From IMG/VR virus record IMGVR_UViG_3300017963_000190, positions 124,001 to 188,000 of that record: a DNA stretch of 64,000 nt; one strand, 5' to 3'. Shown here one piece after another: positions 1-64,000 of this stretch. The translations under genes were made by a program, and so were the position numbers. How positions within the stretch are numbered: position 1 is the first letter of the stretch; each line of letters opens with the position of its first letter. The notes beneath the pieces were generated by a model. The model was not told the origin of the DNA. It saw only the letters and a program-made list of their open reading frames with translations, and did not search any database.

Positions 1-2646
1 AAGGGCTGGGGCGCCGCTATTGTCGTAGGCTTCTTGCAGGGTTTCGCTTACGTCACCAAATGCTACCGCTTCCCACCCGGTTGCTGTTCCATCGGTATTG
101 ATGTACGCGTTTCCGTTTGTAGCTAGGCAGAGAGAACCAGCGGGGGCTACCGTACCTGAACCGGCACCAGTGTCTGGATCATTGGAAGATACAAACAGCT
201 CACAGGTCTGGGCGGTACCCTCCGCGTTGGTGAAGCTAGCGATCTGGCGGTCGTCGGTGGTGTCCAGAGCGGTGATGTGGAGAGCCGCGTTGGCATCCAG
301 ACCACTGTTCATGTTGATACCGACTTGACCGACACTGGTGTCTACATAGATGCTGTCGACATTGACGAAGAAGTCACCAGCTGGGGCCATCGATACATTG
401 CCAGAAGTGGCAGTGGTTAACGCGATGTTTCCAGATGCCGCATCAATTGTGACACCACCAGAACCGGCGTCGATGTCCACGGCTCCAGTACCAGAAGCCG
501 TAAGGTTGGCGTCGCTATTAGCCGCAGCGGTGATCTGCACGTCGCCACTGGTGATCGTGGAGAGAGTGAGAATTCCACTTGTGACGCTCACATTCGAGGC
601 CGCTGTACCATCGATGGAAAAACCATTCGTGTTGGTAGCGTCGATCGTGACCCCATCTCCGTCGATGTCAACGACATCAACTGAATCGATGACCACGTTC
701 CCGGATGTGGTGGTGGAGAGTGTGAGGCTCGCGCTGTCAACCGTGAAATTCGATGCCCCCGCTGCGTCCAGCGAAATCTGGTCAGTAGCATCGAGAAGGA
801 TGTCCACCCCATCAAGCTCTACGTTTCCTGTGTTGGCGCTTTGCGTGGCATCCAGATAAATGCTTCCACCTCCGCCAGTGGTGAAGATGGAGATATTCCC
901 GGTGTTGTGCTGCATTCCGGCTGAAATGTTCGTCAGCCAGATCGTTTTATCCTCTGCTCCATTGGAGGCATCCATTTGAATGGTGCCTGCATTGGTGGTC
1001 ATCTGAATTGACCCAGAGGTTGTGGCCCCGCCGATCATACTCGCGTTGCCAGTAGAAATGTGGACGTACTCGTTTGCCGTCCCAGTACCGCCATTGAGCT
1101 CGACCGCACCATCATCCGACTTCAGCGTCAAGACGCTAGCTGCCCCCGTCGCGCTGACAGTCATGTCCTCGGCGTTGGTAAGTGTGCGTCCGGCTGTTCC
1201 ATCGAAGGTGATGTTTGTTCCGACGTTGCCCAAAAAGTGGACTTCCTTGCCGCCGGACGATCCAAGGTCGATGGAGTTGTTGGTGTAGTTGGTCGCGATG
1301 TAGTCAGCGTTCCCAGCTTCATTGGAGATGACCCAGTTGGCCGCGTCGTCATCGATCTGGACTTCCCAGTCGTTGGTCAGCAGCTGCACCGGATTTGCAC
1401 CACCAGAAATCTGCTGGTCGTACGCACCCTGCAAAGATGTCGGAGTTGAGGTACCGGTCTCATTCCACTGTGCGCCACCGTAGAAGTAGAGCTTACCGCT
1501 CGTGGTGGTCAACGCGACATCACCGTTGGCGCCCGACATAGTCGGTGGCTCGTCCGGGGTGACGAATACCTGTGCGTTGATCGAGTCCTCGTCGTTGGCT
1601 AGGGTCAAAATGGCGCCGTCTGCTTCACCATAGGTGAGAGTGGTGCCACCAGTTTTCCCTACCGTCACTCTAGCAGCCGCGTCACCTGAGTACACCTCGA
1701 ACAGGTTGTCGTCTGCGTACGCGGTGAAACCGGATCCACCTGTATTTGAGTAGGTAGAATCCAGTGTGAGGCTGGTATCCGTGGCGATTGCTGATACGGT
1801 GTACACCGTTACAGAAGAAGCGGATTCACGGATCTCGATGGCATCACCGACGTTCAACTCGGTAGTGAATGACGTCCCCGAGCCAGTAACCGTGGCGTTT
1901 CCGTTGGTAGCAGACACCGTCCCGGTCAGCGCGATCCCGAGACCTCCTTGTGCAATGGCGCTCCCCTCTGGGATGAGCTTCAGGTCGCCGGTTGTGGTGG
2001 TGATGCTCTGCGCCGAGCTGAAGTTGATTGAAGTGTCCACGCTAGCCGTGATGGACAGTGTGTCACTAGAAGAATCACCGATATCGGTGTTTCCGTTGAA
2101 GGTGGCGCTTCCAGTGACTGTCTCCGATCCATCGACCTGCAAATCACCAGCTACCGTTGTAGTGACGCCAACGTCACCAATGGTGATGGCGGTTGCCTCG
2201 GATGTACCGAGGCTCAGAGTGGCTGCACCGGTGGTGTCGATCCCGGTACCAGAAACCGTGAGGTCGTCGATCGCCACCGAAACCGCATTGGCGGTTCCAA
2301 TGGAAATCGTTTTTGTGCTTTGAGCAGCTCCAACGTCAAAGCTGAGTGTGTCGGCGTTGGTGCTACCAAAAACGAGGTCAGCACCGGATGACGCGCCATC
2401 GATCGTGGTAGCCGTGACCGTTAGATCGTCGACACGTACCGATGTAGCGTTGGTCTGCCCAATAACGAGCTGCTCCGATGCATCAGCATCAATCGCCGCT
2501 CCAAACTCAATCGCGGTAGCATTAGTGCCACCAAGAGTGAGGGCCCCCGTGGACGAGTCTAGGCCCAACGCCAGCATGTTATCTGCTGTTGGGTCGAGCC
2601 TCGTTACCGTTCCCGAGGAAATATAAAGTGCGCGAACGTCTGCCAT
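1..2646 (-). CDS. Tail-fibre/virion beta-strand-repeat protein, runs off the window start (>=882 codons; absent from the supplied ORF track)
   Basis: ATG at 2646 preceded by GGAAGGAG RBS; read by hand as MADVRALYISSGTVTRLDPTAD... and still open at base 1 (...ETLQEAYDNSGAPAL); T/G/S/D/N-rich; the + strand ORFs here are shadows. Confidence 0.8.
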   Translation of the reverse strand, partial: MADVRALYISSGTVTRLDPTADNMLALGLDSSTGALTLGGTNATAIEFGAAIDADASEQLVIGQTNATSVRVDDLTVTATTIDGASSGADLVFGSTNADTLSFDVGAAQSTKTISIGTANAVSVAIDDLTVSGTGIDTTGAATLSLGTSEATAITIGDVGVTTTVAGDLQVDGSETVTGSATFNGNTDIGDSSSDTLSITASVDTSINFSSAQSITTTTGDLKLIPEGSAIAQGGLGIALTGTVSATNGNATVTGSGTSFTTELNVGDAIEIRESASSVTVYTVSAIATDTSLTLDSTYSNTGGSGFTAYADDNLFEVYSGDAAARVTVGKTGGTTLTYGEADGAILTLANDEDSINAQVFVTPDEPPTMSGANGDVALTTTSGKLYFYGGAQWNETGTSTPTSLQGAYDQQISGGANPVQLLTNDWEVQIDDDAANWVISNEAGNADYIATNYTNNSIDLGSSGGKEVHFLGNVGTNITFDGTAGRTLTNAEDMTVSATGAASVLTLKSDDGAVELNGGTGTANEYVHISTGNASMIGGATTSGSIQMTTNAGTIQMDASNGAEDKTIWLTNISAGMQHNTGNISIFTTGGGGSIYLDATQSANTGNVELDGVDILLDATDQISLDAAGASNFTVDSASLTLSTTTSGNVVIDSVDVVDIDGDGVTIDATNTNGFSIDGTAASNVSVTSGILTLSTITSGDVQITAAANSDANLTASGTGAVDIDAGSGGVTIDAASGNIALTTATSGNVSMAPAGDFFVNVDSIYVDTSVGQVGINMNSGLDANAALHITALDTTDDRQIASFTNAEGTAQTCELFVSSNDPDTGAGSGTVAPAGSLCLATNGNAYINTDGTATGWEAVAFGDVSETLQEAYDNSGAPAL

Positions 2647-2662
2647 GAGTTTTTACTCCTTC

Positions 2663-3121
2663 CTACAGTTTGCGAGCATTGAAATAGTTGCGGGCCTTTG
2701 TAACCCACGGCCCAAGTGTCGTCTTGTCTCTGCCCGCAGGTTCCGGTTTGTCGCCGGACATGTTCGCGTACCGGACGACCATTGCCTTTTCTTCTCGGGT
2801 AATCTGCTCGGTACCACTAACAGCAGGATCTATGGTTGGATCCCCCGTTGTGGACTCGAATAATTTTACGGAGCCCGGATTACCGATAATCCAGGTCCCG
2901 TTGACTTTTACGGCTGGTGGTGGCATCTGCTCGATGGAATCCATCATCCGCTGGTTGGTGGTTTCGATGATATCGGTGGCTGCTGCGAACGTCAGTTTGT
3001 ACAAGTGGCTCGCGCCATCCGTACGTGAGGCGAAAGTCACCGTGATGTCTCCAGAGCCATCAATAAATCCTTCATCCGTTAACGGCGTAATCAACGAGCT
3101 GTTGATCTTGTACTTCGCCAT
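2663..3121 (-). CDS. Hypothetical protein (152 aa) in tail module
   Basis: ORF with GGGAGG RBS, co-oriented with neighbours. Confidence 0.7.
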   Translation of the reverse strand: MAKYKINSSLITPLTDEGFIDGSGDITVTFASRTDGASHLYKLTFAAATDIIETTNQRMMDSIEQMPPPAVKVNGTWIIGNPGSVKLFESTTGDPTIDPAVSGTEQITREEKAMVVRYANMSGDKPEPAGRDKTTLGPWVTKARNYFNARKL

Positions 3122-3271
3122 ACTGACTTCCTCCCTTACCTTCTATAAATTTGGACGCTTGTGTATCTGGCGGTCCCGTCAAAACACAAGCAGAAACAGT
3201 TCCTGCTGAGGTTCCGATATAGGATAACTTGTTTTCAGAGTGGAATGGGATAGGCAGATTTTTGGAAGGAA

Positions 3272-3724
3272 TTAGCTGAAATCACGTTCTATTTCTAATT
3301 CCTGGAGAACACTTTCATCCACTTTGGAAAGGGCTTCGTCTAATGCGGCTGCTGACAAATCCCAGACAAGAGCTTCCCAGCCTTCGTCATATTCTCTGTC
3401 TGCTTCTAGGCAGCTATGGATGAACTCAGTGTTGTGCTCCAGATACCATTTTCTGAGCAGCTCATCTGCGAGGTTGGACACGGAATTCTTGGTGGCGCGC
3501 ACATCCTGCACAAAGGCGATAGCTGCTTTTGGGCTTTCGCCTGTATTGCTATCTCGCACAACTCCGATCAGGACAGGAGTATTATCATCCAGATCATAGC
3601 TCCCCTCTCCGCTGACCACGGTAGAGGAATTAAGCATCCGTGTGAGATCGTCCACTTCTGGATCGTTGCGGATGTAGTCCGCCCGTTTGGTTTTCCAGTC
3701 TGCTAATGATTTCCCAGAAGGCAT
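3272..3724 (-). CDS. Hypothetical protein (150 aa)
   Basis: ORF with GGAG RBS directly after the upstream stop. Confidence 0.7.
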   Translation of the reverse strand: MPSGKSLADWKTKRADYIRNDPEVDDLTRMLNSSTVVSGEGSYDLDDNTPVLIGVVRDSNTGESPKAAIAFVQDVRATKNSVSNLADELLRKWYLEHNTEFIHSCLEADREYDEGWEALVWDLSAAALDEALSKVDESVLQELEIERDFS

Positions 3725-3733
3725 TTTGTTCTC

Positions 3734-6568
3734 CTACGGGTACTCGATCTTCAAGCGATACAGGTGCACCGTTTTTGGGTGCCGGCATTGGCATGGCATG
3801 TGAGCCAGCGCAAACATGAACCAAGTGCCCACTTCTGCTGGAATGGGGGACCAAATTATTTCGGCAAACAGCCCAATCTCTCCTATGGCCTCGATGGCCA
3901 CGTCTTTTGGCACTCGACACCAATAAGTAACTTCCCAAGGGTCCACTGGGTAATTTGTGGTGTCGTATGTGATACGCTCGATGCGTCCCCTATAGATTTC
4001 ATTGGCCAGCGCCGTATCCGCGGTATTCACCGGCACCACAGTAGTCGGTGTGGTGGGGTTATACCCTCCCGTGCCGATAGCAAAGTCACGGATAGCGTAG
4101 ATAGTGCCGTCCGTCTTCGACCTGTCTATATAACCAGTAACCGGTGTCTCTGCTAGATCGGTGAGTTGTAGATCAGTAGGGTCTGGGGTGGAGGTGACAA
4201 AATCTGGTGCGGTTTGGATCTGTGTGCGTAGTTGGGTTAAAAAAGCCTCCCCCTCCAGGATAACCATCCCGTACTCTGTGGCATCTATCTCAGCTACAGT
4301 CCAGGGGCTACCGGTAAACGGCGATGTGTAGAAATCCTGTTTTATGGCGAACCAGTTTGCTCCAGTGTTGTTGATAGGGAAGGTGCGCCCTATATAGGTC
4401 TCGTTGTTGTATCGGAGAATCGGCGCTACCAGAGCGCTTGTAGTGGCGGTCCCCAGACGCAGCGTAAGGCGCACTTCCAGTGCGTATACCTGCTCCCCAG
4501 CAGGAAGAGCTCCAATAGAAGGCCCGACAGTAAAGGATCCGTAGAGCAGCGATTCGGCTGCGTCTGCATCGGCGCCAATGTAGGACGCTGCATAGTCTGG
4601 CGGATCCTCGTCGATGTCTTGCCAAGGAGATTCGCCCGCTCCAGGGACCAGCGCCGGCAGCTGTTGATGGTAGCCGTCCGCAGTTGGGAACATATCATGC
4701 GTGGTGAGCGGCGTATATTTTTGGAAGGTCTCTGCTCCAATAGAAGTGCAGCGCAGATTTCCTCCGAAGTTGATGATTCCAGCCTCCATTAGGTCCGCTT
4801 CCGCAGAGGTCCATGCCGTGTAGCCAGGTGAGCCTGAAGGCCAACCTGTGTTCGGATCGTTGAGGAACTCTTCCTCAACAAGATGCCACACGTTGTCAGG
4901 AGGGATTACCCAACCGTCAGTACCATGAGCTCCGTAGTAATCTGTGCCAGCGGATCGCAACACCACGGCTGCCTGTGCGGGGGTGTCCGCGATGTTCTTC
5001 ACGACGCAGCTCACCTGTACCTTGTCGATATTTGGTGGTTTGAGTGGGGTTTGTATGTCCGTGAGCTCAAATACGGATATCGGTTCCCATTCTTTTTCTT
5101 CGTAGACTAGAGAGGTGCCAACCTCTCCTACAGCAAAGATATTTGTGCTTAGGGTTCCCCATACATCTAAAAGGTCGTTTGTTTGATGAGTAGGTTGCTC
5201 TATCCAAGCCGTTCCTGTCCAGCGAAGCGCTATGCCATCGTGGCCAACCGCAACCCGATCAGTAGTGGCCGTGTCTCCCCAAACACCACGCAATTCCAGG
5301 AGGGTACCTGAGGTCTGTGGATTCCAGTTGAAGCCGTCGTAATTGAGGATGGTGCCAGCCCTACCAACAACGTACACATTGTTTACTGCGTCTCCCCATA
5401 AACTATGGAGCTCCCAGATTACCCCAGAAGGTTGTGTGGCCCATGAGATCCCATCATAGTAGAGAATGGTACCATTTGATCCACAAGCGTAGACCTGGTT
5501 TACTCCAGCTCCCCACACGTCGTTTAGGTTATTGAGCACCCCAGAAGCCATGGATGACCACGCTACTCCATTATAGTGGAGAACGGTACCCGTTACCCCT
5601 ACAACGTAGACGTCGCTGGTGGATGTGCCCCATACGCCGTATAGGTCATCTGTAACGCCTGAGGTCATCTGTGACCAAGTAACCCCATCCCAATACAGAA
5701 TGGTTCCGAACTCTCCCACCACAAAAAGATCGGTGGCCGACGTTCCCCATACGCTGTGCAGGTTGTACTCTCGCAGGGAGGTTATTCCTGTATCTATGGG
5801 ATCCCAGTCAGTACCATTCCAATACACAATGGTGCCTTCGGTACCAACCGCGAAAACATCGTCCTCAGCAAACCCATAAACGCTATGTAAAATCCAGTCC
5901 AGGCCGGTGTCTTTAGCAGCCCAAAGCGTTGAGCTGTGGATGTAGCTTTGATCTCCGTCGTAGCGCCCAACAGACACATGTGCTCCAGTCGTGCCTGGGA
6001 AATTCGCCCACTGTTGGTGATTAGGCGCACTCGTGACATCTGAAGGCGAAAGCGTTTGGTGCGCGTACGGCTCCACATGTACCTGGAGCTCTAGCTTTGT
6101 GCACCGTAGCTCAGAGCCGCTTTCATACACCAATCCAGCTTCTAAGCCGTTTAGCCCTACCGCTGTCCATCCTTGCCCGTTGGGGATCTGGTGGTAGACA
6201 TGTGCCATCTCGACGTAGGTATTGGAAGTGATCTCGTACTCATCAGTATCGTAATCTACACCAAGGTGCCTAAGACGAAATTTAAAGCGCGTAGGAAGAG
6301 CGCCATTGACTCGGCAGGTGGCCACAAGTGTGGCACCAGATATTCTAACAGGGCGTACGTAAGCTCTGGTAAAACAATCGTCAAAATTGACTGTGAAAGG
6401 ACCAGACTCCGTCGCGTAAACGTAAGTAGTGTCTCCATCAGAGTTTGCTTCATTTATGGAGTCCCACATAGGAAGACCTGTGTTGGACGTCCAAGGAACC
6501 CTGGACCCCTGGTTATAAAATCCAATAGCGTCAGGGCGCAGAATTATTTTTGTTGGGGTAGGCGGCAT
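3734..6568 (-). CDS. Multidomain baseplate/tail-associated protein: three ~150-aa beta-sandwich-like repeats, an inserted 7-bladed beta-propeller and a C-terminal tail-collar (DUF3751-like) domain
   Basis: Seven ~40-aa LxxVWGxxxxDV(F/Y)xVGxxGT(I/V)LxYxGxxW repeats; C-terminal RDFAIGTGG...ALANEIYR...IGEIGLFA resembles the phage tail-collar fibre domain. Confidence 0.7.
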   Translation of the reverse strand: MPPTPTKIILRPDAIGFYNQGSRVPWTSNTGLPMWDSINEANSDGDTTYVYATESGPFTVNFDDCFTRAYVRPVRISGATLVATCRVNGALPTRFKFRLRHLGVDYDTDEYEITSNTYVEMAHVYHQIPNGQGWTAVGLNGLEAGLVYESGSELRCTKLELQVHVEPYAHQTLSPSDVTSAPNHQQWANFPGTTGAHVSVGRYDGDQSYIHSSTLWAAKDTGLDWILHSVYGFAEDDVFAVGTEGTIVYWNGTDWDPIDTGITSLREYNLHSVWGTSATDLFVVGEFGTILYWDGVTWSQMTSGVTDDLYGVWGTSTSDVYVVGVTGTVLHYNGVAWSSMASGVLNNLNDVWGAGVNQVYACGSNGTILYYDGISWATQPSGVIWELHSLWGDAVNNVYVVGRAGTILNYDGFNWNPQTSGTLLELRGVWGDTATTDRVAVGHDGIALRWTGTAWIEQPTHQTNDLLDVWGTLSTNIFAVGEVGTSLVYEEKEWEPISVFELTDIQTPLKPPNIDKVQVSCVVKNIADTPAQAAVVLRSAGTDYYGAHGTDGWVIPPDNVWHLVEEEFLNDPNTGWPSGSPGYTAWTSAEADLMEAGIINFGGNLRCTSIGAETFQKYTPLTTHDMFPTADGYHQQLPALVPGAGESPWQDIDEDPPDYAASYIGADADAAESLLYGSFTVGPSIGALPAGEQVYALEVRLTLRLGTATTSALVAPILRYNNETYIGRTFPINNTGANWFAIKQDFYTSPFTGSPWTVAEIDATEYGMVILEGEAFLTQLRTQIQTAPDFVTSTPDPTDLQLTDLAETPVTGYIDRSKTDGTIYAIRDFAIGTGGYNPTTPTTVVPVNTADTALANEIYRGRIERITYDTTNYPVDPWEVTYWCRVPKDVAIEAIGEIGLFAEIIWSPIPAEVGTWFMFALAHMPCQCRHPKTVHLYRLKIEYP
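5090..5930 (-). repeat. Seven coding tandem repeats (~120 bp) forming a beta-propeller
   Basis: Repeated VWG...VG..GT..Y.G..W units in the 944-aa translation; boundaries approximate. Confidence 0.8.
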
Positions 6569-6575
6569 TATGGCA

Positions 6576-7304
6576 CTAGAGCTGGATGTTTACGCGGATC
6601 GCGTAGGCCATTGTGTTGTTTTTGCAGATGATGGGGAAGTGCCCGATGGCCGCCAAAAAGGTGTCATCGATCTCGTGCTGGTTTGGTGACCAGACAATTT
6701 TTCCCCAAATGCCTATTTCGCTAAGCACTTCATTGGCCTCTGTGGTATCCATCATGCAGTAAGCACAAGCCGAATTTGGGTTAGGGTGCTCATACTCAGT
6801 GATATTCTTCGCTCCAGTAATCATCGTTTCGATGATACCGGTTGCTACCGGATCTGTGTACGACGATGGCGTTGTTGAAATGAACCCAGCTGAACTTACT
6901 GAAGCCACCGTAAGGGTTTCTGTGCCACTTCCTGTGGTAACCTCAACCAAGTATCCTTCCCTCAGATACGTAGTCAAGTCTTGGGTGCTGGTCACGTTTG
7001 TGTTGTTGGTTATTACCCCCAACGTTCCAGGAAGCGCTATTGGTGGGATCACCAGAGGTAGTTCTAGTGTCTGGGCGTCAGGGTTGGCTGGAACCGCTTC
7101 CTTGTAGTCGAACGGATCTACCCCACCCTGCCCAACAGAGAATTCCAAGAACTTCACGGCTGTACCATCCGTAGAACCGCGGGCTACCAGACGCATAAGC
7201 TCTGTGGTGGCTTCGGCGTCGATATCAAATAGCAGTCCAGAAGCTCCAGCGGGGTCACCACCGAATGATGCCGAACCAAAAAGGTCTGTACCAAATTTCG
7301 CCAT
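6576..7304 (-). CDS. Tail-collar (DUF3751-like) baseplate protein with an internal fibre-type insertion
   Basis: FSVGQGG...LSEIGIWG...AIGHFP pattern matches the 3734 and 15027 ORFs. Confidence 0.6.
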   Translation of the reverse strand: MAKFGTDLFGSASFGGDPAGASGLLFDIDAEATTELMRLVARGSTDGTAVKFLEFSVGQGGVDPFDYKEAVPANPDAQTLELPLVIPPIALPGTLGVITNNTNVTSTQDLTTYLREGYLVEVTTGSGTETLTVASVSSAGFISTTPSSYTDPVATGIIETMITGAKNITEYEHPNPNSACAYCMMDTTEANEVLSEIGIWGKIVWSPNQHEIDDTFLAAIGHFPIICKNNTMAYAIRVNIQL

Positions 7305-7310
7305 GGAATC

Positions 7311-8915
7311 CTATGGGATGGTGTAGAAGGGAAGCCAGAAATCTTGGTTGGGTCCTCCACCTGTTGAAGCATCGACAGCTATACGAATGAAGCCAGCGAT
7401 AGTGCCAGCGGTAAGACCGGTTACGTTGGTTGCGGTGGTCCCGGCTGTGTACGTTCCTGCTACTTCCCAGAATGGCTCGTCTACGTCTGTTTGGTTAAGG
7501 AGTAGAAGTGGTTTGGCAATCGTGTTGAGCGCAGTTATATACGCAGGGGATTGTGCGTAAAGTGAGTAGTCCCAACCATTGCCGGCAATAACTGCTCGGC
7601 TGGAATGACTACCTCCCTGATCCGTGAAGCTCAGGTTGATTCCATACATCCCCGATGCCAAATCTCCCCCACCCGCATCGCTTTTCAAATGCACACGAAC
7701 ACCAGACATGGCGGTGCCAAAACCAAGCCCCCCGGAAGTCATGGTCAACTCGAATGCAGAGAATGATGTTGTTGGGTCATCTGGCAACGAGGTGAGCTTA
7801 CCTGCTTTGCTTATTTCAAGCTTTGGTGTTGTGGCACCTACTACACCGTCGTAAAATGCAGCAACCGGCCCCAGCTTGGTCTGCCCTACCCTGAAACCAT
7901 CTGTATTACTGTTTATCTGTACATCAACTTGGCCGCCGTCACTGCAATGAAATACACGTGTCCCGGTTCCAATCGTTCCATCCCATACTGCAAAAGCATC
8001 GCCCGCTCCAGCATTACCTACGTGGAGTGCTACGTTTGCTGTATTCCCAGAGAACTCAAGCGAAGCACCGCTTATGCTCAGGATTTTGTCGTTACTGTAG
8101 AGCTGGTCCCACGTGGTGTATGCTGTGCTCTTGAGCTCGTTGATCGCCCCCACCAAGCTCTGCGCAGTAGTCGATGGTACCAGCTGCCCGCTTTCATTCA
8201 ACTCGATCGAACTGGAACCACGAGCTTTGAAAAGGAGCCTGGCTCCCCCTTCCGCAAATAATCCAAGGTCATCGTCGTTCCTGATCTCGCGAAACCCCGC
8301 CGCGTCAAATATTAGATCGCCGGCAATGGGCCCCTCGATTACCACGTCCGTTCCACTCCCACTTGCACTCCCAACAATCACCCGGCTTGTAGAACTATCA
8401 ACGCGAAGGAACTCTTTGCTGAAGGTTACGTCCCTGATAACGAAGTCTGACCCAGTGGCCCTAGGTGTCTCCCACGTGAGGTCGCCAGCATTTATGGTCA
8501 TCGTTTTACTGGCAGCGTACAGATCGTTCCATGAACCGATCCCGCCAGCTCCTGTGGTCAGATCGTAGAACGTTCCTACTGGATCTCCTCCTTTATGGTA
8601 CGAAACATTTTTCGTACCGGAGTCAACGAAAATGCCTGATTCACCTACAGCGCCAGGCCATGTAGCGTGCTCTCCAGCGAAACGCACGCCCTGATTGGGA
8701 GTCCCACTAATAGTCAGCAGTCCCCAGTCTACAGTCGAGGTGGCCGCATCGTTCAAGATACCTAGCCGGGTCTCGATAGCTATGACGGTATCATTAGTAT
8801 TGTTGCGGAATTCCGCAGCAATATTTATCTGTGGGTCTACTGGAGGTACGTTGTCTATAAACGGTCCCCCCAGTGTGACTGCGTCGTCAAGCGCGACTGG
8901 GTATTTGGTGGCCAT
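7311..8915 (-). CDS. Putative tail fibre/spike protein (534 aa)
   Basis: G/T/S/A-rich beta-strand composition; N-terminal YPxALD...N...AIETRLG typical of fibre N-termini; location in tail module. Confidence 0.6.
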   Translation of the reverse strand: MATKYPVALDDAVTLGGPFIDNVPPVDPQINIAAEFRNNTNDTVIAIETRLGILNDAATSTVDWGLLTISGTPNQGVRFAGEHATWPGAVGESGIFVDSGTKNVSYHKGGDPVGTFYDLTTGAGGIGSWNDLYAASKTMTINAGDLTWETPRATGSDFVIRDVTFSKEFLRVDSSTSRVIVGSASGSGTDVVIEGPIAGDLIFDAAGFREIRNDDDLGLFAEGGARLLFKARGSSSIELNESGQLVPSTTAQSLVGAINELKSTAYTTWDQLYSNDKILSISGASLEFSGNTANVALHVGNAGAGDAFAVWDGTIGTGTRVFHCSDGGQVDVQINSNTDGFRVGQTKLGPVAAFYDGVVGATTPKLEISKAGKLTSLPDDPTTSFSAFELTMTSGGLGFGTAMSGVRVHLKSDAGGGDLASGMYGINLSFTDQGGSHSSRAVIAGNGWDYSLYAQSPAYITALNTIAKPLLLLNQTDVDEPFWEVAGTYTAGTTATNVTGLTAGTIAGFIRIAVDASTGGGPNQDFWLPFYTIP

Positions 8916-8960
8916 ATTGCAGGGTCCCTCTTGTAGCGAGGAAGAGCCGGAGAGACCTCA

Positions 8961-9257
8961 TTAATCAGGGGATACGATTTCCCCTGTTTCGAGGTTCACT
9001 TCTTGCCCCTCCTCCAATCCCAACTTCTCTTTAAGACCGGCGTACGCAGCCTCAAATTCCTTCAGCAACTCTGATTGCTGGCTTTCTGCCTCAGCCATTT
9101 TCTTTGGAAGCACATCCATCTCAATGGCCAGCGCGTTTTGCCTCTGCCTGAATGCGTCGATGGCTCCCTGTAGTACTTGAACTTTCAGACGCGTCGCATA
9201 TATCTTCAAACGCTCTGTTTCGTAAAGGTCGGCGCCGTTTTTTGCTTCTTCTGTCAT
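8961..9257 (-). CDS. Small coiled-coil protein (98 aa), paralog of 9261-9557 and 31389-31682
   Basis: Heptad-like helix ending KLGLEEGQEVNLETGEI. Confidence 0.7.
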   Translation of the reverse strand: MTEEAKNGADLYETERLKIYATRLKVQVLQGAIDAFRQRQNALAIEMDVLPKKMAEAESQQSELLKEFEAAYAGLKEKLGLEEGQEVNLETGEIVSPD

Positions 9258-9260
9258 GGG

Positions 9261-9557
9261 TTACTCGCCTCTTTGGATTTCGCCTGTTGCGATGTCGAAT
9301 TTGTCAATACGTGGAGAGAGGCCGTATTTTTCGTTCACGTTCCCCATCAGCTGCTGAAAATGATTCTCAGCTCCCTCTGCTTCAGCCTGCACTTTCTCCA
9401 ATTGCATTTGCAGTAGCTGGAGCTTGAGCTGCGCAACATCTTTCTCGCGCATACGAAGATTGATGATCATCAGATCTTCGTTTTCGATTTTGTCTGCAGA
9501 GGTGAAATCTTCTTGAGACGGTTTCTTGGTTCCTTTTTTGGCCTTCGTTTTTGCCAT
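9261..9557 (-). CDS. Small coiled-coil protein (98 aa), paralog
   Basis: AAGGAG RBS; ends KYGLSPRIDKFDIATGEI. Confidence 0.7.
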   Translation of the reverse strand: MAKTKAKKGTKKPSQEDFTSADKIENEDLMIINLRMREKDVAQLKLQLLQMQLEKVQAEAEGAENHFQQLMGNVNEKYGLSPRIDKFDIATGEIQRGE

Positions 9558-9618
9558 AGGTCGAACTCCTTGTCTGACACTGGTTCTGTGTCTCTATTTT
9601 ACAGTGCGCTGTGTGTTT

Positions 9619-12600
9619 CTAGCGACGTGACTTCAACACTGGTCTATGTGGCATCCAGAATGCATCTAGTGCGGTTCCATGCAGATCTGCTGCGGTGTAG
9701 TAATCTGAATAGTTAGCACCAGCATAAAACAGATTCATGCTGGTTCCCCCTGTAGGTCCACCCGATATTTGCAAAACAGCTTGGTTCCTGTAATCTGGAT
9801 CCTCTGGGCGCATAGCCGTCCCGTAGCATACGTATGCAACAGGTCCTCCATGATCTCTGTGGAGATACACCTGATTACTCGTTGCGAATAGGGGCTCTCC
9901 TGGCATATAAGGAACCGAAACAGGAGGTTCTGTCTCTTGGTCTATAAGATCGAAAACCGTCAAGAGGGCATTACTGAGGGCGGTGCCCGATCCAGGTACC
10001 AGTACTGGCATGCTGAATCTATACGTGTTCGTGCCGAAAAATAGACCCCTTCCTGCACCCATACCATTGTCTGGAGCAGAAATATACGACTCCAACGTGG
10101 ATATGGTGGATGGACTCCAACTTGGTGGGTATCCAACACGAAGCCCCTCAAGAGAAGTCATACTGGAGGCATACGTTATTTCGTTACCTTGTGTATAGCT
10201 TGCTGTGGTTCCGTACTCCGAGAATGTTTTTCTACTGCAGCTTGATGAGAACGGCAGTTTGATTAAATCTACCGACCGTTGGGTGTTCCACGTTGACCCT
10301 AAAAGTAGCTGTGCATTGTTGTAGAAATACTCAGAGTCCGAGACCACTGAAGTATTCCACATTAGTCCTGTGCTGTGCTGTTCGACATAGTTTAAGTGAT
10401 ACTCTACTGCTAGTCTATCATAGACACCACCAAGACGTACTAATTCATGGGTGATCACCGATCCAGGATGCATGAAAAAAGCCATGTCCTCGATGGCCGT
10501 TCCACTGTTGATTGGAATTTTGCTTGTATACCGAGGCTTCTTATTGTTCATGTCCAAGTAGCCAGCGGGTGTTGACACCAGTGCTGAACCACCAAGGGAC
10601 AGTAAAAATATACCGCTGCCGGACGTTGGGAAAAAGCTGGAGATATCCGCGTTGGTACGTATACGTTTAACAATTTCGCCGCCGCGTGTGACCGGGTTTA
10701 TCCAATAGCTGGCGTTGTTTATAGCAGCTAGGCTCCAGTATTCTAGGAACAGCGTTGGATTGCCTGTGGTTTCTTTATAAGAAGACGGCGCAATCACCGA
10801 CGTCTCGTCTAATTTTTTCGGTTCGCCGTGTGCAGCGAGAGGTGTTAGCCCGTTTATGAAATGGTGATACCGCCTAAGGTCAACAAAGGCGACATAGCTT
10901 GGTTCATACCCAGGAGCATAGCTCAGATGGCCAGACGCCACGCCGGCCCTAGACGGGTCGATATCGAAATCCATGACTCCCGTATGGTAGTTGGACGATA
11001 TGGAGTCGAACATTTGAGAACGTTGCGGGAAGGGAAGCCTGAGAATAGCAGCTGGGGCTAATCCTCTACCTTCTCCAGCACGTTCGTTTAGCTCCACCGT
11101 ACCTAGTGGATGCTGCGGCTTCACCAGATCTGTTACGTTGTACTCCTCAAATCCTGGAACGCTTACAAGCGATAGTGGTGAATGATTAACCGGCTGACCC
11201 GACCAGCCATCTACCCCAGAGTAATACGAGCAAGCCCCAGACTGGCTTACAAAGAACTCGCTATTGTTTTCCACCTGCCCGTGAAGCATCTTTTTGGCTT
11301 TAGTGAGAGCTCCAGGCAGAACAGGGGTTTTTCCGCCGTCGGACATCAATCCTTGGTAGGGTGTGTACGTGTAGTGAATTACTACCTGGTCTGCTGCAGC
11401 GGAAGTGAGAGGTTTGTGTGCCGGAGCTATCACGAGCAATCTGGTATCTGTAGCAGCCGTAGTGATAATACTCATAAGATTGCTATTCTGGTATCCCCGT
11501 ATTCCACCCCCACCAGCACCCCCTAGCCCTGTGTCTAGCCATGTGTAGTCTGATACCGGATCTGGTCTCGTCCACACACAGGGCATATTTAAATAGGTCT
11601 TTCCGCCAACCGTCAAGTTGCGCCATGTAGCAGATCCAATGCTATAGGCGGCTGCAACACCTGCCCCGGGAGGTGCACCGAAATCTATCTCGTTCTCCTC
11701 CCACTCGAAATAGGCTTGTACAGACTTCCCGCCTTTGCCTATTTCTACCCACTTGTTCACATCAGCAGTCTCGAAGAATATGACAAATTCGGCATCAAAC
11801 GTGTGTGGGCCACCAGAGAAATTGACCGTAATGGCATTTCTAGCCGCAGCCATCGTCATGCTCGAAATGATCGTTGTGACGTCGCTGCCGTAATTTGACC
11901 TGGTAGACATTTTGTCGATGCCTACCATGGTAACAGTGCCGCTTACTCCAGAAGACGCAGTAACGTCCGCAGCGGTTATGGTGACAGAGCTAGCTGCTGC
12001 TATGGATTTTCTCACTACGGTGTACATAGGACCCAAATGCATCTCTTCGTTCGTGCCGCTTGGATCCTTCCTAACCGAATGCACGACGTCTGGGATCTCT
12101 GCGAGACCGTAATTCGCGGAATAAGGGCTTCCTGTGAAGCTGCGATCGTAGTGGACCCACCACGATAACACAGCGGTCGCTGGCGCACTTACGCCCCCTG
12201 GATGGGCTCCGAGGTTAATGTGCCCTTCCATGGTGATAGCTCTTCCGGTGCTATCCATCGCGGTAACTTCAAACCCCTGCCCATCTAGGTAAAAGCCTGG
12301 TTGTGTGTTGTCTGCTTTGTACAAAAATGGGATTGTATATACTGCGTTCGACCCATCTATGTATTTGGCTGCGGCAGGGGAGAAATCAATGCTGCGTTCG
12401 TCCGCTTCTTCTCGTGTTGACCATAAAGGAGGACCGTAGAAATCGTTGTCAGCTCGCTCTGCGTACAGTGCTGCTGGTATATGCCTTACTATTTGAAAAT
12501 ACTGGTTTGGGATAGCAGAAGAGTGTATTTGAAGAACACCACGAGGTAGTCCAGGCCCGGGGCCTGGTTCGTACGTGTAATCGTACAGATCCCCAGAAGA

Positions 12601-15000
12601 GCTCGCAAAGAGGTCGAATTCGACACCGACCAAGTGCAGCTCTTTGGCATCGCTCCATATTTTTCGGATGCTATCTGGGGGCGTTAAATTAAAAGCCCCT
12701 GCTACCGTTCCTAACGAGTCGGTTTGGAGGATTCTTGCCCCTCCCACCGTTCCGCCAGTACCAGCACCCTGGTATTTGTTTGCCATGCGTGTTCTAAGCT
12801 GCCCTCGCATGGCAAGATCCATTGTGTGGTCGATAAGAGCTGGGAGCTCTTCCGTATCTAGATCTGCACGTCGGCGCAGGTCTACCAGATCATCCTGATG
12901 GATCAGGGTAGCATCTGTACGTGTATCTGGGCGGCTTACCCCAGTACCATTAGGGTTGGTGTTGAAATCCCATGGGGAGGTGTTCCGGCGATGGATGAGG
13001 CATACTGGAATTGCCCATTCTGCCAGGAACGGGTGAATGCGGTCATCGGCGTCTATAGCTATAGCGCGGGACCAGAGACCACCGTCTTCGTACTGAAGAC
13101 TCGGAGGAAGCGTCACATCGCCTTTGGTCCATCCGTCCAGGGGCATGATCTCATCTTCATCCGTGTAAGCCGTGCTGCCTATACTGCGGAAAACAAACTG
13201 CCACTGCACAAAGCCCTTTTTCCATCCTTGTCCGCGCATTGTTCCAGCGATGCCCGATGGAATGAGGGGACGGTGCTTTAGGCTCCTGTAATAGTCAGTG
13301 ACCGCGGACCCTAGCTCATTATCATACAAAGTGATATTGAGCTTTAAGTAGACCATGATGCGCTCATGCGACGCAGCAGGTGGGGTTCCTAATTGAATGT
13401 CCACTCCGCCCGGAACACGAATGCGATCCTCGATGCCGCGCATGCGCACCTTGAACGTTTCGTCCGCAACGCGAATAGAATTCGCAGCACCTACGGTTTG
13501 GATGATGGTGTCGTAACCTTCTAGCCAGCCGCTAGGCTCATCGTGTGGGTAGTGGTCTATGCCGACCGGTGCCTCTTCTGTGGCATGGATTTTGTCCATG
13601 AGTCCACGGGTGGCTTGGTCGAGATCACATACAGGGTACACAGGGAATACGTGACGTACTCCGTCTCTAAAGAGTTTGATCCCGTCGCCACCTCCAGGGT
13701 TTTCCGTAGACAGGCGCTTTACCACGAACAGGGGGATAGCCCAGCTGTACCCATCAGACGCGATTGTGGACGCACCAATCCAGACGCGATCATCTGAGCC
13801 TGCACCGGCAGGCTGCGCAGAAAAAGCATTTCCGTCATGGTTCAAAATGGCAGCTACCATCGTAGCATCCGAAGGATTGTACAGCCCTACGGTAGACCCC
13901 ATGTCCGTCTTGAAGCCCAGACGATACTTTACGACACGCCAATCATGGTTGTCGGACTCAAAAGTATTTACATCGAAGTTGTCAGCAGTCGGTGCTACAG
14001 GGATGCCCGCTTTCCATTGGAGCTCCTCTACCTTATCACTGATCTCTCCGATTGTGTACGTAAGCGTTCCATCTGGGTTCCTGTCGTACGTCCAGGTTTC
14101 TGGAGCACTGATGTCCTCACGCCATACTTCAAGGAACACGAGGTCGTAGCGGGTGCCGACGCCTGGTTTGGGATCCAGTGTAACGTACTGACCATGCACC
14201 TCCATGTAGTGGCCGTTCACTAGCGCGGAAAACGTGTCCACCCCGATCTGATCGGCAATGCTAGGAGTCTGTTCGAAAACTAGGTCGGGTTCAGCAGCGT
14301 AGGGGCTCTGAGGGGGCCTTGGACCACCAATAACCCCAGACCCATTTTTGATTCGATCGCGCTCGGAGTCCGCGATCAGCTTGTTCATCAAAGTGGTTTC
14401 GGAGTTATAGGAGCCAGTGTTGAGCGGTTCCCAAATAGTGCCATTCCAGAAGAAGAAGGTGTTGTCAGAATCGACGAAGTAGAAATCGCCGATGCGGTTG
14501 GCCTCTGGAGCTCCGGTAGGAAGCGCTGCTGGATTGGCTACCTTACCGCGGAACCAGTTGCGGCCTAGCGGATCCACCTCATCTCGATTTGTGAGGTCAA
14601 TGTCGTTTACGGTGACACTCACGGCAGCAGGAGCTAGCGTGACCACCCCGTATACGATCATGTAGTCTTTTTCTGGATGCGCGTTGTATACCGATTGCTC
14701 TAGCACCTGGTAGGTGAGCGTTGGGGTTGCAGGTACACCCCCTTCGTTGTATTTGGCCCACAGGACCACATATTGAGTCTGGCCCGCAGACACAGGAAGC
14801 GTGGCCTGTGAGTCTTCCACCACAGTCATGCCGTCAAAACTGACGGCCACTGCCGGGTCGACGATGACATTCAAGCCAGAAGGGGCTGGATTAAGCGCAC
14901 CTCCCCACACGATGCCTCTGTGCACAATGCGCCGCAACCTGTCATTTAAATCTCTGGTTGCGTCTGGGTTTTTCCAAATAAAACTGGCACGGAGAGTCAT
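9619..15000 (-). CDS. Very large virion structural protein (1793 aa), probable baseplate wedge/fibre-anchoring protein
   Basis: Long ORF in the baseplate cluster; RYDLVFLEVWRE motif and beta-rich composition typical of large myophage baseplate proteins. Confidence 0.6.
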   Translation of the reverse strand: MTLRASFIWKNPDATRDLNDRLRRIVHRGIVWGGALNPAPSGLNVIVDPAVAVSFDGMTVVEDSQATLPVSAGQTQYVVLWAKYNEGGVPATPTLTYQVLEQSVYNAHPEKDYMIVYGVVTLAPAAVSVTVNDIDLTNRDEVDPLGRNWFRGKVANPAALPTGAPEANRIGDFYFVDSDNTFFFWNGTIWEPLNTGSYNSETTLMNKLIADSERDRIKNGSGVIGGPRPPQSPYAAEPDLVFEQTPSIADQIGVDTFSALVNGHYMEVHGQYVTLDPKPGVGTRYDLVFLEVWREDISAPETWTYDRNPDGTLTYTIGEISDKVEELQWKAGIPVAPTADNFDVNTFESDNHDWRVVKYRLGFKTDMGSTVGLYNPSDATMVAAILNHDGNAFSAQPAGAGSDDRVWIGASTIASDGYSWAIPLFVVKRLSTENPGGGDGIKLFRDGVRHVFPVYPVCDLDQATRGLMDKIHATEEAPVGIDHYPHDEPSGWLEGYDTIIQTVGAANSIRVADETFKVRMRGIEDRIRVPGGVDIQLGTPPAASHERIMVYLKLNITLYDNELGSAVTDYYRSLKHRPLIPSGIAGTMRGQGWKKGFVQWQFVFRSIGSTAYTDEDEIMPLDGWTKGDVTLPPSLQYEDGGLWSRAIAIDADDRIHPFLAEWAIPVCLIHRRNTSPWDFNTNPNGTGVSRPDTRTDATLIHQDDLVDLRRRADLDTEELPALIDHTMDLAMRGQLRTRMANKYQGAGTGGTVGGARILQTDSLGTVAGAFNLTPPDSIRKIWSDAKELHLVGVEFDLFASSSGDLYDYTYEPGPGPGLPRGVLQIHSSAIPNQYFQIVRHIPAALYAERADNDFYGPPLWSTREEADERSIDFSPAAAKYIDGSNAVYTIPFLYKADNTQPGFYLDGQGFEVTAMDSTGRAITMEGHINLGAHPGGVSAPATAVLSWWVHYDRSFTGSPYSANYGLAEIPDVVHSVRKDPSGTNEEMHLGPMYTVVRKSIAAASSVTITAADVTASSGVSGTVTMVGIDKMSTRSNYGSDVTTIISSMTMAAARNAITVNFSGGPHTFDAEFVIFFETADVNKWVEIGKGGKSVQAYFEWEENEIDFGAPPGAGVAAAYSIGSATWRNLTVGGKTYLNMPCVWTRPDPVSDYTWLDTGLGGAGGGGIRGYQNSNLMSIITTAATDTRLLVIAPAHKPLTSAAADQVVIHYTYTPYQGLMSDGGKTPVLPGALTKAKKMLHGQVENNSEFFVSQSGACSYYSGVDGWSGQPVNHSPLSLVSVPGFEEYNVTDLVKPQHPLGTVELNERAGEGRGLAPAAILRLPFPQRSQMFDSISSNYHTGVMDFDIDPSRAGVASGHLSYAPGYEPSYVAFVDLRRYHHFINGLTPLAAHGEPKKLDETSVIAPSSYKETTGNPTLFLEYWSLAAINNASYWINPVTRGGEIVKRIRTNADISSFFPTSGSGIFLLSLGGSALVSTPAGYLDMNNKKPRYTSKIPINSGTAIEDMAFFMHPGSVITHELVRLGGVYDRLAVEYHLNYVEQHSTGLMWNTSVVSDSEYFYNNAQLLLGSTWNTQRSVDLIKLPFSSSCSRKTFSEYGTTASYTQGNEITYASSMTSLEGLRVGYPPSWSPSTISTLESYISAPDNGMGAGRGLFFGTNTYRFSMPVLVPGSGTALSNALLTVFDLIDQETEPPVSVPYMPGEPLFATSNQVYLHRDHGGPVAYVCYGTAMRPEDPDYRNQAVLQISGGPTGGTSMNLFYAGANYSDYYTAADLHGTALDAFWMPHRPVLKSRR

Positions 15001-15026
15001 GTGCTACTCCCTACTAAGCTGGATTT

Positions 15027-15464
15027 CTATCCCATGAAGATGCTTATACGGAACTCTGCTGAATCAGAGCCAGTAAACACGATCAAGGGTCGGTTGTGGA
15101 TGGCAAACAGGAACTGTGTTCCAGGTATCTCCGGATCTCCGGGTGGAACGTACACGAGCTCCGCCCACAGGCCTATGCTACTCACGGATCCGATTAATTC
15201 ACCTGCTATCACAGGGCAGACGAAAACAGGACAAAAATCAGAAACGTACTCGATGGAACCTATTGGTTTTGGGCCAAGGAGGTTCGCCCCATCTAAATCC
15301 GTGGCATTAGGATCTACGGCTAACGCAACTGTGGGATCGGCTGGGTTATGTCCTCCACTTGTAATGGAGAAGTAGCTCACCTTGTAGGACTTCCCAGATA
15401 CAAACATCTCCCCGATACGGCGTTTCCCTTCGTTGGTGATGACTGCGATGGAATCATAGGCCAT
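15027..15464 (-). CDS. Stand-alone tail-collar (DUF3751-like) protein
   Basis: AVITNEGKRRI...FSITSGG...SSIGLWA...FLFAIHN pattern. Confidence 0.65.
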   Translation of the reverse strand: MAYDSIAVITNEGKRRIGEMFVSGKSYKVSYFSITSGGHNPADPTVALAVDPNATDLDGANLLGPKPIGSIEYVSDFCPVFVCPVIAGELIGSVSSIGLWAELVYVPPGDPEIPGTQFLFAIHNRPLIVFTGSDSAEFRISIFMG

Positions 15465-15547
15465 AGTATTCCCTGTTCAGCTCGGTAAAGGCTGGGAATG
15501 GGGACAAACGTAGGTAACCCAACAGTTTCCGACCAGTTGAGCCTGGA

Positions 15548-17185
15548 TTACTCTTCATCTAAATATACTTTATAAACCAGGATCTTGTATGCCGGACCTG
15601 AGGCGGTTTTTCGTTTAACTGTAACGATTATCTGATCCCCAGCGGATGCGACGTTCATGCCCGTCATAACGGGCGCTTGTGTTCTTGTAGTCTGGTTAGC
15701 TAATGTTTCTGCAATGTATGCGGACTGCCACGATGAGCCGGCTTCGTTCCAGTACCACAAATCTGACAATCTTTGGACGGTCACCTCACCTTCAACACCA
15801 GCGATGTCCATTTTGTAGACTACACCAAGTTTGTAGGTGGTAGGTCCAGGTTGTGGTAGTCTCTCTATCTGGTAAATTTCGCAAATTACTGAGGTGCGTT
15901 GAACAGATAGCTCGCATGCACGGCGGCTTTGGCCAGCTGTTATGCCGGGGGGATCGATCAACACGGGTTTAACTATATCCCCATCGGTAGTGTTGGAATT
16001 TATCGTGTTCTCAGCGAACTCCCACCCAACCCAGCTTTTGAAAACCCCTCCCCGCTTTTTGTAGTGCTTCCACGCCACGTAGTCCACCTGGGCTCGCGCT
16101 ATAGATGCTCCAGGAGAGGGTGTCCCAAACGAAGCAAAATCCGAGGTAGTGGTGATGAACGTAGGCGCAGGAAAATCGTAGAAGTTGGCCTGCAGGATCG
16201 GGGTCTCATCATAGTTCATGTACACACCTACCTGTCCGTAGGTGGATGGATCTGAATCCCTGTCAACCTTTAGTCGTAGGTGGAGCTCTTCGTCCTCAAA
16301 ATCATACTGGTATAGTGCTAGGTATTCATCGGCAGCCAGTGGATTGAGTAATGGGGAAGTTAACCCCAAATACTGGATGCCTCCCAATCTTACCGCTACT
16401 AATTCCACGAAAGCCAGACGTTCTATGGATGATGACAATCTGCATACGTACACATCCGATGCAGGGGCTACGGCGGCAACAGTTATTCGAATCTCTATCT
16501 CAGTGATGTAGTCCTGCCTAAAAGTGAGCGGGTCTGAGATGGAAAACGTGAAATCGCGCCAGTCTGCCACGCTGGAATCAGATATGAGCAAATAATTTCC
16601 TGTGAGCACCACAGATTGTGTTCCGCTTGTCGACCAGCTTCGGTCCCCCGCAATGGCATCTGGTAGTACCCCATCGTAGGGATCGTAAAACATAATCGAG
16701 TCTACGTACTCAACCTCTAGCCATAGCCGACTCACGCGCAGCTCCCCATTGGTTGGGATAACCGACGAATTGACGCCCACCCCTAGATTCGTTACTTCAG
16801 CCGAGGTGAATCTGGTCGTGGACGTCCAATCCTCGCGTATTCTTATTTCTCCATCAATCCACGGAACGCCTGCAGGCAGAGCCACACTACCGGCGTTCCG
16901 TGGTGTCCCATTTTGAACGACAGTGAATTGTATCGACCCTATGCCAGAATTAAATGGGTCTAGCTGCCCGATGCGATAATGCACTGTTACCGCCATGATG
17001 CGGCCTACTTCTGGTTCCCATCCAGACCCGCAGAAGAAATCGGACAGTTGAGCAGCTGTTGACGTCGACACATAGCTGCTATCGTCTGATTCGTGTCCTA
17101 CTGCTTCCCAAGAGGTTGGGGCACCGGTGAATCCCCATTGATCAGATGTTCCTGGTGCGGTAGTAGGGATGACGATTCTGGGCAT
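15548..17185 (-). CDS. Virion structural protein (545 aa); N-terminal domain homologous to the repeats in 3734-6568
   Basis: N-terminal W..V....DDSSYV...FTSAEVTNLGVG...LRVSRLWLEVEY pattern shared with the 944-aa repeats. Confidence 0.6.
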   Translation of the reverse strand: MPRIVIPTTAPGTSDQWGFTGAPTSWEAVGHESDDSSYVSTSTAAQLSDFFCGSGWEPEVGRIMAVTVHYRIGQLDPFNSGIGSIQFTVVQNGTPRNAGSVALPAGVPWIDGEIRIREDWTSTTRFTSAEVTNLGVGVNSSVIPTNGELRVSRLWLEVEYVDSIMFYDPYDGVLPDAIAGDRSWSTSGTQSVVLTGNYLLISDSSVADWRDFTFSISDPLTFRQDYITEIEIRITVAAVAPASDVYVCRLSSSIERLAFVELVAVRLGGIQYLGLTSPLLNPLAADEYLALYQYDFEDEELHLRLKVDRDSDPSTYGQVGVYMNYDETPILQANFYDFPAPTFITTTSDFASFGTPSPGASIARAQVDYVAWKHYKKRGGVFKSWVGWEFAENTINSNTTDGDIVKPVLIDPPGITAGQSRRACELSVQRTSVICEIYQIERLPQPGPTTYKLGVVYKMDIAGVEGEVTVQRLSDLWYWNEAGSSWQSAYIAETLANQTTRTQAPVMTGMNVASAGDQIIVTVKRKTASGPAYKILVYKVYLDEE

Positions 17186-17186
17186 C

Positions 17187-17423
17187 TTAGTTGCTCGCTT
17201 CCGCGCGTAGTACTACTAGGATCTGGTGCATAGTCAACGCGAAGCTCATCATGTTATCGCGGGTGAAAGAAATTACCATGTCGCCATCCTCGTCTTCGTC
17301 TGCGTATGCCGCAGTTTCGAATAGCATTCGCGTGAAGCTCTCTAGCTGCTGCGCAAGATGCTCCCGGTCCTTTATGTCGGACGGTGAGAGCTTGACGGTG
17401 TATGAATCTTGTTGGTCAGTCAT
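17187..17423 (-). CDS. Small hypothetical protein (78 aa)
   Basis: Fills the gap between co-oriented baseplate genes with tight spacing. Confidence 0.6.
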   Translation of the reverse strand: MTDQQDSYTVKLSPSDIKDREHLAQQLESFTRMLFETAAYADEDEDGDMVISFTRDNMMSFALTMHQILVVLRAEASN

Positions 17424-17434
17424 AAGTACCCGTT

Positions 17435-18745
17435 TTAAGCCAGCTTATCGAAGTAAGGATTATCTAGTAATCCTGGGGTATCTCCTCCAAAGATGGGGTG
17501 GTTAGGTGTCACCGTGCTTGTTACCGTATCCTCTAGCCCCATAGTAGTAAATATTACAGTGTCGGGCCCTTCCATGCAGCAATTCACATCCTCAGCTCTT
17601 TGAGAAGCTGTGGTTGGATAGCCATCCAAGCATTTTCCAAAGTCGAACGATTTTTTTGTGGTGGTGCCTAGCCAGTAGTCGGTTAGGAGGTCGACGTCAT
17701 AGATTGTATCAAATGGTCCGTAGTCTCCGTCAAAATCGGTTCCGCTGTCGAAGTGCTGATACGCGCCTATTCCTGGATGTTCGACAACCTGGTCGAACGG
17801 TGTGGCGAACGCACAAATAGCTACCTCGCAGGTAAGGTCAACTCGGCCTGCAACGACAATATTGTCCAAGCAGCCTAGATAGTCCAGTAAGGCCGTTACG
17901 GTGCAATTTGGGGATAAGTTATCGAATAAATGCTGCTCGTACAAATCGGCATTAACTGCCTGCACAACCGCTTTGTCCTCGAATCCATGAACCAATGCGT
18001 ACGCGTTGTCGACATTATTTATAACGCGCATGAAAGCATGCCACTTGGCCAGACATAAATTGGGAACCCATATGTGCGCTTCGTACCCATACGCGTCATC
18101 TGCTGAAGTAACGGGTTGGTACAAATCGGGCTGCCATAGCTGTGGATTCTTCGCGCCTTTCCAAACTGGAGTCGTGGCTGTAAATGCGGATACGAAGTCA
18201 GTCACCCCTCCCTGCGTCCCAGACGAGTTGAATAACGTGTTGCCGAGCATGCGCACTGACATTATCCGCAGCGAGCGTATGTCTGGTAGTGATGTGCTTT
18301 GCCAAGGTAGTTGATACTCTAGGATAAATGCATTCCACGGAGAGGTGAGAAGGTTGAAATATTTTTCGTTGATGCGACCGGCTACCTCATACTCTTCTCT
18401 AGCTATTAATTCAAAGACCGACGCCATATAGGTGACCACCACCTGAAGGTGTACCGGTTCGTCCACTCCATTTGATACCGTGATGAAATTGATGGCGGGC
18501 GGCTCGAAGAGATCCAGGAACACTGATTGTTCATCCTTAGTGGGGATGATGGTTCCCATGTCCACATCATTGATCTCGATGTTGACTGGATCACTCCTAT
18601 CAGTGGCCAACAAAAACCTGCTCGGTTTAGTGGACCGCGGCATATTGTATTCTGCATGCAGGTAGAATATGCCAGCCGGAACGGACTGGGTCATCTGGTA
18701 TGCAGGAAAGGTCCACGGAACATATGCTGGGTAAAATTCGAGCAT
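17435..18745 (-). CDS. Putative baseplate wedge protein (downstream of J-like)
   Basis: Synteny immediately after the baseplate J-like gene; GTQGGVTDFVSAFT resembles the P2 gpI-like motif. Confidence 0.5.
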   Translation of the reverse strand: MLEFYPAYVPWTFPAYQMTQSVPAGIFYLHAEYNMPRSTKPSRFLLATDRSDPVNIEINDVDMGTIIPTKDEQSVFLDLFEPPAINFITVSNGVDEPVHLQVVVTYMASVFELIAREEYEVAGRINEKYFNLLTSPWNAFILEYQLPWQSTSLPDIRSLRIMSVRMLGNTLFNSSGTQGGVTDFVSAFTATTPVWKGAKNPQLWQPDLYQPVTSADDAYGYEAHIWVPNLCLAKWHAFMRVINNVDNAYALVHGFEDKAVVQAVNADLYEQHLFDNLSPNCTVTALLDYLGCLDNIVVAGRVDLTCEVAICAFATPFDQVVEHPGIGAYQHFDSGTDFDGDYGPFDTIYDVDLLTDYWLGTTTKKSFDFGKCLDGYPTTASQRAEDVNCCMEGPDTVIFTTMGLEDTVTSTVTPNHPIFGGDTPGLLDNPYFDKLA

Positions 18746-18752
18746 GGTGATC

Positions 18753-20183
18753 CTACGCTATATTGAATTGCGGATGCAGAACCGGGAATTCATTTCTTCC
18801 ATTGAAGATGATAAGCTCGATGTCAGTTGTAGCTGTGTCAATCCTATTAAATATGGTGACATTGTATCTGCTCACACCGGCTACAGAGGTAAGCACCGCC
18901 TCCTGATAATCTCTAGGATCCAACCCATGTACGAAGAGGCGTCTATACTGCGTAGGTGCTAATGGATCGCGCAGGTACGATTCCGTGTAGTCGATTATCT
19001 CGTTGATGACTTCTTCTCGGTCCTCCACCGAGGTAGTAACCAACTCCGCTTCTATCTGCACTGGGATCGGGTAGCCTCTGCGGACTAGTACGTCCGTACC
19101 AAAAGGCATCGCTCTGTTAGTAAATGACTGCTGCGCGTCGTAGATGTTTTTGTAGTAGAAATATCGGATCTCTACGGTCTGCCCTGCTTCTAGCGAGAGC
19201 CCGTTCAGGAACACCCTATCTCGTGCGTTTGGAGAACTCCTTCGCACCGGATCTGTGTCTTGTATAAACTGAAAGGCTGCTGGGGAGCCATCTATGATCA
19301 CGGAGTTCACAGCGGCAACAGGCGGCTGGTCTATTGTCACAGACTGCTCTCTCCCCAGCGCTGTGTACTGCATGACGTCTTCCACCGTTTCGTCGGTGAT
19401 CACGTAGACGTCGTATCCGGTTTTACCGTTTAGGTGATTGAGCCGTTCAAAAAGCTCGAACTCAGACGACGATATCATACGGATGTCTGTAATACCAGAC
19501 GGATCGCTTCCCTGTACTTGAGCAATAAGGTTGCCGGCTAGATCCTGGTCTATGCCTTGGACAGTATTCCATAGCAACGCTCTGAACTGCACTTTATCTA
19601 GAGGATCGTTTCCTCCGTAGGCAGGCTCAGTATTAGTTACGCCATCAAAATCCTCTAGCTCAGACAGCAGAGTAGTTATCACGCCTTCAGGTAGATTAAA
19701 ATCCTCACCGATCGATATCGCTTCGGCCTGTACGTTTATCTCGTACCTTTTTGTGTCGGGGTTGTAGTATATGTCTGCGTTGTCCCCCTCCATGGTGCGA
19801 TCTTGTGTTATCGCAAAAGTATATCTCCCGTCTTCCGTACCGACCATATCACCTTCATACGCTGTATATAAAGTGCCGGCCTCTGGCCTGGAGTTTCTCC
19901 AAAGCGTTACGACTACATTAGCCAGGTCCCCCACGTCTGGATCTATGCCATAGTTTCGGCCAAGCGCGTCTATATCATCGTCATCTAGATTTTCTGCGTT
20001 CTCTAGCTGATAGATCGTTTGCAGGTAAGCCGCTTGCGTCTCTGTACGAGAGAGCTCCTCGGCCGCGATAAAGGTGAACACAGCAAACGGCCCCTTCAAT
20101 ATGTCGATGGTGGGGTCTATGTTTTGAAACGTCTCCTGCATGGAGAATAGGATGTCCTGTGTTTCTCTCGGTACAGTTGCCAT
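18753..20183 (-). CDS. Baseplate J-like / gp6-gp47-like wedge protein
   Basis: LDALGRNYGI, V.AEAISIGEDFNLPEG.I, VTNTEPAYGG.D...FRA motifs characteristic of Baseplate_J. Confidence 0.85.
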   Translation of the reverse strand: MATVPRETQDILFSMQETFQNIDPTIDILKGPFAVFTFIAAEELSRTETQAAYLQTIYQLENAENLDDDDIDALGRNYGIDPDVGDLANVVVTLWRNSRPEAGTLYTAYEGDMVGTEDGRYTFAITQDRTMEGDNADIYYNPDTKRYEINVQAEAISIGEDFNLPEGVITTLLSELEDFDGVTNTEPAYGGNDPLDKVQFRALLWNTVQGIDQDLAGNLIAQVQGSDPSGITDIRMISSSEFELFERLNHLNGKTGYDVYVITDETVEDVMQYTALGREQSVTIDQPPVAAVNSVIIDGSPAAFQFIQDTDPVRRSSPNARDRVFLNGLSLEAGQTVEIRYFYYKNIYDAQQSFTNRAMPFGTDVLVRRGYPIPVQIEAELVTTSVEDREEVINEIIDYTESYLRDPLAPTQYRRLFVHGLDPRDYQEAVLTSVAGVSRYNVTIFNRIDTATTDIELIIFNGRNEFPVLHPQFNIA

Positions 20184-20204
20184 GCTAAAACCTTTGTGTG
20201 AAGA

Positions 20205-20702
20205 TTAGGCGTAAGGTTCAGCCATCGAAGATGGCGTTACAAAAGCCTGCAGGTCCAACTCGTCCAATCCAGGAGGAAGTTGCTGTCCTAGGCTAACCGT
20301 GAATCCCATAGGTACTTCTTCGTAGCTAGACGTTATCACCCGAAGGTAAAAACCGTAGGTGAAGTTTCCTAGTTTAGAGGCCCAGAGTTCCCGTACCTCA
20401 TCTATGAGCTCGTCATCGTCGACGTAGTCATCCTCATCCTGTAGATCCCTGAGACGCTCTATAGACTCGTCTACAGCACTACGTATACGCTCTTCCACGG
20501 TAAGTGTAGTTAAGGTTGACGGATCCTCGTCAATCGCGTAGAGCTCGCTCCCATTGTACCAAGATTCCTCTATAGGATCCCAATTATTCAGTAACGATTC
20601 TGCGATGTCCTGTGCACATTTTTGGATGCCGTTTATGTACACAAACCTACCAGCAACGCTGACCGCGAGGTCTCCGTCTGCCACCATTATGGTAACACTC
20701 AT
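20205..20702 (-). CDS. gp25-like baseplate wedge protein
   Basis: GDLAVS..GRFVYINGIQKCAQDI...; position directly upstream of the J-like gene. Confidence 0.65.
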   Translation of the reverse strand: MSVTIMVADGDLAVSVAGRFVYINGIQKCAQDIAESLLNNWDPIEESWYNGSELYAIDEDPSTLTTLTVEERIRSAVDESIERLRDLQDEDDYVDDDELIDEVRELWASKLGNFTYGFYLRVITSSYEEVPMGFTVSLGQQLPPGLDELDLQAFVTPSSMAEPYA

Positions 20703-20714
20703 ACCGTGTGCTCC

Positions 20715-21260
20715 CTATGGGTACGAAGCTAGTACGCGAACCCAAGAACGGAGCTCGCGCTTAGCATCAGAGTTTATTGCCTGCCTGAATTGAGCGTCCA
20801 CGATAGAATCGAAAGTAGCGTGATATACTTCAGCCCGATCTATTTCTATCATACGCCCAGCAGTGGTGGTCATCGCCTGTAGCATAGGTTGTAGGCCATC
20901 ACGGATAATGACGTCATCAGCACCGTCCACATCGTCGACGAATTTTGCACGGAAGGTGTTGAATTTGCCTGTAACTTGCTGCAAGTCGGCTTGGATCGCG
21001 TTGCTGTTAGTAATCTGTTGAGCGGCAAATTCCCCCAACAAATCGTTGTAGTCCTGCGTTAGCGCACTTTCTTGAGCAGCCGCGAAAGCTTTCAGGTACT
21101 GTATTGCCTCGTTCTTTGTGCTAGACCCCAGTAGGATGAGGGCCCCTTCGGTATCCGTGGATATACTGGTTACCGACCCCAGCTCCGACGAGTAAAAATC
21201 CGGCAGCGTCTGCTTGCGGTTGAGCCGGATTTTCCGTTCTTGTTCGTCCGTCAGTGCCAT
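20715..21260 (-). CDS. Hypothetical baseplate-region protein (181 aa)
   Basis: ORF in operon context. Confidence 0.6.
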   Translation of the reverse strand: MALTDEQERKIRLNRKQTLPDFYSSELGSVTSISTDTEGALILLGSSTKNEAIQYLKAFAAAQESALTQDYNDLLGEFAAQQITNSNAIQADLQQVTGKFNTFRAKFVDDVDGADDVIIRDGLQPMLQAMTTTAGRMIEIDRAEVYHATFDSIVDAQFRQAINSDAKRELRSWVRVLASYP

Positions 21261-21287
21261 GCGCTTTGCCTATAAGGTAACTTCCAG

Positions 21288-23801
21288 CTAAATTACCTCA
21301 GATATTACGTCAGTTAGGGTACCAATTGAAGGGGGTGTACAATCATTTGTCTGCTGCGTAGCAGAGTCGCTCACTGCTGAAGCCTCTCCCACGTCGTTGA
21401 AGAGCTCCTTGATAGCTTTGTCCAATTTGCTTATCGTTTCTAGTTTTGAGTTCAAGCTTTCGGTGATGTCGCTCATGACCTGCTGAACCCCGCGTGTTAT
21501 TTCCTGCGTGGTCTCCACCGCTGTTTTTATTGCCTGCCCTGTAAAGTTTTGTATTTCCTCTGTTACCTCAGTTTTGGTTTCGGTCTTTGGGAATAAATCC
21601 ATGTGTGGGATTGTGTCCGTGACAGCCGAAATTGAGGTGGAGTCGTTCATTATACCTTGAACAGTTTTTGGATCGCAGTCCTTGTTTGGGTCTTTTCCAT
21701 CTTGGCAGGGGCTCTCATCCGACCCCAAGTCAGTGCTTCCTAAAAGGTCGTTCATCAATGAGTTCACCATACAGAGCGGCTTCTCCAACGTCTTCATGAT
21801 GGACTCAAAGGCAGAGGTTAAAGTCTCATCTAGGGTGTCACTTAACTCCTTGAGGGCGTCTCCCAGCAGCGACATTGGTATCGGAATGCCGCCTATGGAT
21901 ATGCTCCCTAGCCCACTGCTACCGCCGATGCTGCCTGCGCCACCAACACTGACGTCCCCAGGCAGTGGGATGTCTGGCTGCCCGCTCACGGAAGTAGAGG
22001 ATCCCAAGAGGCATTCTGCTAGATCGTTGTTAAGCAGATTCTCCGTCATGGACATCATATTCTGCAGCTTGTTCAGTACCCCCTTAGCGATGTCCATTAG
22101 ACTGCCGATGGTACGATCGAATACTTTGGTGGCTGTTGACGCTACAGAAGACAGGGCAGCATAGGCTGATTCGATCTTCTTGGATAAGGCAGGCAACGCG
22201 TCAAATGGTAGATTTGGGAGGTCTAGCCCAGGGACGTTCGGGCTGGTGAATTGAGGTGAAGAATATTTGTCGAAAGTGCTTTGTAGCTCATCCCCCGTCA
22301 TCCCAGCTGTATCGATCGCACTATTTATGGCTTCCCACACATCGTCCGGATCTTGAACTTGCGCTTTTGTGGAGACCATGTTTCTCTGCTGTCTAGCGCA
22401 AGCCTTCCCTCTAGAAGTGAGTTCCTTGGCAAGATCAGCATCATTCCCGGTTTTAGATAAATCTATGGCCTGCGCGGCTACTATCGGCTTCTTTATCTTC
22501 GTCCGCATGCCATTCGGCAAAGTCGGGCGATTGTTTTGCAGCATCCGTTGCAGCGTTTCAGCCTTTTCGGTGGCATCATCTTGAGCCGGAGGTTTTATAC
22601 CGGGAGCGTCTTTTTTAAGAAGCTCATCAATCTCATCGTCGGTGAAACTGAAGAGAGAAAATAATTCTGGATCCTCCACAGTCGCTACAACTGGGATCTG
22701 GGCATCTCCTATGTACTCCTCTGTGACAGGAGTTTCTCCCGCCATGATGTCGTCTACTAATAGATCGTCGTACCCCCAGTAGGAGATCTTATTGTAGGAC
22801 ACAAGGCTTGGCTTTGATTCTTCTACCCAAAGTATGTACCCATTCAGCTTGGATACATCACCGTCGGCGTAGGTGGTAGCGGTATCCTCCAGGCTTCTGT
22901 TATACGATCGAAAAACCTCTCTTACGGTAACGAGAGGCTGTACTTCTCCGCAGACATTCTCGTATGAGGTGTACTCTACGTTTTGGGTGAGAAATAGATG
23001 CGGTATCTGTTGCGCATCGCTCAACCTCTGCAGATAGATTTTCAGCTGGTCTACATCCTGCCCGAGGGCGTTGTATAGGACGCGAATACCTACCAGATTC
23101 GTCCCTTCCACCAAAAACAGCTTTTTGTTGATAATGACGTAGTCATCATCCACCGATTCCAAGTACTCCACGGCTTCGGCGTCCGATTCTACTACCGGGA
23201 TGTTCACAGATCGCATAAGGTCTTGGTAGGTCTTTTTGCCGAACTGCTTAGCTATTTCATCGGCAGCCTGTTCCGCATCTTTGAGCGGAGCTCCTTTTCC
23301 GCCGGACAGAAAGGTCGTGGGCACGACTATTGGTGTGTAAGATCCATCCCCAACGAGCTCGGAGGTTACGAGCTCAGCTACGTCCGGATCGGACATCCAA
23401 ACGGCCAGGGTGGTGGCTGTGTTGTATGTTGGGTCGATGTGCCCAGAGGAAGCCACAGGAAGTATCAGCACTATTGTCTTTTCGGTAACCTCTGCCGAAG
23501 GCGGCCTGTCTGTGAATACTCCTCCTACAAAATCAGGCCCGCGGTACGCGTACTGTATTGATATCTCATTGCCCCCTGCTCCCTCCTCAACAGCTGTCCA
23601 CTCCACCTTATTGAAGTCGCTGTCCCCTAGAATCACGCTGGCCTGTATTTTGTCCCCTGTGAGCTGATCGAGCTCATCTTTAAGATCGGCAATTAAGGTG
23701 TCCGCCTCGTTTTGAACATCCCTGAGAGTACCGTTTACCAGCGAAACCGCCTCGAATGTCTCGTTCTGTATTTGGCAGCCAAGATAAATTGATGGAGACA
23801 T
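21288..23801 (-). CDS. Hypothetical baseplate-region protein (837 aa, acidic)
   Basis: Long ORF between spike and gp25-like genes. Confidence 0.6.
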   Translation of the reverse strand: MSPSIYLGCQIQNETFEAVSLVNGTLRDVQNEADTLIADLKDELDQLTGDKIQASVILGDSDFNKVEWTAVEEGAGGNEISIQYAYRGPDFVGGVFTDRPPSAEVTEKTIVLILPVASSGHIDPTYNTATTLAVWMSDPDVAELVTSELVGDGSYTPIVVPTTFLSGGKGAPLKDAEQAADEIAKQFGKKTYQDLMRSVNIPVVESDAEAVEYLESVDDDYVIINKKLFLVEGTNLVGIRVLYNALGQDVDQLKIYLQRLSDAQQIPHLFLTQNVEYTSYENVCGEVQPLVTVREVFRSYNRSLEDTATTYADGDVSKLNGYILWVEESKPSLVSYNKISYWGYDDLLVDDIMAGETPVTEEYIGDAQIPVVATVEDPELFSLFSFTDDEIDELLKKDAPGIKPPAQDDATEKAETLQRMLQNNRPTLPNGMRTKIKKPIVAAQAIDLSKTGNDADLAKELTSRGKACARQQRNMVSTKAQVQDPDDVWEAINSAIDTAGMTGDELQSTFDKYSSPQFTSPNVPGLDLPNLPFDALPALSKKIESAYAALSSVASTATKVFDRTIGSLMDIAKGVLNKLQNMMSMTENLLNNDLAECLLGSSTSVSGQPDIPLPGDVSVGGAGSIGGSSGLGSISIGGIPIPMSLLGDALKELSDTLDETLTSAFESIMKTLEKPLCMVNSLMNDLLGSTDLGSDESPCQDGKDPNKDCDPKTVQGIMNDSTSISAVTDTIPHMDLFPKTETKTEVTEEIQNFTGQAIKTAVETTQEITRGVQQVMSDITESLNSKLETISKLDKAIKELFNDVGEASAVSDSATQQTNDCTPPSIGTLTDVISEVI

Positions 23802-23810
23802 CTTTTATTC

Positions 23811-25073
23811 CTACCCACTAGCCTTCACTTGTGTGCTCGCTACTTGAGAAATGGACCCGGCGGCGCTTCCTACGGCAGTAGCCGCCGTTTGCGCTGCAGT
23901 TGCTACTACTGGGAAGGCAACAGAGAAACTTGGATCTGTGGCCATAATCTGCAAAAACGCTTGCAGCGCAGATAAAGCTGGGGTCATCACGGATGATACT
24001 CCAGGAGCCAACGCTATGGGAATGGAAGGGGCGGCACCAAAGCCTACGTCTGGACTGTTCATCCGTATTTGAGGGGCTTTGCAGGTGTAGTTTGTCGTTG
24101 CGTTAACGCCGACCGACTGTGCCTTGGTGCTGGCGGATGTGCCAAACTGAAATACTCCTGTTTTGAGCGCCGTCAGCTTGATGTCCTTGGCGGACACACT
24201 TAACACGTTTTTTGCTCCCAGGTCCACCTTGGTTTCCACCGCCTGCGTGGAATTAACGAAAACTATGTTGAGCTCTTCGTCCACCTCGAAGGTCAAGTCC
24301 CCTGTCTTTTTATGGAACCATTTACGCTGCTGTCGCAGCTTTTTATTGGTTGAGGACTGCGTGGAGAACTGTCCCATAACGTCGACCACGTGCCCTTCTT
24401 GATTACTCATCAAGGAGGACCCATCCGACTTATTCAGCCATCTGCTGTACTCTACAGCGAATTTGCTGTCCTCAGTACGCACGTAACCTTGGATCAGGTT
24501 TGGTCTCTGCTGATCTGGTCGCTTTACCACACCAAACCGTTCTTCATGCGCAATGGTTGCAGGTGCGGCTAAATGGAGCCGCCTGTTGTATGTTGGAGCG
24601 ATAGAACGTATGTCCAGGTGCGTTTGGCGTAGCTCATGTCGTAAGGAGCCGCCACGTAGTTCTATATCGCCTAGGCTACCAAAGAAAGCGTACGCGCGCC
24701 CAGCTGTCATCACTTCTATTTCACCTGGGTCTAAAGGACGATATAATAGTTGGCCCTCTCTGTAGAGCTTCGACTTGCCAGCAGGATCTACGTTGACGTA
24801 GCCACTGATTTCTTCACGTACGCTGTCACCTCTCTGCATGGTGAGTACAGTGGTCCCTGCTTCCGGAAGCACGCGTATCCAACTGTTGGACCCCATGTAT
24901 GGGTGCATGACTCGCATACGCGTCCGTCCTGGATTAAGCGCCATGCCTAAGGATAGAAATTCGGTTTCAGGTAGAGAGTGTTCTACTACCGCTCGTACCG
25001 GCAGGCGGCGATTTCGATCCGCTTCGTCGAGCTTATCGATCTCGTATAACATCTGATTAGATGAAATCACCAT
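23811..25073 (-). CDS. Baseplate central spike (gp5/gpV-like)
   Basis: N-terminal OB-like MRVMHPYMG...RVLPEAGTTVL; beta-strand-rich C-terminal half; follows the hub gene. Confidence 0.65.
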   Translation of the reverse strand: MVISSNQMLYEIDKLDEADRNRRLPVRAVVEHSLPETEFLSLGMALNPGRTRMRVMHPYMGSNSWIRVLPEAGTTVLTMQRGDSVREEISGYVNVDPAGKSKLYREGQLLYRPLDPGEIEVMTAGRAYAFFGSLGDIELRGGSLRHELRQTHLDIRSIAPTYNRRLHLAAPATIAHEERFGVVKRPDQQRPNLIQGYVRTEDSKFAVEYSRWLNKSDGSSLMSNQEGHVVDVMGQFSTQSSTNKKLRQQRKWFHKKTGDLTFEVDEELNIVFVNSTQAVETKVDLGAKNVLSVSAKDIKLTALKTGVFQFGTSASTKAQSVGVNATTNYTCKAPQIRMNSPDVGFGAAPSIPIALAPGVSSVMTPALSALQAFLQIMATDPSFSVAFPVVATAAQTAATAVGSAAGSISQVASTQVKASG

Positions 25074-25082
25074 TGCTTGCCT

Positions 25083-28000
25083 CTACTTGTAGTAAATGTA
25101 GCCAATTCCAAGTCCGCTAGTACGTCCAGCGGTGGCGCGTATCTGCTCTAAATTCAAGGCGCGTTTTCCTGCGGCCCTCACTCTAGCACGCGCTCTGCCA
25201 CGGATATAGGAAAGTGGGGTACTCCCTCTAATCCAGCCTCCTTTGATGTGAGCAAGAACCCCTAGCGCGGTGTATGTTTTTCCTCTCAAGGTTACTGTTT
25301 TACCTTTCATGCAATCTTTCCACCCACTAGTGTATGGAGAGAGCACAGCTTTAAGGTAATTCCTATATCGGTACCGTCTACCGCTCCAAGCGCTTAACCT
25401 TCTGCCGCAATCTTTCGATGCTCTGTTCCAAACATTGACCACCTTATTCAGCTCCATCCGGCAGATATTTCGGTACAACGTCTTTCTGGAGTAGCGGCTA
25501 CCGTGTAGAATATTGTAAGCAACCCCCCGGAACTTTCTATACTTACCGGAGAAGTAGGCAAATGGATGCTGTCTCTTCTTTAGATTTATGAACTGCTCTG
25601 GATTGAAAAATAAGGTGATGTTGACGTAGGTCAGCGGTATTTTAGTTCCGCGAACCGCGGCCCCAGGTACCTTCGAGTCCCCCACATATTGCTGGTAACG
25701 AGACCTCTTTTGGAAATACTCAACCACGTCCTTGATCGTGATGTTCTTCTTTTTTAGCACCCTCCCTAACCTGCGCTGCCAATAATCATTTGCGCGCCGG
25801 TTCATCTTATCCTTAGCCTTTGGATCTGTTCCGCGCGCTTTCCACATTCCAGCGGCCATGGCAAGCGTTGAGTCTATGTAATACTTATTCGCGGCTATAG
25901 CTATTTTGGTCTGATGCTTGTCGCTCTTGCTCTCAGCCTGCCCTTGTGCAATATACATGTTCACGTGCAAGTGCGGGCCCGTTGCTCCAGAGGCACCTAC
26001 GTAGCAGCAGGTGTCTCCAGCACGAAAGACTGGATTACCTTTGGTCCCCTCTTTCACATCCTTTCCAAGCACCTTCCCTTCTTTGCGTACAAGATTGTTT
26101 AAGTGAATGTATCTAAACATGCAGCGTATGCGGCCACTCTTTTGTCCACCCTTAGGTAGCTGGAAATAGCCCCAGCAGTCGATCCACAATCCAGTACCTC
26201 CGTAATACCATTCCAGTCTAAGCCCATTTGGGTTGGTGCCGTTGTTAGTTAGTCCCAACCACATGAGGTACTGATCGACATATATCTTGTAGTACGGTCC
26301 TATTTTGCTTCGATTTCTGACTCTGAACGCACCGGCGTTCTTGGCTTTATCTGCTCGGATCCATCCATAATTGGTAGCCCCTTGAAGAGGCCCAACCTTC
26401 ATGCCCGCATCAGCATAATCTATATCTATCGGTGCCAGGCAATGTGTACCAGTGGCGGTTTTTACATCCAGCCCGCTGTGCATGTAATCCTTTTTGCTGT
26501 GGCTCCGAAATAGTTTTCTATACCCGCTTCTGGTGGCAACACGGAAGTAACCAAAGGCCTCGTATTTCTTATGGTTCAGATATTTCCATGGGCTATTGAC
26601 GTACTTCATTGGATCACTGACGTCCAAATCCGTGCGCGTATTTTGGGGGGTCCCTTGAGGCTCATCTTTCTTTGGGGTCTCACTCATGACGATGCCAGCT
26701 TTATTCGTAATGGTGGCACGCTTCTCCTCTTTTTGTGGTCTGGATGCCTTCGTTCCTGATGGTGGCTGAGTCGCGAAGTCTGCGCCAAACGTGCCAGCGA
26801 CGCTAGCGGAGAACGCGCTCGCTTGTCGCGCCCTGTTTGCCAAGCGGCTCGTGCAGCTCGACGCGCCGCTACCCGTCTTCGTGGCGCTTTTGCCTGAGCG
26901 TACGCCTTCCTTAGATTGGAAAGAGGACAGCCCCGTGAAGAATCCTGTGTAGTCGATCGGCTGCCTCTCGCCGCCGGCAATGAAACGAAAGGTGCCGTCA
27001 CGGAATAGCCAGCGAGTATAGGTGAGGTTTAAATCTGTAGTGCACTCCCCGTTGGGGGCGGACATAGTGTGCGTGACTGATTGAGGAAGACCGATCCGTT
27101 GTCTTGGGATGAAGTGTATAGGCCTGTTAGGCAAAATGTACGGACGAAACTGAATGGCCATGTTGAGGATATGTGATCTCCCCAATTGCCGCTGAATATG
27201 AAATAGCCCGTATACCTGCAGTTGGTCTAGGGCTTGTGTCTGCCCAGCAGCTCCAGGGGCACCGACGCCTGGTATGCGCAAATTGATATTCTCTACACGC
27301 ACGCCTAAGCGACGGGCTAGGATAGGAGCCATGATAACGATGTGGCGGAGCTTGTTTGTAGGGGCCTTCCCTTTTGTTACTTGGTCTATCTGGAGATGTG
27401 GTTCCAGCCCTTCCAATACCCAAGCGGTGGGTATTTCCTGTGACTCCTCAGCAATAGAGGAGTTCTTCCAGGTTTTCTCAACAGTGTACGCTCCAGAAAA
27501 GTCGGAGCCGAAATCTGCAGGCATCGCATTATAATGAGGTATCTCGAATACTAGATCGCCGTACCCTGACACATAAAATTGGTAATCTAAAGTAGAACAA
27601 ATGTCGTCCAGAAGCGCTTTGCGTGTTTTGTAGTTCAGGGAGGTTGAATTGGTGCCAACGTTACCGAGATGCTGCTGTACAATCGTCGCCGCACCAGTCC
27701 CTCTGGCTGGACGCAGGAGATGGTAAAATACGTTGTACGGAGAAAAGTCTGCTTTTAGAGCGCTGACAGTGCCTCTCCCGACCTCGGTGACCTCAGCGAA
27801 CGTCATCGGTCGTCCGAGAACACCGAAGAGAGCGGTGCGGTTGAAACCGTCCAGTTTGGTTTTGTCGGTTCGGTAGCTGTCTATGTTTACCTCTACGCCG
27901 CGGACTATGCGCTGCTGCTCACAGCATAGGTACTCCACCGACTGCTCAAATGACTTACCCGCTAGTGGGTGTGGGTTTATTCGATCTGTGGCTGTAACTA

Positions 28001-30902
28001 GGTCGGCGAAGATACCTGCCTGCTTTCTACCGAAGTGGGCGTAGGCAATGAGCGCTTCGCCCATTGTGTTCACACCAGGAGATTGTGATGCCAATCCAGC
28101 TGCCGTTTGATCCCGTACCGATTCCTTGAATTGACGAGCTCGATTAAAAACCGCTGGGTTGTCGATAGAGAGCTTGACTCTTTCTGAGAGACTGCGCTCA
28201 ATAGTCGCCCGAAGATCACGCATACGCCGTAAAGCGGCGTTAATAGCCCTTATAGCCCTGTTTTTCCTAATCCTCCTAAAATTACCATCGGCGATGTCCT
28301 GCTCAATCTTGCCCATCAATTTCAGTAAATAAGCATGAAGGGCCTTACCTACGTCAACGCCATCCGCTGTAGCTCTATTTTTTATGCCTAGGTCTGCAAG
28401 TTTGTACGTAGCATTCAACGATCCTGCAGATATACCTCGTTGCTCCCTTACTGCCAGTGCGGCGTCCAAGGCAAACTTCTCAATATACTCATCGGTTAGG
28501 TTACTGGCTATGTTAAATAGCTTCTTCCAACCAACCTCCTCTGCGAACCTCTGCTCGAATATCACTCCGATTCGATCCTGCTTGCTATTCCAATCCAACC
28601 TTTGTTTGAGCGTTTCCTTTTCTTTCTCTAGCTGCGCTAGTTTCAGGTCAAAGTTTTCTAGGCTCTTCGGAGGTTCCTTAATTCCATACCTCTTGGCACA
28701 CGGAACATTGTAGTAGTTTGATGCATCCGTTTTCATTTCGCGGCTTAGCTTCGCGAAGCAGTTTATTTTGATAGTTAACAGGGAGATCTCTTTACGCAGA
28801 CGAGCGATATTGGACTTTACCTTGTTGCTTCTTGGATCAGTGAACTTGAATCCACGGCGTTTGTGTCCCTGGCTCAAAAATGGATTTGCTCTGCCTGCCC
28901 TGCGCATCCATACAGGGAGCTTATCGATTACATCGGGGACATCTCTATCAGACAGGGCCTTCCATATGGCTTTCCTCCTATTTTGAATATGCGACTTTTG
29001 TACGTAGGCAAGTCCCTGCTGCGAACCTTGTTGTCCATATACACCAAACGTCTCAAATAGCGCCTTGTATGAGGTAAAGTATATAGCTACATTGGTAATA
29101 AATTTGTCCCTGTAGTCGAACGCGCTGAACCTTTTTTTGAGATCGCGTATCAAGTAAAGCGCGTTTCCTTTCTCACGCTTTTCTTTGAACTTCTTTGCTG
29201 TCTTCGTGACATCGATCTCCTCTATCTCAAAAGTCAGCTCTCCTCCAGATGCTTTCACCTTTGTTTTTGGGCGAAGTTGTTTGATAGTACCGTCCTGATA
29301 CGGAAGAAATCCATAGTAGGTCAGGATGCTGCCGACCGCTCTGATTATTCCTGTGGCCGCGTCAGCCATAGCTCTGTCCGCTGTAGATACTGCCGCGTTG
29401 GCGCACTGGCTATCAAAATTACGCCCGGCCACAGCTTGGCCACCTATGAGGATGTCCGCGCCTTTGCACGGCTTTATCATGAGACCGTTGACCCCGTTTT
29501 TGCACCCTAGCTTTATGCATTGCGTAAAGATCAACGTATGCATATGGTTCATAGTAAACTCAAACGCGAACGTCTCGTTAGCAAATACCAATGGATTGAA
29601 CCATTTTGGATTGTCCACTGATTTGGTCCACCATGGATACGCTTTCCTAAGCCGGGCTTCTACTTTCTGGGCCACAATTTTTGCCCAACGCAGATAGTTT
29701 TTTCTTATGTGAGATGGTTCTACGTTACTGGTGTCTGTTCCTTTTTGATCAGACGGCTTTTCATCTTTTTTGCCTGTTTGACTCCTATCCTTCACAGACG
29801 GTGCTCCGCTTTTCGTCCCAGTGTACGATGTGCGAACGCGCATCCTTTCCATAAGCCCGCGGTAGTCATAACAAGTAATATTCACTACTCTCTTTCCACC
29901 GACAGGATCATCGTTCCATGTGTAGTCTTTGATGAACCCAGTAAATGCAGGCATCCAGAGGTCGTACCATTCTCTGTACCCCCTGCGCTTCACAGCGGAC
30001 ACGTGAGGAAGGCGAACGAATATTCGTACGGTATCATGCTTATCGAAGATGCATGAATAGGGGTTTAGTGGATATAGCCACATTCCTGTGAACTGGTCTA
30101 TTTGTGGAGCTCCTCCCTTTCCTTCGGGATCCACCGCCTCGTACTTGGTTTTATAGATGCGCCACTTTGCGGCCTCATCCACACGGTAGTTGCTGCGATA
30201 AACGGACTCGCTGACAGCTGTTTCTTTGTTCCCGGTTTTACTGAGGCGCCATGCACTGGTTGAGTACGGTCCGGCACAGATGTTCATCGGGGTGATGATG
30301 AAGGCATCCTGATTATTATTGAGCACAAAGCGCGCGGTGTTCATTCCGCCTGTAGACTCAACTGTCCAACTAAGATCACCCTCGACGTAGTGGGTTACCT
30401 CGGCGCCTTCGATAAATACTCTGTACTCGTTCAGCTGATTTTCGTACTTCCGCTCTTTGTACTTGATTGCATGCGGTAGTCCGCATATCCAGCTTCCTGC
30501 AGCTCCTCCGCGTATTGGAGGAGATGTCTTTCGAAGCTGAAGTGCGCTTATTAATGGCAGGCAGCGCGGACCAGAGATCTCCTTTCTTCCCAGCAGAAAC
30601 CGTTTGAACTTGTCGTTACGTTGCCTCTGGGCAGCCTTTTCCGCCTCCCGTTGAGCCAGCTCGCTCGTCCTCCGCATTATCTCCTGCGGCGACGGTTGAG
30701 ACTGGACCATGGATTTACCCTGGCTTCCAATCTTTGGATCGCGTACTACTACAGTATCGAATGCACTGGAAGTGGTTACCAGACCGCCGCTCCCCATACC
30801 ATCGCGCTGCATCCCACCAGGAGTGCGCACTACTCTCTTGCCAGAAGTAGATTTGCCTGCGTTGGCGTCGGCTTTTTTGCCGGTTTTAGGATTGTCCGAC
30901 AC
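25083..30902 (-). CDS. Baseplate hub (gp27/gpD-like) fused to an M23-family peptidase (tail-associated lysin), 1939 aa
   Basis: Hub motifs (YRVFIEG, AFTGFI, VNITCYDY, YQFYVSGYGDLVF, RPYILPNRPI, QSVTHT); M23 zinc ligands HSGLD and GPHLH near 26490 and 25975. Confidence 0.75.
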   Translation of the reverse strand: MSDNPKTGKKADANAGKSTSGKRVVRTPGGMQRDGMGSGGLVTTSSAFDTVVVRDPKIGSQGKSMVQSQPSPQEIMRRTSELAQREAEKAAQRQRNDKFKRFLLGRKEISGPRCLPLISALQLRKTSPPIRGGAAGSWICGLPHAIKYKERKYENQLNEYRVFIEGAEVTHYVEGDLSWTVESTGGMNTARFVLNNNQDAFIITPMNICAGPYSTSAWRLSKTGNKETAVSESVYRSNYRVDEAAKWRIYKTKYEAVDPEGKGGAPQIDQFTGMWLYPLNPYSCIFDKHDTVRIFVRLPHVSAVKRRGYREWYDLWMPAFTGFIKDYTWNDDPVGGKRVVNITCYDYRGLMERMRVRTSYTGTKSGAPSVKDRSQTGKKDEKPSDQKGTDTSNVEPSHIRKNYLRWAKIVAQKVEARLRKAYPWWTKSVDNPKWFNPLVFANETFAFEFTMNHMHTLIFTQCIKLGCKNGVNGLMIKPCKGADILIGGQAVAGRNFDSQCANAAVSTADRAMADAATGIIRAVGSILTYYGFLPYQDGTIKQLRPKTKVKASGGELTFEIEEIDVTKTAKKFKEKREKGNALYLIRDLKKRFSAFDYRDKFITNVAIYFTSYKALFETFGVYGQQGSQQGLAYVQKSHIQNRRKAIWKALSDRDVPDVIDKLPVWMRRAGRANPFLSQGHKRRGFKFTDPRSNKVKSNIARLRKEISLLTIKINCFAKLSREMKTDASNYYNVPCAKRYGIKEPPKSLENFDLKLAQLEKEKETLKQRLDWNSKQDRIGVIFEQRFAEEVGWKKLFNIASNLTDEYIEKFALDAALAVREQRGISAGSLNATYKLADLGIKNRATADGVDVGKALHAYLLKLMGKIEQDIADGNFRRIRKNRAIRAINAALRRMRDLRATIERSLSERVKLSIDNPAVFNRARQFKESVRDQTAAGLASQSPGVNTMGEALIAYAHFGRKQAGIFADLVTATDRINPHPLAGKSFEQSVEYLCCEQQRIVRGVEVNIDSYRTDKTKLDGFNRTALFGVLGRPMTFAEVTEVGRGTVSALKADFSPYNVFYHLLRPARGTGAATIVQQHLGNVGTNSTSLNYKTRKALLDDICSTLDYQFYVSGYGDLVFEIPHYNAMPADFGSDFSGAYTVEKTWKNSSIAEESQEIPTAWVLEGLEPHLQIDQVTKGKAPTNKLRHIVIMAPILARRLGVRVENINLRIPGVGAPGAAGQTQALDQLQVYGLFHIQRQLGRSHILNMAIQFRPYILPNRPIHFIPRQRIGLPQSVTHTMSAPNGECTTDLNLTYTRWLFRDGTFRFIAGGERQPIDYTGFFTGLSSFQSKEGVRSGKSATKTGSGASSCTSRLANRARQASAFSASVAGTFGADFATQPPSGTKASRPQKEEKRATITNKAGIVMSETPKKDEPQGTPQNTRTDLDVSDPMKYVNSPWKYLNHKKYEAFGYFRVATRSGYRKLFRSHSKKDYMHSGLDVKTATGTHCLAPIDIDYADAGMKVGPLQGATNYGWIRADKAKNAGAFRVRNRSKIGPYYKIYVDQYLMWLGLTNNGTNPNGLRLEWYYGGTGLWIDCWGYFQLPKGGQKSGRIRCMFRYIHLNNLVRKEGKVLGKDVKEGTKGNPVFRAGDTCCYVGASGATGPHLHVNMYIAQGQAESKSDKHQTKIAIAANKYYIDSTLAMAAGMWKARGTDPKAKDKMNRRANDYWQRRLGRVLKKKNITIKDVVEYFQKRSRYQQYVGDSKVPGAAVRGTKIPLTYVNITLFFNPEQFINLKKRQHPFAYFSGKYRKFRGVAYNILHGSRYSRKTLYRNICRMELNKVVNVWNRASKDCGRRLSAWSGRRYRYRNYLKAVLSPYTSGWKDCMKGKTVTLRGKTYTALGVLAHIKGGWIRGSTPLSYIRGRARARVRAAGKRALNLEQIRATAGRTSGLGIGYIYYK

Positions 30903-30904
30903 AG

Positions 30905-31402
30905 CTACCTCGTACGGTTCATACGTTGCTTACGTTCAGCAGTCTGTCTGAGATTTTTGAACAGCAGATCTAAGTCGCTTCCAATAAAGGCTTCTCCAGC
31001 TGATCGGCGCTGAGCTGATGTAGCCGGTTTTTTGGCGAACATGTCGCGAATAAGCGTGAGGTTGATATCCTGCTCAAGCTCCTCTAGCTCAAGAAGTTTG
31101 ATGAGCTCACCGGTCAAACGTAAGGTGTTCAAGCTGGAGAACATGCTCTGGAATTGCGCGGTGCTGAATTCTCTGGAAGATTCGCTTGCCGCCTCAGTTT
31201 CCTGCTCATCCGCTTCGCCGTCCTCGGGTTCCCCTGGTTCCTCTTCCTCACGTAGCTGCTGTTCTTGGTGAAGCAGGACCAGATCGTACTCTACTCTAGC
31301 AGCTGCACGGGCGGCGCATTCTTCGCGCACCAAAGCTGCCTGGAGTATTTCGTAGATCTCCAGCTCCAAGTCGTTTACAGCGTCATGCTCATTTTGAGTC
31401 AT
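30905..31402 (-). CDS. Hypothetical protein (~165 aa); start revised to the ATG at 31402
   Basis: MTQNEH start overlaps the end of the upstream gene by 14 nt, versus the longer track ORF. Confidence 0.55.
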   Translation of the reverse strand: MTQNEHDAVNDLELEIYEILQAALVREECAARAAARVEYDLVLLHQEQQLREEEEPGEPEDGEADEQETEAASESSREFSTAQFQSMFSSLNTLRLTGELIKLLELEELEQDINLTLIRDMFAKKPATSAQRRSAGEAFIGSDLDLLFKNLRQTAERKQRMNRTR

Positions 31403-31682
31403 CAGGCTGCCCTGCCGGCTTTTCTGCTTCTCGGTTGATTGTCCCAGTGTTAATGTCGATTTGATGCGACTCGATCTGGTACTTCTCCAGCAAAGCGTCA
31501 CCGAAGCTTTGCATCAACCTCGTGGCTTCCTGTAGCTGCATTCTGGTGTGCGCCAGCTGCAACTCGAAGTAGTCCAAGTTTCTGCTGAGAAACCTGGCTT
31601 TCATGAAATCAACCTCCTCCAGACGATCCGTCATGTGGGGAGGCACTGGTGCCAGAATTGTTCCTTCTTGCTTATCCGCCAT
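31389..31682 (-). CDS. Small coiled-coil protein (97 aa), paralog of 8961 and 9261
   Basis: AGGAG RBS; contains KYQIESHQIDINTGTI. Confidence 0.7.
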   Translation of the reverse strand: MADKQEGTILAPVPPHMTDRLEEVDFMKARFLSRNLDYFELQLAHTRMQLQEATRLMQSFGDALLEKYQIESHQIDINTGTINREAEKPAGQPDDSK

Positions 31683-31714
31683 CTTTTCTCTCCTATGCTT
31701 CTGTTTTCTGTGTT

Positions 31715-33523
31715 CTATTGCAATGTGACCAGTACTGTGATTTTTCCTGTTGCTGTTTCACCAGGCTCTCCAGCCAACGCTTCCATCGCTTTGCCAACTA
31801 TAGTACCAGCCTCAGGTTTATTAGGGGCCTTCTCTGCATGGCCATCTGTCGACGCAACCAATAGGTCCCCAGGTGAAATATCTCCGGCGGAGGTGGTACA
31901 TTTGGTAGGAATTAACCCACAGATGCCCAAGAGCACCCGGTGCTCCAACTTCACCACGTTGGCTTTGACGCGCACGTTACGTTGCACATGGATCTTCTTG
32001 TCTTTGTTTACCCCCTTCAATTTAATACGTGTGCGATCTTTTTCGCTGTCGTAAGCGGATTCTTCTACTTCGTACCCTTCGCCGCCAATGGTGATCCACC
32101 CCGAGATATCATGCTCACCTGGAGTTAGCACCTCTTCCATGTCTCCATCACCGATTTTGGTTGATAGGTCTATGGTATTCTCCGTGTCTTCGTATTCACG
32201 GTAGTTCATAGCTACAGCGGGTTGGGTAGACACAACGCCCACCACTTTAGTGGTGCCGCTTTCGTCTGTTGGGACGTACTCTCCACCATCATTCACCATC
32301 AGCACCGACCCCTTCTCGTAATCCTCCGCCACCGTGACCCACTCAGCAAGGTCAGCACCTCCGTTTGTAAACTGCGTCCCGCTGAAGCATTCTCCAGAAG
32401 AGGAAACTCGGAACACCGGGGTGACCAAGACGCCATCGTGTGTATAGCAAGTGAGTAGATTGTAGTTCCCTAGATTGCGGTCGACGTCACTCCAAACCTG
32501 CACAAGATGTTGCCCAGATGGAGCTGAGTACGATGTTTTCTTGTCACGGAAGTAAGCGATTATTGAATCCACCCCAGCGGATTGATCTGTCCCAAGCACC
32601 GTAAATATAGGATTTGAGTAGTACCCAATAGTGCGCTCGAAGGTTCCGTCACCACCATTAAGAAGAAGCCTGAACGTCCAATCGCTCCGACTATTCCTCA
32701 TGTACAATCCACGGGGATTGGTGTCGTAGTTGATCCGGAGCTGATAATCCCCATCGATGGCGTCTGGTTGAACTAGAAAGGCGTCGGTGCCGCTAAGCCC
32801 TCCATAATCTCCAACGTATAATTGAGGCTTCGTATTAGCATAGGTGAACCCGCCAAGGGAAACAGGAGCAAGTGGAGGAAAAATAAAAGACGGGTCGTTC
32901 CCGCTGTGCAGTGTCTCACCAAATGACCAGAAACGCATCCAGTACATCGAGGCAAAGTCCATTGTGGTGGCTGGCGATCCACACTGCAACCTCACCCCAG
33001 GAATATCGCCAATGGCAGCATCAGGCCCTGCTTCCAATTTTGCGAAGTTGTACGCATTTAGGCCTACTGGCTTTCCGCCACCCATGTACAGCTTTGCTGT
33101 GTACCAGGTATCATCGGTACCATACGTAGTCAATATATTGGTGTCAGGCCCTATTACTGCAGAGATGTCTCGCAGCTCAGTAGACGGCCAGTATACCGTC
33201 AGCATCGCGTTATCTGGATCTTGGAGCGGAGGCTCTTCTTGCCAGCGTACCACACGGAAAAAGTTGGTGTGATCTTGCTTTGGAGCAGGAAGCGCGTCTG
33301 AGTCCACGAAGGCAAACAAGTCATCCACAGAAGAAATATTTCCCCCAATGTTGGCCCCAAAGTTCAGACCAGAAACGATCGCATCCATCTCTGCTTCGGT
33401 GAGCCCATTATGAAGTTCACGCAGAGTTTGTGCAGATGCATCATCAGTGATCACACCACTAAAGCGCAGTGCACGAATAATACCGTCTGCTACAGCTTCA
33501 GTCAGAAATGGAATCGTGGCCAT
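31715..33523 (-). CDS. Tail fibre/spike with C-terminal peptidase G2-like intramolecular chaperone
   Basis: GADLAEW...VVGVVS..P...GLIPTKC....DISPGDLLVAS..GHA.KA....GTIVGKAMEAL matches the G2-type autoproteolytic chaperone pattern. Confidence 0.75.
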   Translation of the reverse strand: MATIPFLTEAVADGIIRALRFSGVITDDASAQTLRELHNGLTEAEMDAIVSGLNFGANIGGNISSVDDLFAFVDSDALPAPKQDHTNFFRVVRWQEEPPLQDPDNAMLTVYWPSTELRDISAVIGPDTNILTTYGTDDTWYTAKLYMGGGKPVGLNAYNFAKLEAGPDAAIGDIPGVRLQCGSPATTMDFASMYWMRFWSFGETLHSGNDPSFIFPPLAPVSLGGFTYANTKPQLYVGDYGGLSGTDAFLVQPDAIDGDYQLRINYDTNPRGLYMRNSRSDWTFRLLLNGGDGTFERTIGYYSNPIFTVLGTDQSAGVDSIIAYFRDKKTSYSAPSGQHLVQVWSDVDRNLGNYNLLTCYTHDGVLVTPVFRVSSSGECFSGTQFTNGGADLAEWVTVAEDYEKGSVLMVNDGGEYVPTDESGTTKVVGVVSTQPAVAMNYREYEDTENTIDLSTKIGDGDMEEVLTPGEHDISGWITIGGEGYEVEESAYDSEKDRTRIKLKGVNKDKKIHVQRNVRVKANVVKLEHRVLLGICGLIPTKCTTSAGDISPGDLLVASTDGHAEKAPNKPEAGTIVGKAMEALAGEPGETATGKITVLVTLQ

Positions 33524-33626
33524 GTTTGTACCTCAATCACAAGCCTCTGGACATAGTAGTATCCTCGGAAAACCTGAGGATTTCACACATAAAAATAACT
33601 AGTTTTGAGTGAACGCCTTCCATGAC

Positions 33627-34172
33627 TCAACCGCCGCTGTACCTACGATTCCAATTTGCGTTCTCATCCAGGCGAATCTGTAGGCGCATAGTGTCTTTTG
33701 CATCCCCTAGATGACTTTGCACAGCTGAACAAAGCTTCTCTAGAGCTTTCCACTTCTCCTGCAAGATAGCGAGCTCGGGTAGAATGCTCGCCATAATCAC
33801 CTTAGCTGCCGCTGCGCTAGTACTTTTGGAGATCACGCCAGCGGCTGTAAGATCGGCCCGAGCTAGTATTTCTGCCTTATGCAGTGCTCGTGTAACCCTG
33901 AAAATATAGAATTGCATGACAAGCACCCGATCTAGCCATGCTTGAGCTTTTTGCAGCGCTTCTTGCGCCTTGATCACTGATTTTTTATCCTCCACTGTCA
34001 CACGCTTTGGAATGGACTTCGCAATGTTTATATAGGAGCGCAATTCACCGACGAGGGAGGTAGGGACCTTGAATTTATCTGCATTTTCTTCAAGGCCAAG
34101 CAAAATGGCCTCCAGCTGCTCTCGTTCTCTTAGCTCATCTACTTTGGATTGATCTAGACTAGCTTTAGGCAC
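33627..34172 (-). CDS. Helical hypothetical protein (181 aa, GTG start)
   Basis: ORF with AGAGG/GGTG RBS and a TCTTGTAAA motif upstream. Confidence 0.65.
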   Translation of the reverse strand: MPKASLDQSKVDELREREQLEAILLGLEENADKFKVPTSLVGELRSYINIAKSIPKRVTVEDKKSVIKAQEALQKAQAWLDRVLVMQFYIFRVTRALHKAEILARADLTAAGVISKSTSAAAAKVIMASILPELAILQEKWKALEKLCSAVQSHLGDAKDTMRLQIRLDENANWNRRYSGG

Positions 34173-34346
34173 ACTTCACCTCTAGGACCCGTTGGAACCT
34201 ACTTCTGTTTTACAAGATGAAGGACGAATCTCTGAAAGCTTCTTTTCAGCCTGGAAAACTATTATTCAGCATAGGAAGCATGAACGGTGACAGATTGGTG
34301 TGATGGTAAAATGTGTCTGTGAGACAATGGAAAAATGGATCTAGCC

Positions 34347-34381
34347 AAAAACAGAAAAGCCCACGCGTGCTGCGCAGGCCT
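34347..34381 (-). terminator. Intrinsic terminator
   Basis: Minus strand AGGCCTGCGC-AGCAC-GCGTGGGCTT (10-bp stem, 3 G-U pairs) followed by TTCTGTTTTT. Confidence 0.7.
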
Positions 34382-34451
34382 GTAGATGGCTTATGGTTCA
34401 GTTGCCCATTGGTATTTGGTGGCAATTGGTCTATGACCGCAATTGAACCGT
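34347..34451 (-). ncRNA. Candidate ~105-nt small RNA
   Basis: Lies between a sigma70-like promoter and an intrinsic terminator; 5' stem GGTTCAATTGC/GCAACTGAACC (10 of 11 pairs) encloses a GGTC-ATA-GACC hairpin; no usable ORF. Confidence 0.4.
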
Positions 34452-34456
34452 CTCCG

Positions 34457-34485
34457 GTTCTACCAAGGTTCTATTTGGATGTCAA
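34457..34485 (-). promoter_or_regulatory. sigma70-type promoter
   Basis: TTGACA-N17-TAGAAC with extended -10 TG and an A/T tract upstream; the -10 lacks the final T. Confidence 0.5.
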
Positions 34486-34657
34486 GAAAATAATCCCCTC
34501 TCCCTCACGATTTTCTCTGGAGATATCATACGTTATTCACCAGGGGTTTACTAGGAGCATTCAACTAAAATGGTCAAAAATCTGCGATAAGGCGCACCAA
34601 TCCATCCTCGCTGGTACGCAGCTAGCAAATTCCCCCATAGGCCGCCATCTGCGCTTT

Positions 34658-35737
34658 TTAGGGAGGAGCGCGAGGCCGCGCCTCGATGCAGCGGTTCTGT
34701 ATTTGAGGGGTGCTTGATAGCTCCGCAACCGATGGATGTAGGATGTCTTGACCACGCCGCCGTTTGGTACGGATCAAGGAAAGCGCTACCAATGTAAGAA
34801 TGCACGCCTTCGCTTCGTACAGCGGGAGCCGTGGCTTCTCTTGCAGAGCTTGTACATCTGCTCGTTTGTGACAGAAAAGCTGCCACCGTGGCTCGAACGT
34901 AAGATTGGGCAGTCGTGGGAGGAGCTCGTGCTCAAAGGCTGGCAGCCTATGTAGCTGCATCCTCGTCGTGCTCTCGCAATGGTCGTGGCGTACCTCTACC
35001 TGCTCTGGATGCCTAAGCGAGTATGACCAGAGACGTCTTAGCATATCTGGGAGACGCTCCGCCAGCTTTTCGGCTACCTCTAGTGGTAAGGTTAGCTCAG
35101 TGCAATCATTGATGGTGGCCGCACGTACCTCGTCGGATCCCTTTCTTAGTACACGCCGAATCCTGAATCGGTAAGCTTTTTGGGGGGCGCACTTTCTACG
35201 CCATTCTGCACACGCAGCTTCGCGCACAGGGCCAGACGTGGCGTGACACTTGGGATGAGGGTTGCGGTAATTTGCGTTCTCACATAGTAATTCTAGGACT
35301 TCCTCTCCTAGGTAGTCCTCGAAGCCTGCATCCTGCCGGCGCAGTTGGAGCGGAGTTCTGCATAGGACACGCCTCTCTCCGAGCTCCATGTAGTAGCGAT
35401 ATTTGTCTGGACCCCGCTGCAGCCCGGCGCTGTAGGATAGGAGATGGAGGAACGTGCGGTAGAAGGCGCGCAGATGCTCTTCGTCGGAAAGGTTGTAGAA
35501 GAGCGGACGTGTTTCTTGGTGAAACCTGTAAGGTTTTCTGTATCCTAGCTGGCTAGTCCCTGTGGCGTGCTGGTTGAGCTTTGTGATCCCCAGTAGGATG
35601 GTACTGTGGGTGGGCAACAAGTACGTGCATACTTGTTCCGGGACCCCTTTCCACCACTGTCCGGTTTCAAGGGATACCAGGAAACGCGCTTCTCGCGCTC
35701 CTGGGAAGGATAAGCTATGTGGCCGACGGGGGTGCAC
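34658..35737 (-). CDS. Hypothetical protein (359 aa, GTG start)
   Basis: AAGGAGG RBS; no recognisable family. Confidence 0.6.
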   Translation of the reverse strand: MHPRRPHSLSFPGAREARFLVSLETGQWWKGVPEQVCTYLLPTHSTILLGITKLNQHATGTSQLGYRKPYRFHQETRPLFYNLSDEEHLRAFYRTFLHLLSYSAGLQRGPDKYRYYMELGERRVLCRTPLQLRRQDAGFEDYLGEEVLELLCENANYRNPHPKCHATSGPVREAACAEWRRKCAPQKAYRFRIRRVLRKGSDEVRAATINDCTELTLPLEVAEKLAERLPDMLRRLWSYSLRHPEQVEVRHDHCESTTRMQLHRLPAFEHELLPRLPNLTFEPRWQLFCHKRADVQALQEKPRLPLYEAKACILTLVALSLIRTKRRRGQDILHPSVAELSSTPQIQNRCIEARPRAPP

Positions 35738-35746
35738 CTCCTTATT

Positions 35747-36712
35747 TTACAAGGAGATCTCCCGATTCTCGCCGCGGGCGTCCTGGGTACTGTCGTTCTG
35801 GACGGTGTCTATTTTGACGTCGACCTTTTTTGTCTCCGTCTTATTGGAGGAATCTTCATTAGATTCGATTACTTGGGCTACTAGCTCATGTCCTGGATTG
35901 AGGCGGCAGGCACTCACCTTGTTCTGCGTGCCGTCGACATTGTCTACGTCGTAGATGTCGACAACCCCAGCATCCACAGCACGCTGGAACAGCTGCTGCT
36001 TGAGCTCAGGGGTGCGCATCCCGTCCAGGCGCCACATCACCTTGTTGATGAAATAGCGAGCTCCCACGAAGGGCATTCGATCTTCGCTGCTATGTAGCAG
36101 CCGGATAAGTGCATCGAATGGGTAAGACTCGATGTTGGCTGATGGTTTCTTATCCACAGGCGGCGCTTCGTCGCTGTCGTCCTTGAAAATGGCGCGGCTC
36201 GGGAGATAGATACAGCTGTCGCGCGACAGCACGCGCCGGTCACGTGGGTAGTTGCCTACTAGAATGACAGTGATCCCCCTGCTGATTGCTTGTCGAGCCA
36301 ACGCTGTGTAGTCGGTAGGGCCGACAATCAGGATGCAGATTTCAATGCTGCCGTGCAGAATTTCTGTGTGAGCGTCAAAAAGCAGGTGGAGGTTTACGTC
36401 GTCTTTCGTTACCCCCTGTGCAGTCGTGGCCACCGGAGTAATGCCCCGTTTCAGCCATTCTTCTGCATCGAGCCCATCGGCCTCCTCCATCACAGTGGTG
36501 TAGTAAACCACAGCTTTGGATAAGCGCCCAGATGTACGAGCAAACTCCTCAATGGGGGGAGCTAGTACAGAGTCCTCGTTGTGGTTGTCGATCAACACGG
36601 CGTCCAGATCTACAAAAAGCCCGACATTGGGGCGTGATCTCATACCGATGATGCGGTCCTGTAGGGAGCTGAATCCGCGGTCTGTGTGTTGTCTGGATCT
36701 CTTGTTGTGCAT
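35747..36712 (-). CDS. NYN (LabA/DUF88-like) domain protein with C-terminal winged-helix-like domain; start revised to the ATG at 36712
   Basis: GLFVDLD...KDDVNLHLLFD...CILIVGPTDYTAL...RGITVILVG follows the NYN fold pattern; GAGGAG RBS before 36712 removes the overlap with uvrD. Confidence 0.7.
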   Translation of the reverse strand: MHNKRSRQHTDRGFSSLQDRIIGMRSRPNVGLFVDLDAVLIDNHNEDSVLAPPIEEFARTSGRLSKAVVYYTTVMEEADGLDAEEWLKRGITPVATTAQGVTKDDVNLHLLFDAHTEILHGSIEICILIVGPTDYTALARQAISRGITVILVGNYPRDRRVLSRDSCIYLPSRAIFKDDSDEAPPVDKKPSANIESYPFDALIRLLHSSEDRMPFVGARYFINKVMWRLDGMRTPELKQQLFQRAVDAGVVDIYDVDNVDGTQNKVSACRLNPGHELVAQVIESNEDSSNKTETKKVDVKIDTVQNDSTQDARGENREISL

Positions 36713-36728
36713 TTTACTATTCTCCTCG

Positions 36729-38825
36729 CTAACGCCACCCTGCTTGTCTGCGTTTCCCTCTTCGTCGTCCTCTTCCTCTGCGCTTCTTTGCGTCCAACGC
36801 GCGTAGTAAATAGCTGCCGGCATTGGTGTTGCTCATGTCCGCATACGCCACGGTGTCTCCCATCTCTTCTATGAATGGGGAAGGCATGCAGTCCATGTAT
36901 TGATTGAAGCGGAGCTCGCGTCTAGGCCATGTTACGGTGAGCTCACGCTCCGCCCGAGTTAGAGCGACGAAAAATATACGTCGTTCCTCTTCCAAGTCTT
37001 CTTGCAGCTGACCCTCGGACTTGGGGTTACCGTAGTCATCGGTGTCCTTTATAATGGGCATAAGGCCGTCCGTCGCCCCCACTACATACACCTGCTTGAA
37101 CTCCAAGCCCTTCGCAGCATGACACGTCATCAGGTGCACGTGGTTGCCATCTGTTTCCTCGTCTGTGGATTGCATGAGGGCAGCCCATTCCAAGAACCGC
37201 AGCAGTCCCGCTCCATGGGTGGCGTCAAATTCATGGGCTGCAGCAATAAGCTCCTGGAGGTGATTGAGCTTGTCGATGCCCTTTTCGGTTGAGTCCTTCT
37301 TGAGATGGGTGGCGTACCCCGAAAGTTTGGCGGCTTGTTCTATGATAGGTGCGACCTTATCTTTGGGCATTGTACGCAGGCTTTTGAATATTCGCCGCAG
37401 CTCCTCTGCCCCAGCTCTGGCTTGCCCTGTGAGGACTTCGTCATGCAGCCTCTTTTTGAACGCTTGCATGACAGTTAGGTTCCTCTCTTCCTTCGCTGTG
37501 TAGAATTTAGCGTAGCTCACTTCCCCAAAACGCCGCGGTGGTTTGTTGTAGATGCGGATGAAGCTGCTTTCGTCTGCCCCGTTCACGACGAGCCGCAAGT
37601 ATGCTAGGATGTCTTTTACTGTGGCCCTGTTGTAGAATCCGATGCCGCCTACGACTTTATGTGGAACATTGTGGGTGACCAGCAGTTCCTCGAATATCCG
37701 CGATCGAAAGTGAGCTCGGTAGAGCAAAGCGAAGTCTCGAAACTCTGCTTGACCTGCGCGTACGGCAGATGTGATCTCGTCTACCACAGCCGCACCCTCT
37801 TGCCTATTGTCTTGGTAAACCACACATCGGACAGGACTTCCTTCCTTGATCACAGGTTTGATGCTTTTGTCGGGTCGGTCTGGGTTGTGCGCAATGACGG
37901 AATTTGCCACCTCAGCAATAGGAGGTGTTGATCTGAAGTTCTCTTCTAGGAAGTAAACCGAGACATCCTTGTAGTCTCTTTCCATGAGCTTCAGATTTTT
38001 GGGCTGCGCTAATCGAAAGGCGTAGATGGATTGGTCACCATCTCCCACCACAAACACGTTCCCCCAGTGGCTAGCCAAGTACTTCACCATCTCGTACTGG
38101 CTGACGCTTGTGTCCTGGGTCTCGTCCACTAGTAGGTGCCTTGTCCAGGTTGAGTATTTGGTCCGCACGTCCTCATCATCTCGCAGTAGGCGTACAGTGC
38201 GCATGATGAGATCGTCAAAATCGACGGACTGATTGCGGCGCAGGAAGTAATTGTACTTATCGTAAACCTTGGCGTAGAAGAACTCTTTTTCATCCCCTCC
38301 GCCTTGGTCCATTAGCTGGTCAAAATACTCGTCGGGAGTGATCAGGTGGCTCTTGAGTCGAGATATGAATCTCTTAGAGCAATCTGGATTCCGCCAGTCT
38401 TTCCATCCCCTGATCTCTTTCTTGTCCTTTTCGGTAACTATTGCTGTTGCCTGGACCAGGTAGGACTTGGTGTCGTCGTCATCGCAGATCGTGAACCCGG
38501 AGCTGAGCTGCGCTCTTTCGTGCTCTGCACGAAGGATTCTAGCTCCCAGGGAGTGGAAGGTGGAGATGACTATTTTCTTGGCACGTGCCTTCGGAACCGC
38601 GCCTTGGACACGTTCTCGCATTTCGTTGGCAGCCTTGTTTGTGAACGTAATGGCTACCACGTGGGTTGGTGATATTTCGTGGTGTTCCACAAGGTGCGCT
38701 ATTCGGTGAGTGATCACCCGGGTCTTGCCTGACCCTGGTCCAGCAAGGACAATCGCTGCTCCGTCTAGGTGCTCTACTGCCGATTTTTGCGCAGGGGTTA
38801 ATCCAGTAAGGTAATCTTGGGACAT
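36729..38825 (-). CDS. uvrD: UvrD/PcrA SF1 DNA helicase
   Basis: AGPGSGKT, ITFTNKAANEM, LVDETQD, VGDGDQSIY, LEENFRS, LLYRAHF, LMTCHAAKGLEF, EERRIFFVALTRA. Confidence 0.97.
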   Translation of the reverse strand: MSQDYLTGLTPAQKSAVEHLDGAAIVLAGPGSGKTRVITHRIAHLVEHHEISPTHVVAITFTNKAANEMRERVQGAVPKARAKKIVISTFHSLGARILRAEHERAQLSSGFTICDDDDTKSYLVQATAIVTEKDKKEIRGWKDWRNPDCSKRFISRLKSHLITPDEYFDQLMDQGGGDEKEFFYAKVYDKYNYFLRRNQSVDFDDLIMRTVRLLRDDEDVRTKYSTWTRHLLVDETQDTSVSQYEMVKYLASHWGNVFVVGDGDQSIYAFRLAQPKNLKLMERDYKDVSVYFLEENFRSTPPIAEVANSVIAHNPDRPDKSIKPVIKEGSPVRCVVYQDNRQEGAAVVDEITSAVRAGQAEFRDFALLYRAHFRSRIFEELLVTHNVPHKVVGGIGFYNRATVKDILAYLRLVVNGADESSFIRIYNKPPRRFGEVSYAKFYTAKEERNLTVMQAFKKRLHDEVLTGQARAGAEELRRIFKSLRTMPKDKVAPIIEQAAKLSGYATHLKKDSTEKGIDKLNHLQELIAAAHEFDATHGAGLLRFLEWAALMQSTDEETDGNHVHLMTCHAAKGLEFKQVYVVGATDGLMPIIKDTDDYGNPKSEGQLQEDLEEERRIFFVALTRAERELTVTWPRRELRFNQYMDCMPSPFIEEMGDTVAYADMSNTNAGSYLLRALDAKKRRGRGRRRGKRRQAGWR

Positions 38826-38839
38826 TGTTTGCCGCCTTA

Positions 38840-39064
38840 TTAGGATACGGCGTCGCTGGCTTCCTTGACCTTCTTCATCGCCGCATGATGCCTACGATTT
38901 TTGGCTTCGTCTATCGCTGCTTGAACATCCTGTTCGTCGAGACCGCAGGGCTTGTATCCGTAGTACGTCTTAAATTCTCTGCGGAGTGTCTCTAGCTTAG
39001 AGAGTATCTTCTTCTCGTAGTTCTGTACGTCTTTCGCATCCTCGTCTTTTTGCTGGTTCGTCAT
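38840..39064 (-). CDS. Small hypothetical protein (~74 aa)
   Basis: ATGA overlap with the upstream stop. Confidence 0.55.
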   Translation of the reverse strand: MTNQQKDEDAKDVQNYEKKILSKLETLRREFKTYYGYKPCGLDEQDVQAAIDEAKNRRHHAAMKKVKEASDAVS

Positions 39065-39648
39065 AGACCATCTCTCCAATTGTCTGCGGTTTCTAAATGC
39101 GTGGCCCCATCACTGAACCCCGCCTCATCGTGCGCTCTGGTTTTTCCTTTATAGACTAGCAGGTAGTCGCATACACCAATGCCTGCCTTATACAGGCGCA
39201 TGTTGTCGTCGGTAGCTATGGGAGCTGGATCCTTACGTCGCACATCTTTTTTGTCGGTGTAGCAGATCGCTACGTACCATGGATAGGCATGGATAACTGG
39301 TGTGCCCACAAACATCAGGATGTACCCGAGCAGCCGCTCGCGACTAAACTTAGCTGAGCGGCCGTAGACGCCCAGAAGGGATACCGTGTCCCCGTGCTGC
39401 TTGATGGTCTTGGTGACCATCTCTTCGTCGTGGGCCAACCCCTTTAGCTTCAAAACGAAGCCGTTGTCCTCGCAGGTAGTGAGGAAAGTCTTGTCGTAGG
39501 CGTCCCAATTTTTCGTGGCCAGCTTTATTAGTCTCGCGAGCTTTCCACGTCCTCTCTGTGCTTTTGTAAGTCCACCTGGGATAGGTAGTACTCGATTGTG
39601 CCGTCTTGTATATTTTCGGCCCTTACGATTATTTGCGCGCGATTCCAT
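39061..39648 (-). CDS. Hypothetical protein; start uncertain (track start overlaps the clamp gene by ~120 nt)
   Basis: Fills the gap between the clamp and 38840 ORFs. Confidence 0.5.
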   Translation of the reverse strand: MESRANNRKGRKYTRRHNRVLPIPGGLTKAQRGRGKLARLIKLATKNWDAYDKTFLTTCEDNGFVLKLKGLAHDEEMVTKTIKQHGDTVSLLGVYGRSAKFSRERLLGYILMFVGTPVIHAYPWYVAICYTDKKDVRRKDPAPIATDDNMRLYKAGIGVCDYLLVYKGKTRAHDEAGFSDGATHLETADNWRDGL

Positions 39649-40742
39649 GATTCAATCCTTAGCGGCGCAACATCTGGCGCCAGCGCGACCACTTCCGTAA
39701 AGTATAGTTGATTGACGTATATGATGTGCGGCTCACCATCTCCGAGCTCGATCCTCTCAGATGGTATAGTGGACAGAGCTTTGTTTTTCTCCTGCCTGGC
39801 CGCCATCTGCACCTTTTTGGGAGTCACTCGGATATTGAGTACGAGTGGAGTACTGTCCGACGAAACACTTTTGATGTCGTTCAGCGCCTCCATCATATCC
39901 TTGCGCTTCACTGAGAACTTGCTGTCACAGACTCCAGCTATCGTGCTCTGGTACGCCTGCTCCGCATCTTGGAACGGAAGGTCCAGGGTAGGGTAGAATA
40001 CGTCTGCGTCCTCTGTCTGGAATCTGACCATGGAGGCCATCTCTTCTTCTGCGCGCGTGTGCACACTTATTACTACCTCTTTTGCGGTGACGCTGTCAAG
40101 TATTCTTCCCAAGGCAGTTGGCTTCAAAATAAATTTGGTGGAAGTCCGCACTTTTACTGTGGGAGATATCCGGACAAACCGTGCATAGCTGAAGAAGTCA
40201 ATGCCACAGATGTCGAGCCGGTTCGCCTTTTTCCCGCGTCGAAACTGGAACTGCATTCTGAGGTCATCCACCTTGAGGATATGCTTCAATTCTACCATAG
40301 AAGCCGCGGCGGCCAACATAGCGGTGGGTAATTTGACCACCGCTTTAAGGTTAGTAATGTCCGGCTGCGCGGTCTTGAATAGGTCCTCTGAATCCGTATC
40401 CAAGGCGAGATTGAACTTCGATTTTTTGTTGGAAATCTCTATTTGATCTGCGTCGTTTTGCGCGTCGAGCGTGAGCTCTCCTGAGAGGCGCAGTTTCGAT
40501 ATAGAATCGAGCTCAACGTACGCTCGTCCGGGCCGCATCACTGTAGCAGGAACGGCGAGTTTCACGTAGGCTCCCAGAAAAGTCGATTCCACGAACAGCC
40601 CCTTTTCTGTCACCGTGAGCCTCCCCTTCATGGGAATAGGCTGCTCATCCTTCTTTTTGGTCTTGGGGTCGCTTAGTCTCTGGAGAGCTAGTGCAGCCTT
40701 GATGGCTTTTTTGAACTCCGTGGCCTTAGTAGTGGCTTTCAT
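39528..40742 (-). CDS. dnaN: DNA polymerase III beta-like sliding clamp
   Basis: About 400 aa with three repeated clamp-like domains; matches DnaN pattern (F.V.RKDMMEAL, IYVNQLYFTEVV, EYYLSQV); replication context. Confidence 0.7.
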   Translation of the reverse strand: MKATTKATEFKKAIKAALALQRLSDPKTKKKDEQPIPMKGRLTVTEKGLFVESTFLGAYVKLAVPATVMRPGRAYVELDSISKLRLSGELTLDAQNDADQIEISNKKSKFNLALDTDSEDLFKTAQPDITNLKAVVKLPTAMLAAAASMVELKHILKVDDLRMQFQFRRGKKANRLDICGIDFFSYARFVRISPTVKVRTSTKFILKPTALGRILDSVTAKEVVISVHTRAEEEMASMVRFQTEDADVFYPTLDLPFQDAEQAYQSTIAGVCDSKFSVKRKDMMEALNDIKSVSSDSTPLVLNIRVTPKKVQMAARQEKNKALSTIPSERIELGDGEPHIIYVNQLYFTEVVALAPDVAPLRIESWNRAQIIVRAENIQDGTIEYYLSQVDLQKHREDVESSRD

Positions 40743-41689
40743 CGTGCTTCACGCTCGTTTCTGGTAAGCAGCCTTATCACATTTTCTTCGATGAGGATGT
40801 CATTCTGCTGACAAAATCTATGGAGCCTGCTCTTCGAGGCCGCGCCGGTCATGTTTTTTACGCTCAGTGCGTCCCTGGCACGTACCAGATCGAAGTTTCT
40901 TTGGGCCTCTCGTCTATGTTTTACAACACGCTCAAGCTCCCTTGTACTAATGACCTGCTGCGCTTTGGCTGCTCGGTAAGCATCTCTGGGGCAAGTTCCC
41001 ATGGCCGCGAGCTTTTTTATCGATGCTGTGCGCATGCGTGGGACCGCTCGGGGGATGTTGTCCGCCGGATCCCCCAAGAACGCTTTTAGACAAGCCACGT
41101 TCCTCGGAAGCACGCCCAGCACTTCCTTGCATTTGGATGCATTTATGATCCCAAGCTTTTGAGTTTCCACCACAATTCTGTCACCCTGGATCACTTGCCA
41201 TAAGTCTCTATCTTCGCTAACCACGGTGATCTCCGTTTGTGGGTGCCTATTTTTTGCCCACACTGCGATAGCATCATCAGCTTCACCTTGTGGAGCTCTC
41301 GTCGCCCGGATAGCTAGATTTTCCAATAGTTTCAGAGATTTCATGTAGGTTTGCATGACCTCTATATTCTGCACCCGTTGGGCTTTGTAGCCGTCCCATA
41401 TCCTTCGTCGGTGCTGCTTCCCAGCTCCCTCTAATGCGCATACTAGTGTCGCATTTGGGTACCTTTTTCGTAATTTCGCTAGCATCAACATCAATAATTT
41501 CATGGTCTTGGACTGACGTTTTTTAACATAATAGTCATGCAACTGCTGATTCTCTAATGATTCCAGTTTTCTATCTGTGTTGACTGAATAAAATGCACGG
41601 TAGACCACGTTCGGCCAGTCCATTACAACCTGTTGATTATAATGAGGAAATATTCCGGTCATGCCTGTTTCCGGTATTGTGCTTTTCAT
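40739..41689 (-). CDS. 5'-3' exonuclease / flap endonuclease (Pol I N-terminal, RNase H-like); start approximate
   Basis: VMDWPNVVYRAF, YKAQR, GEADDAIA, VSEDRDLWQ, AFLGDPADNIP motifs. Confidence 0.9.
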   Translation of the reverse strand: MKSTIPETGMTGIFPHYNQQVVMDWPNVVYRAFYSVNTDRKLESLENQQLHDYYVKKRQSKTMKLLMLMLAKLRKRYPNATLVCALEGAGKQHRRRIWDGYKAQRVQNIEVMQTYMKSLKLLENLAIRATRAPQGEADDAIAVWAKNRHPQTEITVVSEDRDLWQVIQGDRIVVETQKLGIINASKCKEVLGVLPRNVACLKAFLGDPADNIPRAVPRMRTASIKKLAAMGTCPRDAYRAAKAQQVISTRELERVVKHRREAQRNFDLVRARDALSVKNMTGAASKSRLHRFCQQNDILIEENVIRLLTRNEREAR

Positions 41690-41709
41690 TTTGACTTTCG
41701 CATTTATGG

Positions 41710-41738
41710 TTGACAATGCACTTACCAGAGTATATACT
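41710..41738 (+). promoter_or_regulatory. Near-consensus sigma70 promoter
   Basis: TTGACA-N17-TATACT in an AT-rich patch. Confidence 0.75.
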
Positions 41739-41782
41739 ATGAATGTAGGAGTTGTAATTCTTTTTTGAAAGGAGCAGCCGCC

Positions 41783-41965
41783 ATGAAAAATCAGCAGCAG
41801 CTCCGCGTGAGCAAAACACAACACCAGCTGCTTCGCCGGTACCCTCGCCACCCAGGCGTTTGGAACTCTCTAGGTATCCGTCTAGGGGGCGACACCCGGG
41901 TAGTTGTGGGATCCCGCAGCGTTCGGCTCGTGAGGCCTGGGTCTCGTCGGCGTCAAAGTGGTTAG
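41783..41965 (+). CDS. Small basic protein (60 aa), opposite strand to the replication cluster
   Basis: GAAAGGAG RBS 8 nt before ATG, downstream of the consensus promoter; stop overlaps the dnaB stop. Confidence 0.55.
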   Translation: MKNQQQLRVSKTQHQLLRRYPRHPGVWNSLGIRLGGDTRVVVGSRSVRLVRPGSRRRQSG

Positions 41966-43326
41966 CTAGCATCGCTATCCCAGAGACTTCCGTCGACCTT
42001 AGCGTCGTCGATACTGCTTTTTCTCGCTCCCAACCCTCCCACATTCTCTGTTTCTATTCGCATCTTTTCGAACAGCATATTGGCGGTGAGCATACGTTTG
42101 CCCGTGTGCCGCGCCTTCGCTAGTTTGAGCTCCGTTTGCTTGACTTCCTCCTGTTCTTGCCCCCACTTCCACCACATCCAGTAGTCCGTGTTTTCTTCTA
42201 TCCCTTTGCCGTACTTCACTCGTTCTTCTTCTGATAACTGCGTCAGCAAAACGGGAACGCATTTGAGCCTTTTCGCCATGCCTTTGAAGTATCGACTGTA
42301 CTCCAGCTGCATCTTCCACTGATCCATTCCTTGTCCGTGCATCAGTGTAATGTAGTCGATGTAAATCGCATCGAACATGTATGGAGCCAGATTTGCCTCC
42401 AGCTTCTGAGGAGTGAACAGTGGATCCTTGACATCCCAGACGGTGAACGTGCAGTTTTTTCGTTGCCCGTGCTTGTGAAATAGCCTGTAGTTTTTGCTGA
42501 CTAAGTTCCGTTCTTGTGTAGTCAGGTCCTTTGAGTAGCGTATCTTGTTGTGCAGTACACCACTGATGCACGAAAGCATCCGCTTGATCAGCTCATCCTC
42601 GGACATCTCCAGCGATACATAGCACACATTCCTGTTGGTGCGTGCATACTGGTTGATGGCCATCTGCATTGCCATCGTGCTCTTGCCGCCACCAGAAGGT
42701 GCAGAGATGGTTACCAGATTGCCCCTTTCCCACCCTCGCACGTGGTTGTCGAGCCCTTTGAGTCCAGTGGATATGAATCTATTCGGCCGGAACGTAAGCA
42801 GGTCGTCCAGCTTCTTCTTTGCCTCCGCGGCAGTTTGTCTCTTTCCTAGGTGGAAAAGCGGCTGCTTGTCGAACCCCCCGCGAATGCCAAGCAAGGCACT
42901 CTCCATAGTTTGCGCGATGGACTCGATACCCTCTTCATCCACCGCTCCAGCAGCGATGTCGTTTATGGTCTGCTGCGCGTCATAGATGATGCGTATGTGG
43001 CGGTGCGTCTTCAGCTTCTCTAGAAGACCGACTACTTCAGCCTTTTTGTACGACCCGGCGGATTTACGTTTAGCCGGTGTGGCCTTGATTAATGTGCTCT
43101 GAGACTCAGTTAATGCTGGGTCTTCGCTGAAAGCCTCTGCATCACCTAGGTTCTTCCCAAGGGTCAGCAGTGTGGTCATACGCTTGCGTATTGCCTTGGC
43201 GTCTTCTGTTCCGTAGTCGTCCTCGTCGGTCTCCGTCAAGATCTGCGCTTTGATGCGCTGGCTGCGTGTTTCCAGCGCGCATATTAGGAGCTTCTGCTCA
43301 ACGATCGCATTTACCAGATTGGCCAT
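41962..43326 (-). CDS. dnaB: DnaB-like replicative helicase
   Basis: APSGGGKST Walker A, YVSLEMSEDEL, IYIDYITLM, VLLTQLS, LAKARH. Confidence 0.93.
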   Translation of the reverse strand: MANLVNAIVEQKLLICALETRSQRIKAQILTETDEDDYGTEDAKAIRKRMTTLLTLGKNLGDAEAFSEDPALTESQSTLIKATPAKRKSAGSYKKAEVVGLLEKLKTHRHIRIIYDAQQTINDIAAGAVDEEGIESIAQTMESALLGIRGGFDKQPLFHLGKRQTAAEAKKKLDDLLTFRPNRFISTGLKGLDNHVRGWERGNLVTISAPSGGGKSTMAMQMAINQYARTNRNVCYVSLEMSEDELIKRMLSCISGVLHNKIRYSKDLTTQERNLVSKNYRLFHKHGQRKNCTFTVWDVKDPLFTPQKLEANLAPYMFDAIYIDYITLMHGQGMDQWKMQLEYSRYFKGMAKRLKCVPVLLTQLSEEERVKYGKGIEENTDYWMWWKWGQEQEEVKQTELKLAKARHTGKRMLTANMLFEKMRIETENVGGLGARKSSIDDAKVDGSLWDSDAS

Positions 43327-43329
43327 ATA

Positions 43330-43917
43330 TTACCCCTCGTCGATCAGATCCTCTGGGCGCGTGTCTTTCACTTTGAGCACCATGTCTGGGTATTTTCCAA
43401 TTTTCTTGTAGGTCCATGTCTCTGGTGCCGTATTTCCAGCAACCACAAGTATCTTGAAGGCATACCTGAAGCGTTCTAGAATGTCCCGCACCGTTTGCGC
43501 CCGTTCTGCCGTGATGTCTCCTAGGATGTTATGCACCAGTACGCACCGGGGTGCTTCCTCAAAGAAAGGCACAGTACTAGCGGAGTTGATTATGGCCGAG
43601 TTGAACCCTTTGATTTTTCGAAGACCATTCAGTATGAGGTGTGCCGCATAAAGAGCCCCAGTGTCTGTGGGTGAGGAGGTTACCGTGATGAGCGGACTTT
43701 TGCGAGGAGGCTCCTTAACGATGGCCTTGATCCAATGCTTTTGGGCTACCGCAGAGATCTTTTCTCCACGAAACGGAGTCACCTGAAGGCTGAGTGAGCT
43801 GAGCCTAGGCGACCAGCAATGTAGAGGTACACCTGCCGACGCCAGCTTCCTCTCGTGCACACTTTTTGCTAGCAGCCTGTCGGGATTGTCTAGTCGCCTG
43901 CCCTTATTTTTTGGCAC
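43330..43917 (-). CDS. DnaC/IstB-like helicase-loader homolog with degenerate P-loop
   Basis: AGVPLH N-terminus and loader-like layout directly upstream of dnaB; Walker A position reads SSPTDTGALYAA. Confidence 0.45.
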   Translation of the reverse strand: MPKNKGRRLDNPDRLLAKSVHERKLASAGVPLHCWSPRLSSLSLQVTPFRGEKISAVAQKHWIKAIVKEPPRKSPLITVTSSPTDTGALYAAHLILNGLRKIKGFNSAIINSASTVPFFEEAPRCVLVHNILGDITAERAQTVRDILERFRYAFKILVVAGNTAPETWTYKKIGKYPDMVLKVKDTRPEDLIDEG

Positions 43918-45430
43918 GTGGCCTCCTCTGCCAAATACCCACGCCCATTGTCCTGGTGCGGTCTATCTCTATTTTTCGTATCTTCCATCCGTTGGCCCGA
44001 CAGGTTCGGACACGACTTTTATACGCACCGTCCAGCTGACCTCCGCTGTCCACGTAGTCCCTGATGATTGGATTCCTTTTTCCCTTCAGCCAGCGCCTTG
44101 CTCTGCCGTATCCTTGCTCCGTCACCGTCTTCGATTTTGCCGGCGTCACAAAGTGCAAGCAGTCTACTGATGGTAAGTTTACAAGCTGGTTGAGGACTTT
44201 TCCGGCAAAAATACCCTGATACTTCCCCTGGCGCAAATCTTCGTAGATGGCCTCGCGTACGCGCTTCGGCGTTTTCCCATCTACATATGCCACATCGTAG
44301 TTGTCCTGAGACATCATCTCGTACAGCTTGCGCGCTAGTTGCCGCCTCTGTGAGATAGCGGCCACAATCCGACCATCATCGAAATCCTGTCTGAGGTATT
44401 TTTGGATGATCTCGTAGCGTTCTTCGTTCTTGACGAGCTCCGCCAGCACCACATTCCATTGGTAGTAGTCCGGGAATGGTTTTTGGTATACCCATGCTGG
44501 CGCTTCCACGCCGGTTTCGATGAACCACACTGTAGGAGGCATCTGACGTGCCTTTCCCTCCGCTACCACAGGCCCCACTGTGTCGAAGATAAGGTGGTGC
44601 CTGTGGTCAGTGCGTTCTATGGTGGCCGACAATCCCAAGAATGAAAACGGATTTATAGCTTGGACGACTTTGGAATATACCGGGGCACCGAAGTCATGTA
44701 CCTCATCTAGGAGGAGCAGCCCAAATGAATTTCTGTGCTTGCGTAACCAGCGTTTACCTCTTTCGTATTGGAAGGTTTGCACGGTGGCCACTGTGATGGG
44801 GAACCACTGCGATTTCTTTACTGCCTCGCTGATAGACCCCACCAAGCGCATTTCGTGCTCTTCTTCCAGATCATCGATGTTGGTGTGCCTGCGGATCTCT
44901 CCTATCCACTGCCCGATGCCGTCGGTTTGCTTCATCATGAGCAGCGTTGTTTGCTTCATACGAGCAAGCGCCAGAAGGCCCATCACGGTTTTTCCAGACC
45001 CTGGATCCCCTTTGATGATTCCGTATCCCTTGCGCAACCACTCATCGACGCATCGCGCCTGATCTTCGTAGCGGTGATCAGCTTTCGTTGATGGATTGAT
45101 TTGGAGGTCCACTCCGAGAGGGGAGACTGGTCGCAGGTCTCTGTAACCCCTTCTTAGTAGAGGCAGGAGTTTGGATAGATCTCCGCGAGGCAGCGATAGC
45201 CCGGGTATGCCGGAGGCAGTGAAAAACTCACGGTACGTATTGAGAGTGTGTACCTCAACTTCTTTGTCTTTGACTGGCTCCCCAAAGGAATCCAGGACAA
45301 GATCCCCCAGCTCGTCTTCCCTAGGGACGAACCGGAATTCCTTCCATTCGTAGTGCCATCTTTTGAGTAGATTATCATCGACTGCGTCGTGTGGCACGAG
45401 CAGCTTGTTGGAGAGAATACTTTTTGGCAT
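43904..45430 (-). CDS. SF2 DExH helicase (UvsW/XPB-like)
   Basis: GDPGSGKT, LLDEVH, LSAT, QGYGRARR motifs. Confidence 0.9.
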   Translation of the reverse strand: MPKSILSNKLLVPHDAVDDNLLKRWHYEWKEFRFVPREDELGDLVLDSFGEPVKDKEVEVHTLNTYREFFTASGIPGLSLPRGDLSKLLPLLRRGYRDLRPVSPLGVDLQINPSTKADHRYEDQARCVDEWLRKGYGIIKGDPGSGKTVMGLLALARMKQTTLLMMKQTDGIGQWIGEIRRHTNIDDLEEEHEMRLVGSISEAVKKSQWFPITVATVQTFQYERGKRWLRKHRNSFGLLLLDEVHDFGAPVYSKVVQAINPFSFLGLSATIERTDHRHHLIFDTVGPVVAEGKARQMPPTVWFIETGVEAPAWVYQKPFPDYYQWNVVLAELVKNEERYEIIQKYLRQDFDDGRIVAAISQRRQLARKLYEMMSQDNYDVAYVDGKTPKRVREAIYEDLRQGKYQGIFAGKVLNQLVNLPSVDCLHFVTPAKSKTVTEQGYGRARRWLKGKRNPIIRDYVDSGGQLDGAYKSRVRTCRANGWKIRKIEIDRTRTMGVGIWQRRPRAKK

Positions 45431-45444
45431 TGCGTAGTAATGGG

Positions 45445-46017
45445 CTAGGTAATATTCTCGATTCCAGCGTACCGGTCCATTATATACGGAATCACGCTGG
45501 GGTCAATAGATGGCGCCTCTGGATCCTGTACAATTGAATAATCTTGCTGCTTGCTCGACCACAGCATGATTTTCAGGATGGAAAACACGTCGTCTCTTGG
45601 GTTCAGGCTACAGTTGATCCTCACGATACAGAGCTTCTGTACAACAACCACGACGGCGTCCCATACTAAGATACTGTCAATCCTGCGAATGCCGCTTCGG
45701 CTGATAACGCAGAATAGGTTATTCTGCGCATAAGGAGGAGCGAGGCGGTACACGTCGTCTGGGACAGGGACCGTCCCAAATATTGGAGCAATCATCATAG
45801 CAATCGGTATGATGTGCCGCCTCTCGTATCCGACAAGAAGGTCAGTCTGCTTGGTGGGTTCCCCCACCTCGTAGATTCTCGCAGACTCCGGTAGCTTCAG
45901 CAGTCGAGGATGGCCTGCCGGTGGCGCATACTCATGATTAGTGGGCTCTTGCCGCACAGTAGCATACTGCTGCATGTCCCGTAGCATATCCTCTGGGTTT
46001 TGTGCGCCATTTGCCAT
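45445..46017 (-). CDS. Hypothetical protein (~190 aa)
   Basis: TAATG overlap with the upstream stop. Confidence 0.6.
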   Translation of the reverse strand: MANGAQNPEDMLRDMQQYATVRQEPTNHEYAPPAGHPRLLKLPESARIYEVGEPTKQTDLLVGYERRHIIPIAMMIAPIFGTVPVPDDVYRLAPPYAQNNLFCVISRSGIRRIDSILVWDAVVVVVQKLCIVRINCSLNPRDDVFSILKIMLWSSKQQDYSIVQDPEAPSIDPSVIPYIMDRYAGIENIT

Positions 46018-46415
46018 TAGTAGTCTCCCTTGGGCTTTATCTGGATTTCTTTTACTTTGTTGCACACATTACCGTCCGCGTCCTTTAGGTCGTCATCCTC
46101 GAAGCCAAAAGAGGCGTACAGATCCGTTTGTCTTGCTCCTACAACGGACACCTCCCCATAGAACGCTGCGCTCTCATTTCCCGGTTCTAGCTCCTTTTTG
46201 ATCAGGGAGCCAGATTGTATCCCTACTACTTTAATTCTGTACTTTCCGTGCCCAGCTTCGTCTATGTCCCACGCTACGACTAGTAAGTGGTCAGGATGAC
46301 CGCTTAACAGGAACGCCTGTTTTTCCTCTGGGTCGAAGTTTATTGTGTGCGGCTCTTTTTCTCCAAACCGCACGACCACAGGATCTTTATTTTTCTTCGT
46401 TTTTCTTGGCGCCAT
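46017..46415 (-). CDS. Hypothetical protein (~132 aa)
   Basis: MAPRK start gives a short overlap with the upstream gene. Confidence 0.55.
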   Translation of the reverse strand: MAPRKTKKNKDPVVVRFGEKEPHTINFDPEEKQAFLLSGHPDHLLVVAWDIDEAGHGKYRIKVVGIQSGSLIKKELEPGNESAAFYGEVSVVGARQTDLYASFGFEDDDLKDADGNVCNKVKEIQIKPKGDY

Positions 46416-46878
46416 CGTTCTTCTTTTCCTGGTGCCGTTCTGCTTGCTCCAGTCTCTCCCGCTCTTTTGCAGCACGTTCTCTAAGTTCCTGCGCGAAGTT
46501 GTCTTGGACGTGCTTGTCCCACATTTGCGCGTCTACCCACGCGTACTGCTGGTCGGTATCGAAGAAGCCGTCATGCTTCATGACGTATGCACGGTATGAT
46601 TTACCGGAGTGAGAGGACTTCAAGACCAGAATCGGTTTCACGACGGCCGGTATGAGAGGCCCTTCTAAGGCGTCTGTTACTCCAACCTCGAAGTAGAAGT
46701 TGGGGAAGTTTCGTAGGTCTATGTTGAACTCCCGTTTGAAATCCTCTGGGGTAGCTTCGTCGGTGCGAAAGAACCTTTGAACCGCCTCAGCTACTTTCTC
46801 CGGGCTTGACAGCCTCATAAAGAAAATCCAATTTGGCAGGATATCATCTAATGTATCAGGCATCTGTTTCGTTCCCAT
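46387..46878 (-). CDS. Hypothetical protein (163 aa)
   Basis: ORF in operon context. Confidence 0.6.
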   Translation of the reverse strand: MGTKQMPDTLDDILPNWIFFMRLSSPEKVAEAVQRFFRTDEATPEDFKREFNIDLRNFPNFYFEVGVTDALEGPLIPAVVKPILVLKSSHSGKSYRAYVMKHDGFFDTDQQYAWVDAQMWDKHVQDNFAQELRERAAKERERLEQAERHQEKKNDGAKKNEEK

Positions 46879-46879
46879 G

Positions 46880-47845
46880 CTATACCTTTCCTGGAGGAGG
46901 TACTAGCTCTATGTTTTCTGGCATCTCGTCTTCTGGTATAGACCTCCCATCTACTACATCCTCAAATTTACTTACGTCTTCTCCGCGCTCTTTCGCCTCA
47001 GCGATCATATCCTTCATCTGCTGCTCGGTGAGTATTTCTGGGTAACCTTCAAAGTCCCCCTCTTCATTGGATCCCTCAGACACGCGTTCTCCGACTCCGT
47101 CCAGTGTGAGCGGCTCCACGTGTTTACCCTCTTCCAAATTTATGGCTTCACCATTCATTATGGCTTCTAGGTGCAGCTCAGCTAGCTGCATGTCCATTAC
47201 GGAGTCCGGTTTGTCCACGAATACCATGACAATAGCATCCACTATTTCCACTTCGTAAGGAGGATCCTCTTTGTCAAAATCCACGTATAGCATCAACGTT
47301 ACCGAGTACCTACCCTCTGGCCATCGGTCGATGTGTAGATTCTCTAGCAGACTGCTGTCTGCTAAGAAATTCGGGCATGCGAATGCCGGCGTAAAGTGCG
47401 GCCCGTCTACCACCTCCCATGTATTGGGTTTGTCAAATGGAACGTCTGGAAGCTCATCCACGTTTTTTGGGAACTTGTCTATACCAACACTTACTGTAAA
47501 GAAGTGTGAGTATATGGAGTCCAGGGTCCTATGGTCCGCATCCACAAACCCAAAGATAGTGAGCCCCTTTTTAGCTATTTCTTCCGAGGGGAGCTCTGGG
47601 TCTGCACCTGTTTTCGTTACGTGTGAGATTCGCTTTGAGATAGAGTTCCCGGTGATCTCCCCATCGCTTGTCTCTTCAATGGTGAGTATGTCTCCTACCA
47701 CGATCGGGTTACGTGGGTTGCTCACCATCAGGTCGAATGTTTTCAGTCCCTCTTCTACGAGCCTGAACTCTTCTGCGTCGCACGTGATCCGCAGCTGCTG
47801 CGGTATTCTATGTACCTGCTTTTTATTTTTGGTTCCTTCTGTCAT
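46880..47845 (-). CDS. Protein with N-terminal ASCH/DUF3850-like domain and acidic C-terminal region
   Basis: EEFRLVEEGLKTFDL...VGDILTIEE...ITGNSISKRISHV matches the DUF3850/ASCH pattern. Confidence 0.6.
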   Translation of the reverse strand: MTEGTKNKKQVHRIPQQLRITCDAEEFRLVEEGLKTFDLMVSNPRNPIVVGDILTIEETSDGEITGNSISKRISHVTKTGADPELPSEEIAKKGLTIFGFVDADHRTLDSIYSHFFTVSVGIDKFPKNVDELPDVPFDKPNTWEVVDGPHFTPAFACPNFLADSSLLENLHIDRWPEGRYSVTLMLYVDFDKEDPPYEVEIVDAIVMVFVDKPDSVMDMQLAELHLEAIMNGEAINLEEGKHVEPLTLDGVGERVSEGSNEEGDFEGYPEILTEQQMKDMIAEAKERGEDVSKFEDVVDGRSIPEDEMPENIELVPPPGKV

Positions 47846-47855
47846 TGGTTGGCCC

Positions 47856-50582
47856 TCAGCAGCTAGTGTACCCGCATGATTCACACCACGGGCATTTTCC
47901 TGGTATTTGCACGTAAGCAGCTATACCACAGTCTGGGCAAATGTCTGGGTGGGCGCCTACTATGCTGTCTGTGTTCTCAGAGCTGTCAAACGCGCTTGTG
48001 CTTCCTTTACTCTTCACTATAGTGCTGATTTCTGGACCGGTCTCGTCTTTACCAGTTATCTCTTGGATGAAGTCTTCGAGTCGATCCTCTCCAAGGGGTA
48101 TATTTGACAGCGGGAAATTCCCGGACAAGTAGTCGTGGATGATCTGCGCTATTCCGTCTGGAAGGGATATCACCTGGTTCGTGCCGAATCCTACAGACCC
48201 CTTTCCCGGAATCTTGTGTAGTTGGTCTCTGATAATCTCCAGTCTTGTTTCCTGGGAGATGTATTCCCCGTTTGGCCAGCGTAGGATGGCAGACACGAGC
48301 CTTCCTAATGCTTGTACGTCTGCGGATACATCTCCTTTGCCGCTGACGAGGAACATGTCGTACGGGTCACCGCTTTTTGGATGCATGCGTATAGTTCCAT
48401 GTACCCTCCCCACCGGGGTGTCCTTGCTGTGGGTAACGCTCAAACCAAAGTCGATTTTGGGTCGTAGATCCCCAATGCTTGGATTTTTGTACTCGTCCAC
48501 TACCTGCACCGGTATGTACCCGTCATCCCCCTCGGTTTCCTCAGTCTCCGCTGACTTATAGTAGAGAACTTGCCTGTCCCGCGACTCGTCTCGATACACC
48601 GTTCCACCTTTGCACCCGAGCTCGTACATTAGCATGTAGGCCGATGCTACATCTTGTTTGGTAGCTGAGTTGGGGAGGTTGACCGTCTTAGAGATGGATG
48701 CGTCCACCCATTTTTGCGCGGTAGCTTGTGTTCTTACATGCTCTTCAGGAGTGATGTCTTTAGTGGTCACAAAATAGTCTGGAGAGTTGTCGCCGAATTG
48801 CTGGCGTATCTCTCCAAGCACACTGGCCTCTTCGTTTGCAGATCCTATACGGCTCCTGGCGATCCATGAGGGAAGGAAGTAAGGCTCGATTCCTGTAGTG
48901 GTGTTGAGCATCGTTCCCACAGATCCTGTAGGTGCCACAGTATTGAGTGTGACGTTTCTGACTCCATGCTGACGGATGTCAGTTACGAGATTGTGGTCCT
49001 CTTGTAGAGTTTGTATGAAACCGGAGCTGACAAATTTTCCTGCATCGAATTTAGGGAAAGGCCCGCGTTCCATCGCGAGCTCACAGGAGGCACGGTAGCT
49101 TTCTGTAGCTAGCAGGCGGAACAGCCAGTCGGTGAATACGAGCGCTTGCTCGGATCCGTATCGTAGCCCTAGTCGTATGAGCATCTCTCCGTAGCCAAGG
49201 ATACCTAGTCCTACTCGCCTCTCTGATTTTTGCTGCGCCTCGATCTTCGGGTCGTGGTACACGTTAAGATCGGTGACGTTGTCTAGGAAGCGTACTCCCA
49301 TGTGAACCGCACGTATGAAGTCTTCCGACTGGAACGATTCCATCGCCTCTGCGGCGGCAACTTCTTGTGGGGGTAACTTACCAAGATGCACGAACTGCGA
49401 AAGGTTGAGGTGAGCTAGATTGCAGATACCATATGGGGGCAAGAATTGCTCGCCACATGGATTTGTGCAGGTAAGTCTATTATAGTAATAAGAGTTGGAC
49501 AGTTTGTTAGCACGCTCCAGAAAGAGGATCCCTGGTTCGCCACTTTCCCATGCGTGGTCGATGACAAGCTGCCATAGCTCCTTTGCCTTCATGGTTTGGA
49601 ACACTTTTATTGGACGTTCCTGCTGCCGCCATTTGTCGATGTTCCCATCCCATTCTTTATCATAGGACGGGTGTGTGATGTCGGGGAATACCAACTGCCA
49701 ATCATCGTCATTCTTTACGGCATTCATGAAATCATCGGATATCAGCACCGAGACATTTGAGTTTTCTAGGAGTCCTTTGTTGCGCGATATCGTCTGTCCC
49801 CCTGCTCTGAACTCCATCCGTTGCGCTTTCGCGGTGACGAACTCGATGATGTCTGGGTGCCAAATCCATAGGCCCTGAAGAGACGCCCCTCTCCTGGATC
49901 CCCCTTGTTCCACGGCCCCGGTTATTTGTGAGTATTGTTCCATCCAACTGACGGCGCCGCTTGATCGCCCATTCACCTTCCGCACCACCTCGCCGCGGGG
50001 TCTGTGTGTACTGTTATCCCATCCAATCCCACCACCTAGGCTGAATGTGTCGAATAACTGCTCCCAGTGCTTTGCTATCCCTTTTCTGGAATCGTGGGGA
50101 GCTGGAAACACGTAGCAGTTGAAAAAAGTGAGCGTTCGATCCTTACAGCCAAGACCGGCCAGGATTCTCCCTGCTGGGATGAATCTTCGCTCTACCATCG
50201 CTTTGAATACCTCGTCCCTAAACGCTGTATTCTGCGGCTCGTCCGCTATGATTCCGTTGGATACCCGACGGCAAACATCCTCGTAAGTTTTTTCTAGCAG
50301 CACTTCGATCTTGTCTCGTGGAACTGCTTTCGCCACCTCCCACTCATCTTCGTTTTTGTCGCGATCCACCAAGGCCACATCATACCGCCTATCTCCCGAC
50401 TCGCTCTCCACTATTCTCAGCACGCGCCCCAACTCCCTGGACTCGATTTTCTCGCCGTCTTTCTCGAACACCCGCTGCAGCGCAACAATCACATCGTCCC
50501 CATCCTGCACTTTAGTGGTAGCATCCTTACGCGCGTAGCGATCTGCTAGGATTCGATCTTGATAAGCACCCGATTGAGACAT
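47856..50582 (-). CDS. nrdJ: Class II (adenosylcobalamin-dependent) ribonucleotide reductase with C-terminal TSCPD-like and Zn-ribbon region
   Basis: FFNCYV, GGSRRGA, TNPCGEQ, TVAPTGS, TGIEP, QKWVDASISKTVN; C-terminal CPDCG...CESCGYTSC; no beta-subunit gene nearby. Confidence 0.93.
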   Translation of the reverse strand: MSQSGAYQDRILADRYARKDATTKVQDGDDVIVALQRVFEKDGEKIESRELGRVLRIVESESGDRRYDVALVDRDKNEDEWEVAKAVPRDKIEVLLEKTYEDVCRRVSNGIIADEPQNTAFRDEVFKAMVERRFIPAGRILAGLGCKDRTLTFFNCYVFPAPHDSRKGIAKHWEQLFDTFSLGGGIGWDNSTHRPRGEVVRKVNGRSSGAVSWMEQYSQITGAVEQGGSRRGASLQGLWIWHPDIIEFVTAKAQRMEFRAGGQTISRNKGLLENSNVSVLISDDFMNAVKNDDDWQLVFPDITHPSYDKEWDGNIDKWRQQERPIKVFQTMKAKELWQLVIDHAWESGEPGILFLERANKLSNSYYYNRLTCTNPCGEQFLPPYGICNLAHLNLSQFVHLGKLPPQEVAAAEAMESFQSEDFIRAVHMGVRFLDNVTDLNVYHDPKIEAQQKSERRVGLGILGYGEMLIRLGLRYGSEQALVFTDWLFRLLATESYRASCELAMERGPFPKFDAGKFVSSGFIQTLQEDHNLVTDIRQHGVRNVTLNTVAPTGSVGTMLNTTTGIEPYFLPSWIARSRIGSANEEASVLGEIRQQFGDNSPDYFVTTKDITPEEHVRTQATAQKWVDASISKTVNLPNSATKQDVASAYMLMYELGCKGGTVYRDESRDRQVLYYKSAETEETEGDDGYIPVQVVDEYKNPSIGDLRPKIDFGLSVTHSKDTPVGRVHGTIRMHPKSGDPYDMFLVSGKGDVSADVQALGRLVSAILRWPNGEYISQETRLEIIRDQLHKIPGKGSVGFGTNQVISLPDGIAQIIHDYLSGNFPLSNIPLGEDRLEDFIQEITGKDETGPEISTIVKSKGSTSAFDSSENTDSIVGAHPDICPDCGIAAYVQIPGKCPWCESCGYTSC

Positions 50583-50738
50583 GGGCCTCCTCGATTTATC
50601 GGCAGGAACTCGTAGCTGGGTATAAATGCGCTAAGGTTCCAAAACCGTTGATGTTTGCCGTAAGTTAGGGCACGAGGCCACCCGCCTCGACCCCTTCCTA
50701 TTACTTTACAAGATGTGCAGGAAATTTGGTGGGGTAGG

Positions 50739-50921
50739 CTACTGGCGTGCGCCGCAGTTTGGGCAGACGTCTACGTCGTGCCCGGGGTGCTTGACAGACC
50801 CGGTTCTAAACATGCGACGATTCATCGGCTGCCTGCAGTCTGGGCAGCTCGTTGAGCTTTCCTTTGTTGTGGCCGTCGACCCTTCGCGATCGTCATGCTT
50901 ATTTGGGTTTCTTCTTTTCAT
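50739..50921 (-). CDS. Small zinc-ribbon protein (TFIIB-like Zn finger)
   Basis: CPDCRQPM...DVCPNCG. Confidence 0.6.
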   Translation of the reverse strand: MKRRNPNKHDDREGSTATTKESSTSCPDCRQPMNRRMFRTGSVKHPGHDVDVCPNCGARQ

Positions 50922-51414
50922 TCTTTTTGGACTCCTTAGCAGGCGGCTCGGTTAGCAAGTCCATCAGCTTGTCCGCAGGTAGGTAGAGTGCCAGCTCCGT
51001 TCCCACGGGCCCCTTCGTGGGTTTGGTTTGACAGTCCAGCCGGATGAGCTTGTCTTTTTTGCGTGCGTTGGCAACGCGGATTACCTCGATACCCTGGGCA
51101 GGCGCAGCAGGTTCGGGTACCTCTTTGAGGGCTTGTTTGAGCTCCTGCGCTTCTTTTCGAGCATCAGTAAGCTGCGCTTTCAGGGCCTCGTTGTCCGCCG
51201 AAAGGTCGGACTGGCCCGTTTGGAGCTCGTTGATCCGGTCCCTTTGTTTTTGGACCTCTTGCTGCAGCGCAGCTACCTCAGGCGACTGCTCCGTTGTTTG
51301 CGGTGCTTGCTGTACTGGTGCTGGTTGATACACGTCGGTATGTTTCGCGCGGTCTGGGTGAAGCCGTGACATATCTCCGCGTTTTAGCCGCTGCATTCCT
51401 TTGTGCCCTTCCAT
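50899..51414 (-). CDS. Coiled-coil hypothetical protein (171 aa)
   Basis: GAGGAG RBS; heptad-rich middle. Confidence 0.65.
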   Translation of the reverse strand: MEGHKGMQRLKRGDMSRLHPDRAKHTDVYQPAPVQQAPQTTEQSPEVAALQQEVQKQRDRINELQTGQSDLSADNEALKAQLTDARKEAQELKQALKEVPEPAAPAQGIEVIRVANARKKDKLIRLDCQTKPTKGPVGTELALYLPADKLMDLLTEPPAKESKKNEKKKPK

Positions 51415-51431
51415 TTGGTTTCTCCTCGTTT

Positions 51432-51968
51432 TTAGGCTCTGTAGTGGGCCAGCTTGTGGTCGTGCGCATACTTGGCAACGTTGGCCGCGTCTACTTCATG
51501 TTCTGTTGGTAAGTCGACCCATTCTTCGTAGGTCCATATGTTGTATTTCTTTTTGACGGCGCCTTTGACGGTTCGTGTAGACAGCTGCACGTCGAAGTTT
51601 TTTGCTATCCACTTCTTGTGCTCTGAGGCGGTAACGAGTTCACAGGGGATCCGGTGGTGGCGACAGATCATCCGAGCCTGCCCAATCATCAGATTGACGA
51701 GCTCCATGTTCTTTACGGATCCCTTTCCAGGCCGTTGGTGGAAGCGTTCGATGCAACAGAGGTCTGGTTCCGTAAACCTCACCACGCGCTCGAAAAACGC
51801 TGCGGTGTGATCCAGTCTCGCAATCTCCTCTGCCCCTTCAATAACCCCATGATCTTCAAGACCTAGGTCTCCATAGATGGCCCAAGCAAAGTTTACCTTC
51901 CCTGGATCACAGCCCATGACCCTGAAATCTTGGTTGTACTCTGGATCTTCACTGGGGCGTAGTAGCAT
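51432..51968 (-). CDS. ruvC: RuvC-like Holliday junction resolvase; start uncertain
   Basis: VMGCDPG..NFAWA, CIERF, HEVDAANVA acidic catalytic pattern. Confidence 0.75.
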   Translation of the reverse strand: MLLRPSEDPEYNQDFRVMGCDPGKVNFAWAIYGDLGLEDHGVIEGAEEIARLDHTAAFFERVVRFTEPDLCCIERFHQRPGKGSVKNMELVNLMIGQARMICRHHRIPCELVTASEHKKWIAKNFDVQLSTRTVKGAVKKKYNIWTYEEWVDLPTEHEVDAANVAKYAHDHKLAHYRA

Positions 51969-52000
51969 AATGCAAAGGGTACTGCATGTAACGCTCGGCG

Positions 52001-52621
52001 TCAATAGGTGATGATGGCGGGTGGGTTGAGGGGAGTACCTATAGAAAGCGTGTGCCGCTTGTGCGCGTCGAATCTGCCGTAGAGTTCTTTGAGTGCCAGG
52101 ATAGAGGTGGGGAGGTCTGCAGCAACGACTACAACGCCATTGACTATGTCTGGGTTTGGGTGTGCCGCCCCTACTAGAATGTGAGCGTTGAAGTCGATTT
52201 GAAAATTTCCTATGAACGCGATAAGTGTAGGTAGGTCAATCGGATCCGCGGTCGTCATAAGGTTCGCGGTATCTTGGGCACTGTGGACGGCCACACTCAG
52301 CAGGTGATCGTTGAAAATTGTTTTTAGGTCAGATGCTGTCCTAAGCGCAGACGGGAGGTCGAATGCCCCGAACTCTGGGGGTATGTTGCCCTCGTCATTC
52401 ACGACGTGGCAGATGGTTAGGGGGCGTACAGTCAGTTGCCCTTTTTGCACATACGAGGCCAAATTCTGTTTTGCCCCTGGGGGCCAGTTTTTGAGCTCGT
52501 TCTGCAGGATTGTTGTCCACGCTTCAGGCTGCAGTTTTATGTATAATGGGCGACCCTGCGCACCAAGATAGCTTGTGGAGAATGAAATGAGGCTGTTGCC
52601 GACGTTTTGTATTTGAAGCAT
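52001..52621 (-). CDS. Putative virion protein with His-repeat helices, paralog of 52649-53272
   Basis: Aligns end to end with the neighbouring ORF. Confidence 0.65.
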   Translation of the reverse strand: MLQIQNVGNSLISFSTSYLGAQGRPLYIKLQPEAWTTILQNELKNWPPGAKQNLASYVQKGQLTVRPLTICHVVNDEGNIPPEFGAFDLPSALRTASDLKTIFNDHLLSVAVHSAQDTANLMTTADPIDLPTLIAFIGNFQIDFNAHILVGAAHPNPDIVNGVVVVAADLPTSILALKELYGRFDAHKRHTLSIGTPLNPPAIITY

Positions 52622-52648
52622 CGTTGTGATTCCTTATCCGAGCGTTTC

Positions 52649-53272
52649 TTAGTACGCGATGATTGCTCCGGGGTTAAGGATCGGTCCTCCAGCTGAGAAC
52701 TGCTTTTTGTGTCCGCTAAATCGTCCATAAAATTCTTTGATGGCTGCAATTGCTGTAGGGAGGTCTGTGTGTAGCGTGCTCACCGCATTCAGCACGTCAG
52801 CATTGGGGTGTACTCCAGCGGCTATGTGCGCGTTGAACTGTCCTTGTGCAGCTGTGATATATAGTAGCAACGTAGCCAAGTCGGTAGGGGTTGCTCCAGT
52901 GATCATGTTTCCGGCGTCTTGCGCTGTGTGCACCGCTTCGCTCAACACGTGTTCGTTGTACGCTTCAACGAAACCCATCATCGTGGAGATAGCAGAGGGT
53001 TCGTCAAACGCAGCAAACTCCGTGGGTATGTGCCCCTCATCATTGACCACGTGCACACATATTGCCTCGTTTACGAGCAGCTGTCCTTTCTGTACATAGT
53101 CAGCTACGTTCTGCTTCACACCGGAAGGCCAATTACGAAGCTCTTCCTGCATAATAAATGCGACTTCTCCGGACTTCAGTTTGATGTAAAGGGGCCTTCC
53201 TTGGGCTCCTGTGTAGCTTGTGGAGAATGAGATGAAGTAGTCGCCGATGTTTCGTATCTGAAGCATCGTCAT
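52649..53272 (-). CDS. Putative virion protein with His-repeat helices, paralog of 52001-52621
   Basis: Shared MLQI.N.G...ISFSTSY.GAQGRPLYIKL N-terminus; AAGGAG RBS. Confidence 0.65.
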   Translation of the reverse strand: MTMLQIRNIGDYFISFSTSYTGAQGRPLYIKLKSGEVAFIMQEELRNWPSGVKQNVADYVQKGQLLVNEAICVHVVNDEGHIPTEFAAFDEPSAISTMMGFVEAYNEHVLSEAVHTAQDAGNMITGATPTDLATLLLYITAAQGQFNAHIAAGVHPNADVLNAVSTLHTDLPTAIAAIKEFYGRFSGHKKQFSAGGPILNPGAIIAY

Positions 53273-53284
53273 AGCCTGGGCTCC

Positions 53285-54220
53285 TTATGCGGGAACGTTG
53301 ATGTAGGACTCGTGGTGCTGTACTAACCGGACTTCAAGGTCCCAGCTAGTAAGCTGTCCATGGGGTGCAAAATCTTTGGTGGAAACTATTTTCCAGCGCG
53401 TGTCCCCTTCGACAGAAATGAAGAAATCTTCTGTGGTGATCGATTTGATCTTGTTGTCTGTCCAACAATTAATGGTGCTGTAATCGTCGAAAACTCCCAG
53501 CTCTTGTAGAGCAATACTCTTGGCTGTTCTGGGGATGTTTACAACGATCAGGTTGTCCTCGAAATTCTGGTAACGCAGGTAAACAGTTTTCAGAAGAGGC
53601 GATTCCTGAGCAGGGGACTGGCGTTCTAGCTCCACGCGGATGTCGACCCACGGATTAAATAGCCGTTGGGCCAGGTTGTCTTGGGTTAGTCCAACGTACG
53701 AAAGGTCGGAGGGTCCGCGCACAAAAGCTCTAAGGGTGGTGCCCTCTGGCATGTCGAAGCCCGCAGCTAGTGCGTCTACAACCCCAATATTGCTCGTTAA
53801 TCGTATTCTTGCTTCTAGGGATCCCTTACGTGCACCGTTAATTAGCTTGAACGGGATAGGCTTCCGACGTTTGTCCCAGTCTGGCATTATGTTAGAGAGG
53901 CGAAGACTGCCACGGGTGACGTCTATTACTTCCACTGTGGTGCCGTATTTTTCGTAGCCCCCTACCCATCCTACACCAAAGCAAGCACTACAGTGGCGGT
54001 CTGGGCTAGTTTCAATGTCAAAGCAGCTGCATCTCCTTGCTACGTTTAGTGCGCGAAAGAGCGCTACGTAGAGGGGGACAGTCTCCACCGCTTTCTTATT
54101 GCGTTCAGCTATTCTAGGGATCAGCTGCTCCGTGGCAATGTCGTGCGCATGGTGTGCTAGCACCTGCGACCCATCGGAAATGAGCGCGCGTTCCCCTGGC
54201 CTGTAGCTTCGTGTAGGCAC
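53285..54220 (-). CDS. Putative head-completion/neck protein with CxC...CxxC motif
   Basis: RRCSCFD...HCSACFGVGWVGGY and TRWKIV motifs resemble large-myophage neck proteins (from recall). Confidence 0.4.
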   Translation of the reverse strand: MPTRSYRPGERALISDGSQVLAHHAHDIATEQLIPRIAERNKKAVETVPLYVALFRALNVARRCSCFDIETSPDRHCSACFGVGWVGGYEKYGTTVEVIDVTRGSLRLSNIMPDWDKRRKPIPFKLINGARKGSLEARIRLTSNIGVVDALAAGFDMPEGTTLRAFVRGPSDLSYVGLTQDNLAQRLFNPWVDIRVELERQSPAQESPLLKTVYLRYQNFEDNLIVVNIPRTAKSIALQELGVFDDYSTINCWTDNKIKSITTEDFFISVEGDTRWKIVSTKDFAPHGQLTSWDLEVRLVQHHESYINVPA

Positions 54221-54241
54221 AGTCTCTCCACAAACAATTTC

Positions 54242-54263
54242 GCTCTACTATGTTTAGTAGAGC
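54242..54263. promoter_or_regulatory. Perfect 9-bp inverted repeat at the divergent strand switch
   Basis: GCTCTACTA-TGTT-TAGTAGAGC. Confidence 0.5.
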
Positions 54264-54339
54264 AAAGTTCATTTATAGGTAACCTGATTCCCAGCAGTTC
54301 TTGTTACCTTCTATTATAGAGCAGTGAGGGAAAGTAGTT

Positions 54340-55515
54340 ATGCAGTTTACGCGAGCTACCCACGCTACGTTTGAGGCCGAGTTTGTGGACCAAGATGGAC
54401 AGCCTTTGGTTCGGGCTGATCCAGAATCCTATCCGGCAACCGTCGTGAAGGATCCTCAGGGTACCACAATTGCAACTGGCGTAGGGAAAAATCTTGGCGA
54501 CGGCAAATACCAGTGGAACTGGTTTGTCCCGGCCGACGCCGAGATTAATACGTTGGACTCTCCTTGGTCCATCAGTTGGTTCTTTCTCACCGATACCGGG
54601 CAGAACAAGGACTACCAAGAGACCTTCGATGTCGTCGACCAGATCGAGCCAGAGCCAGAAGAGCGCGCATGGACCTATCTATTACGGGAGAATTCTTCTG
54701 AGCGTCTATTCCTCAAACTGGATAAAATCCCGCAGTCTCTTAGTCTGACTATTTTGGATCCCAACAATAATCCGATGCACAGTGTTGAGGGGATAAGCGA
54801 CTCCGAGGCTCATGGTATGACGATTACGCCACTTCAGTACAGGAAGATCTCCTACCTGAAGAAAGATGGGGTCTATCACTTCTTCTTCGACACAGAGCCG
54901 TTAGCTGCGGGGGAGTATCTGATTTTCTGGCGTGTCCAGCAAGAAATCATTTCTCAGCCTTACGATGTGCAGCAGCTTTTGCGCGTGCCTATAATGCATT
55001 TCTGGCGGCTCAATCAGCCTCTGCGGATGCTAATTGATAAGCTGCAGAAGAAGATTGGGTGGGTGCAAGCCTATTCAGACGCAGATATTTACGAATACAT
55101 TTTGCGTGGTGTGGACATGGCCAATATTGTGCAGCCCACCACCAACTGGACTTTGGGTTCGATTCCTCAACAAGGGTCTCGTGGCGTAATCAACGCAGTC
55201 CTATTGTTTGCAGCGGTGTGGGGACTGAACGCGCAGCAGATCCTAGAGACCGAGTTGCAGTTCGATCATGGTGGTCAAACTGTACAGCTAACCTACAACC
55301 ACGATTACGGGGGAGTTCTAGGAAACATTAACGAATTGCTTGGTAAGTACGCAGAAAGCAAGCTGCACATCTACCGTATTGCTCAAGGGCCGGGCAGAGT
55401 AGGCGTGCGCCCGAAGAACTGGCGCTTTACTCAGAGAGTTTGGCGTGTCGATGACTGGGGAGCTGCTACAAGCCCCTACGATGTCAGCGTTTTGATGACG
55501 TCCTGCGGATTGTAG
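54340..55515 (+). CDS. Putative neck/head-tail adaptor with N-terminal Ig-like domains
   Basis: Beta-rich N-terminus (G.G.YQWNW.VP); helical adaptor-like C-terminus (LRMLIDK...YSDADIYEYI...LQFDHGGQTV). Confidence 0.4.
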   Translation: MQFTRATHATFEAEFVDQDGQPLVRADPESYPATVVKDPQGTTIATGVGKNLGDGKYQWNWFVPADAEINTLDSPWSISWFFLTDTGQNKDYQETFDVVDQIEPEPEERAWTYLLRENSSERLFLKLDKIPQSLSLTILDPNNNPMHSVEGISDSEAHGMTITPLQYRKISYLKKDGVYHFFFDTEPLAAGEYLIFWRVQQEIISQPYDVQQLLRVPIMHFWRLNQPLRMLIDKLQKKIGWVQAYSDADIYEYILRGVDMANIVQPTTNWTLGSIPQQGSRGVINAVLLFAAVWGLNAQQILETELQFDHGGQTVQLTYNHDYGGVLGNINELLGKYAESKLHIYRIAQGPGRVGVRPKNWRFTQRVWRVDDWGAATSPYDVSVLMTSCGL

Positions 55516-55542
55516 GGGACGTCATCGCAAAAGGAGTCCGAG

Positions 55543-56388
55543 ATGAAAGATTTTCAGCACATGAGTCTCCAGCAGATGGTGGACGAGAACGTCCCAATCT
55601 ACGTACGAAACAGGAGTGCACGGCAGCTCGACAAATCCCATATGCTGGTTATCGAGTTTCCAAACCCAGCAGGTGGACGTGGGTCAACAGTGGTGATTCC
55701 GGCGATCAAGTATCCCATCGATATCTCTCGCAAGGTAGCGCCTCCAGCGGCCATCCCAATGAGCCGCGCCTTTGTGGATTGGTTAAATAAGGGGGTACTT
55801 GAGCTCGTGGATCCAGATGAGGCCAGGCGTATTTTGGCTAAGCCTGAAGTACGCGCAGCCGTTGCTGCTGCCTACGAGAAATTGAACCGCAAACGTGGGG
55901 CGGGTCTGCAGCGCAAGAGACCGCAATTCAAGGTACGTCACGGAGGAGCCCGTGAGACCAGGTCGTATGCAGATCTAGATTCCGAGATGTCAGCGAAGAG
56001 TTTCTACGGGGATACTCCTGAAGAAGCCAAGCTGGAGTCTGAGATTGTGGCTCCGCAGGAGGCGCTTACTTTGGGAGAAGCTGATGCGAAGGTAAGCCCG
56101 AAGATTAAGCAGTTCTGCGCAGATCTCCTCGAAGAGCCAGAGCTCAAAAAGGATTTCCTGACCGAGCTCAAGAGTTGGGACGAGGATGAGCTAAGCGATG
56201 AGGAGCTCGGTTACATGATGCAGAATCTAGCTGCTTTCGAGAATATCGCTGCGTACCTCCGATCGTTGATGGCCCAGCGGGCCACCACAAAAGCAGAAGC
56301 TAAGCCCAAGAAAAAGGCACGTAAACCGCGTAGGTCGGCTCCCCCTCCATCAGAGCTTGATGACTTGGGCGACGACTGGCCAGAGTAG
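55543..56388 (+). CDS. Hypothetical protein (281 aa)
   Basis: AAGGAG RBS; ORF in operon context. Confidence 0.65.
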   Translation: MKDFQHMSLQQMVDENVPIYVRNRSARQLDKSHMLVIEFPNPAGGRGSTVVIPAIKYPIDISRKVAPPAAIPMSRAFVDWLNKGVLELVDPDEARRILAKPEVRAAVAAAYEKLNRKRGAGLQRKRPQFKVRHGGARETRSYADLDSEMSAKSFYGDTPEEAKLESEIVAPQEALTLGEADAKVSPKIKQFCADLLEEPELKKDFLTELKSWDEDELSDEELGYMMQNLAAFENIAAYLRSLMAQRATTKAEAKPKKKARKPRRSAPPPSELDDLGDDWPE

Positions 56389-56401
56389 GTGATAAAGGTC
56401 C

Positions 56402-57646
56402 ATGGCGAAAGTCAGCGAAGTAAAGCAAGTTCAGAACTTCTATAAGAAAAACAAGAAAAGTTTTCAGAATATAGAAGGTCTGGAGGCTGGTGCCACAGCC
56501 GGAACTAATTTTGGGTTCCTTGAGCGTGACTACACGGAGCCGCGCTCCGCAATGATAGTCACGAGCAAGGTGTGGCTGGCCCAGAATAAGTATATAGTTC
56601 TGTGGGTGAACCCCCGGGAAATGGGGTGGACTCTTGGTCGCAGGGAGGCCATTTCGAAAACAGCTACTGGGGTGGTACGCAACACCTGGAAAAACCGAGT
56701 TCGTGGTACCTACTACGATGAGCCTCTTTTGAATATCACCTTTCAAACGGGTAATATTCTTCCAGGAGTCACCGTTCCATCTAGCAGATTTGGTACGCGC
56801 GTTGTAGAATCCACTCCTGTTGCCACACCAAATGAGCAAGGGGTTATTGTAGACAGGTACGAAAAGGTTCGGAATAAGCGTGGTCCACTCCAAGCTGATC
56901 CAGCTGCAATCGCTGACATGATCAAGGCCCCTCCTGTTCCTCCCGGTCTGGAAAATTTTTACGATTTTTTGGGCCTGATCGACCAGGATGTTCTTGCTGG
57001 GAGTGGAGAAAATCGTCATATCCTTTTATACAGAACACGTGTTTTTCCACGAATGCGCTTGGAGGGCTATTTTCAGGGAGAGCTTAGCTTTACGGAGTCA
57101 GCCGACAACGCCAATCGGCTGACATGGAGCATGGCTTTTCAGGTGTACCATAGCATTCCTAGGTTCTACCATCCGTCGCAGCTGAAAGCTGCGTATTCGG
57201 ATGCGGTACGCACGCATGCTTTAAGCGATTTCCTGCCCAAGAGCTTCGACTTCAAGAAGTTTGATGAGGGTTTCACGGATGAGAAAGATCAGTATCTAAG
57301 CGACCCGACCACTTGGAACAAGAAGAAGATAGAGACCGATAAAGGAAGCGGTGCTCAGAAAAAGGGCAACGCTTTGGTGACCCCGGAAGGTTACACTGCT
57401 GCCGGTTGGAAAAAGAAGATCCAGAAGCAGAATAAGCAGACGTCGGATAACTACCAGAAGCAGCTCGAATCGCTTTCCAGGGTGTTTAACCTAGGGGAGC
57501 CTTTAAAGAGCAAACTCTTGAAGTACATGTCCGACCTGGAGAACCAGGCACTCGCCGATGGGAGCTACGTGCCTCGTAGTGTGGTGGATCAGCAAGCAAG
57601 GGCATGGTTGGCTTCCAACGATCCTGATGGTGACGGGCAGCTTTAG
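56402..57646 (+). CDS. Putative tail-tube-fold baseplate/initiator protein
   Basis: LWVNP.EM...SKTATG...ITFQTG...LEGYFQGELSFTESA...WSMAFQV pattern. Confidence 0.45.
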   Translation: MAKVSEVKQVQNFYKKNKKSFQNIEGLEAGATAGTNFGFLERDYTEPRSAMIVTSKVWLAQNKYIVLWVNPREMGWTLGRREAISKTATGVVRNTWKNRVRGTYYDEPLLNITFQTGNILPGVTVPSSRFGTRVVESTPVATPNEQGVIVDRYEKVRNKRGPLQADPAAIADMIKAPPVPPGLENFYDFLGLIDQDVLAGSGENRHILLYRTRVFPRMRLEGYFQGELSFTESADNANRLTWSMAFQVYHSIPRFYHPSQLKAAYSDAVRTHALSDFLPKSFDFKKFDEGFTDEKDQYLSDPTTWNKKKIETDKGSGAQKKGNALVTPEGYTAAGWKKKIQKQNKQTSDNYQKQLESLSRVFNLGEPLKSKLLKYMSDLENQALADGSYVPRSVVDQQARAWLASNDPDGDGQL

Positions 57647-58575
57647 GCTGCCAAGGTCGTCTCCATTCTTTTTACCAGTCGATACAATCTATTCAAGTGG
57701 GGCATCGGCATATTGCCCGGATCTTTCTTTTCTGGGCACATGAAATGCTTCACCGGGAACATCTCCATCAAACTCGCAGCGATGTCATAGCGAACCCCTT
57801 CTCCTCCTTCGTCCCCATCCATAGCTACCACAACGGCTTCGGCATTCGCATTGATTAAGTGGGTACGATTACTGTCGTCGTAATTTCTCGTTCCCATTAT
57901 TGCCAGCGCGGGGATGTTGTAGTTGACGAGCCGCAGCGCATCGTACGGCCCCTCTACTAAGACGACCACTTTCCGATTCATGGCTATGACCGCGTCTAGC
58001 GGAAAGAGCACATCCTTGGAAGACATGTTTGGTGCATTTCGGTAGGGCTTCAGGAGCTTCTCGCCAGGCGGCGCCTCGTCTAGCCGTCTCGCTACCCACC
58101 CCTTTACCTCGTCGTACATCATTACTGGAAATAGAATACGTTCCGCACGTATGCGTGGATCGTCGTCGAACCACCCAAAGGCTCCAACGCGTTTTAAGGT
58201 TTTCACGCGGAGCCGACGCCACGGCTTTGTCCAGGGGCGTAGCCCCCAAGGGAGGTCCACTTTCGCCATGGCCTTTTGGTAGCGCTTTTCCATTTTGTGC
58301 GCGAGCACTAGAAAATCGTTGGGCCGGTTCTCCTCTGTGAGCGTGTCTACTTTGATGTAGTTGGCGATGTAGTCCCACTTGGATCCCTTTACGCCGCAAC
58401 CAAAGCACAGAAATGCGCCGTCGAGGCGGCGGATACTCAGGCTAGGGGTCTTGTGGTCATGTCCTCGGAAGCAGAATGCTTTGATGTTCTCCTGGTTGCT
58501 ATCTCCCATAGAGACGCGCACCCCCGCCGCTTCGAGCTGGGCTACAATAAAGGTGGACAGATCTGATTCGGCCAT
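57643..58575 (-). CDS. dnaG: DNA primase (CHC2-like Zn finger + TOPRIM)
   Basis: CFRGHDHKTPSLSI...CFGCG; VVLVEGPYDAL; VAMDGDEGG; KDPG. Confidence 0.88.
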   Translation of the reverse strand: MAESDLSTFIVAQLEAAGVRVSMGDSNQENIKAFCFRGHDHKTPSLSIRRLDGAFLCFGCGVKGSKWDYIANYIKVDTLTEENRPNDFLVLAHKMEKRYQKAMAKVDLPWGLRPWTKPWRRLRVKTLKRVGAFGWFDDDPRIRAERILFPVMMYDEVKGWVARRLDEAPPGEKLLKPYRNAPNMSSKDVLFPLDAVIAMNRKVVVLVEGPYDALRLVNYNIPALAIMGTRNYDDSNRTHLINANAEAVVVAMDGDEGGEGVRYDIAASLMEMFPVKHFMCPEKKDPGNMPMPHLNRLYRLVKRMETTLAA

Positions 58576-58655
58576 CGTGCCTCACATTCGTCTTGTAAAC
58601 TAATAGGTAGTGCACCGCATGCCTTCACCTTGGTTTTACAGCATTGGAGTAGTAG

Positions 58656-59588
58656 ATGGGCATTTTTGACATCCCAAAAGCAGAGAAATTCCCAGCTGGA
58701 CTGGAAAAGAGCTTTGGAGATATCCGCTACGGCCGCCGGAAAGTCCGACAGCGTGAGTACGAGGAGCTCCGCGCCAGCAATCTTCCTGTGTGCCCTCGGG
58801 CCTACATTATATACAGGCGCTCACCTCTGCGCAAGAGGCCTCTCGTGGAGGAGACTTTCATCAGCGAGACAGCCACGTTGTTGGGTACCGCGCTGCATTT
58901 AGTGCTTCAGAAGTGGTTTGGTTTGCAGGGGCACCTTTTTGGGAACTGGGTTTGCGTACACTGCAAAAAGATTCGCCGCCATCAGCTGGGAACGCAGAAG
59001 TGCGTCGAGTGCGGGCGCGAGATGATTTACCATGAGTACGCAATCAAACCGAGCAAGTACGCACCTTTTAGCGGGCACATCGATGGCATCCTGGTGCTGC
59101 CTAATGGCACAATTTATCTTATCGATTTTAAGGGTAGCAGTGTTCCAGCCATCCGGGAAATAAAGAAAAATGGGCGTCCTAAGGAGAGCCACTACTTGCA
59201 GGTGAACGCCTACGCTCACGCGGTCAACAAAGATCTGAAGCGTTTCGGGCTGACTGAAAAAATCCAGAAGATAATTATTATCTATGTAGACCGCGCCCAG
59301 CCTTGGAGAACGTGGTTGCCCATGCAAGTCCCCTTGAGTAGGGAGCTCTACAGGGAGGCTGTTGGACGAATCCACTACACCCGCGAGTGCCTTAAAACCG
59401 GTAAGGTTCCGCGTGGTTTGTGTGTTAGCCCGTCGGATGAGTACGCAAAGTACTGCCCCTGGCGGCAGGTATGTTTTTCGCCGGTGATCGAGGGACTGCT
59501 CAGCGATGATGTTGAGCCTGAAAGCAAAAAACAGGAGGTGTCAGAGCAGCAGCTACTCGCTTTGGCTGCTTACTTAGAATCTCATTAG
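58656..59588 (+). CDS. Cas4-like PD-(D/E)XK exonuclease
   Basis: VCPR...GTALH...GHIDG...IDFKG...QVNAY...C....YCPWRQVC (Fe-S cysteine pattern); extra CxxC...CxxC insert. Confidence 0.85.
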   Translation: MGIFDIPKAEKFPAGLEKSFGDIRYGRRKVRQREYEELRASNLPVCPRAYIIYRRSPLRKRPLVEETFISETATLLGTALHLVLQKWFGLQGHLFGNWVCVHCKKIRRHQLGTQKCVECGREMIYHEYAIKPSKYAPFSGHIDGILVLPNGTIYLIDFKGSSVPAIREIKKNGRPKESHYLQVNAYAHAVNKDLKRFGLTEKIQKIIIIYVDRAQPWRTWLPMQVPLSRELYREAVGRIHYTRECLKTGKVPRGLCVSPSDEYAKYCPWRQVCFSPVIEGLLSDDVEPESKKQEVSEQQLLALAAYLESH

Positions 59589-59619
59589 TTGCCACTTAGT
59601 CACTGAAAGGATGCTTCTC

Positions 59620-60126
59620 ATGACCGACTACAGAGACGCCCCGGAGCCGGATGCTCCTGAAGATACAGTTACAGAGGGAGAAGATTTATCGAGGCAGGAC
59701 GCTATTGATTTTGTTGACCGAGAGATTGATAGCACGGAAGACATCGAGAGTCTCAGCGTCGAAGCCTTTGTCACTTTAGCCATTCTTCGGGTAGTGCGCT
59801 CGCCCGAAGATGTTCGTGTTCATGTTACGAGGTCGCAGCGCATGGTAATTTTGGAATACGAGGTTCGGGAGGACGACATTGGTCAGGTAATAGGGCGGGG
59901 TGGCCATACAATAGATGCGATACGTTCCCTAGCCAAGTCTATCACCGGGAAGGTAGAGGATTCTTCACAAGAGGAATCTGAGGAGCGCCCTCCACATAAT
60001 CCTGTAGAGTACATCATCAAACTTATCGATGATACTGGATCCCCAGTAAGATTTGGGAAACCGAGGGGAGATCGTAGGCGCCAGGGGCACTTCCACCGGA
60101 ACCGGCGGGGGAGGTATCGTCGTTAG
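59620..60126 (+). CDS. khpA: KhpA-like single KH-domain RNA-binding protein; start revised to 59620
   Basis: VRSPEDVRV...LEYEVREDDIGQVIGRGGHTIDAIRSL; intact GxxG loop; GAAAGG RBS. Confidence 0.8.
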   Translation: MTDYRDAPEPDAPEDTVTEGEDLSRQDAIDFVDREIDSTEDIESLSVEAFVTLAILRVVRSPEDVRVHVTRSQRMVILEYEVREDDIGQVIGRGGHTIDAIRSLAKSITGKVEDSSQEESEERPPHNPVEYIIKLIDDTGSPVRFGKPRGDRRRQGHFHRNRRGRYRR

Positions 60127-60740
60127 GGGATCTCAATGAGTCCTCCGCTGCGGGGAGGCCGTGTGAACTGTTTGACTGGGATCCTCTTTTCGCGCGCTTT
60201 CTTCTCCATTCCCGCAGCCTGCGTAGCCGCCGCGCTTTTGGCTTGCGCTTCCACTTGGATCCTCTCCGCAGCGAGGTCGTCTCTTTGTTGGAGCGCCAGC
60301 CGTGAGGCCATCACCAAATGCTTGCAGAGGTGGGGGATCATCTGTCGATTGCGCTCGCGAGGCAGTTGCCCATTCGACAACTTAATGGAGGAGCTGTTGC
60401 GCCTAGTGTTCGCTACTTCACAATTAAAGGTGTAGTAGGGACAAGAGCACCATACCCAGACCGGCGTATCCTTCCCTGGGGGGCCAAAAAACCGTACATA
60501 CGAGGCACGCTTCCCATCTGTGCATGTCAAGTACGTGCGTAGTTCGTTGTAAAAAGTTTTGTCTTTTCGGTAGGATCGCTTGAAGCCTTCCCTACTCCCC
60601 ACCCCGTATTCCTTGCGGATCACGTGACATTGTGTGTTGGCACGCTTGATGATCTCTGGGTTGAACCGTGCCGTGAGCTGCGCCAGCTGACCTAGCGTCA
60701 TGCGATTTACAGGGGTGGCGGCGTAGCGTTTTTTCGCCAT
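60123..60740 (-). CDS. SWIM-type zinc-finger protein; start revised to 60740
   Basis: VWVWCSCPYY...LCKHL (CxC...CxH); GGAG RBS. Confidence 0.7.
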   Translation of the reverse strand: MAKKRYAATPVNRMTLGQLAQLTARFNPEIIKRANTQCHVIRKEYGVGSREGFKRSYRKDKTFYNELRTYLTCTDGKRASYVRFFGPPGKDTPVWVWCSCPYYTFNCEVANTRRNSSSIKLSNGQLPRERNRQMIPHLCKHLVMASRLALQQRDDLAAERIQVEAQAKSAAATQAAGMEKKAREKRIPVKQFTRPPRSGGLIEIP

Positions 60741-60757
60741 TTTACGCTCCAAAAGTG

Positions 60758-60786
60758 TTGACTCAGATCCATGACTGTACCATACT
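60758..60786 (+). promoter_or_regulatory. sigma70-type promoter upstream of the phage sigma gene
   Basis: TTGACT-N17-CATACT. Confidence 0.65.
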
Positions 60787-60830
60787 CGGACATGGATCTC
60801 TAGAGAGTAACTATCGCGGGATACCTCCTG

Positions 60831-62264
60831 ATGCAGACACAGTCGACCTCGGATGACTGGCAAACGTTCAACGCTTTGGCTGAGCGCACGCTTCAGGAAG
60901 CCCCTCTTCCTAAAGATGAGCTCACCAAACTGTTTATTCGTATCGAAAAACTAATATATTCGGGGATTGGTTATCTATTAAACACGACCACCTTTACTGA
61001 AGACAACCTTTGCTATCTCCTTGCCGAGATTGCTTCAGGCGTTATCAAAAGCAGGAAGGTGTACAAAGGGCGCCGGATCCGAAGGCGGATACCACTTACC
61101 GAAGAAATCGAAATGGGATCCGAAAACAAGCGGATCTTCGGCATCGGTTTCGATTTGTTCAAGCTATCGCGCATGAGTAGGGAGGAGGCGGCACCTCTGG
61201 TAAAGCGTATTATTCGTACTCTTCGTGTCTCTACCAGCACCTATGAAAGTATGCTGCTCACGTTTGCCAAGGAGGGTCAGAGGTATCGGGATCTGTCGGA
61301 TGAGCTCACCGAGGTAACCCTTGATCTTCTGGAGCAGCGCCGTAAAAATAGCAAGCGCGCCACAAAGGGATCCTTGGCCAAAGAAGAAAGCTTGACCCTG
61401 GAGGCTTCCAGGATGATAGACGAACTGGAAATCGTGGAGATGAATGTTGGGTGCGTTGAGCGTAATTTTCTCTACGGTACCATACGAGCCATAGACCTCA
61501 TTGTTCGTGAGATCCGACGTTTGCAGGAACGCATACTGCGGGCATACTCCAGGCTCATCTTGAAGCCTGTGCGTGATAGAGCTCAGGGAGAGATGGAGGC
61601 TCTGGATTTGTTTCAGTCCGGCAGCCTAGGTCTCGCGAGAGCCATCTCTTTATATGATGTAAGAAGTGGCACCAGTTTCCCCACCTTTGCCACTTGGTGG
61701 ATTCGACAGAAGATTTTCGGGAGCATCAAATTCCGCGGCCCGCTAATCAAGCTACCTGGGTCTGTGCTTGAGAAGTACCAACAAATACGCGCAGCTGAAC
61801 GCCACTTCAGCTCAGACCCAGAAAAGCACTCTTCCTACACGGTGGAGGATATCGCAGCTTACTGCAAGACCTCTGTGAAATCTGTGGAGCTCGTGCGCAA
61901 GAAAGTGCAGAGCACGCAGGTCATATCCTTGGATTCGATGGTCTATGATAATGAAGAGGGCTTCGAGAACGAGTCGGCTACCGATCGAGCCCTCCTAGAT
62001 GATTCATTAGAAGAAGAGGAAGAATTTGCAGCACGGCAGGACTTTGTGGAGTCTGTGTTAGACCACCTGGAGCCGGACCAGCGCAATCTAGTGTGTCTTC
62101 GCTACGGAGTTATTGACAGCGTAAAGGTTGAGTTAAGTCCTCGTCAGGTTCTGCGTGAGACATTCCGTCAAGCAGCGTGTAGAGCAATTTTGCAGAGGTC
62201 TATGGCGGTCACCGCGGATGAGCGTCTGTCTCTGCTTCGTCCAGAAGAGCTTCCTCCCGAATAA
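60831..62264 (+). CDS. Phage-encoded sigma70-family (RpoD-like) sigma factor
   Basis: Region 2 DLFQSGSLGLARAISLYDVRSGTSFPTFATWWIRQKI; region 3 (VEDIA...ISLDS); region 4.1 (LEPDQRNLVCLRYG). Confidence 0.88.
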   Translation: MQTQSTSDDWQTFNALAERTLQEAPLPKDELTKLFIRIEKLIYSGIGYLLNTTTFTEDNLCYLLAEIASGVIKSRKVYKGRRIRRRIPLTEEIEMGSENKRIFGIGFDLFKLSRMSREEAAPLVKRIIRTLRVSTSTYESMLLTFAKEGQRYRDLSDELTEVTLDLLEQRRKNSKRATKGSLAKEESLTLEASRMIDELEIVEMNVGCVERNFLYGTIRAIDLIVREIRRLQERILRAYSRLILKPVRDRAQGEMEALDLFQSGSLGLARAISLYDVRSGTSFPTFATWWIRQKIFGSIKFRGPLIKLPGSVLEKYQQIRAAERHFSSDPEKHSSYTVEDIAAYCKTSVKSVELVRKKVQSTQVISLDSMVYDNEEGFENESATDRALLDDSLEEEEEFAARQDFVESVLDHLEPDQRNLVCLRYGVIDSVKVELSPRQVLRETFRQAACRAILQRSMAVTADERLSLLRPEELPPE

Positions 62265-62371
62265 ACTTCCTGCGTGTAGGATTTCGCTTCTGTCTTGTAA
62301 AATACGAGAGTGCGGCAAGCAATAGATTCACAGAACCAGAAAACTGCTGATTCACGAAAGGAGTGACGAGC

Positions 62372-63691
62372 ATGGCTAAGAGATCGCGTCGGATGCGTGG
62401 AAGGCATTCGATTTCAGATGCACCAGGAGGCAGCTATGGGCCTAAGTGGCACGAGATGCTTACGTACATCACGAAGCCAAAAAAGGGGAAGCTGCGAGAG
62501 GTTCGTATTGCTGGAGGGTTTTTTGTAATCTTCCAGCACTACGTGAAATTCCGTAACCGAAAGAATGCGATTTCTGGTTACTATGAGCTGTGCCCAAACT
62601 GGAATTGGGAGACCGGTGAGTTCAGGCAGGGACCTGATGCCACCTGTCCCATCTGCGCAGATTTCAACGATCGAGACCTTCCCGAGCACTTGAGGATGTT
62701 CGGTAGCTTCCGCTACTACTTTGACGCCTTCGACGTCACGATGGCTAAAGGTAACGGTGGCGAGACGATCTTCGGTGTCGCCTTCGTCAACAAGTACGGT
62801 AAAAACGATTTGGCGTCCCTCGCGGATATTCTGGGCAATGAGGTGGATGATGAGGAGAATGGCATCTCGGTCCACTGGTTCCTCGATGAGAATGCAAAAG
62901 ACGCAAAAGATCGTATGCGCTTCCACCAGGGACAAAAGATCCCGATTCGCTACGATGAGGACCGCGGCCTTTATTTGATGAAGGGTGGCAAGAAAAAGAT
63001 CTTTAAGGGTGAGCCGACCGACTTCGCGGAGATCATCACTCCCAAGTCTGGTGATGAGATCAAAAACGATCTCCAACGCAACGGCTGCTACCGTGAGCTG
63101 GAGAGCTACTTGGAGTCTCAAGGGGACGACGATATCTCTGCAGATGTTCCTGGGTGGGGTGACGACGGTGAGGAGGCAGAGGAAGAGAAGCCGAAGCGCA
63201 AGCCGCGTTCCTCTCAGAAGAAGTCGGGCAAGGGTGGCGGCAACGCTAAAGGAAAAGGCAAAAGCAAGCCTAAGTCCAAGCCCAAGCCGAAAGGAAAGGG
63301 CAAAGGTAAAGAGAAGTCCAAGAAAGCCGAGGAGGTGGAGACGCCTCCAGATGATGACGAGTGGGGATCTTCCGACGAGGGTTCACCTGGCGACTGGGAT
63401 GACGATCTAGGAGATTCTGGTTCCGACGCCGCAGATGAGGACTGGGGCTCGTCCTCTGACAGTGATGAGAGCTCAGGCGAAGGTTGGGATGATGAAGGCT
63501 CGGACGACTCTGGCTCCGAAGAAGCCTCCGATGACTCTGATGATGGTGATGTGGATGGTTGGGGCGAGGCTTCTCACGACGACTCCTACTTCGGAGACGA
63601 TGATGGAGACGATGATTGGGGGAGCTCCTCCGATGAAGCCGGCGACTCGTCTGACGATGATGGGGATGCGGACGACCCTGAGGACTGGTAG
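62372..63691 (+). CDS. gp32-like single-stranded DNA-binding protein with long charged disordered tail; start revised to 62372
   Basis: GAAAGGAG RBS; QHYV...CP...CPIC, RYYFDAF core; Lys block then Asp/Glu/Ser-rich tail ending EDW. Confidence 0.65.
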   Translation: MAKRSRRMRGRHSISDAPGGSYGPKWHEMLTYITKPKKGKLREVRIAGGFFVIFQHYVKFRNRKNAISGYYELCPNWNWETGEFRQGPDATCPICADFNDRDLPEHLRMFGSFRYYFDAFDVTMAKGNGGETIFGVAFVNKYGKNDLASLADILGNEVDDEENGISVHWFLDENAKDAKDRMRFHQGQKIPIRYDEDRGLYLMKGGKKKIFKGEPTDFAEIITPKSGDEIKNDLQRNGCYRELESYLESQGDDDISADVPGWGDDGEEAEEEKPKRKPRSSQKKSGKGGGNAKGKGKSKPKSKPKPKGKGKGKEKSKKAEEVETPPDDDEWGSSDEGSPGDWDDDLGDSGSDAADEDWGSSSDSDESSGEGWDDEGSDDSGSEEASDDSDDGDVDGWGEASHDDSYFGDDDGDDDWGSSSDEAGDSSDDDGDADDPEDW

Positions 63692-63713
63692 TTAGTAGAG
63701 GCAGCTGCCTGTG

Positions 63714-64000
63714 ATGAATCTGGTGCAGTTAAGCGCGCGAAAATATCACGGAGAGGTAGTGCGTGTTTCTTGGGACGTAGCTATAGCCCTCAATAACCTC
63801 GGCGCGGAGCACTTGCTGCTCATCTCGCAGGAAGCCGATGAGGCTGAAATGCTACAAAGCGTCGTCACCGGGTTTTTGGCTCACCGGCAGCTGCCTCTAT
63901 ATGCCGCCCATGTTCTAGTGAGCTTGGGTAATGATGCCGCCACACAACTCGCCGTCGCAGTGGTTCCTCAAGTAAGGTACTACCGCGATGCTGCTGAGGT
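63714..64000 (+). CDS. Hypothetical protein, runs off the window end
   Basis: Read by hand: MNLVQLSARKYHGEVV... open to 64000; AGAGG RBS-like sequence upstream. Confidence 0.5.
   Translation, partial: MNLVQLSARKYHGEVVRVSWDVAIALNNLGAEHLLLISQEADEAEMLQSVVTGFLAHRQLPLYAAHVLVSLGNDAATQLAVAVVPQVRYYRDAAE

What the first reader, a model, noticed from the sequence alone, without database searches (positions are those of the whole stretch)
9595..62304. Conserved TCTTGTAAA-N-TA element upstream of genes on both strands: candidate phage-sigma promoter
Always in the sense orientation of the next gene: TCTTGTAAAATA (62293-62304 +, SSB), TCTTGTAAACTAATAGG (58591-58607 +, Cas4-like), TCTTGTAAAGTAATAGG (50713-50697 -, RNR; 16 of 17 identical to the previous copy), TCTTGTAAAACA (34217-34206 -, 181-aa gene). 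Weaker copies are CACTGTAAAATA (9606-9595 -) and CCTTGTAAAATA (35754-35743 -, overlaps a stop codon). The four strongest copies lead the RNR, Cas4-like, SSB and 181-aa genes, and none has a -35 TTGACA. This fits a middle promoter recognised by the phage sigma factor, or an activator box.
Basis: partly seen in the sequence, partly recalled or inferred. Interest (0 to 1): 0.6.

Follow-up and report, generated by a model that had tools for sequence, protein, structure and literature searches.

The report
Jumbo-phage -10-type promoter motif TCTTGTAAAATA
The repeated TCTTGTAAAATA element is real and is almost certainly the promoter that an uncultivated 260-kb phage uses for its replication, tRNA, lysis and virion genes; it has no -35 box and is most likely read by the phage's own RpoD-like sigma factor.

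Summary
The window is part of a 260-kb metagenomic jumbo phage. TCTTGTAAA occurs 4 times in the window (0.37 expected) and 11 times in the genome. Every copy points at the next gene, and nearly all lie between genes.

The same element sits at the same intergenic positions in related phages. In a complete 350-kb relative, 18 of 18 copies are intergenic and point at the next gene.

The motif contains a -10-like hexamer (TAAAAT) directly preceded by G, with no -35 box. Three copies lie 15-16 nt before tRNA 5' ends, and several lie less than 30 nt before start codons. It therefore acts at -10, not as a -30/-35 box.

Canonical TTGACA-N17-TATACT promoters fill a separate early region and also drive the window's sigma gene.

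The motif heads replication genes, tRNA genes, a holin-like gene and the roughly 58-kb virion module, so it is a "non-early" promoter rather than only a "middle" one.

The 477-aa RpoD-like sigma is the best candidate reader. It is conserved across the lineage and is the only sigma in the complete relative. No gp55, gp33 or phage RNA polymerase was found. This assignment is inferred: there are no RNA data and no biochemistry.

The parts
62293..62304 (+). Class II promoter copy TCTTGTAAAATA, 68 nt before the ATG (62372) of the gp32-like SSB gene
   Evidence: SSB fold match to T4 and RB69 gp32. A motif sits at the same sigma|SSB intergenic position in L001, L003, L006, L007, L008 and L032.
58591..58607 (+). 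Class II promoter copy TCTTGTAAACTAATAGG for the Cas4-like PD-(D/E)XK nuclease gene (58656-59588)
   Evidence: Conserved in the primase|nuclease intergenic region of L001, L003, L006, L007, L008, L009, L031 and L032.
58632..58641 (-). Previously unlisted copy CTGTAAAACC facing the primase gene (57643-58575, -). It forms a face-to-face pair with the 58591 copy inside the 80-nt intergenic region
   Evidence: The same paired arrangement occurs in L001, L003, L006, L007, L008 and L031.
50697..50713 (-). Class II promoter copy TCTTGTAAAGTAATAGG, 115 nt upstream of the RNR gene (47856-50582, -)
34206..34217 (-). Class II promoter copy TCTTGTAAAACA before the 181-aa gene (33627-34172, -). This gene is the first of the long minus-strand virion module (baseplate wedge, tail fibres, tail sheath further on)
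35743..35754 (-). Copy CCTTGTAAAATA overlapping the stop codon of the 358-aa ORF. A GTG start codon (35737) lies exactly 14 nt after the T of TGTAAA
   Evidence: Whether it functions is uncertain.
9595..9606 (-). Weaker copy CACTGTAAAATA in the 61-nt intergenic region before the 98-aa gene (9261-9557, -), inside the virion module
60831..62264 (+). Sigma2: a 477-aa RpoD/SigA-like sigma factor and the candidate reader of the motif
   Evidence: Pfam Sigma70_r2. Profile match to SigA/RpoD regions 1.2-4.2 at E 1.5e-30. The AF2 model aligns full-length with E. coli and Vibrio RpoD. 48 homologues, all from metagenomes.
60758..60786 (+). Class I (canonical) promoter TTGACT-N17-CATACT in front of the sigma2 gene

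Best explanation
TCTTGTAAAATA (family-wide core G-TAAAA-Y, seen here as yTGTAAA) is a single-element, -35-independent promoter of the -10 type.

The hexamer TAAAAT supplies T-12, A-11 and T-7. An invariant G sits at -13, and TCT lies upstream of it. Transcription should start about 14 nt after the T of TGTAAA.

Proposed cascade:
1. Host RNA polymerase with the host primary sigma transcribes the early region and the sigma2 gene from canonical TTGACA-N17-TATACT promoters.
2. Sigma2, the 477-aa RpoD-like factor encoded at 60831-62264, then binds host core polymerase.
3. That holoenzyme directs transcription to the class II promoters. These drive replication and nucleotide-metabolism genes, tRNA genes, lysis genes and the virion module.

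What is shown: the motif, its strand and position bias, its conservation, and the partition of the two promoter classes across the genome. What is inferred: that it acts as a promoter, the start-site position, and above all the assignment to sigma2.
For: Motif statistics and orientation.

Position counts give c-R-T-C-TTGTAAAATA with no -35 box.

The motif sits at -10:
- Three copies lie 15-16 nt before tRNA-Gly, tRNA-Glu and tRNA-Arg 5' ends.
- In the relative G001, at least 8 copies lie 12-27 nt before start codons.

Conservation in relatives:
- Motifs sit at the same intergenic positions in loci whose sigma2 is 45-70% identical.
- In those relatives, 26 of 98 TGTAAA copies lie in the 4.3% of DNA that is intergenic (p 7e-14).
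- In the complete 349,793-bp relative G001, TCTTGTAAA is 18 of 18 intergenic and sense. TTGTAAAATA has 23 copies, none antisense. The consensus is caTCTTGTAAAAta.
- De novo k-mer enrichment in a 36%-identity relative (G003) ranks TGTAAA first.

Two promoter classes partition the genome:
- 36 intergenic class I promoters lie almost entirely at 2-65 kb, plus the sigma2 gene.
- Only one class I promoter lies in 65-182 kb, where class II copies head the operons.

- It is conserved across the lineage, with 48 homologues.
- It is the only Sigma70_r2 hit above Pfam's cut-off in the complete G001.
- It keeps the -10 melting and recognition residues that correspond to E. coli F427, W434, R436 and Q437, while the extended -10 residue H455 is an invariant Ser.
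- Pfam Sigma70_r4 is not detected, and the first helix of the region 4.2 helix-turn-helix is shortened.
- No gp55, gp33 or RNAP-beta homologue was found in G000 or G001.
- The motif varies between sigma2 clades: TTG-TAAAAT, TGG-TAAAAC in G002, and TAGAAT in G004, whose sigma2 carries the Q437E-equivalent change.
Against: No transcript 5' ends are available. Only DNA metagenome runs hold this sequence.

Sigma2 retains the four -35-contacting residues of region 4.2 (R584, E585, R588 and Q589 equivalents). It could therefore equally read the TTGACA class.

TAAAAT is a good host-type -10 hexamer, so the host primary sigma cannot be excluded.

The co-variation of motif and sigma2 clade is confounded with probable host changes, and in G004 it rests on only 4 sites.

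G000 is only about 74% complete, so a further factor could be encoded in the missing part. The complete G001 argues against this.

Gene calls are my own approximation.
Confidence: 0.6

Rival explanations
1. The motif is a promoter read by the host primary sigma as a -35-independent (extended -10-like) promoter. A phage factor disables -35-dependent initiation, as gp39 does in Thermus phage P23-45. Sigma2 would then do something else, for example replace the housekeeping sigma on TTGACA promoters.
For: TAAAAT has the canonical T-12, A-11 and T-7. In relative G002 the motif is a textbook TGn-TAAAAC. Sigma2 keeps the -35-contacting residues. There is a precedent in PMC3950348.
Against: In G000 and G001 the G abuts the hexamer (-13) and is not at -14. 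The element is conserved across phages of 43-57% GC that probably infect different hosts. No gp39- or AsiA-like factor was identified, though none was specifically searched for.
Confidence: 0.2
2. The motif is a T4-style late promoter (compare TATAAATA) read by an undetected, highly diverged gp55-like minimal sigma or another phage-specific factor.
For: The replication and virion genes look distantly T4-like: gp32-like SSB, RecA/UvsX-like, Mre11/Rad50-like and clamp-loader genes, baseplate wedge phrog_6 and tail sheath. TGTAAA(A)TA differs little from TATAAATA. Many ORFs have no family assignment.
Against: phrog_234, phrog_12791 (gp55) and phrog_254 (gp33) give no hit even at E 10 in G000, and phrog_234 gives none in the complete G001. 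The motif also heads replication genes and so is not late-only.
Confidence: 0.1
3. The motif is read by the second phage sigma (sigma1), a 296-aa RpoH-like protein at genome 40287-41177 (-), outside the window.
For: The protein has full Sigma70_r2 and r4 domains and its best family match is RpoH. The sigma-32 -35 box CTTGAAA superficially resembles CTTGTAAA.
Against: Only one close phage homologue exists; the next-best matches are cellular sigma-32 proteins at 39% identity. The complete relative G001 lacks this sigma yet has the strongest motif set. No CCCCAT-type -10 follows the motif and there are no sigma-32-type promoters in the genome. The motif sits at -10, not -35.
Confidence: 0.03
4. 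The motif is not a promoter core. It would be an activator or repressor box (MotA-box-like) or an RNA-level signal such as a processing site or 5'-UTR element.
For: Strand specificity alone cannot separate DNA-level from RNA-level signals. Several copies directly follow tRNA 3' ends.
Against: No conserved -10 hexamer lies 11-13 bp downstream. tRNA 5' ends lie 15-16 nt after the motif and start codons as close as 12-27 nt. In the 80-nt divergent primase|nuclease intergenic region the two motifs are the only conserved elements, and each gene needs a promoter there. The distance to start codons varies from 14 to over 100 nt, so the motif is not RBS-linked.
Confidence: 0.07

Closest known systems
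phiEco32 middle/late promoters read by phage sigma gp36 (consensus AATGTA centred at -11.5; PMC12276001)
   Same: Early genes use host sigma-70 promoters. All middle and late genes share one conserved -10-region element containing TGTA, read by a phage-encoded sigma bound to host core polymerase.
   Different: gp36 is a small, distant sigma homologue that works with co-factor gp79. Here the candidate is a 477-aa primary-sigma-like protein with an NCR-like N-terminal domain. The consensus and its register differ, and no gp79 equivalent is known.
T4 late promoters (TATAAATA at -10) with gp55, gp33 and the gp45 clamp (my own knowledge; T4 annotation)
   Same: A -10-only promoter with no -35 box and an A/T-rich octamer ending in ATA. 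The phage has a distantly T4-like replication and virion gene set.
   Different: No gp55 or gp33 homologue was found. The motif also drives replication genes and tRNAs. There is a G at the second position and one extra A.
Extended -10 promoters, for example Thermus phage P23-45 middle/late promoters (PMC3950348)
   Same: -35-independent, with a conserved G-containing extension immediately upstream of a TAnnnT hexamer. Used by a phage for non-early genes.
   Different: The canonical class has TG at -15/-14 with one spacer base. Here G is at -13 (TTG-TAAAAT), and only relative G002 shows the canonical TGG-TAAAAC. P23-45 encodes no sigma.
RpoD-like sigmas of 'group 2' jumbo phages (PMC7824862)
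   Same: A jumbo phage without its own RNA polymerase that encodes a sigma close to cellular RpoD.
   Different: That survey assigns no promoters to such sigmas. This sigma family has only metagenomic homologues and scores below all NCBIfam cut-offs.

Membership tests
Sigma-70-family -10-type promoter | Intergenic, oriented toward the downstream gene, more frequent than chance | tested here: met
   relatives.
Sigma-70-family -10-type promoter | TAnnnT hexamer (T-12, A-11, T-7) | tested here: met
   TAAAAT, TAAACT or TAAAGT in most copies of G000 and G001. The last position is C in some copies and in distant relatives.
Sigma-70-family -10-type promoter | Transcription start 6-8 nt downstream of the hexamer | not testable with these tools
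   No RNA runs hold the sequence. Indirect support only: tRNA 5' ends lie 15-16 nt after the T of TGTAAA.
Canonical extended -10 class (TGnTAnnnT) | TG at -15/-14, separated from the hexamer by one base | tested here: not met
   In G000 and G001 the G directly abuts the hexamer (TTG-TAAAAT). The feature is met only in relative G002 (TGG-TAAAAC).
Canonical -35/-10 promoter | TTGACA-like hexamer 16-18 bp upstream | tested here: not met
   Position counts show no -35 box. A separate class I with TTGACA exists elsewhere in the genome.
T4-type late promoter system | gp55 and gp33 homologues encoded | tested here: not met
   phrog_234, phrog_12791 and phrog_254 give no hit at E 10 in G000; phrog_234 gives none in the complete G001.
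T4-type late promoter system | Restricted to late (virion) genes | tested here: not met
   The motif also heads RNR, primase, nuclease, SSB, dCTP deaminase and tRNA genes.
T4 middle promoter (MotA box at -30 plus a -10 element) | Box centred at -30 with a TAnnnT hexamer 11-13 bp downstream | tested here: not met
   No downstream hexamer. tRNA and start-codon distances are too short.
Sigma-32 promoter | CTTGAAA-N13-17-CCCCATnT | tested here: not met
   Zero matches in the genome.
phiEco32 gp36-type promoter | One -10-region element shared by middle and late genes, with early genes on sigma-70 promoters | tested here: met
   Comparison with PMC12276001.
phiEco32 gp36-type promoter | Small gp36-like sigma plus gp79 co-factor | tested here: inconclusive
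   The candidate sigma is 477 aa and RpoD-like, not gp36-like. gp79 was not searched for.
Group 1/2 (RpoD/SigA-like) sigma factor (for sigma2) | Regions 2, 3 and 4 present and scoring above family cut-offs | tested here: inconclusive
   Region 2 is above the Pfam cut-off. The profile aligns across regions 1.2-4.2 of SigA/RpoD at E 1.5e-30 and the fold match is full-length. All NCBIfam RpoD and SigA models are far below cut-off, and Sigma70_r4 is not detected.

The most novel reading that the evidence does not exclude
A widespread, uncultivated lineage of distantly T4-like jumbo phages has no gp55/gp33 late system. Instead it uses a full-length, primary-sigma-like factor, with an NCR-like N-terminal domain, a Ser at the H455 position and a degenerate region 4.2. 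This factor reads a shifted extended -10 promoter (G at -13, TCTTG-TAAAAT, no -35 box) and so controls every non-early gene. That includes tRNA genes transcribed almost without a leader and possibly some leaderless mRNAs. Promoter variants track changes in the sigma between clades.
Probability: 0.45. Interest if true: 0.65.

Novelty: new member of a known kind. Interest (0 to 1): 0.5.

Why it matters
The result gives a concrete, testable two-stage transcription programme for a phage lineage known only from metagenomes: canonical early promoters, then one phage-specific -10-only class.

It pairs an orphan family of RpoD-like phage sigma factors with a candidate cognate promoter. If the pairing holds, it offers a natural example of altered recognition just upstream of the -10 hexamer, with G at -13 where the canonical class has TG at -15/-14.

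The motif can also be used to annotate operons and temporal classes in related metagenomic phage genomes.

Tried and rejected
- Nucleotide search against known phages found nothing. A single-protein scan of viral contigs with sigma2 found nothing. An alignment-based scan later found 7 loci.
- Only DNA metagenome runs hold the region, so read laying was not used and no start sites could be mapped.
- There are no Rfam families in the window. In particular, no riboswitch was found in the 115-nt RNR leader.
- The sigma-70 consensus scan of window 47-64 kb gave 8 sites against 12.1 expected. Only the site before the sigma gene is credible.
- Many virion and early proteins have no Pfam or PHROG hit.
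- The SSB gave no sequence-level hit. Only the fold search identified it.
I used loci from the viral-contigs collection instead.
- The T7-RNAP family search is uninformative because its controls were silent.
- One lookup returned no DNA.
- Literature searches for the motif found no prior description.
- Rejected readings: -35 box or sigma-32 promoter (distance to tRNAs), MotA-type box, and chance.
Full report
CONTEXT. The window is bases 124,001-188,000 of a single 260,067-bp contig (52% GC) that the tools class as a virus record, linear and about 74% complete. It carries 37 tRNA genes at 208-258 kb. It has no nucleotide match among deposited phages. The only sequencing runs that hold it are sediment and seawater DNA metagenomes. 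It is therefore an uncultivated jumbo phage with an unknown host. No RNA data exist, so I did not use read laying.

THE OBSERVATION. Exact TCTTGTAAA occurs 4 times in the window against 0.37 expected, and no shuffle of 100 reached 4. One-mismatch matches anywhere are not enriched (17 against 11.3). The signal therefore lies in the near-exact intergenic copies.

Genome-wide there are 11 exact copies. Each is followed by a gene on the same strand. Ten are intergenic by my gene calls, although only 10-14% of the DNA is intergenic (p 1.5e-9).

The core TGTAAA occurs 21 times intergenic and pointing at the next gene, against 7 pointing away. In coding DNA it is unbiased (43 sense, 37 antisense). 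It ranks first of the 60 permutations of its letters for intergenic sense copies (mean 5.0).

Position counts over 19 sites give c-R-T-C-T-T-G-T-A-A-A-A-T-A. There is a weak A/T patch 13-15 nt upstream and nothing resembling TTGACA at -35.

A seventh window copy, CTGTAAAACC at 58641-58632 on the minus strand, faces the primase gene. It forms a face-to-face pair with the 58591 copy.

IT SITS AT -10. The motif contains TAAAAT, which supplies T-12, A-11 and T-7. Three copies lie 15-16 nt before the mature 5' ends of tRNA-Gly, tRNA-Glu and tRNA-Arg. Many copies, especially in the relative G001, lie only 12-27 nt before start codons, with a Shine-Dalgarno sequence in between.

A -35 box or a -30 activator box would put the start site inside those genes. 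No conserved hexamer follows the motif.

The predicted start is about 14 nt after the T of TGTAAA. Two ORFs begin exactly there: GTG at window 35737 and ATG at genome 230634. This hints at leaderless mRNAs, but I did not test it.

TWO PROMOTER CLASSES. K-mer enrichment in upstream regions also recovered canonical promoters, CTTGACA-N16/17-TTATACT. I found 42 strong hits, 36 of them intergenic. Nearly all lie at 2-65 kb in front of small early genes. A few lie in the tRNA region, one at 87.6 kb and one in front of the window's sigma gene (60758-60786, TTGACT-N17-CATACT).

Between 65 and 182 kb there is a single class I site. In that stretch the TGTAAA class heads the transcription units.

Genes headed by the motif:
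- RNR (Pfam 2e-115).
- Primase and the Cas4-like PD-(D/E)XK nuclease.
- A gp32-like SSB. It has no sequence-family hit, but the model's best fold matches are T4 and RB69 gp32 cores (1gpc at E 2.9e-5).
- dCTP deaminase, a holin-like protein and a patatin-like protein.
- tRNA genes.
- The 181-aa gene at 34172. This gene opens the long minus-strand virion module, which includes baseplate wedge phrog_6, tail-fibre-like proteins and tail sheath phrog_15433.

The class is therefore "everything that is not early", not specifically "middle". I found no third motif for virion genes.

RELATIVES. The window's sigma has 48 homologues, all metagenomic, at 37-71% identity. Their loci share gene order: primase, nuclease, KH protein, a divergent 205-aa gene, sigma, SSB, thioredoxin-like, RecA-like, Mre11-like, clamp loader.

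TGTAAA motifs sit at the same intergenic positions in these loci, including the face-to-face pair between primase and nuclease and the sigma|SSB spacer. Across seven loci, 26 of 98 TGTAAA copies fall in the 4.3% of DNA that is intergenic (p 7e-14).

The strongest replication comes from G001, a complete 349,793-bp relative with direct terminal repeats. Its sigma is 64% identical.
- TCTTGTAAA occurs 18 times, and all 18 are intergenic and sense.
- TTGTAAAATA occurs 23 times, never antisense.
- Intergenic TGTAAA is 40 sense to 4 antisense.
- The consensus is caTCTTGTAAAAta.
- Class I promoters cluster at the genome ends.

More distant relatives:
- In G003 (36% identity), de novo enrichment ranks TGTAAA first (8 against 0.84), with consensus (g/t)TGTAAAAC.
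- In G002 (37% identity) the motif is tgGTAAAAC, a canonical TGn-TAAAAC.
- In G004 (46% identity), whose sigma alone has the Q437E-equivalent change, TGTAAA is absent and four intergenic sites carry TAGAATg.

The common core across the family is G at -13 followed by TAAAA(Y).

WHO READS IT. The 477-aa protein (sigma2) has Sigma70_r2. A family profile aligns to SigA/RpoD from region 1.2 to 4.2 at E 1.5e-30. Its AF2 model (pLDDT 78) superposes over its whole length on E. coli and Vibrio RpoD. It scores below every NCBIfam cut-off.

It keeps the residues corresponding to F427, W434, R436 and Q437. The extended -10 residue H455 is an invariant Ser, and E458 is kept. The first helix of the region 4.2 helix-turn-helix is shortened, and Pfam does not detect region 4, yet R584, E585, R588 and Q589 are kept.

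The genome also encodes a 296-aa RpoH-like sigma (sigma1) at 40,287-41,177, outside the window. Sigma1 has only one close phage homologue; otherwise it resembles cellular sigma-32 proteins at 39% identity. The complete G001 lacks it. The genome has no sigma-32-type promoters.

No gp55, gp33 or RNAP-beta homologue was found in G000 or G001. The T7-RNAP search is uninformative because its controls were silent.

Sigma2 is thus the only factor that travels with the motif. Its own gene is driven by a class I promoter, which fits a host-sigma-to-sigma2 cascade.

This remains an inference. Sigma2's intact -35-contact residues, and the good host-type hexamer, leave room for a P23-45-like scheme in which a remodelled host holoenzyme reads these -35-less promoters (PMC3950348).

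COMPARISON WITH KNOWN SYSTEMS. The closest analogue in logic is phiEco32. Its early genes are on sigma-70 promoters, and all its middle and late genes are on one -10-region element (AATGTA centred at -11.5) read by the phage sigma gp36 (PMC12276001).

T4 late promoters (TATAAATA) are similar in form, but the gp55/gp33 system is absent here and the motif is not restricted to late genes.

A survey of jumbo phages notes RpoD-like sigmas in phages without their own polymerase but assigns them no promoters (PMC7824862). Literature searches found no description of this motif.

VERDICT. The promoter interpretation is well supported (about 0.85-0.9). Assignment to sigma2 is probable but unproven, and the full statement rates about 0.6. 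"Middle" should be widened to "all non-early". The "activator box" reading is unlikely. This is a new member of the known kind "phage-specific promoter class with a phage-encoded sigma", and it is of moderate interest.

Noticed in passing
genome 19-50 kb (outside the window; L010-L012): About 17 copies of a 25-nt repeat, GGGTTAAACCCTCACGCGTTACCAT. Each lies roughly 60-80 nt upstream of a class I TTGACA promoter of a small early gene. Function unknown.
   Followed up: no
window 54300-54326 (+) and 60795-60815 (-); also L001, L003, L006-L008, L030-L032: A conserved (T)TGTTAC(C/T)-yTyTAG element lies just 5' of the ribosome-binding site of two genes: the 391-aa gene, and the 205-246-aa gene divergent from sigma2. 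On the plus strand it reads AGAGTAACTA about 30 nt before the sigma2 ATG. It could be a translational operator or a third promoter type.
   Followed up: partly
window 58576-58655: The two TGTAAA motifs in the primase|nuclease intergenic region are face-to-face, so the predicted 5' UTRs would overlap in antisense by about 15-20 nt. The arrangement is conserved in six relatives.
   Followed up: partly
window 35737 (-); genome 230634 (+): Start codons lie exactly 14 nt after the T of TGTAAA, which is the predicted +1 position. These may be leaderless mRNAs.
   Followed up: no
genome 40287-41177 (-) = L012:287-1177: A second phage sigma factor of 296 aa. RpoH is its best family match but scores below cut-off. 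It has its own class I promoter. Its nearest relatives are cellular sigma-32 proteins (Binataceae, Acidobacteriota) at 39% identity. The complete relative G001 lacks it.
   Followed up: partly
genome 208-258 kb (L018-L020): 37 tRNA genes interspersed with small ORFs. Both class I and class II promoters occur there, sometimes in tandem, for example at genome 245.7 kb and 250.8 kb.
   Followed up: partly
window 62372-63691: The gp32-like SSB has invariant H56, C74, C92 and C95 and a long acidic D/E/W-rich tail. This resembles the T4 gp32 zinc site and acidic C-terminus, yet no sequence family detects it.
   Followed up: yes
L004/L005 1-556; L006 7920-9890: In relatives, inteins with LAGLIDADG endonuclease domains interrupt the RNR gene and the homologue of the 205-aa gene.
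   Followed up: no
window 50583-50696: The RNR leader is 115 nt long and contains a GC-rich hairpin just after the promoter. No Rfam family (for example a cobalamin riboswitch) matches it.
   Followed up: partly
window 40917-40928 (-): TGTTGTAAAACA lies inside a coding region, 175 nt upstream of the clamp-like gene (39528-40742). It may be an internal promoter.
   Followed up: no

What the first reader, a model, noticed from the sequence alone, without database searches (positions are those of the whole stretch)
34347..34485. Candidate phage small RNA: promoter, structured ~105 nt, terminator
This sits in the largest non-coding gap, at the junction of the replication and tail modules. The minus strand has TTGACA-N17-TAGAAC with extended -10 TG, and a predicted start near 34451-34449 falls exactly at the base of an 11-bp stem (GGTTCAATTGC/GCAACTGAACC) enclosing a GGTC-ATA-GACC hairpin. 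A 10-bp GC hairpin plus U-tract follows at 34381-34347. There is no ORF with an RBS between them. It does not resemble a tRNA or a family I recognise. Caveats: one stem position is A-C on the minus strand (G-U on plus), and GCAATTG occurs twice 17 bp apart, so it could instead be a DNA operator or cruciform.
Basis: partly seen in the sequence, partly recalled or inferred. Interest (0 to 1): 0.65.

Follow-up and report, generated by a model that had tools for sequence, protein, structure and literature searches.

The report
Conserved small RNA gene in jumbo phage
The flagged stretch is most likely a small non-coding RNA gene of about 100 nt, with its own bacterial-type promoter and terminator, kept in eleven related uncultivated giant phages; its structure is well supported, but its expression and target have not been shown.

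Summary
On the minus strand there is TTGACA, a 17-bp spacer, TGgTAGAAC, a 55-nt hairpin starting about 7 nt later, and a 10-bp hairpin with a T-tract. These sit in the 485-nt gap between a replication module and a structural module of a 260-kb IMG/VR phage record.

Taken alone, these signals are no better than chance. The support comes from conservation. Ten further distinct relatives, whose flanking protein is 42-56% identical, carry the same unit at the same place.
- The promoter spacer is exactly 17 bp in all eleven, although its sequence varies.
- All have a GGAGAC-type start region, a long first hairpin with compensatory changes, and a terminator whose tail contains UUUUC.
- The fold is specific to the gene strand, so it is an RNA structure and not a DNA cruciform or operator.
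- No ORF is conserved. There is no Rfam, tRNA or tmRNA match.

The best reading is a stand-alone phage sRNA made by host sigma-70 RNA polymerase. It would be a new family of a known kind. Function is inferred only. Several members expose a pyrimidine-rich loop that resembles the anti-Shine-Dalgarno sequence. No RNA-seq run holds the sequence, and no target was found.

Rival readings are a lambda PR'/6S-like leader, a transcript linked to a replication origin, and a cis attenuator.

The parts
34480..34485 (-). -35 hexamer TTGACA, preceded by a T-rich run at 34486-34494
   Evidence: Read directly from the sequence. It is TTGACN in 10 of 11 relatives and TAGACA in L014, always with a T-run upstream.
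34463..34479 (-). 17-bp promoter spacer ending in TGG (extended -10 TG at 34465-34464)
   Evidence: The spacer is exactly 17 bp in all 11 relatives while its sequence varies.
34457..34462 (-). -10 hexamer TAGAAC. Relatives have TAGAAA, TATAAA or TAAAAA. It is atypical because it lacks the final T.
   Evidence: The consensus scanner does not call it.
34450..34456 (-). Conserved C-GGAGAC block, read as the discriminator and transcription start region. The inferred start lies around 34453-34450.
   Evidence: GGAGAC is invariant in 10 of 11 relatives and is GGAAAC in L014. The start position is inferred from its distance to the -10; it has not been mapped.
34395..34449 (-). Hairpin P1, 55 nt. It has a basal 6+4-bp helix with one A.C mismatch, an inner GGTC-ATA-GACC hairpin (34438-34428), and an exposed G-poor segment at 34427-34406.
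   Evidence: RNAfold. P1 starts 6-13 nt into the GGAGAC block in all 11 relatives, and several Watson-Crick pair types occur at positions 3 and 5-10 of the basal helix. In subfamily A, 6 of 17 P1 pairs show double changes.
34382..34394 (-). Single-stranded linker. In five relatives a second hairpin, P2, occupies this position.
34347..34381 (-). Intrinsic terminator: a 10-pair hairpin at 34381-34357 and a U-rich tail at 34356-34347 that contains UUUUC
   Evidence: Scanner and RNAfold. Every relative has a terminator hairpin and a UUUUC-containing tail.
34206..34216 (-). Phage-type promoter-like motif CTTGTAAAACA in front of the 181-aa gene. It is not part of the sRNA. It shows that the downstream gene has its own promoter.
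   Evidence: The motif has 17-18 copies in the 260-kb record against 0.5-2 expected. It is conserved before the homologous gene in all relatives.

Best explanation
Window 34485-34347 (minus strand) is a stand-alone gene for a small non-coding RNA of roughly 100-105 nt, in an uncultivated jumbo phage.

Proposed mechanism, all of it inferred:
- Host RNA polymerase with its primary sigma factor recognises the promoter. The promoter is cTTGAC, a 17-bp spacer, and TG-n-TAGAA(A)C, with an upstream T-run and a GGGAG-like discriminator.
- Transcription starts in or just after GGAGAC.
- The RNA folds into a long irregular hairpin, P1. Five relatives add a second hairpin, P2.
- Transcription stops at an intrinsic terminator whose U-rich tail contains UUUUC.
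- The RNA then acts in trans as a regulator.

The most plausible mode of action is base-pairing through the exposed, G-poor, pyrimidine-rich segment of P1. In about half of the family this segment resembles the anti-Shine-Dalgarno sequence (CCACCU, CCUCCUU). The terminator hairpin and U-tail would serve as the stabilising or chaperone-binding module.

What is shown: the elements exist and their order, spacing and base-pairing are conserved.
What is inferred: the start site, expression early in infection, trans action, and the target.
For: - Conserved synteny: helicase, NYN protein, a roughly 360-aa protein, a gap of about 500-600 nt, then the 181-aa gene.
- The unit occurs in 11 distinct relatives: the window, L027, L002, L004, L026, L006, L008, L009, L013, L014 and L025. 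The flanking protein is only 42-56% identical.
- The promoter spacer is exactly 17 bp in 11 of 11, with variable sequence.
- Each RNA folds as a 5' single strand, P1, an optional P2 and a terminator. Sense-strand z-scores range from -1.8 to -6.7.
- Covariation in five subfamily-A sequences: 88.7% of cells are paired. Thirteen pairs show double changes, against 6.3 +/- 1.6 in shuffles (0 of 500 reached 13) and 2-5 in slid controls.
- The P1 basal helix shows CG, UA and GC alternatives at several positions across both subfamilies.
- Strand asymmetry: in 9 of 10 sequences tested (L014 was not included) the sense strand folds more stably. G.U pairs number 89 on the sense strand and 45 on the antisense strand.
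- No ORF is conserved on either strand.
- The downstream gene has its own conserved promoter-like motif.
- Stand-alone phage sRNAs with intrinsic terminators are an established kind, for example lambda PreS and 6S, and StxS (10.1101/2024.10.31.621285).
Against: - No transcript evidence exists. The only runs holding the sequence are DNA metagenomes.
- The -10 lacks the highly conserved final T, and the consensus scanner does not call the promoter.
- No target was found. The 13-nt complementarities to the phage genome number 2 against 0.77 expected. Pairing with the translation-initiation region (TIR) of the neighbouring gene is no better than shuffled sequence, with mean z -0.6.
- The anti-SD-like loop is clear in only about 6 of 11 members and is weak in the window's own copy.
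- The covariation statistics rest on five related sequences. The family-wide pair table was built from individual MFE folds.
- The host is unknown.
Confidence: 0.6

Rival explanations
1. It is a promoter-proximal terminated leader of the lambda PR'/6S RNA type. A constitutive promoter makes a short terminated RNA at the head of the late or structural gene block. A phage antiterminator then lets polymerase read through into the downstream genes. On this reading the RNA is a by-product, or it doubles as an sRNA.
For: The unit sits exactly at the boundary between the replication genes and the long co-directional structural cluster. The initially transcribed sequence GGAGAC is very strongly conserved, as would be expected of a pause or loading site. 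Lambda 6S RNA is such a transcript, 194 nt from PR' to tR', with Q-dependent readthrough (10.1101/2024.10.31.621285).
Against: The first downstream gene keeps its own promoter-like motif (CTTGTAAAATA class, 17-18 copies in the genome) about 35 nt before its RBS in every relative. Between 170 and 260 nt of further conserved non-coding sequence separate the terminator from the gene, including T-rich runs and hairpins that could stop readthrough. No Q-like gene was recognised nearby. Covariation shows selection on the RNA fold itself.
Confidence: 0.12
2. It is an origin-associated transcript, as at T4 oriE or oriF. A host-type promoter would fire an RNA that primes or activates replication at the adjacent repeat-bearing, moderately AT-rich non-coding DNA.
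For: [quoted passage not shown] The T4 record places oriF at the 5' end of uvsY, beside the baseplate genes.
- Here the unit lies next to helicase genes. It is followed by conserved GACAC-type motifs.
- The downstream 181-aa protein has T4 UvsY among its best fold matches.
Against: - The transcribed segment is GC-rich (57-61% in subfamily A), tightly folded, and ends at a strong terminator. That is unlike an AT-rich unwinding element that forms an R-loop.
- The GACAC motifs are not evenly spaced iterons.
- The cumulative GC-skew minimum lies near 52 kb, at the switch in gene orientation, not at 34.4 kb.
- The UvsY link is a weak fold lead only. The Foldseek E-value is 0.2, the Z of 9-9.5 ties with generic helical bundles, Pfam PF11056 gives no hit, and hhalign probability is 0.2.
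Confidence: 0.1
3. It is a cis-acting leader, meaning a riboswitch, attenuator or processive-antitermination RNA, that controls the 181-aa gene.
For: It lies upstream of, and co-directional with, a conserved gene. It consists of a structured RNA followed by a terminator.
Against: No alternative antiterminator pairing is evident. The gene is 170-260 nt further downstream and has its own promoter motif. There is no Rfam riboswitch or leader match, even at E-values up to 10. The interior of P1 is highly variable in length and sequence (55-98 nt), unlike a ligand pocket.
Confidence: 0.06
4. It is a DNA-level element (operator, cruciform or insulator), or a chance combination of promoter-like and terminator-like sequences, with no RNA function.
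For: GCAATTG is duplicated in the window. In the window alone, promoter-like and terminator-like hits are at background frequency.
Against: The duplicated heptamer is not conserved. The helices use many G.U pairs that would be A.C on the other strand, and in 9 of 10 sequences tested the sense strand folds better. Eleven-fold conservation of order and spacing excludes chance.
Confidence: 0.04

Closest known systems
Lambda 6S RNA and StxS (short terminated transcripts from the late promoter PR' of lambdoid phages)
   Same: A sigma-70-type promoter is followed within 100-200 nt by an intrinsic terminator, at the entry to the late or structural genes. In lambda these RNAs also bind Hfq and have targets (10.1101/2024.10.31.621285).
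   Different: There is no sequence or Rfam similarity. The downstream gene here has its own promoter motif. No Q-type antiterminator was recognised. The host phage is a roughly 260-350-kb, apparently lytic, jumbo phage rather than a lambdoid temperate phage.
Lambda PreS (LPR1) and other stand-alone phage sRNAs such as VpdS
   Same: A small, non-coding, phage-encoded RNA that is thought to act in trans by base-pairing. It is conserved among related phages.
   Different: PreS targets and Hfq dependence have been shown by experiment. Here no target, chaperone or expression data exist, and there is no sequence similarity.
T4 origin transcripts (early-promoter RNA at oriE; the uvsY transcript at oriF)
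   Same: A promoter-driven RNA lies in a non-coding region next to recombination, replication and baseplate genes, with repeat motifs nearby (PMC3016281; AF158101 annotation).
   Different: The T4 origin RNAs form R-loops in an AT-rich unwinding element and are not discrete, terminated, folded RNAs. Here the RNA is GC-rich, supported by covariation, and terminated.
Predicted sRNAs of virulent or jumbo phages such as phiKZ
   Same: A candidate sRNA in a very large virulent-type phage genome.
   Different: In phiKZ a single 75-nt sRNA was predicted and could not be confirmed by Northern blot. The authors note that sRNAs are predicted for only a few virulent phages (PMC8244752). The present candidate has comparative support but no experimental support.

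Membership tests
Any curated Rfam family (release 15), tRNA or tmRNA | Covariance-model score at or above the family's gathering threshold, or an ARAGORN call | tested here: not met
   There are no gathering-level hits in the 64-kb window. At E-values up to 10, only chance-level snoRNA and lncRNA hits of 10-18 bits appear in the gap and in two relatives. ARAGORN finds nothing.
Stand-alone bacterial or phage sRNA gene | Own promoter | tested here: met
   The -35, an exact 17-bp spacer and the -10 are conserved in 11 of 11 relatives. This is a sequence inference, not a mapped start site.
Stand-alone bacterial or phage sRNA gene | Intrinsic terminator that defines a discrete 3' end | tested here: met
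   All 11 relatives have a hairpin and a U-tract.
Stand-alone bacterial or phage sRNA gene | Non-coding, with a conserved secondary structure | tested here: met
   No ORF is conserved. Covariation and strand asymmetry support the fold.
Stand-alone bacterial or phage sRNA gene | A detectable transcript of the predicted size | not testable with these tools
   No RNA run holds the sequence, and the phage is uncultivated.
Base-pairing (seed-type) sRNA | A conserved accessible seed with complementary target sites | tested here: inconclusive
   A pyrimidine-rich, anti-SD-like loop is present in about 6 of 11 members. Complementarity within the phage genome is at the chance level. There is no enrichment against the neighbouring gene's TIR. 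The host genome is unknown.
Lambda PR'/Q-type late leader | The terminated leader is the only route of transcription into the downstream late genes, and a Q-like antiterminator gene lies nearby | tested here: not met
   A separate conserved promoter-like motif precedes the downstream gene. Pfam and PHROGs assign no antiterminator among the neighbours. Q-like proteins could have been missed.
T4-type replication origin (oriF/oriG or oriE) | A promoter followed by an AT-rich unwinding element, or evenly spaced iterons, often at a skew or transcription switch | tested here: not met
   The transcribed part is GC-rich and folded. The motifs after the terminator are irregular. The skew minimum lies elsewhere. 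Origin function itself cannot be tested here.
UvsY recombination mediator (for the downstream 181-aa protein; context only) | Match to Pfam PF11056 or a specific fold match to T4 UvsY | tested here: inconclusive
   There is no Pfam hit, and hhalign probability is 0.2. Foldseek's top hit is 4zwt, with probability 0.99, E-value 0.2 and target-normalised TM-score 0.64-0.68. The VIA Z of 9.0-9.5 ties with generic helical bundles.

The most novel reading that the evidence does not exclude
The RNA is an early phage riboregulator whose exposed pyrimidine-rich loop mimics the 3' end of 16S rRNA (CCACCU, CCUCCUU). By masking Shine-Dalgarno sequences of host or early phage mRNAs, it would contribute to host shut-off or to the early-to-late switch. 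That would be an RNA-based way of taking over translation in a lineage of uncultivated jumbo phages.
Probability: 0.08. Interest if true: 0.75.

Novelty: new member of a known kind. Interest (0 to 1): 0.5.

Why it matters
Very few small RNAs of virulent or jumbo phages are known, and almost none has comparative support (PMC8244752). This is a compact RNA gene that is absent from Rfam. Its promoter geometry, fold and terminator are conserved across eleven divergent, uncultivated giant phages, so it is under selection. It sits at the switch point between the replication genes and the structural genes. The alignment gives a ready seed for a covariance model, which could be used to find more members and hosts. 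The element is also a defined 140-bp fragment that can be tested in vitro even though the phage has not been isolated.

Tried and rejected
- Rfam search at gathering thresholds and at E-values up to 10, and ARAGORN: nothing.
- Phage database, by DNA and by flanking protein: no cultured relative.
- First protein-pattern scans of IMG/VR with single proteins: nothing. An alignment-based scan found only one further viral record.
- DNA-pattern scan of the GTDB genomes: six hits in unrelated taxa, about the number expected by chance. The covariance model matched none of them.
- Covariance model R1, built from subfamily A: with default filters it recovered only its own five training sequences. It did not detect the window copy, which lacks P2. 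Family membership of the window therefore rests on synteny, the promoter, the 5' arm and the terminator.
A pair table anchored on the GUU motif was used instead.
- Coding hypotheses: the 134-aa plus-strand ORF and the 59-aa minus-strand ORF in the gap have no Pfam match and no counterpart in relatives.
- Target search: long-duplex scanning was uninformative. Exact complementarity was at the chance level. Pairing with the neighbouring gene's TIR was not enriched.
- RNA evidence: only two DNA metagenome runs hold the sequence.
- Identity of the flanking proteins: the Atlas, Pfam, PHROGs and PDB sequence searches were uninformative. The UvsY fold lead is not supported by sequence.
- Near-identical contig L010: the gap is 100% identical, so it offers no population variants to test.

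Full report
**What the window is.** The window is bases 124001-188000 of a 260,067-bp IMG/VR virus record estimated to be 74% complete, so it is a jumbo phage. Nearly all genes from 1 to 54220 run on the minus strand.

Upstream of the finding, in the direction of transcription, lie these genes:
- ribonucleotide reductase;
- a DnaB-like helicase;
- a DEAD/ResIII helicase;
- a 5'-3' exonuclease;
- a clamp-like protein;
- a UvrD helicase;
- an NYN-domain protein;
- a 359-aa protein with no family assignment.

Downstream lie a 181-aa protein, several giant proteins, and a baseplate wedge homologue. The finding lies in the 485-nt gap 34173-34657. This is the largest internal stretch of the window without a same-strand ORF of 70 aa or more.

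**Checking the observation.** Everything described is present on the minus strand.
- The promoter is TTGACA (34485-34480), a 17-bp spacer ending in TGG, and TAGAAC (34462-34457), followed by C and GGAGAC (34455-34450).
- The stem GGTTCAATTGC/GCAACTGAACC (34449-34439 with 34405-34395) has one A.C mismatch. It encloses the GGTC-ATA-GACC hairpin.
- A 10-pair hairpin at 34381-34357 is followed by a T-tract running to 34347.

RNAfold gives this structure at -42.3 kcal/mol, z -3.58. The plus strand gives z -2.88. The motifs occur only once in the 260-kb record.

Taken alone, this is not beyond chance. The -10 lacks the conserved final T, so the scanner does not call the promoter. One terminator-like site per 2 kb is also the background rate.

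**Relatives.** Neither the gap DNA nor the flanking protein has a match among 50,697 deposited phage genomes. The 181-aa protein does have 42-72% identical homologues in metagenomes. Their contigs show the same gene order: helicase, NYN protein, a roughly 360-410-aa protein, a gap of about 500-600 nt, then the 181-aa gene.

DNA was obtained for ten further distinct relatives: L002, L004, L006, L008, L009, L013, L014, L025, L026 and L027. Their flanking protein is 42-56% identical to the window's. All ten carry the same unit at the same position.

The promoter table shows the following:
- The -35 is TTGACN in 10 of 11 and TAGACA in L014, always preceded by a T-run.
- The spacer is exactly 17 bp in all eleven, although its sequence differs throughout.
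- The -10 is TAGAAA, TATAAA or TAAAAA, and TAGAAC in the window and L027. TG sits just upstream in ten.
- C(C/G) then GGAGAC follows, or GGAAAC in L014.

Invariant geometry combined with a variable spacer sequence is what a functional sigma-70-type promoter predicts. The few other promoters of this class in the genome read CTTGAC-N17-TATAAT. That fits a small set of host-polymerase promoters, presumably early ones.

**The RNA.** From GGAGAC to the end of the T-tract, the predicted RNAs are 111 nt in the window and 132-161 nt in the relatives. All fold in the same order:
- a short 5' single strand;
- a long irregular hairpin, P1, of 55-98 nt, whose 5' arm begins GUU(C/U/G)A;
- an optional second hairpin, P2, present in L002, L004, L006, L026 and L027, and absent from the window and from L008, L009, L013, L014 and L025;
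- a terminator hairpin;
- a U-rich tail that always contains UUUUC.

For the five P2-bearing sequences, RNAalifold predicts 52 pairs on an unfitted MAFFT alignment. With the three hairpins specified, 88.7% of cells are paired. Thirteen pairs show changes on both sides. Column shuffles give 6.3 +/- 1.6, and 0 of 500 shuffles reached 13. Sliding the partner by 1-3 columns gives 2-5.

Across both subfamilies, a table anchored on the GUU motif shows several Watson-Crick pair types at positions 3 and 5-10 of the P1 basal helix. Position 3, for example, is C-G, U-A or G-C.

The fold is strand-specific (run on the ten sequences then in hand, without L014):
- The sense strand has the lower free energy in 9 of 10.
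- Sense z-scores run from -1.8 to -6.7. Antisense z-scores run from +1.1 to -3.4.
- The sense folds use 89 G.U pairs, against 45 on the antisense strand.
- Threading the same helices onto the opposite strand costs 2-15 kcal/mol.

This argues for selection on an RNA read in the gene direction. It argues against the cruciform or operator alternative. The duplicated GCAATTG in the window is also not conserved.

**Not coding, not a known family.**
- The ORFs overlapping the gap have no Pfam match. They are a 134-aa ORF on the plus strand and a 59-aa ORF on the minus strand.
- The antisense ORFs in the relatives are unrelated to the window's.
- Indels of non-triplet length, including the whole of P2, separate the homologues.
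- Rfam 15 gives nothing at gathering thresholds, and only chance-level hits at E-values up to 10.
- ARAGORN finds no tRNA or tmRNA.

**What it most likely is.** The best-supported reading is a stand-alone sRNA gene. It would be transcribed by host RNA polymerase and ended by its own terminator.

It is unlikely to be merely the leader of the next gene. That gene keeps, about 35 nt before its RBS, the motif cTTGTAAAA(T/C)A in every relative. The motif occurs 17-18 times in the 260-kb record against 0.5-2 expected, mostly just upstream of genes and once upstream of a tRNA-like sequence. I read it as a phage-specific promoter class, which is an inference.

How the RNA acts is also inferred. The unpaired part of P1 is G-poor and pyrimidine-rich. 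In about six of eleven members it reads like the anti-Shine-Dalgarno sequence, with CCACCUUCCC-type loops in L002, L026 and L027 and GCCUCCUUC in L025. The window's copy (GCCACCAAAUACC) is a weaker version. A terminator hairpin with a U-tail is the usual stabilising and chaperone-binding module of trans-acting sRNAs; that is general knowledge of enterobacterial Hfq-dependent sRNAs and was not tested here.

I could not identify a target:
- Exact complementarity to the phage genome is at the chance level, with two 13-mers against 0.77 expected.
- Predicted pairing with the initiation region of the adjacent gene is no better than with shuffled sequence, at mean z -0.6.
- The host genome is unknown.

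RNAalifold also pairs the 5' GGAGA with the UUUUC of the tail in both subfamilies. The GGAGAC block starts only 2-3 nt after the -10, so part of it is probably discriminator DNA rather than RNA. The 5' end needs mapping.

**Rivals.**
1. A lambda PR'/6S-like leader fits the position at the head of the structural block and the very conserved start region. Lambda 6S RNA is exactly such a terminated transcript, and it also behaves as an sRNA (10.1101/2024.10.31.621285). Against this reading are the separate promoter motif, the 170-260 nt of further conserved non-coding sequence, and the lack of a recognisable antiterminator.
2. An origin-associated transcript is suggested by T4. There, oriE uses an early promoter and carries iterons, and oriF lies at the 5' end of uvsY beside the baseplate genes (PMC3016281; AF158101). 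Here, GACAC-type motifs follow the terminator, and the 181-aa protein has T4 UvsY among its top fold matches. However, the RNA is GC-rich, folded and terminated rather than R-loop-forming. The motifs are irregular. The skew minimum lies at about 52 kb. The UvsY link is not supported by Pfam, by hhalign, or by a distinctive Z-score.
3. A riboswitch or attenuator is unlikely, because the P1 interior is hypervariable and the gene is distant.
4. Chance, or a pure DNA element, is excluded.

**Limits.**
- No expression data exist. Only two DNA metagenome runs, one from sediment and one from seawater, hold the sequence, so I did not lay reads.
- The covariation statistics come from five related sequences. 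The tool's own caveats about relatedness apply.
- The covariance model built from those five did not recover the window's P2-less copy. MAFFT could not align all the P1 hairpins. Family-wide pairing therefore rests on individual folds.
- The closest relative by protein, at 72% identity, lies on a contig whose DNA could not be fetched.

**Verdict.** This is a new, Rfam-absent family of a known kind, the phage-encoded small RNA. It is conserved in a rare lineage of uncultivated jumbo phages. Its function is unknown. Interest is moderate, at 0.5.

Noticed in passing
window 34206-34216(-); also about 35743(-), 62294(+), 9595(-), 40917(-), and elsewhere in the 260-kb record: The motif cTTGTAAAA(T/C)A occurs 17-18 times against 0.5-2 expected, mostly just upstream of genes and once before a tRNA-like sequence. 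It precedes the 181-aa gene homologue in every relative. It is probably a phage-specific promoter class, reminiscent of the T4 late promoter TATAAATA. Three copies are followed by ACAGAACCAG.
   Followed up: partly
window 34313-34321(-) and the surrounding 34230-34345; L002:3760-3830, L006:437-500, L004:3757-3800: Directly after the sRNA terminator, all relatives keep a (C)A(C/A)AGACAC motif and further GACAC or TGACA-type repeats. A T-rich run ending in TTCCAA follows. In the relatives, but not in the window, a GC-rich hairpin comes next. This may be a protein-binding or second promoter region. The role is unknown.
   Followed up: partly
window about 34532-34557(-): A conserved block, CCTAGT then about 9 nt then GGTGAATA, lies 45-70 nt upstream of the sRNA -35 in most relatives. 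It looks like a degenerate copy of the phage-type promoter motif. If it is active, it would give a longer isoform of the RNA. It is not repeated elsewhere in the genome.
   Followed up: partly
window 33627-34172(-): The 181-aa protein downstream is confidently modelled as all-helical (pLDDT 87). T4 UvsY is among its best fold matches, but generic helical bundles score the same and there is no sequence support. Its C-terminus (LGDAKDT...LDENANW...YSG) is nearly invariant in the family.
   Followed up: yes
window 34658-38825(-): The gene trio of UvrD-type helicase, NYN-domain protein and an unassigned roughly 360-aa protein is syntenic in all relatives long enough to show it. The 359-aa protein has no Pfam, PHROG or Atlas assignment, and the Atlas model has low confidence.
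   Followed up: partly
window 34576-34596(-): A weak hairpin and T-run lies shortly after the stop codon of the 359-aa gene. Clearer equivalents occur in the relatives (L002:3451-3473, L025:277-289). It is probably the terminator of the upstream operon, so the sRNA unit is bracketed by terminators.
   Followed up: partly
G000:C1 about 215275(+) (outside the window): A tRNA-like sequence lies directly downstream of a copy of the TTGTAAAATA motif, so the phage carries at least one tRNA gene outside the window.
   Followed up: no
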